Shown one piece after another: positions 1-45,091 of a stretch of DNA of 45,091 nucleotides. This stretch comes from Patescibacteria group bacterium (GTDB lineage: Bacteria; Patescibacteriota; Minisyncoccia; Phycocordibacterales; UBA918): contig JAZKFU010000010.1 in the NCBI GenBank assembly GCA_040386275.1, forward strand, positions 1 to 45,091, written 5' to 3'. Every line of letters starts with the position of its first letter. The stretch's first letter is position 1. The position numbers were made by a program, and so were the translations under genes. The notes beneath the pieces were generated by a model. That model worked only from the letters and a program-made list of their open reading frames with translations. It was not told where the DNA came from and searched no databases.

Positions 1-957
1 TTCTGAAATTATTTTTTTAAAATTTTTTATATCGTTTGTGTTCGAAGGCTTCGTTGCTACTAGCACCAATGCTTGTTTCTCATACAACCTCACGGAACCG
101 ATAGTAAAACCTTTAAGGCCACAAATTTTATCAAGAATATATCCGAGTGATACTTTAACCAGACCGCCATCGCTTATATAGGTTGGAATATCAGGGTATT
201 TAGATATAAGCTCTTGTGCTTTCACAGAACTAATAATGGGGTTTTTAAAAAATGAACCGGCTGTACCTACGACGTTCCAGTCGGGAAACTTAGCTGATCT
301 GATTGCAATCACTGTCTCCCTAATACGCTGTGGTGTCTGCTCTTCTTTACTGAGCAATTGTAAATCAGCGTACGATAGTTTTGGAGTGGGCACCAAAGAA
401 AGAATAAACGTTACCGAAATGATAATGTAATTTTTATTTTCTTTAAACAGTGAATGTCGATATGAAAACACACACTCATCTTTAGTAAGCTCTACAATTT
501 TTTTAGAAGCAACATCATACACTGTTACGTGCGAAATTATATCTGACACTTCAACTCCATACGCACCTACATTTTGCACGGGTGTTGCACCAACAGTCCC
601 CGGTATATGTGAAAGGTTTTCTAAACCCCACAATGATCGACTCGTTACTTCTTCAATCACTGCATCAAATGATTCCCCTGCTCCAACCACCAATGCCACT
701 GACGTATCGTTAACCTTGTTATACGCACGGCCGGAAATATTCATTTTAATAATTACCCCTTCATACCCGGCATCACTGACCAGCATATTCGTTCCACCAC
801 CGAGCACATAAAAAGGCAGTTGCTTTTCATTCGAAAACGCAACTGCCTCTTGTAATGCCTCAATCGTTGTTACTTCAATAAAATAGTGAGCCGGGCCTCC
901 TGTTTTTAAACTAACCCAATCTGCGAGCGATACGTGTTCTAAAACAGTGAGGGACAT
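1..957 (-). CDS. murB: UDP-N-acetylenolpyruvoylglucosamine reductase (3' end runs off the window)
   Basis: Manual translation from ATG 957: MSLTVLEHVSLADWVSLKTGGPAHYF...LGGGTNMLVSD...GLENLSHIPGTVGATPVQNVGAYG...KFPDWNVVGTAGSFFKNP, all MurB motifs. Absent from the ORF track because there is no stop codon in the window. Confidence 0.95.
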   Translation of the reverse strand, partial: MSLTVLEHVSLADWVSLKTGGPAHYFIEVTTIEALQEAVAFSNEKQLPFYVLGGGTNMLVSDAGYEGVIIKMNISGRAYNKVNDTSVALVVGAGESFDAVIEEVTSRSLWGLENLSHIPGTVGATPVQNVGAYGVEVSDIISHVTVYDVASKKIVELTKDECVFSYRHSLFKENKNYIIISVTFILSLVPTPKLSYADLQLLSKEEQTPQRIRETVIAIRSAKFPDWNVVGTAGSFFKNPIISSVKAQELISKYPDIPTYISDGGLVKVSLGYILDKICGLKGFTIGSVRLYEKQALVLVATKPSNTNDIKNFKKIISE

Positions 958-966
958 GATTCCGTT

Positions 967-3150
967 TTACTGACAACCAACTTCTGGAGAAAGTCCTTTT
1001 TTGATATTCGCACTAAAGCACTGGGCAGTAGCACCAAATGTCGGCACTGCTTTGGTAGCGCGTTCAAGCGTACTGATAGCGTTATCATTCTGCTTGAGCT
1101 GGTAATACACATACGCTAAGCTTGCCCAGTTTTGAGGATTGGTGCCATCAGTTTCCAAACGCGCTTCATAGAGGGTAGCGAGGTAATCAAACGCCTTGGC
1201 ATCATTCACTGCTCCAACCACAAAGTCACTAGCGGCCAATCGAGCTTCTAATTCTGGTGAAGCATCTTTAATAATAGTTTGAGCTGTTTCTGTATCTTTA
1301 GTGTAGAACAATGAGGCGATGTAGTATTCCGCTGCTTCATTATTAGTAGTATCAAGTTCGTAGGCCTCTTTAAAGAAATCGCGTGCTTCATTGTTTTTAC
1401 CTTGTGATAATTCAATCGCACCTTGTTGCAAGATAATAGCTTGTTTGTTTGGAGACAGAGTTCGCGCAATAGCCATGCGTTCAGCCGCTTTTGGCAAATC
1501 ACCAATCGTACGGTAGTAACTGGCGAGAAATACTTCCAATCGGGCATCACCTGGTTTGGCCGCTACCATGTTAAGTAACTCCTCTTCTGCGCGGGCCATG
1601 AACTTAGCCTTGAGTTCGGGGTCAACGGGGTCAGTAGTGCGGGCAATACCCATGGCTTGTTGGGCAAACTGTTCAGTAATTTCTTGTCGAGCAAAAGAAT
1701 CACGCGCCAAGGCAATTTCAAACCCAGCCAAACGTCCTTCGAGGGTCTTAGATTGGAAGGCCACAATCACGTCGCCGGCTGCCTGCATACTCGGAATATT
1801 TACAAAGTACACGGTCGCTACCGTTGCTACTACCATAACTGGCAAAATAATCTGCGTTACGAGTACAGATGGTAGCTTAAAGGCCTCTACCTTAGGGATA
1901 ACACGAGCCACATGACTATGGATTAACGCCAAGATGGTCCCGAAAAAGATATAACTCACAATGTTATCAAACACCACCAAGTTATGCGTGACGTACCCGA
2001 CAATTAACCCAACCAATATTCCCCGCTCTACCACACTTAACGATTGTTCTGGTTGTCGCCACGGCTTGATAACCAAGTAATAGAAGAGCGCTGCAAAAAT
2101 TGAGAAGTATGACAACAATCCCACAATACCCCCGGCAATCAACCAATCAAAGATAATATTGTGCACCCGATCAAACCATTGTTCTTGTCCGTAGAGCTTT
2201 GGGTCGTACTGTTCATTAAACACGTAGTTAAAGTTTCCTTGCCCCCAACCGAGTACTGGACGCTCCTTTACTCCCTCGACTGACATTCCCCAAATCACCG
2301 TTCGGATTTTTAAGTCAGAACCCAAATCAATGTTCGCAATACGAGCAAACGCTGGTGTACTTTGAATAAATGCGGTATCTCGCGCCGCAATAAAACTAGC
2401 TGCCACTACCACAATAGCAACGAGCGCTCCTAACGCGTACCGTTGCACTTGTTTAAACCGCGCACCAAACACCGCAATGTACGCCACCATAGCAATTGAG
2501 CCAGTCACAAGACCGATGGCTGTACCTCGGGTTCCTGTTTGCAACAACACATATACAAACAAAATAAGTAACAACACATACACTACGCGATACGGAGTCA
2601 CTTTGGTTTGTACAAAGAGATACATCAAGAAAAAGATATGGAAGAGCATGTACACCGCCATGTAGGCAGCGTTACCAAGCGTACTATCTACTCGCGTTGT
2701 TCCCGCACCTAGCTGGGACAAACCTTTTAAGGCCACAAATCCCGCGACCATCACCGATGTATGGAGAAAATACGACCACATTTTTGGGGTCTTGATCATA
2801 CTGCCCAATACCACAAAGTAGGCAAAGACGTGAATTAACGTCACGTAGCCATCCATTCGTTCAAAATTACTCCACAGAGCCGTAGACACGTGCTCTGCTT
2901 GTAAACTCGCTACCAACATCACGGCCATTAATATTCCAAAAGTTCCTAAAATCCACGAGAACCGGGGGCGATACGTACTATCATACAGCGCCAACATCAC
3001 CCAAGCCGCCAATACTACTTCAACAATAATTCTAAATAAAAAATTCTTACCGGTAATAAAAGGGAAGAAAAAATCATTCTCAACATAGAGTGTTAAAAAT
3101 GGGATTGCGAATAAACCAATAAAAACCACCCCTTTTAAAATATCTTTCAT
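967..3150 (-). CDS. O-antigen ligase family (Wzy_C) membrane protein with C-terminal TPR repeats
   Basis: About 12 hydrophobic segments. Motifs STLGNAAY, TGTRG, R..IW...(ERP)..GWGQGNF and FDRVHN. The C-terminal ~200 aa are TPR-like helical repeats. Confidence 0.85.
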   Translation of the reverse strand: MKDILKGVVFIGLFAIPFLTLYVENDFFFPFITGKNFLFRIIVEVVLAAWVMLALYDSTYRPRFSWILGTFGILMAVMLVASLQAEHVSTALWSNFERMDGYVTLIHVFAYFVVLGSMIKTPKMWSYFLHTSVMVAGFVALKGLSQLGAGTTRVDSTLGNAAYMAVYMLFHIFFLMYLFVQTKVTPYRVVYVLLLILFVYVLLQTGTRGTAIGLVTGSIAMVAYIAVFGARFKQVQRYALGALVAIVVVAASFIAARDTAFIQSTPAFARIANIDLGSDLKIRTVIWGMSVEGVKERPVLGWGQGNFNYVFNEQYDPKLYGQEQWFDRVHNIIFDWLIAGGIVGLLSYFSIFAALFYYLVIKPWRQPEQSLSVVERGILVGLIVGYVTHNLVVFDNIVSYIFFGTILALIHSHVARVIPKVEAFKLPSVLVTQIILPVMVVATVATVYFVNIPSMQAAGDVIVAFQSKTLEGRLAGFEIALARDSFARQEITEQFAQQAMGIARTTDPVDPELKAKFMARAEEELLNMVAAKPGDARLEVFLASYYRTIGDLPKAAERMAIARTLSPNKQAIILQQGAIELSQGKNNEARDFFKEAYELDTTNNEAAEYYIASLFYTKDTETAQTIIKDASPELEARLAASDFVVGAVNDAKAFDYLATLYEARLETDGTNPQNWASLAYVYYQLKQNDNAISTLERATKAVPTFGATAQCFSANIKKGLSPEVGCQ

Positions 3151-3232
3151 ATGGTCATAAATATACCATAGCGCCTATTCCTACCAATCTAGACGAATTA
3201 GCACAATAGGTGCGCAATACCCTAACAGGGGG

Positions 3233-4087
3233 CTACAAAACGACTTCTGGAGCGGTTTCTATCCCCAAATTCCACTCGACGACCATGTCTTTATGAAGCA
3301 AATGGGAAAGCTGGGCCGCATCAGCCGCAAAGGTGGCTTTAAAAACCGCCAACTCGGAAGGAGCTAAAAAATTCTGTTGTACAGGAGCCGGTGGCGCCAA
3401 CGGACCTTGGACTTTTTTGGGGCGAACCTTACGAATTAATGAACCTATAAATCGAATCAACCGAGTGATGCGACCAGGATGCACCGGTTCGTCCGGTGGT
3501 GGAGCGTACGCTTCTAATTGCTTGGGAATAAAATCTTTTTTTAGTTCTAAAAAATCATACAACTTTTGCATCGTGACTAGAGGATCTTTAATAAAATCTT
3601 CATACACAATCACATATAACTGTAACGGTGAATAAAATCCAAAATACTTATTTAAATGGCGCGCATAAAATCCATCCGTTTGTGCACTCGGATGATTAGT
3701 CATGTATTGCGCGCAGGAAACACTACGATCAATTTGTCGGGTCGCTTTTACGTGCTCATACTCTACAATCGCTCGATCAATTGGATTTCGCAGGACAACA
3801 AATAATTTTGCATCGGGATAGGTATCGGCAATAAACGCAGCTACTTTCGGTGCGGCTAAATAATCCGGGCAAGACTCCCCTGATTTTGGTGTCGCTGAAG
3901 TAAGGGTGAGCGCTTTCTCATACACCGATAAGTCAGCCTGGTTGCCGTGATACCCACAAAAGAACCCTACGTTTGGTAGTGGACCATGAACATCGGGATG
4001 CGCTTCAAGCAACCGCGTAATTAAACCCAAGCCGGTACCTTTGCCCCCGATACCGATAAATTTTGGTGCATGTTTTTGAATATGCAT
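3233..4087 (-). CDS. Sulfotransferase-domain protein with degenerate PAPS-binding motifs
   Basis: PKFIGIGGKGTG..L..LL..HPDV, GESCPDYL, PDAKLFVVLRNPIDRA and YEDF..DP....QKLYDFL match the sulfotransferase layout. Confidence 0.75.
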   Translation of the reverse strand: MHIQKHAPKFIGIGGKGTGLGLITRLLEAHPDVHGPLPNVGFFCGYHGNQADLSVYEKALTLTSATPKSGESCPDYLAAPKVAAFIADTYPDAKLFVVLRNPIDRAIVEYEHVKATRQIDRSVSCAQYMTNHPSAQTDGFYARHLNKYFGFYSPLQLYVIVYEDFIKDPLVTMQKLYDFLELKKDFIPKQLEAYAPPPDEPVHPGRITRLIRFIGSLIRKVRPKKVQGPLAPPAPVQQNFLAPSELAVFKATFAADAAQLSHLLHKDMVVEWNLGIETAPEVVL

Positions 4088-4122
4088 AGTAGATAATTAT
4101 TACTCTAGTATATGCTATTACC

Positions 4123-5469
4123 TTACGCCTTAGTCTCTTCACTATCCTCAGTAAATAAAGCCGCCTCAACGCTTTCTCGGTATTGCAATCGATACGCTAA
4201 CGGATCTTCATGTAGTTTCTCATCTATCACCTGGCGTGCATTTTGAGATAGTTCCGTACGAGCACTCAAGTCGTTAAGCACTCGTTTAATTGCGACTGTT
4301 AAACTCATCGTATCGGCATTTTCGTAAAATAACGCCGACACTTCATGAGTGAACAAATCCGTGCGTTGCTGGGTTCTGGCGAGCACAAGTGGAATACCCG
4401 CCGCCGCTCCTTGCAGAGCCACCTCATCACTTAATGGGTCTATGTCCGGCACCACTAACACATCAGCTGTTTTTAAGTAACTTGAAATATCCTCTACGGA
4501 TTTTTCAAACACAATTTGCGTAGGAATACCTAACAACGTGGCTCGTTTTTGTAACTCGCCCCGGGCTTCCCCATCTCCCACAATCACTAACCCAACTTTA
4601 GGACTGCGCATCACGTCCCGCGACGCATCCATAGCTTGGAATGCTCGACATCCGTGATAGAGATTCCCGATATATAAAATAATAAATGAAAATTGCGTGT
4701 ATTTATTTTTGATATTAAAGCCTGTGTCGTAGTGAGTTAAAGCGGCAAAATTATGAAATCGAGGCAACGTCTCTACGTTTGTCCCCTCTGGCACTTGTTT
4801 ACTCACGGACTCCCGTAACACATCCGTACTGGTACGGATACTGGTAAAGCGCTTTATAACATAGCGATACAAATGTCGCGTCAGTCGCGGGTAATAAAAC
4901 TTTTTTAAAAACTGACTATTGGTGTAATCATCAATGATATGGAGCTGGGACGGACGATTATATTTTTTACTCGCCCACAACGCGACTAATCCACTCTCAA
5001 GCGGGTCACGCGCGACAATTAAATCTGCCCTGAAGCCTTCTGCAAATTCTAATTGTTGAACAATTGCCTTTTTTGCCTCTTGTAATAACGACAGCCCTGA
5101 CGGTGCGGCAACCACGTACATCCAGACATTATCCGCTACCCGCAGTACCGGATTCCGAGCCGCTCTTCCCCGTTGTAAAATTACTATATGCACCTCATCA
5201 AACACATCTCGCATATTGAGATACCCATCGAGACTTTGCGTTGACTGATTTAACAGTGACGTATCTTGGGAAATAAATAAAAGCCTCGTCGTCTCACGAC
5301 TGGACGCTATTTCAAAATGCGATTCACCATGCCTGGCTTCAGTAATAGAAACTTTTGGAACTTGCTCACGTTTCTGTTTTGCCTGATTAGCTTCAGCCAA
5401 CACATAATCCAGCGTTTGACGCTGTCGTTCACTATCGTCACTGGTAGCTACATCAAAAGAACGTTTCAT
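4123..5469 (-). CDS. Divergent GT4 (GT-B) glycosyltransferase
   Basis: DEVHIV, DLIVARDPLESG, ILYIGNL, LVIVGDGEARGEL and ADVLVVP. The canonical E-x7-E motif is missing. Confidence 0.75.
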   Translation of the reverse strand: MKRSFDVATSDDSERQRQTLDYVLAEANQAKQKREQVPKVSITEARHGESHFEIASSRETTRLLFISQDTSLLNQSTQSLDGYLNMRDVFDEVHIVILQRGRAARNPVLRVADNVWMYVVAAPSGLSLLQEAKKAIVQQLEFAEGFRADLIVARDPLESGLVALWASKKYNRPSQLHIIDDYTNSQFLKKFYYPRLTRHLYRYVIKRFTSIRTSTDVLRESVSKQVPEGTNVETLPRFHNFAALTHYDTGFNIKNKYTQFSFIILYIGNLYHGCRAFQAMDASRDVMRSPKVGLVIVGDGEARGELQKRATLLGIPTQIVFEKSVEDISSYLKTADVLVVPDIDPLSDEVALQGAAAGIPLVLARTQQRTDLFTHEVSALFYENADTMSLTVAIKRVLNDLSARTELSQNARQVIDEKLHEDPLAYRLQYRESVEAALFTEDSEETKA

Positions 5470-5532
5470 TACTCCTAGTATACCCGAACTACAATAGAAA
5501 AAAATTATTTCCTCTTTATAAACATTGGATAA

Positions 5533-6138
5533 TTAACGAATAGCCATCACAATATTATTCATACCAAATAAAAAGCGTCGGGGCGTGACGAGAGACGGTG
5601 TGAAGCCAGCTTCCTCAAAAGCTGCCTGCAACATCTCAGAAGAAAAATATTGTTTATGATCGGCAATTTCCTGCTTATCAATTATTCCTAACCTAAACGC
5701 TAAAAATTCTAAGAGTGGTTTTGATGTTGGGCCGGGTGTTGTCAAAAGAACAACTCCGCCCGGTCGTACAATTCGATAAAGTTCTTTAAGAAATACCTCG
5801 GGTGAATCCAAATGTTCCAGCACTGCTAATGAAAGGGCCCCATCAATTGAACTATCAGCCAATGGAATAGGCTGATTGAGGTTGGCAATTGTAAGCGTGA
5901 GATTGGGTACCGATGCTAGTTCACTTTTAAATTCTGTATCAATAGCAATAGCTTTGGTAATTACAGTATCGTTAAGTAAAGAGATGAGTAACCGACAATC
6001 ATACCCCGCCCCGCAATCAGCAATAATTTTGGCCGTAGTTGGGATGCGCTTTACTACCTGTCGTTTTCGTAAATAAAAAATTACATTATCAAGCAACGAG
6101 TATTTGTCCACCCCAAAAGCATATTTTCGATTTTCCAT
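5533..6138 (-). CDS. Class I SAM-dependent methyltransferase
   Basis: IADCGAGY (motif I), LAVLEHLDSPEVFLKELYRIVRPGGVVLLTTP. Confidence 0.85.
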   Translation of the reverse strand: MENRKYAFGVDKYSLLDNVIFYLRKRQVVKRIPTTAKIIADCGAGYDCRLLISLLNDTVITKAIAIDTEFKSELASVPNLTLTIANLNQPIPLADSSIDGALSLAVLEHLDSPEVFLKELYRIVRPGGVVLLTTPGPTSKPLLEFLAFRLGIIDKQEIADHKQYFSSEMLQAAFEEAGFTPSLVTPRRFLFGMNNIVMAIR

Positions 6139-6140
6139 AT

Positions 6141-6854
6141 TTACGAAATAAAACGTTGTTTAATAAGAACTTGAATTGCCTCTACGCCATCACGCCAATT
6201 GATTTTTTTACCCTCAGTTACACTCCGAGGGTAATACGATATGGAAATTTCTTTAATTCTAATTCCTTTTTTTGCTACTCGAGCGGTTACCTCCGGGCAG
6301 AATTCAAATCTATTACACACCAGAGGCAACGAAGTAATGACCTCATGTTTGAACATTTTGTAACAGGTTGGCTCATCAGTTAACCGCTGATTATAGAGCA
6401 CATTAGTTATCAAAGTTAATAGTTGCCCACCCCAATAAAAACTAAAACCCGCCTCTTGATTTCGCCCTCGATGCAAACTACGTGAACCATAGAGTACTGG
6501 CAAGTCTTCTGACACCATGTGTTCGAGCATCCGCACCAAATCTTTAGGATCGTATTCTAAATCAGCATCTTGAATCACAATATGAGAACCACGAGCTTCA
6601 CTGAGACCAGTTCGGATTGCCGCTCCCTTGCCTTGGTTTTTTTCATGGTACACCACGGTATGAATGGCTTCATATTTTTTTAATATATCTCGGGTGCCGT
6701 CTTTTGAACCGTCATCAACAATGATAATTTGAGTATCGTAATCAAAAAGCGCTGCTTCGACTTTATGGAGCAATGTTTCAATAGTCCCTATTTCATTATA
6801 CGCAGGTATGATGATGGATAATTTTGTTTGAGGTAAGAGATTATTTAATGCCAT
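6141..6854 (-). CDS. GT2 polyprenol-phosphate glycosyltransferase (DPM1/GtrB-like)
   Basis: LSIIIPAYNE, VDDGSKDGT, NQGKGAAIRTG, IQDADLEYDP, LTDEPTCYK and FEFCPEVT. Start placed at ATG 6854, overlapping the upstream gene end. Confidence 0.9.
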   Translation of the reverse strand: MALNNLLPQTKLSIIIPAYNEIGTIETLLHKVEAALFDYDTQIIIVDDGSKDGTRDILKKYEAIHTVVYHEKNQGKGAAIRTGLSEARGSHIVIQDADLEYDPKDLVRMLEHMVSEDLPVLYGSRSLHRGRNQEAGFSFYWGGQLLTLITNVLYNQRLTDEPTCYKMFKHEVITSLPLVCNRFEFCPEVTARVAKKGIRIKEISISYYPRSVTEGKKINWRDGVEAIQVLIKQRFIS

Positions 6855-8400
6855 AGGTAATAGTGTCAATCAGCACGCGAATATCGGGAACAAAACTAAG
6901 CCACACCAATCCAAAGCTTGTGATTATGTAAAATAGTACCATACCAGTTTGCACTGGTTTTGATTTTATTCTGAGCGTACCGACAATAGCGAACACGACG
7001 GCCAACGGCACTAACGAGAAAAATAATCGCGACGATACATATCCCCACAGCAAAAATCCAAAAGCCGGAAGGGTCATCGTCAAAATAAAATATTTTATTT
7101 CTGGAGTAATTTTTTTCCAGCGCAGTAAGCCATACAAAACTAGGAGCCATCCTGCCCCAAGAAGTACAAAGGTGCTTTTGATTACTGCGGGCACGGTGTA
7201 CATCGTCGCGTACGCTTCTGGGGCAGCGCCGACCTTCATCCAGTCAAGGTAACTATAAGAAAAAGCAGTATAGACGTGATATTGCCACATCACCCAGGGA
7301 ATCAACGTGAGCGCACCTACCTGCATCAACACCAGGACTTTCTGCACAACCGTCACTCGTGTGTGAAAACATATTACAAACAGAAATGTCAGCCCAGCTA
7401 GAACGGCATATTCTTTCCATAATAATCCGGCTAGTAAGGTCCCGGCTACAAACCAGTGCCAATAGCTTTGAGGGTTTCGATACCACAGAATCATGCCCGC
7501 TAAACTTAAAAAATAGAGTGCCCACGCCCCGGTTTCTGTAAAATAATCCAGTCCATATTTGACGATAGGAAACGAGCCGACGATAAATACTGCAGATAAA
7601 AATCCTGCCGATTTTTTAGCAAACAATACATATCCAAACCAGTAGGCAGCGAGACCGAGTGCAAAATATAACAAAACTGACTGCACCAATACGCCTGAAA
7701 CTGGATCAATCCCTAATGGTGTGAGTGCCGCAATAACCGCTGGAGCCAGAGGCTTAAGATACCTCGCCCCATTAAACACCACTTCCTCTCCGAGCAGTTG
7801 TTGAGCAGTAGAAGCATAGCCTAACGTATCCGAGTTAATCGTTACCGTTACAAGGGCCAGTCGCACACTCGCAATCCCAACCATAATGATAGTCAGTAAA
7901 GATATCCAAAATCTATGCTGTGTCGATAGCACCCGAACTACTAGTGCACTCGCTTCGTGCAGGCGATGCCAGCGTTCTTCTTCAGCGTGGAAAGTAATTT
8001 GGGAAGTAAAAATAAAACTTAATACCGCAACCGCACCGAGCGCCATAAATTGCGCAATCACCGGCCAAAATCCCAAACCATCAACGAGCAACGTCAGTAT
8101 CGAAATAGTTAACCCTAATCCTAACAAAGCTGAAGTCAGATAGAGGGTCCCTTGGGTAACTGTTCGCTTATGTGAAGTGGCTGTAAACGTCCACCATTTA
8201 TGCAATGAAAACGTAACCACATAGGCCGCTACAAAACCAAAAACTGCACCATACACATACCAGAGCTTAAGATACTCAACCAAAAAACTGAATACAATTA
8301 AATTAGCAATGACGCCTGATCCCCCGGCAATACCATACCGAAGCAGTAAACCAAAATTTTTAAGACAATATTCGTAACTACGAAATATAAGTGAAGTCAT
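6841..8400 (-). CDS. GtrA-like flippase fused to a GT-C (PMT/ArnT-like) membrane glycosyltransferase
   Basis: N-terminal ~135 aa: RYGIAGGSGVIANL...FSLHKWWTF, four TMs (GtrA). Then SDTLGY...RYLKPLAP...TETGA...WKEYA in a multi-TM GT-C-like region. Confidence 0.7.
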   Translation of the reverse strand: MTSLIFRSYEYCLKNFGLLLRYGIAGGSGVIANLIVFSFLVEYLKLWYVYGAVFGFVAAYVVTFSLHKWWTFTATSHKRTVTQGTLYLTSALLGLGLTISILTLLVDGLGFWPVIAQFMALGAVAVLSFIFTSQITFHAEEERWHRLHEASALVVRVLSTQHRFWISLLTIIMVGIASVRLALVTVTINSDTLGYASTAQQLLGEEVVFNGARYLKPLAPAVIAALTPLGIDPVSGVLVQSVLLYFALGLAAYWFGYVLFAKKSAGFLSAVFIVGSFPIVKYGLDYFTETGAWALYFLSLAGMILWYRNPQSYWHWFVAGTLLAGLLWKEYAVLAGLTFLFVICFHTRVTVVQKVLVLMQVGALTLIPWVMWQYHVYTAFSYSYLDWMKVGAAPEAYATMYTVPAVIKSTFVLLGAGWLLVLYGLLRWKKITPEIKYFILTMTLPAFGFLLWGYVSSRLFFSLVPLAVVFAIVGTLRIKSKPVQTGMVLFYIITSFGLVWLSFVPDIRVLIDTITYGIK

Positions 8401-8403
8401 ACA

Positions 8404-9255
8404 TTACCGGGAGGAGATCAGCTTCTCGTTACGCCAGGCTATAATTTTGTATGAAAAACAGACTGCTTCTTGTGGGATTACATATGGTAATTCAATTTGA
8501 GATTGTATAGCATAGGTAAAGCCTGCTTTCTCAAGTGTATTTAAGAGTGCATCAAAGGGAAACGTGGTGTGTACTCCGTCATAGTGGTATTCAATAAATA
8601 TTTTCTTGATATGGCGCAATACGTTACTAGTTGCCAACTCCTCTAGAACTTCCCCTTCTGCTCCTTCTATATCCAGCTTGAGAATATCAACTGGCCCCGT
8701 GATATACGGAGATAGTGGTTCAATAGCAACCGGAAAAGATGTAAGTTCATAATTCTTGGTCGCAAGATGTCCCGTGGTACTCCCACTTTGTGACGCAAGA
8801 TCATGTACGTCAGTATGAAAGGTAGCAGTAGTTTTTACTTTTCCTAACCCAACTGGATGTATCATCACATTTAGATTATTTTTTTCTACATTATCCTGAA
8901 CAATAGTATAGGTATGCGGATTGGGCTCGAAGGCTGTAATTGTTGCGTTGGGAGCTTGGGTACGAAAATATAATAGAGACACTCCGATGTTGGTCCCACA
9001 ATCAATAATGGTGAGCGGCTTATCTGTTGGTTCAATATAATAATTCTGCTCAATAAAAATTTCTCTAAACATTCCGTATAAGCTCGCTCGTTTTGAATAG
9101 GTAAAGGTTGAGGAAAGTATTCGCTCAGTTCCTGATGTGGCGGCTGCAATAAAACGATTTCGAACCAGCATACTCAGGTACGTTTTTATCACTGCTCCCG
9201 CAATGTGTGGCAAGTAATGGTTTTGAACAGCACGCAGGTGGGAAAATAATTTCAT
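8404..9255 (-). CDS. FkbM family methyltransferase
   Basis: IIDCGTNIG, FEPNP, LKLDIEGAEGEVL, IEYH. Confidence 0.9.
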   Translation of the reverse strand: MKLFSHLRAVQNHYLPHIAGAVIKTYLSMLVRNRFIAAATSGTERILSSTFTYSKRASLYGMFREIFIEQNYYIEPTDKPLTIIDCGTNIGVSLLYFRTQAPNATITAFEPNPHTYTIVQDNVEKNNLNVMIHPVGLGKVKTTATFHTDVHDLASQSGSTTGHLATKNYELTSFPVAIEPLSPYITGPVDILKLDIEGAEGEVLEELATSNVLRHIKKIFIEYHYDGVHTTFPFDALLNTLEKAGFTYAIQSQIELPYVIPQEAVCFSYKIIAWRNEKLISSR

Positions 9256-9256
9256 G

Positions 9257-10294
9257 TTATTTTTTGGGTAGTATACACGATGCCGCTTCCTTCATGGTAG
9301 AAACAAAGAAATTAGGCCGATACGCAGTTTTTGGATAGGTTTTTTCGTTACCAATGTATACCGTTTTTACATTCGCAAAACGTCCCGCTTCAACATCAGT
9401 ATGACTATCGCCAATAAACCAAGATTTACTGAGATTTAAATTTTGCTCGGTAGCGGCCTTTACAAGCATTCCGATTCCCGGCTTGCGACAGGTACAACCT
9501 TCAATAGGTCCGTGTGGGCAATGGTAGATAGCAGTAATTGTAACGCCGTGCTTTTTAAAGTAAGCAGTCATTTTTACATGCAAGGCAACCATCTGTTTTT
9601 CAGTGTAATAGCCTCGAGCAATACCTGATTGATTAGTAATAATTATCAATTTATAACCCGCCTTAACAAAAGCTTTAAACGCTGGCATAAGGTGTGGCAT
9701 AAAAACAATATCCTCCCAGCGGAATAAATATCCAGTTTTATTTTCGTTAATTACCCCATCACGATCTAAAAATATTGCCCGACCAGTTTGTTTAGACTCG
9801 GAATTAATAATTTTTTTAATTAAATCACTAGTGGAAGTTACCCATTGTTCTGCAACTGTCACCTTTCCAATCGCTACCTGGCCACCATACGATTCTACCG
9901 TCTTTCGCTCTACACAATCCTTACCCCACTCGCTCACATTAATAAAAATATCTGGCTTAAGTCGCGAAATTATGTTTACAGGAGTCAAATCATCAAACAC
10001 AACAATGTGGTGTACAAAAGGTGATTGAGCAATGGTATATGCCCGTTCACTTTCATGAAGGATAGGTTTTGAGGTTCCCTTATATCTTTTTACAGATGCA
10101 TCACTATTGAGAAATAAGAACAGCACATCACTTTTTTTAGAACACTCTTCTAAAGATTTAAAATGATACGCTGTTACAATATCAAAAGATCCAGACATAG
10201 CCCCAATGGTCAGTCCTTGTTTTTTATAGGCACGAACCATCTTCTGTGCTACCTCCAGGGTGATAATTTTCTTTTGTGGGCTGTCAGTACGCAT
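9257..10294 (-). CDS. Fusion of heptose-1-phosphate adenylyltransferase (HldC, RfaE domain II) and heptose-1,7-bisphosphate phosphatase (GmhB)
   Basis: N-terminal GSFDI...LNSDASVKRYKG..KPI..E.ERA...STSDLIKKI. C-terminal FLDRDGVINE, IITNQSGIARG, CPH....CTCRKP and IGDSHTD. Confidence 0.88.
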   Translation of the reverse strand: MRTDSPQKKIITLEVAQKMVRAYKKQGLTIGAMSGSFDIVTAYHFKSLEECSKKSDVLFLFLNSDASVKRYKGTSKPILHESERAYTIAQSPFVHHIVVFDDLTPVNIISRLKPDIFINVSEWGKDCVERKTVESYGGQVAIGKVTVAEQWVTSTSDLIKKIINSESKQTGRAIFLDRDGVINENKTGYLFRWEDIVFMPHLMPAFKAFVKAGYKLIIITNQSGIARGYYTEKQMVALHVKMTAYFKKHGVTITAIYHCPHGPIEGCTCRKPGIGMLVKAATEQNLNLSKSWFIGDSHTDVEAGRFANVKTVYIGNEKTYPKTAYRPNFFVSTMKEAASCILPKK

Positions 10295-10300
10295 ATACGA

Positions 10301-11266
10301 TTACAGTAACGCCAATAATTCTTCTATAGTTACAACCGCTGTGTGAGGTTTAGAAACTGAAATACCTGCCGCATAATTAGCTAAAGTTACTGCATCCAAC
10401 ATAGTCAGCCCGAGCGCCAGACCAATCACCGCAAATGCTATCACGGTATCCCCGGCTCCTGACACATCTCGTACATCAGTAGCAAAAGAAGGGAGACTAA
10501 AATTTTTATTCCTATCACCACCATCCGCGTAATATACACCCTTGGCTCCGAGGGTGACGAGAATGTTTGATTTAGTCTGTGAAGCTAGTGCTTGGGCTCG
10601 TTCTTCAACAGTTCCTGATTGAGTCATATCCATGAGTTCACTTTCATTGGGTGAAATCAGTGCACAATTATAAAAATAGGAAATATTTTTTGGCTTCGTA
10701 TCAACCACTACAGGAATTTTATGGCGAGCTGCAATGGTCAAAATCATTTCCATTAAGTTTGCGGTGATAAAACCTTTTCCGTAATCAGAAATACAAATTG
10801 CATCGAGACCTTGTAAGTGAGCTTCTAATTTAGCCACAACTTGGTATATCACACGCTCTCCCACTGAAGTTGTGTCCTCGGTGTCGATTCGTAGTAACTG
10901 CTGATTACCCGCCACCATTCTTTTTTTAGTAACGGTCGGTTTAGACGGATCTACAATAATTAAATGCTCTTCCTGAGTTTCTTTGAGTGAACTGAGTAGT
11001 TCCTTAACCGCTAGTCCGGAAGCATCATCTCCGACCGTACTAATCAGTGATGCTCGAATCCCCACTGTAGCTAAATTCCCCAGTACATTTCCCGCCCCTC
11101 CTAAGACTGACATTTCATTCACAATGTGAATTACCGGTACCGGCGCTTCAGCGGAGATTCGTTCTACTTTACCGTAGGTATAGGTATCAAGCATCACATC
11201 ACCAATAACCCCAATTCGAATTGAGGGAAGTTTTTCAAAAATTTTACTAATACTTGCTTTATCCAT
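10301..11266 (-). CDS. hldA: D-glycero-beta-D-manno-heptose-7-phosphate kinase (RfaE domain I, PfkB family)
   Basis: VIGDVMLDTY..G.VERISAEAPVPV, LGGAGNV, QQLLRID, SDYGKG, PNESE and DVSGAGDTV. Start placed at ATG 11266, overlapping the gmhA stop. Confidence 0.9.
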   Translation of the reverse strand: MDKASISKIFEKLPSIRIGVIGDVMLDTYTYGKVERISAEAPVPVIHIVNEMSVLGGAGNVLGNLATVGIRASLISTVGDDASGLAVKELLSSLKETQEEHLIIVDPSKPTVTKKRMVAGNQQLLRIDTEDTTSVGERVIYQVVAKLEAHLQGLDAICISDYGKGFITANLMEMILTIAARHKIPVVVDTKPKNISYFYNCALISPNESELMDMTQSGTVEERAQALASQTKSNILVTLGAKGVYYADGGDRNKNFSLPSFATDVRDVSGAGDTVIAFAVIGLALGLTMLDAVTLANYAAGISVSKPHTAVVTIEELLALL

Positions 11267-11828
11267 GAAGTTCATCAACCGCACAACACCATGAATGGTA
11301 AATTTGTTGGTGAATTTCTTGTATGTGCGCGGTAACGGTACTTGGCACTACCAAGGCCACATCAACAAATTCTTTAATAAGTCCTCCATCGTTACCAAGC
11401 AACCCAATAATTTTCATATTTTGCTTCCGAGCTTCTGAGCAAGCGTGGACAATATTTACCGAATTCCCACTGGTTGATATCCCAATAAATAAATCTCCCT
11501 CGCGACCCAACCCTTCAAGTTGACGAGAAAAGACCCGAACAAATCCATAATCATTACCAATTGATGTCAGAGCTGACGTATCGGTCGTCAGAGCAATAGC
11601 GGGATAAGAGCGCCGTTCTTTTTTAAATCGTCCCACAAATTCTGCAGCAATGTGCTGTGCGTCAGCAGCACTACCGCCATTTCCGGCAATAAAAACTGTA
11701 TTACCTTTTGTAACCGTAGACTCAATTAACTCAATAGATGCTTGCCACTCTTTACCAAACGACTCATCTCCTTGAATGACAATCATAGTCTGCATCAGTT
11801 CCCCCATGTATTGATTGAGTGTCATCAT
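11259..11828 (-). CDS. gmhA: Sedoheptulose-7-phosphate isomerase
   Basis: GNGGSAADAQHIAAEFVGRF, TSIGNDYGF..VFSRQ, ISTSGNS.N, HIQEIH. Confidence 0.95.
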   Translation of the reverse strand: MMTLNQYMGELMQTMIVIQGDESFGKEWQASIELIESTVTKGNTVFIAGNGGSAADAQHIAAEFVGRFKKERRSYPAIALTTDTSALTSIGNDYGFVRVFSRQLEGLGREGDLFIGISTSGNSVNIVHACSEARKQNMKIIGLLGNDGGLIKEFVDVALVVPSTVTAHIQEIHQQIYHSWCCAVDELHG

Positions 11829-11907
11829 AATGTTCGAATATAGTACACTGCACGTTCAAATGCGTAGTATTTACAATGGTTAATTCTTCTGTTCCAATCA
11901 AATCTAT

Positions 11908-12684
11908 CTAGGGTTTCTTGGCAACTCCAATTAAAATATCTCGCATAACTGGATGCAACGTTAGGTCAAGCATGGCATTAAAAATTTTACGAGCTTTACT
12001 TTCGTGAGCTTTAAAAATCGGAGTTTCAGCTTTGAAGCCGGTTTTCACTACCCCGTCCTCAAGCCGCAACTTCATAAATCTTCGTCCAAAGTCCATTGAT
12101 GAAACAGAAATAACGTATTCCGGATCATAGCCATATTCCATAAACATTCTTTGAAAGGCCGTTATGCAGTAGGGATGAATATGGGTGTAGTCGTTCCAAA
12201 AATACAATGGCGAAAACGGTACAAACAATCGAGTCCAATTAGGGGTTTCAATAAAAACCCGTCCCCCGCTTTTTAGTAACGTAAAACACGCATCAATCAT
12301 GGTGTTCGGGTACACAATATGTTCAATCACGTGTTCATTAAAAATAGCATCGTACGTACCAGCCGGGAAAAATTCCGCCGCTGCCCCAGCTTCACATTTT
12401 ACAAAGTTAACGCCTACGGGCAAAAATGGGCGCATGTCCGTGAGGTCACAAGCATCAATCTGAATATCAGGACGAAACGCCTGAATCAAACAAATAGTTT
12501 TTCCCTTACCACAACCCAAATCGAGCACTCGACCATTCTGCGGAATCGAATTAATAAAACCAATTAAGTATTTCATTCGGTACTTTGGTAACCGAGATTG
12601 GTAAAAATCTTTACTTTTAGCACTGGTATCTACAGGAGCACTACCAAAGTATCGATCAGGAAATTCAGTGTTGGTTGTATTCAT
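11908..12684 (-). CDS. Class I SAM-dependent methyltransferase
   Basis: VLDLGCGKG, HVIEHI, LKSGGRVFIETPN, DYTHIHPY. Confidence 0.85.
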   Translation of the reverse strand: MNTTNTEFPDRYFGSAPVDTSAKSKDFYQSRLPKYRMKYLIGFINSIPQNGRVLDLGCGKGKTICLIQAFRPDIQIDACDLTDMRPFLPVGVNFVKCEAGAAAEFFPAGTYDAIFNEHVIEHIVYPNTMIDACFTLLKSGGRVFIETPNWTRLFVPFSPLYFWNDYTHIHPYCITAFQRMFMEYGYDPEYVISVSSMDFGRRFMKLRLEDGVVKTGFKAETPIFKAHESKARKIFNAMLDLTLHPVMRDILIGVAKKP

Positions 12685-12693
12685 AGGATAATT

Positions 12694-13347
12694 TTAATCT
12701 AATATGGAAACTTTGAATAATTTCCTGTTTTGACATTCATTTATTTCAGAAAATGTATAATTTTTATTAATTTCCAAAAATTCTCGCAATGCTCGTTGCT
12801 CCCCCTCATCCTGGCCAAATGAATGCCAATCGTCAAAAATGACAATTGTACCAGTTTGCAACAATGGTTTTATAAAATTAAGAACTGTAACAGTAGAGTC
12901 ATAAATGTCACAATCAATTAAAATGACCGCGGCCTTAAATGGCATCAATTCAGCTTGTAGCTGTGGCGTCAGTGAATCCGAAAAGTAACCTTTTATGAGA
13001 TGTTCCTTATGGGTAAAAGCATTAGTCCTCAGTAAATTATTAATTACCTTTTCGTACGTCACTTTAAATCTTTGGAAACCAAATCCCCCTCCTTCGTTAT
13101 TTTCTGGCATCCCTTCAAACGAATCAAAACCAAAGTGATGTATGTCAGGAGATAATTTCGCTGCCTGCCCAAAGGTGTAGCCTTGATATAATCCGAATTC
13201 ATAATAGTGTCCTGCAATTTTATGTTGCAAAGCGTAGGTAACTGCTAATACAGTCTGTCCTCCTAAGGGGTAAAAAAAACCAAATTCATCACGTAAGATT
13301 TTTTTTACTTTACTAGCAACTCTTGATGATAATGATTTTTGACTCAT
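12694..13347 (-). CDS. TylF/MycF/NovP-family sugar O-methyltransferase
   Basis: YYEFGLYQG, FDSFEGMP, IKGYFSDSL, IDCDIYDST, IFDDW. Confidence 0.88.
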   Translation of the reverse strand: MSQKSLSSRVASKVKKILRDEFGFFYPLGGQTVLAVTYALQHKIAGHYYEFGLYQGYTFGQAAKLSPDIHHFGFDSFEGMPENNEGGGFGFQRFKVTYEKVINNLLRTNAFTHKEHLIKGYFSDSLTPQLQAELMPFKAAVILIDCDIYDSTVTVLNFIKPLLQTGTIVIFDDWHSFGQDEGEQRALREFLEINKNYTFSEINECQNRKLFKVSILD

Positions 13348-14402
13348 GATAATTTTTTACTTATTGCTTCTTTGATTTCTTCCTGCGGAATTCTGTACAT
13401 GCATCTATAATACTTCACCCCATCCTCGTATTCAAAACAATTTCCAGTTTTATCACCCTGACACGTGCAAACTGACAAATTCATAAGGACAGTTACCGTT
13501 GGATTATAGTACGGCAACCAACACGGATTTGAGTTATTACCCACCACAATGGTTAGCGCCCCAACATGAGCAGCAATATGAGTGGGGCCAGTATCCACCC
13601 CGACAAACAAAGCCGCTCTTGCAGATAAAGAAAATGAATCCAGGAACGACCTACAAATATCTTGGCTGAAATACACCTCAGTATGATTCTTGGGAATTAA
13701 AGCTAACGCTGCCGCTCGGTCAGCTGGCCCTCCTGAAATTACCACACTGTAATGAGGATAGGTTGATCGGAGCCAATTAATCAATTCTTGCCAGCGTGCC
13801 GGGGGCAATGAACGAGAAATGGATGCTGCAAATGGATGCACTAATATATACGACTGTTGGTGTAATTGAACAATTGGTTCACCATGAGCAAATAATAATT
13901 GTGGCGTATGAGCACGAGGTGTAATTCCAGTTGACTGTATCGCTTCCTCTTGTGACGTAAATATAGACTGTTCTAGATTTCGTTTGAGAATCGTAGTAAA
14001 GAAAAAACCATTCCTCCAGGTATGTTCACCAAAAATAATTGAACGACTTTGTGGATTTAGTAAAGTAATGATTCTCGTCATCCAGGCATGGATGAGGTTT
14101 ACTGATCCAAATGAAAGTGGATGGAGCACGATTTGTCTTCGTCCAAATCCATTCCAAACAATACTTGCTATAGTGCCTAATGATTTTTTACTCACCGTCA
14201 CTAAAGTAATATGGGGATACTGCGTAAGCAAATCGTCATACAAACGCCGATTATCTCCATTGACTACTATAAAAAGCCGCCCTCTTTGATCAGCCGGCAA
14301 ACCAAAATAGGCAGCTTCAAGGGTATGAATACCCAGCAACGTAACTCCGATACTGTGTCCTACAAAAAACCATACATCTGTGGGGAGCGTTTTTTTAGAC
14401 AT
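13344..14402 (-). CDS. GT9 family (ADP-heptose-type) glycosyltransferase
   Basis: ILVHPFAAS..RSLP..RW.EL, ISGGPAD, LFVGVDTGPTHIAA, Cys-rich C-terminus ending CM..I. Confidence 0.8.
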   Translation of the reverse strand: MSKKTLPTDVWFFVGHSIGVTLLGIHTLEAAYFGLPADQRGRLFIVVNGDNRRLYDDLLTQYPHITLVTVSKKSLGTIASIVWNGFGRRQIVLHPLSFGSVNLIHAWMTRIITLLNPQSRSIIFGEHTWRNGFFFTTILKRNLEQSIFTSQEEAIQSTGITPRAHTPQLLFAHGEPIVQLHQQSYILVHPFAASISRSLPPARWQELINWLRSTYPHYSVVISGGPADRAAALALIPKNHTEVYFSQDICRSFLDSFSLSARAALFVGVDTGPTHIAAHVGALTIVVGNNSNPCWLPYYNPTVTVLMNLSVCTCQGDKTGNCFEYEDGVKYYRCMYRIPQEEIKEAISKKLS

Positions 14403-14521
14403 ACAATGTTTTAAAATCAGAATTTCGAATGTTACTTCCTTTTACAAGTGTTACGGTATCATACATTATTTTATATTTTGCTGTAATGAATTTGAAAAAA
14501 GTAATAACAGTTTAGTATGTA

Positions 14522-14550
14522 TTGATTAATATTCATATTTGTTGTATAAG
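14522..14550 (+). promoter_or_regulatory. Candidate sigma70 promoter for the NUDIX gene
   Basis: TTGATT-17 nt-TATAAG, about 55 nt upstream of ATG 14606. Confidence 0.4.
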
Positions 14551-14605
14551 AACGTTAGATAAGAAGTGTCTAGATTCCCCCTACACCTTCAAAAGGTTCT
14601 CAAAG

Positions 14606-15328
14606 ATGTCAAAAAAGCGTCAAGTAATCCACCCAGACTGGCTTCCTGCCCATACACTCAACTATTTAAGAATAACGGAATTCACTCGTCCAGGTAACTC
14701 CTACTCTGACATTGTGTTCGGTCGAAGCAATGGGACGGACCTGGCTGTCAAAGCTCTGGCCATAGTTATTCCTGAACAAGTCGCGCACCTGTTTACGAGC
14801 AATATGTCTCTGGATGACATAATGCATGAACTGCTTAATCATCTCACACAGACGTTTGTGATTGTGATTCACCAGTACCGACCTATCACCTACCTACCCT
14901 GGAGTGATGATGGAAAAGATACTGAGGTCAAATACAATGTCCAAGTTGAGTTGCCTGGAGGCATTATCGAAGCGGGAGAACTAAAAGGTTTCGCCGCCAA
15001 GCGTGAGCTACTCGAAGAAGCCGGGTTATGGAACCATCGCATTCTGTGCGTGACGGATCTGTACTTTGGATTCTTGGCTAACTCGGCTGGTCATCAACAA
15101 GAACGGTACGGCATGAGTCTCATAATCGCCACTGGCGAAATAGGCTCGGTCACTGCCGAACAAAATGAGGAAGGAATTGTACGGGCGGAATTGATTCCCT
15201 TTAATCACGTTCACCGCCATCTTGATACCTTGGCAGAAAACGGATACCTGATTGAGTGGGCGGCGTACCTCGGAACCGACCGACTGGCTCGACTCTTGTT
15301 TGAGCATCACCTGTCGTCACTGTCGTAA
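14606..15328 (+). CDS. NUDIX hydrolase (ADP-ribose/ADP-sugar pyrophosphatase-like)
   Basis: Perfect Nudix box G-IIEAG-E-LKGFAAK-RELLEEAGL preceded by ELPG. AAAGG precedes ATG 14606. Confidence 0.8.
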   Translation: MSKKRQVIHPDWLPAHTLNYLRITEFTRPGNSYSDIVFGRSNGTDLAVKALAIVIPEQVAHLFTSNMSLDDIMHELLNHLTQTFVIVIHQYRPITYLPWSDDGKDTEVKYNVQVELPGGIIEAGELKGFAAKRELLEEAGLWNHRILCVTDLYFGFLANSAGHQQERYGMSLIIATGEIGSVTAEQNEEGIVRAELIPFNHVHRHLDTLAENGYLIEWAAYLGTDRLARLLFEHHLSSLS

Positions 15329-15347
15329 TCGCTTCTGGCAAAAAACT

Positions 15348-15372
15348 AAAGGCACCTCCCCAGGTGCCTTTT
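15348..15372 (+). terminator. Intrinsic terminator
   Basis: AAAGGCACCT-CCCC-AGGTGCCTTT-T just after the NUDIX stop. Confidence 0.8.
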
Positions 15373-15469
15373 CATATATTAAATTAACTAATATATTTAT
15401 TTACACAAAGGGATTTTAAATCTTTAAACCGGTAACATAAAACCTTGAAACTGAGTTACAATACTGTCT

Positions 15470-16738
15470 ATGTATCAAAAATCTATAAATTTTATTGAAC
15501 GTCGTTTTGGTATAGATGCCCATTACTTTGTTTCTAACAGTTTTTGGGTTGCTTGTAATCAAGCTACCACAATTGCAGGATCGCTCATGGTTACGGCTGT
15601 TTTTGCACACCTTCTCAGTGAAGAACTGTTTGGTAATTATAGATACTTGGTTGTGCTCGCCTCTTTGTTTTCCGTTGTTTCATTAAATAGTATCAGTCAA
15701 TCTGTATTACAAACCTCAAGCCAAGGTTACTTAGGCTACTACCAAAGCGCACTCAAGCTAGGGCTATTATCTAATCTAGGAACTACAGTCGCAGCTTTAC
15801 TTGTAGGTGGCTATTATTTGTATCAAAATAATCAATTGCTAGGGTATTGCTGCCTGGCTATAGCGATCTTGCAACCATTCATTAGTAATTATTTTACTAT
15901 TTTTAGTTTGTTAGCAGGTCAACAAAAATTCCGGGCTGTAGCAATATTTCAAACAATAAAAGTTATTATCATTACGCTCGGGAGTATTATTAGTGTTTTA
16001 TTAACTCATAATATATTTATAGTTTTTGTTACTTATTTAGCGCTTCAGTTAGTAACTAACATAATGGCACACTTATTTTTCAAACCTAATCCTAATGAAA
16101 TTAAAAAACCCATCTCTAAAGAAATAGAGAAAAAATATAATCATTTTGCTTTTCATTTAAGTGTTCAAAATGGAATTCTTTCGGCTGCAAACCGACTTGA
16201 CTCAATTATTGTATTTCAATTTCTGGGAGCGACTTCTCTTGCTATATATTCAATTGCTTTAATTGTACCTGATCAATTCAAAAGTTTGGTAAAAAATTTC
16301 TCCACGTTATTATTTCCTAAATATGTACACTACACCTCAGAACAACTCGTACGAAGTATTCCGGGCCGTAGTTTCCAATTATTTGTAATTCTCCTTTTTC
16401 TCACAGGACTCTATATTATTTCTGCACCATTTATAATAAATTGGATACTGCCAAAATACGCTTCGGCGATTATCTATACGCAGCTCCTCTCTCTCGCTAT
16501 TCCTTCATCTATTTTGTACATCGTTCAAAGTGCACTCAAATCACAAACTAATAATACGCAACTTTATTATATTCAATTTTCTCAAGCAGCTTTAAAAATT
16601 ATATTTGTTTTTGTTGGTATATATTTTTATGGACTTTGGGGTGCAGTAGCCGCTTATATTATTAGTTCGTATATAGAAGTTGCTTTATATTATGGAGTGT
16701 ATTTTGTTCAATCAATTCGAAAACACCCTACTGCTTAA
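15470..16738 (+). CDS. Wzx-type oligosaccharide flippase (MOP/PST family)
   Basis: About 12 TMs. LS.ELFGNY, RLDSII...FLGATSLAIYSIA..VPDQ, GLWGAVAA. TACAAT lies 7 nt upstream of the ATG. Confidence 0.85.
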   Translation: MYQKSINFIERRFGIDAHYFVSNSFWVACNQATTIAGSLMVTAVFAHLLSEELFGNYRYLVVLASLFSVVSLNSISQSVLQTSSQGYLGYYQSALKLGLLSNLGTTVAALLVGGYYLYQNNQLLGYCCLAIAILQPFISNYFTIFSLLAGQQKFRAVAIFQTIKVIIITLGSIISVLLTHNIFIVFVTYLALQLVTNIMAHLFFKPNPNEIKKPISKEIEKKYNHFAFHLSVQNGILSAANRLDSIIVFQFLGATSLAIYSIALIVPDQFKSLVKNFSTLLFPKYVHYTSEQLVRSIPGRSFQLFVILLFLTGLYIISAPFIINWILPKYASAIIYTQLLSLAIPSSILYIVQSALKSQTNNTQLYYIQFSQAALKIIFVFVGIYFYGLWGAVAAYIISSYIEVALYYGVYFVQSIRKHPTA

Positions 16739-17357
16739 CCATTACAACAAAATGCCCCAATGGAAGACGGGATGAAAGTGTGCGATATTTTCTTGAGATT
16801 TTATTTAAAAACATATCAGATCGTATCGCTATTCTTTTGAAATAATGTTTTAAAAAATCATTAGGCAAAGCACCAAAAATACACTGGTAACCAAGTGAAA
16901 AAAATCCTTCTCCCAAAGTAGTGATACTTGTAATTTTGCAATTATTTTTTTCAGCCAATCGTCTATACGCCGATTCGGTATACCGCAAATAGTCATCAGG
17001 AGAACCATGAATGTGGTGCATGAAAGGCGTAGCAAAAGCCAATGTGCCACCTGATTTAACACACCTCACAATTTCACTAAAGACCAAATTTGTTTCAAAA
17101 ATATGCTCTAACACATTAAGACAAATAGCATTATCAAATTGACTATCCTGTAACGGAAAAGGAGTTTCTATATCATGAAATAAGTTAGGCTCACAAGCTG
17201 GATCAAGGTTAACAACAAAAAAAGAATGAGTGCCTTTAATTAATTCGTGATATCCAGATTTAGTACTACCGCCAATATCTAAAATAGTTCCTGTTAACGT
17301 TAATTTTTCTACTTGAGCATATTCTCCTTCTCTAATTATAGATTTTATATTGGTCAT
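16728..17357 (-). CDS. Class I SAM-dependent methyltransferase
   Basis: ILDIGG, FDNAICLNVLEH, TPFMHHIHGSPDDYLRYT. Confidence 0.85.
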   Translation of the reverse strand: MTNIKSIIREGEYAQVEKLTLTGTILDIGGSTKSGYHELIKGTHSFFVVNLDPACEPNLFHDIETPFPLQDSQFDNAICLNVLEHIFETNLVFSEIVRCVKSGGTLAFATPFMHHIHGSPDDYLRYTESAYRRLAEKNNCKITSITTLGEGFFSLGYQCIFGALPNDFLKHYFKRIAIRSDMFLNKISRKYRTLSSRLPLGHFVVMVKQ

Positions 17358-18142
17358 TTTATTTCAGCGTTAAATAGATACCTGTCTGTTCTAATTTGAG
17401 TCCATTGCATTGTAAAGTCTTTAAACCAGTATTCAAATTCATCTTTTGTTACTGTACCTAAATCAAAGTGAATTTCACCAATATACGCTGTCGCATAATC
17501 CGCGGGATTGATTGATTTAAATATATCAAACTCTGCCCCTTCGACATCAAATTTAATTAAATCTGCTTTTGCTATGGCATTTTTTTCAAATAACTCAGTG
17601 AGTGTAATTAAGGGTACGGTAACTGAATGATGTGAATCTTTACGGGCCAAAACAGAATGCCCCAAACTACTTGAGCCGATGTTTAATTCTATTGTCCCAT
17701 TACTACCACCTACCGCAGCTTGAACAGGTTTTATATTCGCAATAGCTGCTGTGTGTTTTACTAATCGAGAATAGTTTTCAGGCGAAGGCTCTACTGCAAT
17801 AACAGTTGCATCAGGAAAACGGGCATTATAATAGAGCGTTGTATCACCAAAGTGAGCACCGAGGTCCACAATCACTTTTGGATTTTCTATTGGACACCAG
17901 GCATATTCATTATCAATAAACACTTCTCTTAACACTGCAATATCCATTGGGTATTTTAAGTAAAAGGTTATTTCCCTACTATTAAAAACTGAATTGAGTT
18001 TGATATCATTTTGTGACTGCTTGAACATTTTTCTAGACAAAATGAAGTAGTACAAAGTAGCCGCAATACGTAATTGCCTATAGAGTGATCCTCCGGACAA
18101 CAGTCGTGCAAGTGAAGGAATAATACTGAATAAAGTTGTCAT
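17354..18142 (-). CDS. FkbM family methyltransferase
   Basis: IVDLGAHFG, VEPSPEN, IKFDVEGAE, GEIH. Confidence 0.88.
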   Translation of the reverse strand: MTTLFSIIPSLARLLSGGSLYRQLRIAATLYYFILSRKMFKQSQNDIKLNSVFNSREITFYLKYPMDIAVLREVFIDNEYAWCPIENPKVIVDLGAHFGDTTLYYNARFPDATVIAVEPSPENYSRLVKHTAAIANIKPVQAAVGGSNGTIELNIGSSSLGHSVLARKDSHHSVTVPLITLTELFEKNAIAKADLIKFDVEGAEFDIFKSINPADYATAYIGEIHFDLGTVTKDEFEYWFKDFTMQWTQIRTDRYLFNAEIK

Positions 18143-18154
18143 ATAAATTAAGTA

Positions 18155-18919
18155 CTAGAATGGAGTATCTGAACTAAATGAAACTCCTAAGTCATTTCCA
18201 TTCTTAGAACTATCTTCATACGTACCGTCAAAATTCCAATACCCTTCTAAACCGACACCACTTTTAACTGCTTTGGGATTGGTGAATAATGATTGGATTT
18301 CATTAGCTTGCAATGACCGGCTCCAGATTTTAACTTCATCCAGTGCTCCATCATAAAAATTAGTTCGTGAATCTCGGCCACCAATAACAAAATCGGTATC
18401 AGTATCGGCAATACTGGTTGGCATGACATTTTCTAAAGATTTACCAATAGAATTACCGTTCACAAAAAGCTCTGCTGTTCCATTGGCTGCTGTATACACC
18501 ATGGCGACATGGAACCATTCCTGAGCGTTTTTACCATGAGGTAGTCGGTGTATACCATACCCGTACCCTCCATTTTGAGCATTTAACCCAATCCCAACAT
18601 CTCCATCTTCAAGATAAAAAAGGAATGAAGTTCGATCAATATCACTCCATTTTGAAACGAGGATTTGGTGTCCTGCTAAATTGTTTTGTTTCACCCATAA
18701 AGCAATTGTCATATCTCCAGTAATATCAAGACCCGTTTGTGCCTCATCACTAATGGCCACATATGAACGTTCAGTTCCGTCAAAGGTTAATGATGATTTG
18801 GTTGAAGCAGCTAATACATTATCAGGAATGATTACCCATGATAGGAGTCCTAACGCCACCACTGTCACCGGAGCAAGTACAAATTTATTAAAAATCAAAA
18901 CACTAAAATTTTTATACAT
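18155..18919 (-). CDS. Secreted or membrane-anchored LamG/concanavalin-A-like lectin domain protein
   Basis: N-terminal hydrophobic signal, then SLTFDG, MTIALWVK, WFHVAMVY, LFVNG, GALDEVKIWSRSL, GYWNFD...DSSKNGN. Start ATG 18919 lies 7 nt after TAAAAT. Confidence 0.85.
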   Translation of the reverse strand: MYKNFSVLIFNKFVLAPVTVVALGLLSWVIIPDNVLAASTKSSLTFDGTERSYVAISDEAQTGLDITGDMTIALWVKQNNLAGHQILVSKWSDIDRTSFLFYLEDGDVGIGLNAQNGGYGYGIHRLPHGKNAQEWFHVAMVYTAANGTAELFVNGNSIGKSLENVMPTSIADTDTDFVIGGRDSRTNFYDGALDEVKIWSRSLQANEIQSLFTNPKAVKSGVGLEGYWNFDGTYEDSSKNGNDLGVSFSSDTPF

Positions 18920-18980
18920 GAAGTTTATTTTAACAATTTTAAATAAGAGTACGAATGCCTTAAATATACCATAGGAAAAA

Positions 18981-20084
18981 TTACTCCAATAATGAATTAA
19001 ATTGCGCCACAATTATTGACTTTTCATATCGATTTTTCACCTCTCCCACTGTGGTTTGAACCTGTTTATATTCGATAGGATTTTCAAGCAAGATTGTTAT
19101 TTTCCTAGCTAACAAAGCTATTTCCCCAAACGGCACAACGTACTCTGACAGCGCTTCGGTAGCAGTCTCTCCTACTCCCCCTACATCAAACGCAACGAAT
19201 GGGACACTATAGGCCATGGCTTCAATCAAGGAATGGGGCGAACCTTCTTCTTCTGAAGGCATAATGAAAATATCGGCTGCTTGATATAATTCTTTTACCC
19301 GCGCTCGTGGTACAGACCCTAAAAAGTGTACCTGGTTACGCACTTCCGAACCATTAATTTCATTTTGCAATTCTTGTTGTAATGGACCGTCCCCCACTAC
19401 TACCATATGAACATTCGGGGCAGTTATTTGCTTCATTATCTCCGGTAAAAAATTTGCGCCTTTTCGTCTCGATAATTTATGTACAAATAATACAATCGGT
19501 GCCGTTTCGGGAATTGATAACTCGTCTCTCACAGTCTTTCGCAGTGACCTGTCTTTTGTTACTTCTTTGATATCAATCCAATTTGGTATCACCGTTACCT
19601 GAGAAGCGTTTAGACCATAGGTTTGGCAATACCCGGGAATGAGTGCCTCTGCACCCGTTATTAACCGAGTGATTAATCGATAGGCTACTTTTTGATACCA
19701 GTCCTCTTTCCAGGAACGTTTGTATAACCAGGGCATCCCGGCATTCCAGTAGAATACCTGACCTCCAAACAGTTTAGTAATTACTCCCGCTGAAATAGCA
19801 CTCAAAAATGAATAGTGCACATAAAACGTTTTAGTCCCTCGCCATCGCTCTCTTCCAATCAGCCATACATTTTCAAATATTCTCAATAAGGGAAATTTGT
19901 AACGCTGCATTATTGCCCAGGCTGGTATTGCCCCTGCGCTTGGCTTTTCAATTATTAACGTTAACGGTAACCCTTCATCTTCTTTAAGGGTACGGGCCAT
20001 TTCATACACATAATCCATATGTGTACCCGGAGTCACATGTTGCATGATAAAACAAACGGAAGATGCAGTATTGGATAATTTCAT
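18981..20084 (-). CDS. GT4 glycosyltransferase
   Basis: VIPNWID, LFVHKLSRRKG, VVGDGP, ADIFIMPSEEEGSPHSLIEAMA, DVGGV. Confidence 0.9.
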   Translation of the reverse strand: MKLSNTASSVCFIMQHVTPGTHMDYVYEMARTLKEDEGLPLTLIIEKPSAGAIPAWAIMQRYKFPLLRIFENVWLIGRERWRGTKTFYVHYSFLSAISAGVITKLFGGQVFYWNAGMPWLYKRSWKEDWYQKVAYRLITRLITGAEALIPGYCQTYGLNASQVTVIPNWIDIKEVTKDRSLRKTVRDELSIPETAPIVLFVHKLSRRKGANFLPEIMKQITAPNVHMVVVGDGPLQQELQNEINGSEVRNQVHFLGSVPRARVKELYQAADIFIMPSEEEGSPHSLIEAMAYSVPFVAFDVGGVGETATEALSEYVVPFGEIALLARKITILLENPIEYKQVQTTVGEVKNRYEKSIIVAQFNSLLE

Positions 20085-20085
20085 A

Positions 20086-20811
20086 CTATGAAAAATAGGG
20101 GCTATCAACCAATTCTTGAAGGTTGTTAAAGATTGCGGTTGGAGTGATACGTGGTTCTTCTTGTATCTTTTTTAATTCACTAGGTCGTTCAATTAAAAAT
20201 GCCAAGTGTCCTAAGTGGATAGGCTGGAGAATGTCATCGTTTAATTGGTTACCAATCACCATTACTTTTTCCTCTGGTGCAATATCGAGACTCGAAAGAA
20301 TACTTTCCCAAAACCGCACATCTTGTTTTTGATACCCCACATCAGTGGCTGCATATATCTGAGAAAAAAATTGTACAATACCTGTTTGCTCTAACATTTC
20401 TGTACGCGTCGCTACCGTATTGCCACTGGCTACCACTAAATTAAAACCTCTTTGAGTTAAAGTTTCTAGACACATACGAGCATCGGGAAACAGCGCGGGT
20501 TTAGTATGCGATTTTTTGTAGGCTTCGGACCATTGCGTTGCTAATGTATCTGCCTCAGCTTCACTCGTTGCTATCCCGAGACGTTCACCCACCATTTTCA
20601 TATACAATGAAATGTTGTTTTTTAGATGTGGATTTTCTTTAGTAACTTCGTCATTAATGGCAAAAAATGCGTAGAGTACTGCCTGCATCTCTGCTTGCGA
20701 ACCACCAAAATGGTGGGCGACTGCTTTGGTTTGGGCCAGTAAACGATCTGACTCAACGACCAGAGTACCGTCGACATCAAAAATAATTATTGGTTTTTTA
20801 ATGTCAGACAT
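20086..20811 (-). CDS. HAD-superfamily hydrolase (phosphatase)
   Basis: IFDVDGTL, LVVASGN, K motif (GYQKQD), VIGNQLNDDI. Confidence 0.85.
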   Translation of the reverse strand: MSDIKKPIIIFDVDGTLVVESDRLLAQTKAVAHHFGGSQAEMQAVLYAFFAINDEVTKENPHLKNNISLYMKMVGERLGIATSEAEADTLATQWSEAYKKSHTKPALFPDARMCLETLTQRGFNLVVASGNTVATRTEMLEQTGIVQFFSQIYAATDVGYQKQDVRFWESILSSLDIAPEEKVMVIGNQLNDDILQPIHLGHLAFLIERPSELKKIQEEPRITPTAIFNNLQELVDSPYFS

Positions 20812-20831
20812 AGAGAATGTATGCAATTAGT

Positions 20832-21458
20832 TTAGGCCTCTAGAAACCGAAAAGTTGCAAACCCCTCAGCGTATTCAACATGTGATTGATAGCCACGGTA
20901 CAGGTTTAATCCTTCGATAGATTTGGCTTTTAATATTTCTTTATGTCCCTGACTGACGTGTGCTTTAATAGCATCCATTTTTTTGTCGATATAGGGTGTG
21001 ATATCAATCCAATAGGTGGCGTTAAAGGAATTATAACTTGATGGCTCCTCGTACTCGAGAATTTGTTTTACTTTTCGACACGCTGACTTGGCTACATGTG
21101 AGGTAATGCGGTGATCCTGATGCGTATCATTACCGTACGGCAAATACACGCGATCGGGTTTAAATTCCTTAACGATTTTTTCAATGCGATTAATGAGTTC
21201 GACGGTTTCGGGAATTTCTCCATCTCGATACTCCCAACACTCAACCGTCACCCCCATCACATCAGCTCCAGCCTGCGCTTCACTGCACCGTGTTCCGACT
21301 AAGGTTTCATCCATGGTAAATCCACTATCACCACCACGACCACCACCAGTTAATACAATGGTGTGAACCGTATCTCCGGCCGCTTTATGTTTAAGTAACG
21401 AACCGCCACAGCCAATTTCTATATCATCAGGATGGGATCCAATAGCTAATATTTTCAT
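20832..21458 (-). CDS. PIG-L/LmbE family N-deacetylase
   Basis: GSHPDDIEIGCGG, R..EA, DTHQDH, KMDAIKAH.SQ, YAEGF. Confidence 0.9.
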   Translation of the reverse strand: MKILAIGSHPDDIEIGCGGSLLKHKAAGDTVHTIVLTGGGRGGDSGFTMDETLVGTRCSEAQAGADVMGVTVECWEYRDGEIPETVELINRIEKIVKEFKPDRVYLPYGNDTHQDHRITSHVAKSACRKVKQILEYEEPSSYNSFNATYWIDITPYIDKKMDAIKAHVSQGHKEILKAKSIEGLNLYRGYQSHVEYAEGFATFRFLEA

Positions 21459-21467
21459 ACCTGTAAT

Positions 21468-22424
21468 TTATACCTTTTTATACTCAAAATGACCAACAAT
21501 AGTTACCTCCTCCCAGGATTGCGTGGCTGGCTCTTCCCCGTTTAATTCTGACATGACCGCTGTTATAGGATTAACGCCAGCCAAAACCGTAATCGGTAAC
21601 CCACCAGATAACCGAGGGTTAATTTCAATTAGTTTTGGCACACCCTCACTATCAGCGCGCCATTGCAAACATATCGGACCGTAAAAACCAATGGCGTGAC
21701 AGACCTTATTTGACAACGCGATAAGTGATTCGTGCCTGACGGTTTTTCCTTTAATTGATATTCCTCCAGCCAACCCGATTCTCTCTCGAGGGACGGTATA
21801 GACCATCTGGCCATTTTTGGAACGATAGGCATCTACTGTCCACTCTGTTCCCGGCATAAATTTCATGACAATAAAATTCTCTTGATTTTCTTCGGAGTTT
21901 TTTAAAATATGTAATTCTTTTTTTGTCACTTTCACACACCCTCTACCACCTCGTCCTTGGCGTGGTTTAATAAATTGCACTTCATCAGCTAACCAGTCCT
22001 CGCTCCAATCTCGTAACAGGATAAATGGAATGGTGTTGTCAGGGATATGCACTTCGGCCCATTGGTACAGACCCAATTTATCATCTCCTAAGGTAATGGC
22101 GATTGAATCAGAAACCACCGTGAGACACGGAAGTGAATCTTTAAGTGAACTCACGAGCGGCAATTCTTCATGAACCGTAGGAATAAATAACGCTATCTGC
22201 TTTGCTGCAATGATATCGGTAAGCCAATTTGTATAGGCTGTGACCTCCGATACCCGCGGAGAAATTACAAATTCATTAACAAAAAAACGACCAGCCGAAA
22301 GAGCGTCAATATCAGCACCAATCACCCAAACATCTGGTTCGTTTTGTAATAACCGCGCCGCGTTAATGCCGGCCGGTCCACCCACTCCACTGACGAGAAT
22401 TATTTTTTTATTTGACTGAGGCAT
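21468..22424 (-). CDS. ATP-grasp ligase (carbamoyl-phosphate-synthase-large-chain-like, glycan-locus type)
   Basis: FIPTVHEEL, DDKL, FIKPRQGRGGRG, PGTEWTVD, VPRERI, LIEINPRLSGG. Confidence 0.88.
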   Translation of the reverse strand: MPQSNKKIILVSGVGGPAGINAARLLQNEPDVWVIGADIDALSAGRFFVNEFVISPRVSEVTAYTNWLTDIIAAKQIALFIPTVHEELPLVSSLKDSLPCLTVVSDSIAITLGDDKLGLYQWAEVHIPDNTIPFILLRDWSEDWLADEVQFIKPRQGRGGRGCVKVTKKELHILKNSEENQENFIVMKFMPGTEWTVDAYRSKNGQMVYTVPRERIGLAGGISIKGKTVRHESLIALSNKVCHAIGFYGPICLQWRADSEGVPKLIEINPRLSGGLPITVLAGVNPITAVMSELNGEEPATQSWEEVTIVGHFEYKKV

Positions 22425-23520
22425 ACCATTCCATATTTACGACTGCTAAATGTTTAAGTGACCATAGTTCGGCTTCTTTCTTTCCATTTTCTACCAAACT
22501 ATTCCATAGTGTAATATCGTTTAAAATTGCTTCCGTTGCCAACACCAGGCCCGCTTCATCGTTTACTGGCACCACCATTCCCGTTTCCCTATTTCTGATT
22601 GCCTCACCCGCACACCCGGAATCAGTCGTTACAACCGGACAACCCGCAGCCATTGACTCAATCATCGGCATTCCCCACCCCTCCCAACCAGCGGTATGAA
22701 TATAACAATACGATTGAGCGTACACATTTGAAAGCTCTCGCTGCGCCAGCGCACCATAAAATGTTACTCGGCTCGACAACCCTTCTTGGTTAAAACGATT
22801 GACCATTTCCTCTTTCAAAAACCCGTCCCCCGCTATCCCAATCATAACATCAGGGTATTTTTTACAAATGGTAGAGGCGACATTCACAAACAACATTGGT
22901 TCTTTTTCCGGAATAAGCCGTCCGACAAATAATAGCGTTTTACTTCTTTGCCTATTTTCTGTCTGACTAAAAATACTTAAATCAGTTCCAATTGGTATAG
23001 AAATTAATGTACTTTCTTCAATTCCTTGTTCGCGAACAATTTGTGTAAGGAGACGTTGAGAAACCACTCGGATAGCATCAGCTCGTCTCAAAATCCATTT
23101 ACCAATAAAGTTCATTACGCGATTACCGTACCCAACCTTACTCGTAAACCACGCGGGATTATCTAGGTAGTCACCATGCAATTGTACATACAGGGGCTTT
23201 CGTTTCAATAAAGAAACTATGTACCCCACCACTCCGGCGTAGAGCACATCTTGAGTAGTGACCAATTTTATATCAGGGTATTTTTTTATTTCTCTGAAGG
23301 CTACCCTAAGGGCGTTAAAAAATGCTCCGATAAAACTTTTTCCGCCGGCGGTTACTACGACACTTGTACCTATCATTATTTTTTTAGGAGCACCAACTGT
23401 CATGATTACATGGATAAACGTGTGGTAGCTATCATAAAGCGTGAGTCGTTCGTATAACGGTGTACCGGGAGTTAAGGCCGACACATCACGACCTATTGCT
23501 AAAATAGCTATTCTTTTCAT
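22408..23520 (-). CDS. GT4 glycosyltransferase
   Basis: VQLHGD, ADAIRVVS, LFVGRLIPEK, IAGDG, WEGWGMPMIESMAAGCPVVTTDSG. Confidence 0.9.
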   Translation of the reverse strand: MKRIAILAIGRDVSALTPGTPLYERLTLYDSYHTFIHVIMTVGAPKKIMIGTSVVVTAGGKSFIGAFFNALRVAFREIKKYPDIKLVTTQDVLYAGVVGYIVSLLKRKPLYVQLHGDYLDNPAWFTSKVGYGNRVMNFIGKWILRRADAIRVVSQRLLTQIVREQGIEESTLISIPIGTDLSIFSQTENRQRSKTLLFVGRLIPEKEPMLFVNVASTICKKYPDVMIGIAGDGFLKEEMVNRFNQEGLSSRVTFYGALAQRELSNVYAQSYCYIHTAGWEGWGMPMIESMAAGCPVVTTDSGCAGEAIRNRETGMVVPVNDEAGLVLATEAILNDITLWNSLVENGKKEAELWSLKHLAVVNMEWYASVK

Positions 23521-23573
23521 AGGATTTAAGTATACACAATGCGCACTATTTAGCTAAATTGCCTCATTTCTGC

Positions 23574-24689
23574 CTAGTGCAAGGCAGTAAACACTTTAGC
23601 CATTTCTTCTATAACGGTGTTGGATTTGAAAAAGGTTACGCGGTTTTTAGCGGCGGCTACCAATTGATCTCGTAGCGTGGCGTTGGTTTGTATTTTGGTA
23701 AGGGCGGCATCAATGGCTTGCATGTCGTTCACCGGCACCAGTAACCCCTCTACCCCATCAGTGATGAGTTCCGGATTGCCCCCAATGTTGGTAGTAACAA
23801 TCGGGGTGCCGATATCCATGACTTCAAGTAATTGATGGGACAGTCCTTCGTACGCAGTATTTAAAATAAATATATCTGACGCGTAGACCACAGCGGCCAT
23901 GGCGTCACGAGTGAGCGCGCCCACAAAACGTACCTGCTCTTCTATGCCATGAGTTTTTACTTGTGCTTCAAGGGCCTTTCGTTCCGGACCATCGCCCCCA
24001 ATCACGAGCGTCACGATGTCACCGCGTTTCTTTCGCTCAGCTACCAGGTCAATTAAGGTGTTCATTCCCTTCCACGGCGTGAGACGGGCGACACTTGATA
24101 TCACGAGACCGGTAAATAAAAAGTCGTCACGTAAAATCTGTCGATCATCCATCGGAGCGAGTGGATGGAGAGCACTATAGATAACGCGAATGGTTTCTTT
24201 CTTGATTCCCCAGCTACTCACAATCCCCTGCATGTAGTTACTCGGCACAATGACGACGCGCGCTCCACGCACCACGTGGGTTTGGAGCCAGGCCATAAAG
24301 CGTACCGGCAATGGCCGGGAGGATTGATGACTGGTATAGGCATCCAAGGTATCCTTGATACCGTACCGTTGTACTCCCTGCTCCCACGCATAGTCTCCAC
24401 CCAAGCGCACCACAAAATGTTTCCGGCGCACAAAGGCCACAATCCGTGCTGGCACCCCCACACTCATGGGATCAAGCGCATAGATAACCGAACAGTCCGC
24501 GGCTGCTTTCCATAACAAGCGCATATACGCGAGATGGCGGATGGCTTTTGGGAGTGAACGAACAAGTCCGTACGGCACCACCGTCACGTCTATCCCCGCC
24601 TTAGGCAGTTCATCATCAAGCATCTGCGCGTAGGTAGCAGGCCCGCCAATATCGGGTGGAAAAATACCCGCCGCCAAGAGAATTTTCAT
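23574..24689 (-). CDS. GT4 glycosyltransferase
   Basis: MKILLAAGIFPPDIGGPATY, GGDYAWEQ, ARLTPWKG, YEGLSHQLLEVM, GGNPELI. Start ATG 24689 lies 8 nt after TATACT. Confidence 0.9.
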   Translation of the reverse strand: MKILLAAGIFPPDIGGPATYAQMLDDELPKAGIDVTVVPYGLVRSLPKAIRHLAYMRLLWKAAADCSVIYALDPMSVGVPARIVAFVRRKHFVVRLGGDYAWEQGVQRYGIKDTLDAYTSHQSSRPLPVRFMAWLQTHVVRGARVVIVPSNYMQGIVSSWGIKKETIRVIYSALHPLAPMDDRQILRDDFLFTGLVISSVARLTPWKGMNTLIDLVAERKKRGDIVTLVIGGDGPERKALEAQVKTHGIEEQVRFVGALTRDAMAAVVYASDIFILNTAYEGLSHQLLEVMDIGTPIVTTNIGGNPELITDGVEGLLVPVNDMQAIDAALTKIQTNATLRDQLVAAAKNRVTFFKSNTVIEEMAKVFTALH

Positions 24690-24785
24690 ATGAGGAAAGT
24701 ATAGCATTTACGCTAAAGCCTGAAAAAGGACGTAACTAATTGCCCTGGCGTTGGGTACTAACGTAAATAGAGTATAATTACCACC

Positions 24786-25343
24786 ATGCGATTCACGATA
24801 ATCTCCCCGCTGTTCCCACCGGATACAGCCCCTCCTGCTCTCTATACTAAAGTGCTTTTAAGCAAACTTACGAGCACCACTAATTCCGTTGCGGGTGTTG
24901 TGTATGGTCACATACCAGAATCAGTACGGGAAGCTACTATCATACCCGTAGCTAAGCGGATGAATGTCAGTGGCCGCCTATTACAAATGTTTAAGACCAT
25001 ACGAAGTACAGTGAGTACGACAGATATGTATATAGTATGTAACGGTCCCTCAGTGGAGGTGCCGTTCTTAATTGCGCAACTCATTACCTCAAAGCCATAC
25101 ATCTTTATTGTTAACGATATACAAGCTGAACGTACATCAAGTCAATCGTGGTGGAAACATACACTCATGGTTCGCCTGAAAAAAAATGCCATCCGTACGT
25201 TTACGATTGCGGAAACAATTACACCCTACTGCCCTCCCGAAATTCATCCCCTCCTTCCTCATCCGACTGAAGCCGTAGAAAAATTCACTTCGCTATGGGA
25301 AATACACAGCAAAGAAATTTTAGATACCGCGTATGGAAAATAA
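24786..25343 (+). CDS. Stand-alone GT4 N-terminal (acceptor-binding)-like domain protein
   Basis: MRFTIISPLFPPDTAPPALYTKVL aligns with the N-terminus of the divergent GT4. No C-terminal Rossmann domain. Confidence 0.55.
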   Translation: MRFTIISPLFPPDTAPPALYTKVLLSKLTSTTNSVAGVVYGHIPESVREATIIPVAKRMNVSGRLLQMFKTIRSTVSTTDMYIVCNGPSVEVPFLIAQLITSKPYIFIVNDIQAERTSSQSWWKHTLMVRLKKNAIRTFTIAETITPYCPPEIHPLLPHPTEAVEKFTSLWEIHSKEILDTAYGK

Positions 25344-26433
25344 TACTACTCACACCTGGAATGAATATGTGGCCACGCAACTAAAGTACGTAACCGATAC
25401 GTTACTGCCACTTGGCTACACTCTTGATACTACCCAACCACATTTGCTCGGGGAACGTTTTTTGATGCAAGCAGTTACCACTACTGGTGGCCGAAAATTA
25501 ATACTACAAGGAAAGAATCAAGACAACCAAAAGGTTATTATCAAAGTCGCATCCGATACCCAAGGAAAAGATGAAATTAAGCATGAACGCCTCTGTCGTT
25601 CATTGATTAATTCACTCAATTTTGCCTATGGAGTATTTACTGCACCACAAGAACTTTTATTCATCGAAAAAGATGGTCGAGTCATCGCCATTCAAGAATT
25701 TATTGAACAGACGAGCACATTTTTAGAACGACCCCTCCTGGAACAATTTGATTTTGCTCTCCACTCATTAAAAGCACAAGCACAAGCTCAAATTACGACC
25801 CGCGGACATTTTCGTTCGATTAGTAACACCTTTGGCTACTATGAAGTAGCTGACTATTTCAAAAATGCCGACTTATTTATCGACACAATTTCATCAATGT
25901 TCAGTGATCAAACTATACTAAATACACTGACTACGGCCCGCAATTACTTGCATGAACACAAAGAACGGATTGCTCAATACACTGGATTTTTAACTCACAC
26001 TGATTTTGTACCCCATAATTTTCGCATCCGTGACAATACGGTCTATTTATTAGATTTCTCTTCTATACGTTTTGGAAACAAACATGAAAGCTGGGCGCGC
26101 TTTTTAAATTTTATGACGCTGTACAACCACCCTCTTGAACAGGCAGTACTAAAATACGCTGACCAGAATTTTTCACCGGAAGAACGAGAATCACTGCAAC
26201 TCATGCGTGTCTACCGACTACTGGAAATAATTGCTTATTATTGTACGACCACTAAAAATAGTACCGGCGATTTACTAACCCTTAATCAAAATAGAATATC
26301 GTTTTGGCATGAAGTGTTAATGGCCGAATTACAGAATCACCGAGTAGAGAGAGCCGTTGTATCTGCCTATCAATCGACGCGTGATGAGTTACGGAGCCAG
26401 GGTGAAAAAGAACGACAAAAAGGACTCCACTAA
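25333..26433 (+). CDS. APH/choline-kinase-like phosphotransferase
   Basis: VIIKVA, helix-C Glu (EIKHE), HTDFVPHN (HxDxxxxN) and LLDF. Confidence 0.75.
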   Translation: MENNTTHTWNEYVATQLKYVTDTLLPLGYTLDTTQPHLLGERFLMQAVTTTGGRKLILQGKNQDNQKVIIKVASDTQGKDEIKHERLCRSLINSLNFAYGVFTAPQELLFIEKDGRVIAIQEFIEQTSTFLERPLLEQFDFALHSLKAQAQAQITTRGHFRSISNTFGYYEVADYFKNADLFIDTISSMFSDQTILNTLTTARNYLHEHKERIAQYTGFLTHTDFVPHNFRIRDNTVYLLDFSSIRFGNKHESWARFLNFMTLYNHPLEQAVLKYADQNFSPEERESLQLMRVYRLLEIIAYYCTTTKNSTGDLLTLNQNRISFWHEVLMAELQNHRVERAVVSAYQSTRDELRSQGEKERQKGLH

Positions 26434-26966
26434 GATGTTTCGAGAGCTTTAATAATTGATCCATAGCGATCAAGCAAGGGGTGTTGCCAGACTTTAGTGA
26501 GTTCAGTATACAATCGATTTTCAAACCACAGCTTTGATTCTTTTCCTCGATTAAAGACACTCCAGGCTTCGTCGCCTGCGACCGCTATATGATCAAGCAA
26601 ACTTTCAGCGTTATGAATTTTATCGGCTACGGACACCAGCCAGACTGATTCACCACCGGCAACTACGGTATGGACATACGCTTCTTTCCGCTCTTCCCAC
26701 GGGAGATTTTTATTTTCAGAAACTGCCTCTACAATGTGTAGTACCGTTTCCCCACCCTCAGCCTTCACTTCTGCTGCAGTCACCTTGGTATCCTCTAACA
26801 CGTCATGAAGTAACGCGGCCACGATAACATCTTCAGATACATCATACGCAGTGAGTAGCTGCGCCACCATGATGGGATGAATCACATAGGGAGAATTGTC
26901 TGTTTTTCGTGTTTGCAAAGCGTGGGCACTCATCGCTAAGCGCAGAGCTGATTCATTTCGAGTCAT
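26430..26966 (-). CDS. HD-domain small alarmone hydrolase (Mesh1/SpoT-HD-like)
   Basis: AH..QTRK....PYVIHP..VA, AALLHDVLEDT, VSENK, ADKIHN. Start ATG 26966 lies immediately after the GT4 stop. Confidence 0.85.
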   Translation of the reverse strand: MTRNESALRLAMSAHALQTRKTDNSPYVIHPIMVAQLLTAYDVSEDVIVAALLHDVLEDTKVTAAEVKAEGGETVLHIVEAVSENKNLPWEERKEAYVHTVVAGGESVWLVSVADKIHNAESLLDHIAVAGDEAWSVFNRGKESKLWFENRLYTELTKVWQHPLLDRYGSIIKALETS

Positions 26967-26967
26967 A

Positions 26968-28146
26968 TTATTGTAGTTGATTAAAAATTTCTGACTGCAT
27001 ACGCTTGGCGATGATGTCCCAATTGTAGACCTCAACCACCATGGCGCGCGCATTATCAGCCACTCGTTTAGCCTCGTCGGGATGGGCGATAATATCTTGA
27101 ACTGCATCAGCAATGGCTTTGGCATCATCTACCGGCACCACCCAGGCAGTACGCCCATACGGATTTTCTGTATCAGTTGCAAATGAATATTCAGCCAACC
27201 CATCTACCGCAGTGGTAATAAATGGCAGTCGTGAAGCGAGTGCCGAGAGGCCCGAATTTCCTAATCCTTCAGAACGACTGGGCATAACAAAAATATCCGA
27301 AGCCAAACGATATTTAGTCACCACCTCTCGATCAACTTGCCCCGTAAAAATTACTCTGTCTTCAAGACGGAGCTCGGTAACCAGAGCCTTTAACATCTGT
27401 TCCTCTTCACCTTGGCCCACGACCAAACATTTCACTTGCGGTGGTAAAAATGTCAAGGAACGAATCATAACGTCAAATGCTTTTTGATGGACCAGCCGTG
27501 CGGTATTAACCAACCATATTTCACCTGGCTTTTTTCCCAGTTCAGCCTTGAGCGTTTCGATTTCTTCGCTACGGTACGAATCTTCTTTGATAGCAGCGGG
27601 ATTGGCACCATTATATATTTTTACTACCGGACCACGGTACCCACGCGTAGCCGGCCATTTTGCGAGATGATTAGAGATAACTTGAAATACCGTGGCATTA
27701 CGAAACCCTCGGTCTATAAACGGTACAAATGGCTTAATTGATGTACGCTTAAATACTTTGTCATAGGGGTCTCCATCTTGGAGCGTCATTACATAGGGTT
27801 GTTTTAACCCCAGCAACCGAGCAAACGTAATCGGAATACTCATGTACGTCATCAGTCCCCACATTCCCGTAAAGTGTTCTATTTGGTGTAATTTTTTGGC
27901 GGCTCGGGCGGCCTGGAAAAGGAAAAATATTTTAGCAAACCGTCCGCCCCCATTACCTACTCGGTGTACAGTAACGTTTCCTATCTGTTCAAGGGTTGGC
28001 GCCGTGGCATCAAATCGAAGCGTGAGCAGATGAAAGGCAATGTCACGAGGTGCAATACGATCGGTAATTTCTTTAACAGCTGCTTCGGCACCGGAAACAA
28101 AACTTGGGTAATACGCGAGCGAAAAGATAAGTATTTTTTGTGACAT
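26968..28146 (-). CDS. GT4 glycosyltransferase
   Basis: LAYYP..VSGAE, TLQDGD, ARLVHQK, SDIFVMPSRSEGLGNS, YNWDIIA. Confidence 0.9.
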   Translation of the reverse strand: MSQKILIFSLAYYPSFVSGAEAAVKEITDRIAPRDIAFHLLTLRFDATAPTLEQIGNVTVHRVGNGGGRFAKIFFLFQAARAAKKLHQIEHFTGMWGLMTYMSIPITFARLLGLKQPYVMTLQDGDPYDKVFKRTSIKPFVPFIDRGFRNATVFQVISNHLAKWPATRGYRGPVVKIYNGANPAAIKEDSYRSEEIETLKAELGKKPGEIWLVNTARLVHQKAFDVMIRSLTFLPPQVKCLVVGQGEEEQMLKALVTELRLEDRVIFTGQVDREVVTKYRLASDIFVMPSRSEGLGNSGLSALASRLPFITTAVDGLAEYSFATDTENPYGRTAWVVPVDDAKAIADAVQDIIAHPDEAKRVADNARAMVVEVYNWDIIAKRMQSEIFNQLQ

Positions 28147-28173
28147 ATATAATGGCTCAAGTATACAAAAGTT

Positions 28174-28208
28174 TAAAGCCCCGCGCGACTGATAGGTCGC
28201 GTGGGGCT
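28174..28208 (-). terminator. Intrinsic terminator of the cupin gene
   Basis: Plus strand AGCCCCGCGCGACT-GATA-GGTCGCGTGGGGCT, followed by T's on the minus strand. Confidence 0.75.
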
Positions 28209-28217
28209 AGGTTTGAT

Positions 28218-28691
28218 TTAGGTGACCATTTTCGGCACCATGATTTCGACACTCGTCATATGGTCTCTAACATCAGCAGGGATGTCTTTTAAAACCTCTC
28301 GGTCATGTTCGACATCGATACCCAGGTCTGCAGTCTGGATGGTAACAAACTCAGCACCAGGGGTAGTAAAGACATCATGCCAGGTACCCGGCAGAAAGGT
28401 AACGCTTTCCCCTTCACCAATTACTTGATGTGTTACACTCCCTTCCTTTAACCAAGACACCAAGGCGATTAAACCTTTGGTTACAGCGTACGTCTCGGTT
28501 TGGAGTTGATGTCGATGAAGTTGCCCTTGCCAGGTTAAAGCCACGGCTTTGGTGACATGTACGGCTTTCACCTGCATATCAAGTGCAGGGTCCGGTTTCA
28601 GCCGACAGCGTATCTCTCCTCCAGGCATCGGCTTCATCGTGGCGGAAATAAACAGACCATTGAGATCTTCACGAGTAATTCCCATTATCAC
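28218..28691 (-). CDS. Cupin-domain protein
   Basis: LHRHQLQTETYAVTKG and FLPGTWHDV are the two cupin motifs. GAAGGA SD upstream. Start is GTG 28691 or ATG 28685. Confidence 0.7.
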   Translation of the reverse strand: MIMGITREDLNGLFISATMKPMPGGEIRCRLKPDPALDMQVKAVHVTKAVALTWQGQLHRHQLQTETYAVTKGLIALVSWLKEGSVTHQVIGEGESVTFLPGTWHDVFTTPGAEFVTIQTADLGIDVEHDREVLKDIPADVRDHMTSVEIMVPKMVT

Positions 28692-28746
28692 TTCCTTCTG
28701 TGATGATATATACCGTAATCCAAACTATATTAGAACATAAAAAATG

Positions 28747-29613
28747 TTACTTTGCAATGTATTCAGAAAGAGTGTGTTTTTGGCGCCAGCCGAGCGCTTC
28801 AAGATTTGTGGTGTCGTCCGCCCCCGAGGATCGAGATGAATCTGTGGCTGGAGCATATGTTTTTTCGATGCCAAACATATTAGCCACCTCATTAAGGGAA
28901 TAGACTTCTTTGGCAGAAATGGCGTACTCCTCTCTCCCACCATTAAAGGCAATGAGTACCAGCGCTTCTACAGTATCAAGCACATGGGTAAACGCGCGAG
29001 TTTGAGTCCCATCTCCATTGATAGTACATTTTGTCCCCGTAAGGGCACACTGTTTGAAGGTTTCTACCACAGTCCCATAGCCTCCATTAAATTGTCCCGC
29101 CCGTTCACGCGGACCATACACGTTATAAAAATATGCTATCGAATAGTCGAGGTTATACCACCGTCCGTAGTTGTGCACTAATTCAGAGTTAGCTGCTTTA
29201 GCGAAATTATAGGGGGCTCGATGACGCCCCTCTACCTGTCCTTCCTCTACGGCTGTAACAAATTTTGTAGATGATCCGGCGTATACCAACTTACACTTTT
29301 TCTCTCGCCAATACTCGAGCACTCCATGAGTACCGCTAATATTTAAATCCCACACCACAGCAGGCTCATTAAGTGAGGGTGCGATACGCGAATACTCACC
29401 CAAATGGAAAATTACATCCGGTGTTTCAGGGATGAGGGTAGCGATATCTTTAGTATGACCAGTACGATACTCAACTCCAGGCACGTGATTTTCGACACTG
29501 CCGGTAAAATAATTATCAAGCGAGATAATGTGATGTCCATCTTTTACTAGTCGCTCACAGAGGTGTGAACCCACAAAGCCAGCTCCGCCGGTGACGACAA
29601 TCGTTTTTTGCAT
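28747..29613 (-). CDS. NAD-dependent epimerase/dehydratase (extended SDR)
   Basis: VTGGAGFVGS, LDNYFTG, YAGSST, YNFAK (YxxxK), FYNVYGPRE, GDGTQTRAFTHV. Confidence 0.9.
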   Translation of the reverse strand: MQKTIVVTGGAGFVGSHLCERLVKDGHHIISLDNYFTGSVENHVPGVEYRTGHTKDIATLIPETPDVIFHLGEYSRIAPSLNEPAVVWDLNISGTHGVLEYWREKKCKLVYAGSSTKFVTAVEEGQVEGRHRAPYNFAKAANSELVHNYGRWYNLDYSIAYFYNVYGPRERAGQFNGGYGTVVETFKQCALTGTKCTINGDGTQTRAFTHVLDTVEALVLIAFNGGREEYAISAKEVYSLNEVANMFGIEKTYAPATDSSRSSGADDTTNLEALGWRQKHTLSEYIAK

Positions 29614-29665
29614 GTACTGTATACTACCAAATTTTACGGAAAAACGTTACGGATGCTAACTTGGA

Positions 29666-31846
29666 TTACCGAAAGGGTGATTTTTCAGGGGCGTTACTAC
29701 GGAGGATTTTAGCGAGTTGTTTCGCATCAATACCCGACTGGTTGGTTGGTTCTGGGGCCTTTGGTTGCTCTAAAGCAGGCGCACTCACTACTTGTTTTGG
29801 CTCTGGTACGGGAGGGTTGGGTGCTGTAGGCGGAGGGGTGGCGTGTGTTTGCTCTAGACTCGCAAAGGTAGCCTCGGCTTCACGATTAAGTTTTTCCATC
29901 ACTTCACGGTCACTGACTGACGCTGGAGTAAATCGCGGCAACGGGAATGGACGTGGCGGGAGTACCCGATCTGGATTATTGGTTTCGGTATTTTTTAATT
30001 CTGCTAAGGCTGCTTTTAGAGGACTAATGGTTTCATTAATTTTTTTAAACGTAGCGGGTTCCGTACGAGGTGGATGATTGGTTTTATTTTCGGCAGGTGC
30101 TGTTTTATCACTATGGGCCGTTTGGGCAATTTTAGCGAGGATAGCCCGTAAGTCTTCGGATCGTGGTGACGGCGCTGGTTTCGGGATATTTGCTTGCTTT
30201 GAGGTATGTGCTTGCTTTGACGAATGAGCCCCCTCTTTATGCGGTGGTCGTGGTCGCTCGGTGCGCTGTGGCTGGTCTTTGTTGTTTTTTACAAAAGGTT
30301 TAGGAGCAGGAGCAGGCGCTGGTTTAGCAGTTGCAACGGGGACCGGTGGTTTTTCCACTACACTCGGCACACTTACATGCTCGACACTCGGCACATGCGG
30401 TTCAGCCACTACTAATGCGTCCGACTTAACGGGACTCGCGACGGTCAGAGATGACGTCTGACTCGGGACTGCCGTGCGCACGGGCGACTGGTGTTGCGGG
30501 GGTTTGGAGGTGTTTGGCTTGCTGTTGTTGCTTACCGTTTTTTTTTCAATTTTTTCAGGTGTATGCAAATCTGTCACGATTTTTTCTACTTCCAATCGAG
30601 GCTTAGTGAAGTTACGTCGAGAAGCGGCAATTACCATGTCTTTGCAGGACACAGAAGGAACAGCAATTGGTGGCAACGTCACTGCAGAAAATGGCTGGGA
30701 CCCAATTCCATCAATCATCAAGGTCAGGTAAATCTGAGCAAACCCTAAGTTCACTAAATCAGCTGCCAAAAATCGGGGCGTAAATACAGTTTCTAACACT
30801 TCAGCATCAAAGGGTCCTACCCGAAACGAGATAGTCGTTCCGACGTTTCCAAACACCGCATCACGCACTTCCTCTTCCATCTGTTCGATGTACTGGTGGG
30901 CAATAATTAAATTGAGGTGGTACTTTCTTGCTTCCGAAAGAATGTTCGCAAACGTTGCATTAGCAAAACTCTGAAACTCGTCCACATAAAAATAAAAGTT
31001 AGGCATCTGCTTCATTTGGGCAACCGGTAAATCAGCCCGACTCATAGCCGCCAAATAAATACGCGTCGTGAGCATAGACCCCAATAGATTGGCATTTGTC
31101 TCCCCTACCAATCCCTTGGAGAGGTTCATAATCACAATCTTCTTTTCGTCCATACACTTTCGAAAATCAAAACTCGAATGTGGCTGCCCGATAATATTTC
31201 GAATCAGTGGGTTTCCGGTAAATTGTCCGATTTTATTTTGAATCGCCGGTAAGGCCTCGGCCGCAAACCGTTCCGTGTAGTTGGCAAACTCATCAATCCA
31301 AAACGATTTAACCGCTGGGTCAGTACAGTAATCAACGACTTTTAGACGGTAGGCTTTATCATTAAAAATTCGGTTAACAGACAGTAAGGTAGTATCCGGG
31401 TACTCAATCAGTACCAAGAGTGCGTTAGTGAGGATGTACTCCATACGAGCACTCCAGGCATCCACCCAGATTTTCTTAAACGTCGACATCAAGCCCGACA
31501 CTACTAAGTGCCGTTTGTCCGGACCCACATCTTCCATCACGTTAAAGGAAATAGGGTTTTCCAAATCAAACGGGGCAAAATATATCACGTCATTCACCCG
31601 GTGTTCAGGAATATAGTCAAGGAGGGTTTCAGCCGCGGAACCGTGTGGGTCAATAAAGGCCATACCTTCTCCATTTTGAATATCCTGCACTGCCATGTTT
31701 TCGAGTAGGGTAGATTTACCCATACCAGTTTTCCCGACGACATACATATGTCGTTGCCTATCCTTGGCTTTAATACCAAATGATACATCACGCCCTCGCG
31801 CGTCGGTTTTAGCAAAAAAAGTAATTTTTTCAGGATCCAAACTCAT
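29666..31846 (-). CDS. VirD4/TraD-like coupling ATPase with a long Pro/Ser/Lys-rich C-terminal tail
   Basis: DRQRHMYVVGKTGMGKSTLL (Walker A), FIDPHG, YVDEFQSF (Walker B), LSEARKY, AHQYIEQ, VFGNVGT. Confidence 0.85.
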   Translation of the reverse strand: MSLDPEKITFFAKTDARGRDVSFGIKAKDRQRHMYVVGKTGMGKSTLLENMAVQDIQNGEGMAFIDPHGSAAETLLDYIPEHRVNDVIYFAPFDLENPISFNVMEDVGPDKRHLVVSGLMSTFKKIWVDAWSARMEYILTNALLVLIEYPDTTLLSVNRIFNDKAYRLKVVDYCTDPAVKSFWIDEFANYTERFAAEALPAIQNKIGQFTGNPLIRNIIGQPHSSFDFRKCMDEKKIVIMNLSKGLVGETNANLLGSMLTTRIYLAAMSRADLPVAQMKQMPNFYFYVDEFQSFANATFANILSEARKYHLNLIIAHQYIEQMEEEVRDAVFGNVGTTISFRVGPFDAEVLETVFTPRFLAADLVNLGFAQIYLTLMIDGIGSQPFSAVTLPPIAVPSVSCKDMVIAASRRNFTKPRLEVEKIVTDLHTPEKIEKKTVSNNSKPNTSKPPQHQSPVRTAVPSQTSSLTVASPVKSDALVVAEPHVPSVEHVSVPSVVEKPPVPVATAKPAPAPAPKPFVKNNKDQPQRTERPRPPHKEGAHSSKQAHTSKQANIPKPAPSPRSEDLRAILAKIAQTAHSDKTAPAENKTNHPPRTEPATFKKINETISPLKAALAELKNTETNNPDRVLPPRPFPLPRFTPASVSDREVMEKLNREAEATFASLEQTHATPPPTAPNPPVPEPKQVVSAPALEQPKAPEPTNQSGIDAKQLAKILRSNAPEKSPFR

Positions 31847-31869
31847 GTAGTTAGTATAGCAAATGTCTG

Positions 31870-33435
31870 TTACGAACCGAAACGAGCATTCGCATACCCG
31901 ATTAATTCGGTCACGTCCGCATTACGACTATCAGAACCCAAGAGCACAATTGCAATCACCCGCTCGGCACCTTTCACTTTAATTTTATGAAGTGTCACTG
32001 ACGTTTGTCCGGCAGCAGTGGTTTCACCCACTTTTCCTCCGATAAAATTCTCGAGTCCTTCTACCTCGTTAAAATTACTCAAGGTACCAAATTCACCACT
32101 GACGTAGGCAGTTGGTAAATCTTGATTGGCCGTTAACTCAACAATAAATTGTCGGGTATTATAAATATACGTAATTAACCCTAGCAAATCTCGGACAGTG
32201 GAGGTGTTATAAGCACTTAAGCCTGAAGGGTCTGCAAAATGAGTATTAGTTAAGCCAATTGACTTAGCTTTCTCATTCATATGCGCCACAAATTCAGCCC
32301 GGCCTGTTTGGGAGGCAATCACTTCAGCCGCTTCATTAGATGACTCAACCAAGAGTAACTGCAAGAGACTGTACATAGACACCGTACCCAATCCGCCCAA
32401 CCGTGGAATAAGAGACTGTACAAAGGTAGGCTGGGCTACTGCGACGCGGGCATCGAGATTAATATACTCAGACGCAACAACAGCCGTCATGAGCTTAGTC
32501 AAAGACGCAATCGGCGCCACGCTATCAAGATCACTACTAGCAAGGACTGTATTACTTTCTACGTCGGCAATCAAATAATGTGGGGTATCAAGTTCAGGAA
32601 TTTTTGGTTCGTACAAAAAGGCATCGGGTTGTGCGGGCACTTCGTGCACAAGCACCGGAATTTTTAAGGCAACTAAATTATAAATTTTTTCGGCGTCTTC
32701 ATCGGATAACCTGATACCTCCACCCGGAAAATCGGCCGGGACCTTCTCCCCTTTTTCGGTGTACGGCCAACCATGGATAATAAAGTTGCCTTGGAAGGTA
32801 ATGCTCCACGGGGTATACATTTGTCCAAATGATGAATAGAGCTTTTGTTTTTTTGATTTAACTTCGTACAATCCCGCCGGAGTTTCCAACCATGAACCTT
32901 TGGCGCCTTTAGCTAGAATAGGAACTTGTAACTCGAGCACTCCTTCTTTGAAATACCGCAACTCCATTGTCGCTAAATCTGCTTCGATAAATGTTTTGGA
33001 TTGATTAATAAAGGCATCGCGCGTTTCAGAAAAAAAGTTTGGCTGACTGAATGACATCTGCACACCGTAGTTAAGGGCAGTTTGCGCTTGGGTATACGGA
33101 TTTTCTACAATCACGGGAGCTTGCGCAGGGACCGCGGAGAATAACTGGGCGAGAATCGGACGACCGGCTTCGGTGATAAACGGCTTTGAAAAATATGAAA
33201 CAGCGAGCAATACCGCTACCGATAAAAATACTGTCACCACTTTGACCGACACGACATAGGGACTCGGGACCTCGGTACTAATTTTTACAATCGCGGGAGT
33301 AAACGAAACGGCATCAGTTTCTACCTGAGATTTCTTTTTGCGTGGTGGAATAAAAGCGCCGAGAGAGACGGTTGGTTCATCATCGTTGTAACTCACGGCA
33401 TAAAAGCGCCGAGCGACAGGCTCTTCGTTGTACAT
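31870..33435 (-). CDS. Membrane-anchored L,D-transpeptidase (YkuD)-like domain fused to a D-Ala-D-Ala carboxypeptidase (peptidase S11)
   Basis: TM near residue 65-82. ETPAGLY, FIIHGWPY and GGGIRL (YkuD-like). ASLTKL (SxxK), SSN (SxN), FADPSGL and GKVG (KTG-like). Confidence 0.85.
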   Translation of the reverse strand: MYNEEPVARRFYAVSYNDDEPTVSLGAFIPPRKKKSQVETDAVSFTPAIVKISTEVPSPYVVSVKVVTVFLSVAVLLAVSYFSKPFITEAGRPILAQLFSAVPAQAPVIVENPYTQAQTALNYGVQMSFSQPNFFSETRDAFINQSKTFIEADLATMELRYFKEGVLELQVPILAKGAKGSWLETPAGLYEVKSKKQKLYSSFGQMYTPWSITFQGNFIIHGWPYTEKGEKVPADFPGGGIRLSDEDAEKIYNLVALKIPVLVHEVPAQPDAFLYEPKIPELDTPHYLIADVESNTVLASSDLDSVAPIASLTKLMTAVVASEYINLDARVAVAQPTFVQSLIPRLGGLGTVSMYSLLQLLLVESSNEAAEVIASQTGRAEFVAHMNEKAKSIGLTNTHFADPSGLSAYNTSTVRDLLGLITYIYNTRQFIVELTANQDLPTAYVSGEFGTLSNFNEVEGLENFIGGKVGETTAAGQTSVTLHKIKVKGAERVIAIVLLGSDSRNADVTELIGYANARFGS

Positions 33436-33489
33436 ACCGCCATTGTACCCTACAAAAAAATCAAAAAAGGTCTGTTGTGTACAGCTATT

Positions 33490-35073
33490 TTAAACTCCAG
33501 GTAGTAATGTCAGGAGATACCTTAGAATTTCTCGCAACCCCACAATGATTTTAACTGATTCCTCGGGAGTTAGATTTGCCAAATCTGCTTCATTTTTAGT
33601 TAGGTAGTCTATCAGATTACGAACTGACTGGATAAATGATTCTTTAGTTACCGTGAGTGGAGTTGAGGTTGAAGATGGACTGTAGAAATAACTTTTAGGT
33701 CGATCACCCACGCGGGTGGCGGAACTGCCACCCCCGCTGGGGTCGGCTTCGATGATAGCTGAGACGGTAAGATTTGCTTCAAGATTGGTGTCGGTGCGGG
33801 GATTCTGCGTTGATTCATCTGACCACTTCACAAAGCGGAAACCGGCATCGGGGACCACTTCTACTTCAGTACTGTCTTCACCATCAATAACGGTTTGGGT
33901 ACCTTGCCCAATCAGCGTAGCATTGAGTCCTGCTGTATATGAAATTGTGAAGCAGGGTGTTGAACCACCGTCGTTGATAATCCAGTTGTATGTAGTCACG
34001 AGGATATCGCGGGCTGCTTGCACTGTATCACAATACGGTGTACGAGAACTTGACTGACCAACACCGTACAGATTCATGTTATTTTGTAATGTTGGAAGTG
34101 CTGCCCAACGTTCGAGCGTATCAGAGTAGTTGAGAGTGGAAATGTTTGAGAGATCAAATATATAAGCAAAGTTAGTAATATTACGTATGTCCCAATTGCC
34201 CAGTGTCTGATCAAACGAGGAATTATAAAACATGCCATAGAGGGAATTAGTAACAGAGATGTCCCAGTCGTCAAGTGGTTGATTAAATGCAGTTGAAGCA
34301 AACATATCAGACATATACTGTACTGACGAAACATCCCAGTCATTGAGAGGTTGGTTGAACGCATTGATACCATAATTACCTCCGGAAAACATAGAATCCA
34401 TATCAGTCACATTCGAGACATCCCAGTTACTGAGAGATTGGTTGAAATTTAAGGCATCGCGAAACATTCTTCGCATAGTGGTTACCGCGGACACATCCCA
34501 GTTATTAAGAGGTTGGTTGAAAGCTATAGCACTGTCAAACATACTTTGCATGTCGGTCACATTCGAGACATCCCAGGTATTGAGAGGAGAGTTGAAATTT
34601 TCGGCTGCTTCAAACATCCCGGCAAGACTGGTTACATTCGATAAATCTGGAACATCAGTTGCATTAAAGGTAAGGTCATATACATATGAAAAGCTGTATT
34701 CGAGTGCGGTCCACACACTATTTCCCCACTGTTCAACGGTTCGAAATTTATTACGATTTGCTTGACCGCCAAAATTAACGCTCGTCCAATTACCTTTAAA
34801 GTCAACGCGGTATTCTCCCGCATACGGAAATGTAATTGTGGTAAGGCCAACCTGGCATGTATCAGTACCATTATTTGCTTCGTTGCCCACCTCCTCCCAG
34901 TAAACATCCTCACCATCATCACAGTCACCCAGCGTAATCGTTATAAATGTATCACTCCCTGTACTCCACGTAGTTGAAAACGCACCTGGTTCAATTGGAG
35001 CTGCAGATGCAAATGTACCCCACAGCATAAAAAATCCCATCATACATAAAACTTGCCGGGAGAGTAATTTCAT
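33490..35073 (-). CDS. Secreted surface protein with DUF285/BspA-like ~25-residue repeats and an InlB B-repeat-like domain
   Basis: Signal peptide. Repeats of MF..A..FNQPLN.WDVS.VT.M. ISYTAG...VVPDAGFRFVKWSD..TQNPRTD. Start ATG 35073 lies 6 nt after TATACT. Confidence 0.85.
   Translation of the reverse strand: MKLLSRQVLCMMGFFMLWGTFASAAPIEPGAFSTTWSTGSDTFITITLGDCDDGEDVYWEEVGNEANNGTDTCQVGLTTITFPYAGEYRVDFKGNWTSVNFGGQANRNKFRTVEQWGNSVWTALEYSFSYVYDLTFNATDVPDLSNVTSLAGMFEAAENFNSPLNTWDVSNVTDMQSMFDSAIAFNQPLNNWDVSAVTTMRRMFRDALNFNQSLSNWDVSNVTDMDSMFSGGNYGINAFNQPLNDWDVSSVQYMSDMFASTAFNQPLDDWDISVTNSLYGMFYNSSFDQTLGNWDIRNITNFAYIFDLSNISTLNYSDTLERWAALPTLQNNMNLYGVGQSSSRTPYCDTVQAARDILVTTYNWIINDGGSTPCFTISYTAGLNATLIGQGTQTVIDGEDSTEVEVVPDAGFRFVKWSDESTQNPRTDTNLEANLTVSAIIEADPSGGGSSATRVGDRPKSYFYSPSSTSTPLTVTKESFIQSVRNLIDYLTKNEADLANLTPEESVKIIVGLREILRYLLTLLPGV
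34180..34650 (-). repeat. Intragenic tandem ~75-nt coding repeats (about 6 units)
   Basis: Recurring plus-strand ACATCCCAG..TTGAGAGG..GGTTGAA encoding FNQPLNxWDVS. Confidence 0.8.
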
Positions 35074-35182
35074 ACCAGAAGTATACCAAAAAAAATTACT
35101 GATAATCATTTTTCCACCTTTTTTCTCAAAAGATTCGACTGGCTATAGTTCTCATGTGAGGGTGCATCACTAGTCTCAGAAA

Positions 35183-36130
35183 CTAGTTAATATAATACTG
35201 CAGAAACCACTGAGCAAAATTTGTTACACCCGTTTTAAAATCAGTCTCAGCTTGAAAGCCTAATAATTCTTTTGCTTTAGTGGTGTCAGCGTACGTTTCA
35301 AATACATCTCCCGTCTGCATCGGTAACATCCGTTTGGTAGTTGTCTTCCCTAATACTTCCTCTAACTGCGTAATAAAATTCAAGAGTTCTATCGGCTTTC
35401 CGTTTCCGAGATTTATAATTTCATACCCGAGTGGCGTATGCACGGCGGCAATAAAACCACGCACAATATCACCTACATACGTAAAATCTCGACGTAATTT
35501 TCCTTCATTATAGACATCAATTGGCTCACCCTTCATGATTGCGTCGGCAAATTTTAGCATCGCCATATCCGGCCTACTCCACGGTCCGTAGACGGTAAAA
35601 AACCGTAGGCACGTTGTTTCTATCTGATACTGATGGTAGTAGGTGTGAGCAATCATTTCGGCGGCTCGTTTGGTAGCAGCATACACCGATACCGGTTTGT
35701 CTGCCGCTTCCGTCTCTTTAAAAGGAGCGGGAGTGGTAGTGCCGTAGGCAGAAGAGGTAGAGGCAAATACCATCCGTTTAATTCCTGTTTCGCGCATCAC
35801 TTCAAATAACGTTTGTGTTCCCAAGACATTAGCCTCAATATACGAGGCTGGAGCTTCGATGGAGTAACGCACTCCCGCTTGTCCCGCGAGATGGCAGACA
35901 ACATCAAAAGAGTGCCTGGTGCACAACGACCGCAATGCTTCAATGTCGGTAATATCAATTTCTTCTACTGTTACCTGCGGTAACAACGCAGCCACGCGGG
36001 CTCGCTTGAGCGCAACATCATAGTACTGATTAAAATTATCAATGACGACCACCTCATGCCCTTCTTTTATAAGTTGCGCCGCCAACGTACTGCCAATAAA
36101 TCCTGCTCCACCGGTAACAAGTAATTTCAT
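35183..36130 (-). CDS. UDP-glucuronate 4-epimerase-like extended SDR
   Basis: VTGGAGFIGS, HLAGQAGVRYS, YAATK, LRFFTVYGPWSRPDMA, RDFTYV.D, MQTGDV. Start ATG 36130. Confidence 0.9.
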   Translation of the reverse strand: MKLLVTGGAGFIGSTLAAQLIKEGHEVVVIDNFNQYYDVALKRARVAALLPQVTVEEIDITDIEALRSLCTRHSFDVVCHLAGQAGVRYSIEAPASYIEANVLGTQTLFEVMRETGIKRMVFASTSSAYGTTTPAPFKETEAADKPVSVYAATKRAAEMIAHTYYHQYQIETTCLRFFTVYGPWSRPDMAMLKFADAIMKGEPIDVYNEGKLRRDFTYVGDIVRGFIAAVHTPLGYEIINLGNGKPIELLNFITQLEEVLGKTTTKRMLPMQTGDVFETYADTTKAKELLGFQAETDFKTGVTNFAQWFLQYYIN

Positions 36131-36198
36131 ATAAAAAGTATAACCATGCACTACATATAAAAGTAGCATTGGGGAATTAATGTTAGTTCATAATTTTC

Positions 36199-36228
36199 AA
36201 AAGGACAGGCATGTATAGTGCCTGCCCC
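36199..36228 (-). terminator. Intrinsic terminator
   Basis: Minus strand GGGCAGGCA-CTATACA-TGCCTGTCC-TTTT. Confidence 0.7.
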
Positions 36229-36235
36229 TCCCGTA

Positions 36236-36442
36236 CTACACCCGATAACTCAGGGTGCCATTAACCCAGTGCACCCCGACGTAACGACGTTCCGCAAGGA
36301 TGGTTTTTGCAAACGTGAGCCAGACAAACTCGTCTACAGGTAGCGCGCGCTCCTTCTCTAGCCGAGCCTCTAATTTTTCTACCCCCTCTAACAGATCACC
36401 GTCCGGCATGGTTTCCATTTGTTTTTGAAGAGAAATAAACAT
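36236..36442 (-). CDS. Small hypothetical protein (68 aa)
   Basis: TG-TATAAT upstream, GAGGTG SD before the ATG, and a terminator after the stop. Confidence 0.7.
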   Translation of the reverse strand: MFISLQKQMETMPDGDLLEGVEKLEARLEKERALPVDEFVWLTFAKTILAERRYVGVHWVNGTLSYRV

Positions 36443-36517
36443 AATTCACCTCATTCATGAACATTCGATAATTATTATACAACACTTTAAGCTTCAGGTC
36501 GAAGCGTACTGTTTCAA

Positions 36518-36760
36518 TTATTCCGTTTTAGTATTCGCAAAAAGATTTTGAGTAGTCTCTACAAACGTATCGCTAACTCGTTCCCCATTCCCGCGATCAA
36601 TTTCTCTAAAGTATTGGGCGCGTCGCAACGCGTAGCCTAGCAAGATTAAAACCACACCGATACCAACATACGCATACTGTTTCCAGGCCGACGGTATACC
36701 GAGATATGGAAGAACCACTAACAGAATACCTACTAAAAATGTCAGAGTACCTTTGCTCAT
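36518..36760 (-). CDS. Small two-TM membrane protein
   Basis: Two hydrophobic helices (LTFLVGILLVVLPYLG and YVGIGVVLILLGYAL). TATACT lies 7 nt upstream of the ATG. Confidence 0.75.
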   Translation of the reverse strand: MSKGTLTFLVGILLVVLPYLGIPSAWKQYAYVGIGVVLILLGYALRRAQYFREIDRGNGERVSDTFVETTQNLFANTKTE

Positions 36761-36826
36761 TCCGGACAGTATACCCCATCCCTCCCATGGTCACAAAATA
36801 ATTACCTAAACCACCCTATTCTTTTG

Positions 36827-37504
36827 TTATAAAGTCAAAATAAGCACGAACTCTCCCTTTTGCTTCACACTGTGTTTCTCCAAAATATCCAAAACCTCAA
36901 CCGGCGTTCCCACCAGCATCTCTTCATGCATCTTAGTCAGCTCTCGCCCCATATAAACGGTACTCGTTGGGTACAACGTCACCAATGTTTGTAGGGCTTT
37001 TACAATCCTGTGAGTCGCCTCCAAAAATACAACCGGATGATCATACAATTCTAAATCAGCAAAGAATGTCTCCCGACCCTTTTTACTTGGCACAAACCCC
37101 AGGAAACTAAATTGATTCCCTGATACACCCGCAATTGAAATCGCTGCGGTAATAGACGACGCTCCGGGAATGGCATCAATGCGTATACCCGCTGCACGGG
37201 CCATTCGGACTAACATCACCCCCGGGTCAGACACTCCTGGCGTTCCTGCATCGGAAACTAAGGCCACACTCTGCCCCGCTTCTAAATCAGCGATAATAGC
37301 TGCGTGCACGGCTTCGCTTGCGTGCGCGTCGTATCGTTTTAATTTAGCCTTGATACCATGGTGTTTCGTCAGGTTGCCCGTTGTGCGAGTATCTTCACAC
37401 AATACATACGCCACCTCACGAAAAATGCGCAACGCGCGCAGCGTAATATCCTCCATGTTTCCAATCGGCGTAGCGACAATATAGAGTGTTCCCGTTTTTT
37501 GCAT
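36827..37504 (-). CDS. rsmI: 16S rRNA C1402 2'-O-methyltransferase
   Basis: LYIVATPIGNMEDITLRAL, CEDTR, VSDAGTPGVSDPG, RELTKMHEE, KGEFVL. Confidence 0.95.
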   Translation of the reverse strand: MQKTGTLYIVATPIGNMEDITLRALRIFREVAYVLCEDTRTTGNLTKHHGIKAKLKRYDAHASEAVHAAIIADLEAGQSVALVSDAGTPGVSDPGVMLVRMARAAGIRIDAIPGASSITAAISIAGVSGNQFSFLGFVPSKKGRETFFADLELYDHPVVFLEATHRIVKALQTLVTLYPTSTVYMGRELTKMHEEMLVGTPVEVLDILEKHSVKQKGEFVLILTL

Positions 37505-37597
37505 TAAATTACTTTACCACAATTTTTAAAAAAGTATAGAGTACTGTATGATACAACTCGAGTACTATAGCCCCAGATTCAACCAAGGAGTTCTATC

Positions 37598-37888
37598 ATG
37601 TCAGACCCCGCCATTCCCCTGCTCGCAGCCTATACCCGGGCACTCGTACATCAAAAAATTCCCGAGACCGAACAGCAGCTGGCTCTACTGTTTGCAAAAG
37701 ATTTTCTGCAGCGTGTTGTCGATGAGCATGGTCGGCTGAGTTTCGGCGAGCTGAAATCAGCCAGCCTGAACGACCTCAACCGACAGCTGAGCACACACAG
37801 CGAGATGCTTATGCAAATGCTTACTGACCCTGAGCAAGGTTTTGGCTTCATTAACAGCCAAGGTCGACCAATTCTGATTGAACGGTAA
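37598..37888 (+). CDS. Hypothetical protein (96 aa)
   Basis: AAGGAG SD before the ATG and a terminator after the stop. Codons rich in CTG/AAC/GAG. Confidence 0.7.
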   Translation: MSDPAIPLLAAYTRALVHQKIPETEQQLALLFAKDFLQRVVDEHGRLSFGELKSASLNDLNRQLSTHSEMLMQMLTDPEQGFGFINSQGRPILIER

Positions 37889-37901
37889 GACATGAACCAA
37901 A

Positions 37902-37936
37902 AACCCGCGCCAAAAGCGCGGGTTCATTTTTATTTT
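37902..37936 (+). terminator. Intrinsic terminator
   Basis: AACCCGCGC-CAAAA-GCGCGGGTT followed by CATTTTTATTTT. Confidence 0.8.
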
Positions 37937-37953
37937 GTAAATAATTTTAAAAA

Positions 37954-38080
37954 CTAAAGTTAATGTAAACTCTTCAGATACGAGGCGGGCAAAGAAAATT
38001 ATGTGAGCCGTACTCCTTGTACGGTGAACGTAATTTTGCTGTAGCCCAACAAAGTAGCTGATAGTTTACATTAACTTTAG
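37954..38080. repeat. Palindromic element, copy 1 (RPE/MITE-like)
   Basis: Perfect 18-bp terminal inverted repeat CTAAAGTTAATGTAAACT/AGTTTACATTAACTTTAG. Inner stems GGGC/GCCC, AAAATTATGT/ACGTAATTTT and CCGTAC/GTACGG. Confidence 0.8.
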
Positions 38081-39024
38081 CGCCAACTAAAGCCTCGGCC
38101 AAAGTGCCCCCACGCCGCAGTGTCCGCATAAATCGGCGCCTCCAACCCCAAAAAGTCTTTTATGCCTCTTGGAGTGAGATCATATCCGGCCACATCTTCA
38201 GCAACTCCATCAACCACGGCGACCGCCATCAATGCTTGCGGGTAGCCAATAGCGTACGCGAGTTTTACTAACACAGTATTGGCTTCTGGTCGTTGCTCTA
38301 GATAATCAACTGCAATCCGACGGGCCATGTACGCAGCTGACCGATCAACCTTGCTCGGGTCTTTACCCGAAAACGCTCCACCACCCACTGCTACCTCTGG
38401 ACCATAATTATCAATAATAATTTTGCGTCCCGTTAAGCCTGCATCGGCATCAAACCCGCCCTGAGTCCAATCCCCCGCTGGATTAATATGATACTCAGTG
38501 GCGTTAGGAATAACCGATTCAACCAAAGAACGTAATTTTGCCTGTGGCGCATTTTGAAAACTGCACACCACCGAAAATACCTTCCCCGCTTCATCAACGG
38601 TGACTTGAGTTTTACCATCATACGGAAATACCTCGTACACTTTTTGGCACAATGTCCGCGCTAGTTCGTACTCCCGGGGCATATAGGTAGGTGTCTCACG
38701 TGTCGCATAGCCGGTCATGATTCCCTGGTCCCCAGCGCCACCTGTATCTACCCCTTGAGCAATTTCTGGACTCTGCGCCACCACGTGGGTTCGGATAGAT
38801 AACCCCGGACCAGCAATCGCGGTCACAATCGCGTTGATATCAATATCAGTAGCGGTAGTAGTAACTTCACCCGTCACCCACACTTCCCCGTGACTGCCCA
38901 CTGACTCAATCGCTACGCGGCTTTTAGGGTCCTGCGCTAAATACGCATCAAGGATAGCGTCTGATATTCGGTCACACATTTTATCGGGATGTCCCGGCGA
39001 TACACATTCAGCAGTTTTAAGCAT
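38077..39024 (-). CDS. metK: S-adenosylmethionine synthetase (compact, 315 aa)
   Basis: TAECVSPGHPDKMCD, GAGDQG, DGKTQVT, DAGLTGRKIIID.YG, GGGAFSGKDPSKVDRSAAY. Confidence 0.95.
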   Translation of the reverse strand: MLKTAECVSPGHPDKMCDRISDAILDAYLAQDPKSRVAIESVGSHGEVWVTGEVTTTATDIDINAIVTAIAGPGLSIRTHVVAQSPEIAQGVDTGGAGDQGIMTGYATRETPTYMPREYELARTLCQKVYEVFPYDGKTQVTVDEAGKVFSVVCSFQNAPQAKLRSLVESVIPNATEYHINPAGDWTQGGFDADAGLTGRKIIIDNYGPEVAVGGGAFSGKDPSKVDRSAAYMARRIAVDYLEQRPEANTVLVKLAYAIGYPQALMAVAVVDGVAEDVAGYDLTPRGIKDFLGLEAPIYADTAAWGHFGRGFSWR

Positions 39025-39050
39025 ACATTAATTTATATAATTATTAATAA

Positions 39051-39167
39051 GGTCTTCAGAAACGAGTTCAATTCGAGACGTCCAAATAAAATATGACGAG
39101 TCGTACTTTTGTACGGTGAGGATTATTTTATGCAGGACAACGAAGAAGTGGACCGTTTGTGAAGGCC
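39051..39167. repeat. Palindromic element, copy 2 (RPE/MITE-like)
   Basis: Stems GGTCTTCA/TGAAGGCC, AAACG/CGTTT, GTCC/GGAC, ATAAAATA/TATTTTAT and TCGTAC/GTACGG. Shares the GAGYCGTAC..GTACGGTGA core with copy 1. Confidence 0.75.
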
Positions 39168-39171
39168 GTAA

Positions 39172-39194
39172 CAAAAACAACGCTAACGCGTTGT
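39172..39194 (-). terminator. Riboswitch expression-platform terminator
   Basis: Minus strand ACAACGC-GTTA-GCGTTGT-TTTT. Confidence 0.75.
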
Positions 39195-39207
39195 ATCCAG
39201 GAGTCAG

Positions 39208-39334
39208 ATATCTTTCACTGTCCTAATGACAGTGTTGAACGTCGCACCTTGTTTATAAAAACAGGTTGCGGATGAAGTGGTGAATGTTGAAAACATTCGT
39301 CGGGTCAATTCCCTTCTTCATGCTCTGGATACAA
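39208..39334 (-). ncRNA. SAM-I (S-box) riboswitch aptamer upstream of metK
   Basis: Minus strand GTATCCAGAG..GAAGGG-AATTGA-CCC-GACGA..CGCAACC..AGGTGCG-ACGTTCAA-CACTGTC..GACAGTG-AAAGATAT. P1-P4, the kink-turn and the TTGA/TCAA pseudoknot can all be assigned. Confidence 0.85.
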
Positions 39335-39385
39335 ATATTAAGTTGTCCGTATAGAAACTATGTCTATCTTAAAAAAGTTACTTAT

Positions 39386-39412
39386 AAAACAGGCGGCCTT
39401 GCGGTCGCCTGT
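39386..39412 (-). terminator. Intrinsic terminator
   Basis: Minus strand ACAGGCGACC-GCAA-GGCCGCCTGT-TTT (GNRA loop). Confidence 0.8.
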
Positions 39413-39424
39413 ATGTCTTGTTCG

Positions 39425-40075
39425 TTAACTGCGTACACCCATTTTTATGAGCTGATCAGATGCACTTGCTTTGCGAGCCAGTGCTTCAGCTTCAGCATAT
39501 AATCGTGCCCGATTTTTGTCACTCCGGTGAAGCAAATTCGCAATGGCTCGATTGACGCGAGCGGCTTGAGCAAAGTCTGCTTGTAACGCGGTAGCACTTG
39601 CTAGCATCTCAAGTTTAAATACAACATGCTCATCAATCTTACGACCGCTCAATTTATGAGCATGTATCATCAGGAACGCTCGGGTGTGCGGGTTACATTC
39701 TTCTCCTGCCGTAACCCGCGCGTGAGCATGCTGAAGAATATCATGACGCTTCTCACGAAGAGACATAAGAATAGGATTGCCAAACCGACTCCAGATTGCT
39801 GAAACTACATCAATGTCATCCAGTGACAGTGATTTAAAGTTGTTGGCCCGGCCTGCAGTAGTAGCCAAATCCATTGCCCTATTGGAGCACCACAGCAAGC
39901 GAATAACGTACCATACGCGTCCGCTTTTAATTTCCGCAAATGCCCTTGTCGCGGCTGAATAATAAACCGATGCAAGTCTTACATGATCTGATGGTGTTTT
40001 GCGGCTCCGATCAAAGCGCGCTGCAGCAATCTCAATCGCACCTTTATGACCCCAGTAGTCACCTTCAAAACTCAT
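39425..40075 (-). CDS. Hypothetical alpha-helical (TPR-like) protein
   Basis: 216-aa Ala/Arg-rich helical ORF (RLASVYYSAA, AQAARVNRAIANLL). GAGGA SD upstream, terminator downstream. Confidence 0.65.
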   Translation of the reverse strand: MSFEGDYWGHKGAIEIAAARFDRSRKTPSDHVRLASVYYSAATRAFAEIKSGRVWYVIRLLWCSNRAMDLATTAGRANNFKSLSLDDIDVVSAIWSRFGNPILMSLREKRHDILQHAHARVTAGEECNPHTRAFLMIHAHKLSGRKIDEHVVFKLEMLASATALQADFAQAARVNRAIANLLHRSDKNRARLYAEAEALARKASASDQLIKMGVRS

Positions 40076-40132
40076 GATGCATCCTCTGTTAGAGTGTGTA
40101 GTACGGTCCTTGACTATAAAACTATAAATAAT

Positions 40133-41446
40133 CTACTTTGTCAATTCTGACGCCACCGCGGTCACCTCCCCCGCCCCAATAATTACGATAACAGATGGTT
40201 CTGATTGATTGAGTGATTCACGAATGGTCTGAGCAATTCCTGAAGCTGTTTGCATCACAATTGCTTGCGTACCCTTCGCTGTTATCGCCTCCGCTAATTG
40301 TTCACTACTTACACCCGAAACATTTTCTTCGCGCGCTGCATAAATTGGCAAGAGGTACACCTGATCGGCTTTAGTATAGGCAGTTACAAAATCGGCAAAT
40401 AATTCTTTGGTCCGTGAGTACGTATGTGTCTGCGTGACCACAATTAATTTTCGATTGGGATACAGTTCTCGCGCACCTTGTATGGTGACTCTAATTTCAG
40501 TCGGATGATGTCCATAGTCATCATACACCGGTGTGCCCAGGACATCTCCCTTAAATTCAAATCGGCGCCACGTTCCCGCAAAATTTTCTAACGCTTCATT
40601 AATCACCGGGCGTTCTATATCTAAAAATTCTCCCACGGCTGTTGCTGCGGCCGCGTTCATACGCGTGTGTAGTCCTGGTTGCTTGAGTTTAATTGTGAGA
40701 TCAAGCGATTTGGTGTAATCAATAACAGTCGCTTCCACCCTTTCTAGTATCGGCGCAATTGCAGGGTCAGTGGCAGCAGTGATAATCGCCCCCGTCTCGG
40801 GAACTTTTAACGCGAGCTCACGAAAGGCATGCTGGACATCAGCCAAGTCTTTGTAGTAGTCCACGTGCTCATACTCTACATTGGTGATAACAAGCACATC
40901 TGGATTGAGGCTCAAAAAATCTCGTTTGTATTCACACGCTTCGATAATCGCATACTTACTTTTACCAGGACGGAAGTTACTCCCCGTCTTACTCCGCAAT
41001 GACCCGACAATCACTGTCGGATCAAGACCCGCCTCTTCTAACACGTCAGCAAGCATGGCTGTTGTCGTAGTCTTTCCGTGCGTCCCGGCAACCGCAATTA
41101 AATAGTACTCATTAGCAATAAGCCCCAGCGCATCAAAATAATTCATCATCGGTACCCCAAGCGCGCGAGCCGCGACCATCTCCTCTTGATCGTGTGCCAT
41201 TGCCTCGGTGTACACAATAAGTTCGAGGTCTCGCCTCGAACTTAGGTTGGAGGCTGATTGGGTGGGGAAAAATTGTACGCCTTCTGTAACGAGCGCATCG
41301 GTGATGGGACTAGCAGCCCGGTCACTGCCCGAAACCGTTTTTCCGTCATGGAGGAAAAACCGTGCCAGCGCGGACATACCGATACCGCCGATACCAATAA
41401 AGTGAATATTCTGTACGGTGCTTATATTTATAGAGTGATTTGACAT
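40133..41446 (-). CDS. murC: UDP-N-acetylmuramate--L-alanine ligase
   Basis: HFIGIGGIGMSALA, SGSD, AGTHGKTTTT, EACEY, GTWRRFE, DDYGHHPTEI, HTYSRT, IYAARE. Confidence 0.93.
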   Translation of the reverse strand: MSNHSINISTVQNIHFIGIGGIGMSALARFFLHDGKTVSGSDRAASPITDALVTEGVQFFPTQSASNLSSRRDLELIVYTEAMAHDQEEMVAARALGVPMMNYFDALGLIANEYYLIAVAGTHGKTTTTAMLADVLEEAGLDPTVIVGSLRSKTGSNFRPGKSKYAIIEACEYKRDFLSLNPDVLVITNVEYEHVDYYKDLADVQHAFRELALKVPETGAIITAATDPAIAPILERVEATVIDYTKSLDLTIKLKQPGLHTRMNAAAATAVGEFLDIERPVINEALENFAGTWRRFEFKGDVLGTPVYDDYGHHPTEIRVTIQGARELYPNRKLIVVTQTHTYSRTKELFADFVTAYTKADQVYLLPIYAAREENVSGVSSEQLAEAITAKGTQAIVMQTASGIAQTIRESLNQSEPSVIVIIGAGEVTAVASELTK

Positions 41447-41505
41447 AGTAGCGGTATCATATAGTATCAAATTTAGACGTACACAACCATAAAAGGAATA
41501 CCACC

Positions 41506-42222
41506 ATGCCTATCGCTATTGCCGTTGACCCCACCAAAGTGCTCCGGACGGAAGGCTTCATTATTGCGACCTTTGATGGCAAAAATGCGGCTTTAGCGAG
41601 CGCCATTGCGTTTACCCATCAGCCTAAACACGCCATCAAACACCTGGTTTCTCCCCCGAGCAGAAGGGGCGAACTCGGTTTTAAGGAAGTCGTGACTAAC
41701 CCACGTGACTACAATATCAGCGCTGACGGTATTGTAGTGACCAAGAACCGGGCGGCCGCGATGTACAGCCGGGATTGTCCGATTACGTTTCTGATGGACT
41801 CAACCAAGAAAATAGGTGTCCTCCTACACTGCGGGCGACCCGCCATGACACCGACGCAAGGAGAGAGCAGTCGCACACATACCATTGTGACGGCAGGCCT
41901 AGAGACACTCAAAGCGTACGGGAGTGACGTTAAGGACATCAGTGCCTACATCACGGCCGGCATTTGCGCCCAGTGCTTTACGCACAACCTGGAAACCGAC
42001 CAAGAACTACTCTTTCCCTTCATGGCCTACTACCCCCAGTTCGTTAACCAGAAAACTGGTGATCTGGACTTGATTGGTATGATTACCGCGCAACTGGTAG
42101 AAGCCGGCGTGGCCAAAACCAACATCCACCACGATGAGATGTGCACCAAGGAACATGAGGGACTTGCAAGCAAACGTGGTGGTGATTCAGACAGTAACTT
42201 AGTGAAAGCCTATGTGGTATAA
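41506..42222 (+). CDS. Divergent YfiH/PgeF (laccase-domain, purine nucleoside phosphorylase-like) protein
   Basis: ADGIV, SRDCPI (cf. TADC.P), LHCGR (cf. HAGWR), ITAGICAQCF (cf. IGP.I..CCY), DLIGMI..QL..AGV, CT. AAGGA SD upstream. Confidence 0.7.
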   Translation: MPIAIAVDPTKVLRTEGFIIATFDGKNAALASAIAFTHQPKHAIKHLVSPPSRRGELGFKEVVTNPRDYNISADGIVVTKNRAAAMYSRDCPITFLMDSTKKIGVLLHCGRPAMTPTQGESSRTHTIVTAGLETLKAYGSDVKDISAYITAGICAQCFTHNLETDQELLFPFMAYYPQFVNQKTGDLDLIGMITAQLVEAGVAKTNIHHDEMCTKEHEGLASKRGGDSDSNLVKAYVV

Positions 42223-42263
42223 AAAATGCGCAGCCGATACATAATCGGCTGCGTTTCTTTTTT
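42221..42263. terminator. Bidirectional intrinsic terminator
   Basis: AAAAAAT-GCGCAGCCGAT-ACATA-ATCGGCTGCGT-TTCTTTTTT between convergent genes. Confidence 0.8.
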
Positions 42264-42699
42264 ATTCGGTATAAAGTGCTTGGATAAAGTATCGTGCCGT
42301 TCGTTCTTGTAACTTCTCCTCAGCAGTTGATTCTTCATCATCTAGTATTGCCCAGGCGAGGGCCTCATCTTTGGTAAATCCGGCGTCTTTTAAAATTCCG
42401 AACGTGAGCTGTATCCACTCCTCTGAACCATGTTCGGCTGTACGTAGTGCATGTACTCGACTATCAGCTACCTGCATATCATTATTTCCGAGAATGTCTT
42501 CTAACTCTCCCATATCAGCTATCGCCTGTTGGCAGATGTTTTTATTTTCATGCCCCTGGGCAATAAGCTCCGTACGATGGTTGGCAAAATACGCCACAGG
42601 ATCAGTCGCAAAGGCCAGGGCTTTGAAGTATCCCGACTCCCTATCAATAATGTACATTTGTTCTGCACTTTCTCCCTGCAAGGTAAATTTTTCACTCAT
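42262..42699 (-). CDS. Hypothetical acidic protein, probably co-transcribed with murD
   Basis: 145-aa ORF starting 3 nt after the murD stop and ending at the terminator. Confidence 0.65.
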   Translation of the reverse strand: MSEKFTLQGESAEQMYIIDRESGYFKALAFATDPVAYFANHRTELIAQGHENKNICQQAIADMGELEDILGNNDMQVADSRVHALRTAEHGSEEWIQLTFGILKDAGFTKDEALAWAILDDEESTAEEKLQERTARYFIQALYTE

Positions 42700-42702
42700 A
42701 CA

Positions 42703-44079
42703 TTATTGAGCCTCTGCATCTACTAACGAATCCACCAACGCCATAAACTCATCGTTACGTTCGTATTCGTTTTTGTATTGGGCGAAACTGGCAAAGGCAG
42801 GCGAGAACAGAATAATGTCGCCCGCGGTAGCGAGACGGGTCGCCTCGGCAAAGGCGCCTTTTAAATCGCCCATCACCGACACCCCCGTATCTCCACCATC
42901 GAGATATCCGAGCAAATTATCGGTGCCGGAACCGGGAATCAAAAAGACATTTTTGCAGTGCTCGGTTATCGCGTAGGCAAGCTTCGTGATATCGATATTT
43001 TTATCAGCCCCGCCCGCTATGAGAATAATATTTTTATTACCCTGATCAAGTGACTCAAGCGCGACCGTGGTCGCTTGGGGAGTCGTTGCGTTGTTATCGT
43101 TATAAATCCGCACATTGTTTACTGTCGCCACTAATTGCAAACGTCCTTCCACTCCGGGGAAGGTTGCCAGTCCTTCAAATATTTCTTCATCAGTTAACCC
43201 GACCGCCCGCAAAGCTTCAGTTGCGAGTGCCGCATTTAAACGATTGTGCTCTCCTGGCATTGAGAGCAACATGTCTTCGGGTAACACAGATACATCAGCT
43301 AATACAATTTCTTGACCAAGTGTTTCGTTAGGTAACACTTTTTTCACCCACTCAAAAACCGCTGGCGTTGTAATGAAGGTTCCACTATCTTCTTGATGTA
43401 AAAATATTTGTGCTTTGTCAGTAAAATATGAAGCCATCGCGTCATCATGACTTTTACCACCCCGCTCGTAGTAATTGAGGTGATCTTCCATAAACGTCGT
43501 AAACACCGCAACGTTCGGTGAAATACTCGCCCAACCAAATCCTTGCAGTTGCCACGAATCTAATTCCATCACACACAGTGAATCTTCTTTTACTTCTTTG
43601 AGTAATTGTAAATTTGATACACCTCGAATATTTCCCCCGAGCAAAACCGGTTCACCCGTAATGTACGAGAGTACATGGTGAATCATCATCGTGACGGTAG
43701 ATTTACCGCGCGTACCGGTCACGCCAATAATCGGAATGCGTGATAACTCAGCAAATAACGCCGCACTTTGCACAAGTCGCACTCCCGCCTTTCGTGCGTG
43801 CTCTAGATACGGTGAGTCCATGGGCACACCAGCAGCCACGACAATAAAATCTTTACCTTCAAAATCTTCAAATCGGTGCTCACCGAGCACATAGGTAATG
43901 TTTGGAACTCCGTCTAATTGAGCAAGCGAATCTGCCAACTGCTCGGTCGTTTTCATATCGGTCACCGTTACCTCAGCCCCTGACTCGGCCAGGTATTTAG
44001 CATCCCCAATCCCCCGTCCGAGCAAACCTAACCCCATAAGGGTGACCTGTTTACCCTTAAAATATTCCTGGAAATTCAT
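42703..44079 (-). CDS. murD: UDP-N-acetylmuramoyl-L-alanine--D-glutamate ligase
   Basis: MGLGLLGRG, GVTGTRGKSTVT, GGNI, ELDSWQL, DHLNYY, GRLQ, YNDNNATTP, IAGGADK, SPAFASF.QYKN..ER..F. Confidence 0.93.
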   Translation of the reverse strand: MNFQEYFKGKQVTLMGLGLLGRGIGDAKYLAESGAEVTVTDMKTTEQLADSLAQLDGVPNITYVLGEHRFEDFEGKDFIVVAAGVPMDSPYLEHARKAGVRLVQSAALFAELSRIPIIGVTGTRGKSTVTMMIHHVLSYITGEPVLLGGNIRGVSNLQLLKEVKEDSLCVMELDSWQLQGFGWASISPNVAVFTTFMEDHLNYYERGGKSHDDAMASYFTDKAQIFLHQEDSGTFITTPAVFEWVKKVLPNETLGQEIVLADVSVLPEDMLLSMPGEHNRLNAALATEALRAVGLTDEEIFEGLATFPGVEGRLQLVATVNNVRIYNDNNATTPQATTVALESLDQGNKNIILIAGGADKNIDITKLAYAITEHCKNVFLIPGSGTDNLLGYLDGGDTGVSVMGDLKGAFAEATRLATAGDIILFSPAFASFAQYKNEYERNDEFMALVDSLVDAEAQ

Positions 44080-44142
44080 ATATCTCACATCATAGTGAAA
44101 AATATCAATTTAGGCTAGTCCTCTCATGCTATAGTACGAATA

Positions 44143-44322
44143 ATGCAAAAATTTACCTTAGAAAAATATCGAGTCTTCCCGTATGTGGCTTGGTCTCTTA
44201 TTATTGGCTTCGCAGTGTTTGTGGGGAGTGTTACGTTAGAACTTCGTCATAGCATTTCAGAATTAGAAGTTATTACGCAAAATCTGCAGACATCAGTCCC
44301 GCCACATACCCATACACCGTAA
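44143..44322 (+). CDS. Small single-TM protein with coiled-coil tail (59 aa; below the ORF-track cutoff)
   Basis: MQKFTLEKYRVFPYVAWSLIIGFAVFVGSVTLELRHSISELEVITQNLQTSVPPHTHTP*. TGC-TATAGT lies 7 nt upstream of the ATG. Confidence 0.7.
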   Translation: MQKFTLEKYRVFPYVAWSLIIGFAVFVGSVTLELRHSISELEVITQNLQTSVPPHTHTP

Positions 44323-44345
44323 TTTAATTGGTGTACAATTATACA

Positions 44346-44918
44346 GTGATTGAGTATAAAAAATTTATTCCCTTTCTCCTTATTTCTGTTGTATTACTGG
44401 GAGTAGTAATACTAGCGTTATTCGCCGCTGACACCATCACGCGATCAACCGAAATTCAATCATTCATTGGTAATTTAGGATACGTCGGAGTTATCTTAGT
44501 CGCCATCATCGGCGGACTAAATATTTTTGTACCGATTCCCGCCGTCACTCTGACGCCGATATTTACCGCTAGCGGTCTGTCCTTACCGCTCATTATTCTT
44601 TCCCTCACCGTTGGGACCCTCATTGCTGACTACATTGGCTATCTATTTGGCACCGTCAGTCGTTCATATTTATTTAACCAATATCCTAAAATTATTTCCT
44701 GGCTGGAAGAAAAAGTTACTACCCGACCACATTTACTCTTTCCGCTCACCTTTCTCTATGCCGCTTTTATGCCGTTACCAAACGAGGTAATAATTATCCC
44801 CTTTGCCGTATTAGGCATTAAGTTTCAAAGATTATTTTTACCTCTTCTCTTAGGAAACCTCGTAAACCAATCAATGTATGCAGTTGGGTTTCAGACGGTG
44901 TTTAATTGGGTGTTTTGA
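44346..44918 (+). CDS. DedA/VTT (SNARE-associated) family membrane protein
   Basis: LGYVGV..VAIIGGLNIFVPIP, GTLIADYIGYLFG, FMPLPNE....PFA. GTG 44346 lies 6 nt after TACAAT. Confidence 0.75.
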   Translation: MIEYKKFIPFLLISVVLLGVVILALFAADTITRSTEIQSFIGNLGYVGVILVAIIGGLNIFVPIPAVTLTPIFTASGLSLPLIILSLTVGTLIADYIGYLFGTVSRSYLFNQYPKIISWLEEKVTTRPHLLFPLTFLYAAFMPLPNEVIIIPFAVLGIKFQRLFLPLLLGNLVNQSMYAVGFQTVFNWVF

Positions 44919-44944
44919 GGGATGTAAAAGAAAGGAGCTGCGGT

Positions 44945-45091
44945 TCGCACCAACGTCGTAACTGCCATTGGACGCGCTGGTGGTCACGAGTCACTAACCG
45001 TATTTGTTCGCTACGCTCCAAATCCGCTAAGTGCTCTCGACCCCGACTCGACTGTCGCAGAGCGACATGTCTCCGTCTCGCACCAACGCCG
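44945..45091. repeat. GC-rich structured intergenic element with a direct repeat (runs off the window)
   Basis: TCGCACCAACGYCG at 44945 and 45078. Internal hairpin GTCGC-AGA-GCGAC, plus an imperfect stem around TTCGCTACGCTC. Confidence 0.4.

Follow-up and report, generated by a model that had tools for sequence, protein, structure and literature searches.

Single genes with Shine-Dalgarno leaders and their own terminators among the leaderless genes of a patescibacterium

Most genes of the Patescibacteria group bacterium considered here (UBA918; assembly GCA_040386275.1) start without a ribosome-docking site, yet about 40 dispensable ones keep a Shine-Dalgarno (SD) sequence together with a terminator of their own. 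What are these genes, and what might read their leaders? The question arises from six genes in a stretch of 45,091 nucleotides of contig JAZKFU010000010.1 (the window), which an initial annotation described as self-contained expression cassettes of a separate class. The best explanation overall, to which we give a probability of about 0.6, is that the six belong to a class that extends across the genome and the genus and numbers about 40 genes (4–5%) in each genome, and that its members are autonomous, dispensable single-gene units with a functional SD read by a non-classical partner.

The genome (G000) was compared with a sister genome (G041) and a further genome of the same genus (G007). Its 888 genes come from our own simple ORF and dicodon caller, whose start picker favors signal-carrying starts. 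An SD was scored as a match to at least five bases of the canonical sequence upstream of the start (6-mers forming a stricter set), and a terminator as a hairpin with a T tail and a folding energy of −10 kcal/mol or lower; controls were 1565 internal ATGs (decoys) for upstream signals and 400 gene-interior positions for terminators.

Six units in the window

Direct reading and scans show that all six genes have an SD-like motif 4–9 nt upstream of the start; a strong hairpin follows each stop at 4–20 nt. Three lie on the plus strand, as first reported. The motifs are of unequal quality: two are 4-mers, and in a third case the start had to be corrected.

The NUDIX unit (14592–15371, plus strand) consists of AAAGG at 14592–14596, a weak motif that matches the canonical SD over four bases only; the ORF at 14606–15328 (Pfam NUDIX, 27.7 bits); and a hairpin at 15348–15371 (−14.3 kcal/mol, 19 nt past the stop). 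It sits inside a 13.6-kb segment, 5487–19122, that has no counterpart in the sister genome. In the cupin unit (28177–28698, minus strand), ATG 28685 is a better start than GTG 28691, which places GAAGGA (28693–28698) 7 nt upstream of an ORF at 28218–28685; the terminator at 28177–28208 begins 9 nt past the stop (−23.7 kcal/mol). The Cupin_2 score falls under the Pfam cut-off (20.4 versus 27.2).

The orf68 unit (36199–36502, minus strand) has a promoter-like TCGACC-17-TATAAT at 36474–36502, the SD GAGGTG(A) at 36447–36452, an ORF at 36236–36442 and a terminator at 36199–36231 (−18.6 kcal/mol, 4 nt past the stop), which the tool scan overlooked because its tail has only four T residues. The sister copy carries an in-frame TAA; a homologue at 31% identity keeps GGAGG and a similar hairpin. 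The orf96 unit (37543–37985, plus strand), whose ORF is absent from our caller's set, comprises AAGGAG at 37585–37590, the ORF at 37598–37888 and a terminator at 37902–37924, 13 nt past the stop. The TPR-like unit (39383–40109, minus strand) comprises GAGGA at 40082–40086, SD-like but a 4-mer by exact match; the ORF at 39425–40075; and a terminator at 39389–39412 (−14.5 kcal/mol). Its Atlas model resembles TPR proteins (TM 0.45–0.57), which is only a lead. Finally, the PgeF-like unit (41440–42254, plus strand) has a promoter-like TTGACA-16-TAGTAT at 41440–41467, the SD AAGGA at 41493–41497, an ORF at 41506–42222 (Pfam PgeF/Cu-oxidase_4, 61.1 bits) and a hairpin at 42228–42254 (−19.4 kcal/mol). 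This hairpin is bidirectional and also terminates the convergent gene at 42262–42699, so that the original statement that core genes lack terminators fails within the window itself: a core operon is closed by it too.

A Pfam search found no family for orf68, orf96 or the TPR-like gene. Among 127 other genus genomes, the five genes other than PgeF have homologues in 2, 1, 5, 2 and 2 genomes (NUDIX, orf68 and TPR-like in 2 each; the cupin in 5); of 24 genomes sampled from the same genus, 12 have a PgeF homologue. GC3 is 0.60 for PgeF, 0.53 for orf68, 0.50 for NUDIX, 0.46 for the cupin and 0.38 for the TPR-like gene, against a window mean of 0.389.

Three other elements of the window belong beside these units, all on the minus strand. 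A 539-aa gene at 33490–35194 has AGGTG before its start and no terminator; it is a single-gene replacement relative to the sister genome, and goes against a strict SD-plus-terminator rule. A solitary leaderless gene of 80 aa (36518–36760) offers a contrast: TATACT stands 7 nt before its ATG, the hairpin scan found no strong terminator, and of 20 loci in relatives (L007–L026), 14 have a homologue, 28–100% identical, next to rsmI. The metK leader (39177–39335) was first called a riboswitch; it contains a terminator-like hairpin (39177–39194) and a SAM-I match at 39205–39335 that, at 37.7 bits (E = 3e-6), stays below the gathering score of 44.4, with nothing found at that threshold.

A genome-wide class among leaderless genes

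The background against which the class stands out is leaderless. The upstream logo, TGnTAtAaT, lacks a −35 element; of 887 upstream regions, 317 have a TAnnnT that begins between −15 and −12, compared with about 28 per background position; and −10 scores of at least 5 occur in 284 of 888 genes versus 33 of 1565 decoys. Among orthologues at 65% identity, leaderless starts are conserved (odds ratio (OR) 7.3, with 121 pairs leaderless in both).

SD 5-mers precede 64 of 888 genes and 83 of 1565 decoys, and given this decoy rate of 5.3% and the positional background, about 20–45 of the 64 may be chance matches; for 6-mers the counts are 32 of 888 and 15 of 1565. Terminators follow 203 of 882 gene ends and 8 of 400 interior controls. 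The two properties go together: a terminator is present in 39 of the 64 SD 5-mer genes versus 164 of 824 others (OR 6.3, p = 1e-11), and in 24 of the 32 SD 6-mer genes. Most SD 5-mer genes are solitary (45/64), and among solitary genes terminators follow 77% of those with an SD (n = 44), 32% of leaderless ones (n = 150) and 34% of the others (n = 231). SD genes also differ from the rest in GC3 (0.44 versus 0.395), dicodon score (0.22 versus 0.31) and median length (155 versus 250 aa). Within accessory genes alone, GC3 is 0.46 in SD genes versus 0.37–0.39 (p = 5e-8).

The class is poorly conserved. A G007 homologue exists for 6 of the 39 SD-plus-terminator genes and for 595 of 849 others (at up to 150 aa, 2/21 versus 88/135), and even the sister genome has homologues of only 25 of 39, versus 712 of 849. 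SD and terminator stay negative predictors of a homologue when length, GC3 and dicodon score are controlled for. Reciprocally, 10 of 24 SD-plus-terminator genes of G007 have a G000 homologue, versus 596 of 784 others. Accessory genes were also selected independently of the SD (no G007 homologue, terminator present, first in unit, not leaderless; n = 73): 30 of these 73 carry an SD 5-mer, versus 8 of 222 conserved genes. The genome-wide co-segregation on which the initial annotation had staked its proposal is thus found, joining SD, terminator, solitary position, GC3 and dicodon use, and narrow breadth; it repeats in a second genome, G007, the SD–terminator association having an OR of 3.4 there (p = 8e-5) and of 4.4 in the sister genome, and bears out the description of self-contained cassettes in a separate class.

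The class is not exclusive. The 164 non-SD genes with a terminator also dispose of the idea that the six hold the only clear terminators: the window is poor in them, the genome (203 of 888) is not. Of 30 variable segments that consist of one gene, only 5 are SD-plus-terminator, accessory genes being mostly leaderless or of another start type, and several members with G007 orthologues, such as a nitroreductase and a pilin-like gene, are probably mis-started leaderless genes.

Whole-unit exchange and persistent leaders

At two places in the window, 37543–37985 and 39383–40109, the sister genome has a different whole unit. The first of these intervals is the entire segment that cannot be aligned; in the sister's rsmI-metK slot a 43%-identical orf96 allele stands between flanks of 97–100% identity, and in G041/G085 this homologue has AGGAG, a terminator and flanks of 97–99% identity. 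In the murC-metK slot, the TPR-like stretch gives way to an unrelated ORF of 182 aa, which has GAGGAG and a terminator of its own. The sites that the initial annotation had proposed to inspect, murC-murD and rsmI-metK, do act as slots in relatives, and PgeF occupies the murD-murC slot likewise in L007, L014, L015, L017 and L021. Instead of occupying single-gene slots, the NUDIX and cupin genes are part of larger variable glycan islands.

Breakpoints fall at the unit edges, within conserved flanks. Recombinase-driven insertion finds no support in a genome whose one tyrosine recombinase match (PF00589) is on another contig, not adjacent, and the SD-class hairpins (20–52 nt; 26 of 39 are singletons) share no attC-like sequence. 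In place of the insertion route of unknown kind suggested earlier, the breakpoints and the single recombinase match fit homologous recombination.

In the model proposed here, each unit would consist of an ordinary extended −10 promoter, an SD leader, a small GC3-rich ORF and an intrinsic terminator. The leader is predicted to be 17–44 nt long in most units, with the canonical SD 5–8 nt before the start; the terminator follows the stop at a distance of about 10 nt. Units occupy intergenic slots between conserved genes whose putative leaderless mRNAs have −10 boxes ending 6–9 nt before the ATG, and related genomes gain, lose or swap them whole, probably through homologous recombination in the conserved flanks. 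The terminator would presumably insulate the neighboring genes, because read-through would bury the next AUG inside an RNA, where a leaderless-type start could not use it. Promoters, transcript ends and insulation are predictions from sequence, as is a role of the SD in translation.

That role raises a difficulty, since CCUCC is absent from 20 of 20 recovered 16S 3′ tails (12 from the genus, 8 from other families of the order). The G000 assembly has no 16S gene, and we infer from its relatives that it shares the genus tail. The loss agrees with that published for Parcubacteria (Tsurumaki 2022, PMC9297842). Accessory leaders pair with the canonical 16S tail at −5.8 kcal/mol (shuffles −3.7, p = 1e-6) and with the lineage's own tail at −3.1 kcal/mol (shuffles −2.6). 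Nevertheless, of 25 diverged homologues (26–73% identical), 18 retain an SD of at least five bases, against a base rate of 23 in 555, and 24 retain a terminator. By gene, such an SD occurs in 5 of 7 distinct diverged PgeF homologues; SD and terminator are kept in 3 of 3 for the TPR-like gene; the strict SD is kept in 1 of 2 for NUDIX and 1 of 5 for the cupin, with the terminator in 5 of 5. Between G000 and G041, substitutions in the SD (2/68) are not significantly rarer than in the flanks (27/412; p = 0.41). Loss of CCUCC in the lineage, together with SD retention across deep divergence, argues that the SD is functional, and it would then be read by something besides the classical 16S tail.

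Might the units instead be recent imports from organisms with an anti-SD, their SD and terminator decaying leftovers without a role in the recipient? The leaders do match the canonical 16S tail and not the lineage's own, GC3 and dicodon use are atypical even within accessory genes, the spread is patchy (1–5 of 127 genus genomes), and possible donors exist, about half of Parcubacteria having kept the anti-SD (PMC9297842). Such an origin is nonetheless unlikely as a simple account, because the SD persists in those 18 of 25 diverged homologues while the anti-SD is missing in 12 of 12 genus tails; a pure "acquisition class" is weakened as an explanation. In addition, one 430-aa class family, present in 7 of 127 genus genomes, is practically confined to the genus (phylum-wide, at most one credible match in 400; a set of 5.8 billion proteins contains 15 relatives), and PgeF, with its slot in at least five relatives, is an old resident. 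The GC3 shift is about +0.05 over each host's baseline (G000, G007), unlike one shared foreign pool, and SD-class terminators resemble those of native genes.

A second alternative keeps a function for the leader but not as an SD: a GGA-rich operator for an RNA-binding protein or small RNA, its SD likeness incidental. GGA occurs in 53% of the SD-independent accessory set versus 9% of conserved genes, the lineage's ribosome lacks a partner for the motif, and at about 22160–22350 of contig C2 an anti-SD-like GAUCACCUC pairs with a downstream AAAGGAGGUGAUCC, a hint that exposing the motif is important. This reading is doubtful on several counts. The motifs match UAAGGAGGUGA in many different registers (AAGGA, GGAGG, GAGGTG, GGTGA), as is typical when a long complementary RNA is the partner rather than a fixed protein site, and their 5–8 nt spacing to the start is classical. 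No CsrA was found, and an exact 8-mer search of G000, G007 and G041 found no conserved intergenic RNA with CACCUCCU. Nor do the promoters reveal the regulon proposed earlier: by eye, they are ordinary extended −10 boxes with no shared extra motif.

It is very improbable that the class is an artefact of spurious small ORFs and chance purine runs beside neighbors' terminators. Dicodon scores are low (0.04–0.28) and lengths short, at least one "SD" (secA) falls in an upstream hairpin, and the start picker prefers signals; but protein homologues at 26–73% identity conserve length, SD spacing and terminator, Pfam domains exceed the cut-off in 12 of 36 members outside the window, and the association stands within solitary genes and length classes and repeats in two other genomes. 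The initial suggestion of host-directed or stage-specific epibiont effectors can be set aside as scarcely credible: many members are small ORFans of narrow distribution, and their canonical SD would, in pure speculation, be well matched to host or other ribosomes that possess a normal anti-SD, but hydrophobic N-termini (36% of the class versus 39% of other genes) and membrane segments (31% versus 46%) are not enriched, none of 10 ORFans has a match among phage or defence families, and the named members (NUDIX, GNAT, cupin, PgeF, GH43, TauE and EEP enzymes) are housecleaning-type enzymes.

Relation to known systems

The units resemble the phage "morons" of Hendrix and colleagues (as defined in PMC2920897): single extra genes between conserved neighbors, with their own promoter and terminator, a base composition unlike the surroundings, and hotspots at which related genomes carry different units. 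Here, however, the units lie in a bacterial chromosome, PHROGs are matched by 0 of 10 ORFans, and the units are SD-led among leaderless surroundings, a feature that the moron concept as set out there does not include. Integron gene cassettes are likewise promoter-poor or self-contained single ORFs with a hairpin-forming 3′ element and strain-variable content, but the units form no array and have neither a common attC-like sequence nor an adjacent integrase.

The start signals recall GeneMarkS-2 "group C" (e.g. Mycobacterium tuberculosis; PMC6028130), with a −10 box 6–8 nt before first-gene starts and a second start population with an SD at equal distance. Group C genomes use the SD for about 60% of operons and for the internal genes, on a ribosome with an anti-SD; here an SD 5-mer precedes only 64 of 888 genes, 45 of them solitary, the lineage has no anti-SD, and SD status is not conserved among orthologues (0/14). 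The lineage shares the missing CCUCC tail and the absence of a genome-wide SD signal with other bacteria that lack the anti-SD (Lim 2012; Amin 2018, PMC6107228; Nikolaeva 2020, PMC7782861; Tsurumaki 2022, PMC9297842), organisms described as also lacking a recognizable SD. It differs in its minority class that keeps a conserved canonical SD, of which the portions of PMC6107228, PMC7782861 and PMC9297842 drawn on here make no mention.

The window and its six SD-led genes

The window corresponds to contig C10, part of a 982-kb genome (11 contigs, 99.9% complete) whose relatives, found through MurC, carry the labels Patescibacteria, Paceibacteria or 'Kaiserbacteria' MAGs. It encodes mur genes, rsmI and metK, together with long stretches of genes for glycosyltransferases, epimerases, and flippases, and the minus strand is dominant. 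All gene calls and starts come from a self-written caller, not a standard one. This caller scores dicodon log-odds, resolves overlaps greedily, and sets starts by a conservative rule. It called 888 genes that cover 86% of the genome; its start picker moved 100 of the 888 starts, and a first version, since replaced, had moved 252. An HD-domain ORF on the minus strand (26430-27128; HD_4, 61.6 bits) was dropped by the caller. It overlaps the 3' part of a glycosyltransferase gene (26968-28146) by about 160 nt, and its true start is probably farther downstream.

The initial annotation had singled out six genes, each with an SD-like sequence and a strong hairpin near the stop: NUDIX, cupin, orf68, orf96, and the TPR-like and PgeF-like ORFs. 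Both features can be read for all six, in the sequence and in scans. The purine-rich motif, from UAAGGAGGUGA, precedes the start by 4-9 nt; it is a 5-mer or longer in four cases (cupin, for which ATG 28685 is the more likely start, orf68, orf96, and PgeF), and a weak 4-mer in NUDIX (AAGG) and the TPR-like gene (AGGA or GAGG). Predicted intrinsic terminators lie 4-20 nt beyond all six stops. For the five genes found by the caller, hairpin energies lie between -14.3 and -23.7 kcal/mol, and the 11-nt tail window contains 5-9 T; several predicted tails are interrupted, for example TTAAACTTTT, 3' of cupin. Being bidirectional, the PgeF hairpin closes the convergent gene at 42262-42699 as well.

The gene missed by the caller is orf96. 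Its hairpin (37902-37924, from the tool scan only) has nine pairs, seven of them G-C, with the tail CATTTTTATT, and lies 153 nt past the stop of metK, which is on the opposite strand. A homologue in the sister genome (43% identical, E 1.6e-20) has its own SD and terminator; given this homologue, orf96 is by sequence comparison a real gene despite the absent call. The sister-genome copy of orf68 (window 36236-36442; G085, locus L304) is 96% identical but interrupted by an in-frame TAA, which suggests that the gene is dispensable or decaying in that genome. The ORF at 41506-42222 scores 61.1 bits against Cu-oxidase_4 (PF02578; cut-off 22.9) over residues 66-218, which places it by profile in the PgeF/YfiH family. 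PgeF is the peptidoglycan editing factor, and a position beside murC and murD fits such a role. For the TPR-like protein, the Atlas model gives a lead and no more: a resemblance to TPR proteins.

No Rfam family matches within the window at the gathering threshold. A divergent SAM-I riboswitch match (37.7 bits, below the gathering score of 44.4; E 3e-6), together with a terminator-like hairpin, occupies 39177-39335 (minus strand) in the 400-nt leader 5' of metK. With this SAM-I-like element metK is therefore leadered, yet without an SD.

Start signals and terminators across the genome

The pattern TAnnnT begins 12-15 nt 5' of the start in 317 of 887 genes (background: about 28 per position), and a good -10 box stands at leaderless distance, a few nucleotides 5' of the start codon, in 284 of 888 genes versus 33 of 1565 decoys (internal ATGs). 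The logo of 226 aligned leaderless boxes is an extended -10, TGnTAtAaT, with T at -3 in 60% and G at -2 in 62%, and no -35 element is detectable in it. SD 5-mers scarcely exceed the decoys (64/888 genes versus 83/1565); 6-mers precede 32 of 888 genes and 15 of 1565 decoys, and positional backgrounds put the real SDs at about 40. A strong hairpin with a T tail follows 203 of 882 gene ends, compared with 8 of 400 interior controls. Predicted terminators are thus common genome-wide and the window is merely poor in them; the earlier remark, that the six genes and the riboswitch have the only clear terminators in the window, does not describe the genome.

SD, terminator, codon class, and orthologue breadth co-segregate genome-wide, as expected if, as first proposed, they mark a separate class of genes. 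A terminator accompanies 39 of the 64 genes with an SD 5-mer but 164 of the 824 others (OR 6.3, p 1e-11), and 24 of the 32 with a 6-mer; for solitary genes only, the frequency is 77% for SD genes versus 32-34% for others. SD genes are shorter, with higher GC3 and lower dicodon score, and the contrast persists against other accessory genes (GC3 0.46 versus 0.37-0.39). Breadth was judged from two whole relatives: the sister genome G041 (median protein identity 98.5%), and G007, from the same genus (65%). In these counts, as in the persistence counts below, related genomes are not independent samples. A G007 homologue is present for 6 of 39 SD-plus-terminator genes versus 595 of the remaining 849, and, for genes of at most 150 aa, for 2 of 21 versus 88 of 135. 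The effect persists once length, GC3, and dicodon score are controlled for in a logistic model, and some of the six genes with a G007 homologue are probably mis-started leaderless genes. Across 569 reciprocal-best pairs, partners tend to agree in leaderless status (OR 7.3) and in having a terminator (OR 5.2); SD status is shared in none (0/14, 0/23). The entire pattern recurs in G007 and in G041, each analysed separately.

The association also appears when genes are chosen without regard to the SD: accessory, terminator-closed, first-in-unit, non-leaderless genes carry a 5-mer in 30 of 73 cases, versus 8 of 222 conserved genes. Upstream motifs were compared by eye. Genome-wide, SD-class leaders often read ACCACC or ACC directly before the ATG; the spacer (-5 to -1) is C-rich (29% C, 21% T); other genes have 17-20% C and 36-39% T there.

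Outside the window, 12 of 36 class members have a Pfam family above cut-off, and the remaining 24 have none. Two of the assigned members, secA and RNase III, likely carry chance SDs; besides these there are GH43, nitroreductase, TauE, pilin-like, two GNAT, two NUDIX, and an EEP nuclease/phosphatase. A phage or defence origin finds no support for ten ORFans, with 0/10 matching phage families in PHROGs and 0/10 defence families in PADLOC. A crude hydropathy test found no enrichment of secretion signals in the class.

SD persistence and the 16S tail

The assembly contains no 16S gene, so the missing anti-SD of this genome is deduced from relatives, whose 16S tails were located through Rfam searches. 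The CCUCC that canonical SD initiation requires of an organism's own 16S occurs in none of 20 such tails (12 from same-genus genomes, 8 from other families of the order); past helix 45, all 20 read GGAUUAAUUCCAAUU, which is the genus tail, or a variant. According to Tsurumaki et al. (2022; PMC9297842), only 48% of Parcubacteria have an anti-SD motif. By eye, the tail without anti-SD seems to fold into a small hairpin (L241, from G007; L240; L242; L245-L261), with arms that seem to co-vary: UUCC..GGAA in the genus and in families f15 and f11; UUCA..UGAA in families f9, f12, f4, and f8. Motifs complementary to the lineage's own tail are not enriched before starts (GGAAU, 6 versus 5; UGGAA, 8 versus 11). 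For the accessory genes chosen without regard to the SD, pairing of the leaders with the canonical tail has an energy of -5.8 kcal/mol, versus -3.7 for shuffles; these leaders are complementary to the canonical tail, and scarcely to the lineage's own.

If the SDs were simply leftovers from donors, they should decay after arrival. They do not: including orf68 and orf96, the SD is kept in 18 of 25 diverged homologues, versus a base rate of 23/555, and the terminator in 24 of 25. PgeF homologues at 27-43% identity have an SD of at least 5 bases in 5 of 7 distinct genomes. A 430-aa ORFan family retains a GGAGG-type motif at 5-6-nt spacing in 6/6 homologues (32-72% identity) with the leader otherwise changed; this family is practically confined to the genus, so that no outside reservoir is visible. 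A strict SD is kept by 1/5 cupin, 1/2 NUDIX, and 3/3 TPR-like homologues. The substitution test at the SD between the genome and G041, underpowered at 12 pairs, goes in the same direction (p 0.41). These comparisons suggest that the SD is probably under selection, though the lineage's ribosome would lack the classical pairing partner.

What might read such an SD? CsrA, a candidate reader of GGA, and bS21 have no match in the genome, which does encode a 387-aa protein with four S1 domains (C3:145825-146832). An exact 8-mer search of intergenic DNA in this genome, G007, and G041 yielded no conserved candidate for a trans RNA with canonical anti-SD; on our own reading, the matches are mostly reverse complements of opposite-strand SDs. 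At about 22160-22350 on contig C2 (locus L312, 660-850), AGGAG and an anti-SD-like GAUCACCUC lie 5' of a 17-aa ORF; a complementary AAAGGAGGUGAUCC follows about 40 nt downstream, succeeded by a 29-aa frame rich in Cys and by a terminator. This locus shows 73% conservation in G099, was not detected in G041 or G007, and looks from its sequence like an SD-sequestering switch in an anti-SD-less genome.

To a further, tentative reading we assign a probability of roughly 0.3: anti-SD-less Parcubacteria may have a second, SD-dependent start pathway, used by the flexible genome only and served by a protein or RNA receptor other than the 16S tail. Core (leaderless) and accessory (SD-led) genes would then be split at translation initiation, which could allow separate control of the two.

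By the accepted corollary, organisms without anti-SD have no SD sites. This genome, along with a same-genus genome at 65% protein identity, is an exception: a small gene class keeps the classical SD, down to about 27% protein identity, and the SD marks almost only dispensable, strain-variable genes. If functional, it implies a recogniser other than the classical 16S tail, and thus a new element of bacterial translation initiation. If not, it is a simple sequence marker of recently mobile genes in uncultured lineages, which would aid separation of core and flexible genomes as well as start calling in CPR metagenomes. The literature as searched, in which supplements could list per-genome SD statistics, contained no description of accessory genes with an SD in CPR genomes that are leaderless or lack the anti-SD.

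Single-gene slots and known systems

Among the 127 other genus genomes, homologues are present in two for the TPR-like gene, one for orf96, five for cupin, and two each for NUDIX and orf68; PgeF is present in 12 of 24 sampled. Comparison with the sister genome leaves five unalignable segments in the window, two of which coincide exactly with the orf96 unit (37543-37985) and with the TPR-like unit (39383-40109). The murC-metK slot of the sister genome is filled by an unrelated ORF of 182 aa that has GAGGAG and a terminator of its own, and homology restarts directly past the terminator stem. Many relatives share the backbone murD-murC-rsmI-orf80. The sites named in the initial annotation for comparison, murC-murD and rsmI-metK, behave as slots, and in some of these relatives murC and rsmI are adjacent.

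NUDIX and cupin lie inside larger variable glycan islands and co-travel in two other genomes; in G078 and G079, their homologues are 5-7 kb apart on one contig. The glycan-synthesis blocks at 5487-19122 (13.6 kb) and 24707-29391 (4.7 kb) have no alignable counterpart in the sister genome, other genes being about 98% identical, and by sequence resemble a hypervariable locus for surface polysaccharide. Across the genome, 110 segments (252 kb in total) have no counterpart in the sister genome. Only 5 of 30 single-gene internal variable segments are of the SD-plus-terminator type, so the class is enriched among variable genes, yet is not the whole variable genome.

Unit turnover among relatives is observed; the following model may account for it. 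Each unit would comprise a promoter, a short SD leader, a small ORF, and a terminator. The leader, with its internal start signal, would free the unit from exact promoter spacing; the terminator would shield the next leaderless gene, which needs its AUG at the 5' end of its own transcript. Units presumably are exchanged by recombination in the conserved flanks, because the genome has only one tyrosine recombinase match (C8:127893-128405) and the hairpins have no common sequence family. (The hairpins were also considered as a mobile repeat family and rejected: 134 are singletons, and the clusters, of 2-4, are mostly both strands of one bidirectional hairpin.) Whether or not the SD functions, a leaderless core with insulated SD-led units suggests why terminators matter in leaderless genomes, and this layout yields testable metatranscriptomic predictions.

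Three known systems invite comparison. GeneMarkS-2 group C genomes likewise have first genes that are leaderless, their -10 box lying 6-8 nt 5' of the start. However, group C places SD-type ribosome-binding sites on the remaining operons and internal genes, whereas here the 5-mer precedes only 64 of 888 genes, and 8 of 222 conserved non-leaderless first genes. Integron cassettes have attC, an adjacent IntI, and a tandem array; the units here are solitary, and their hairpins form no sequence family. Phage morons are alike in their promoter-like boxes, terminator, odd GC3, conserved flanks, and alternative occupants per site, but they reside in phages and prophages, whereas the units described here are flanked by murC, murD, metK, and rsmI.
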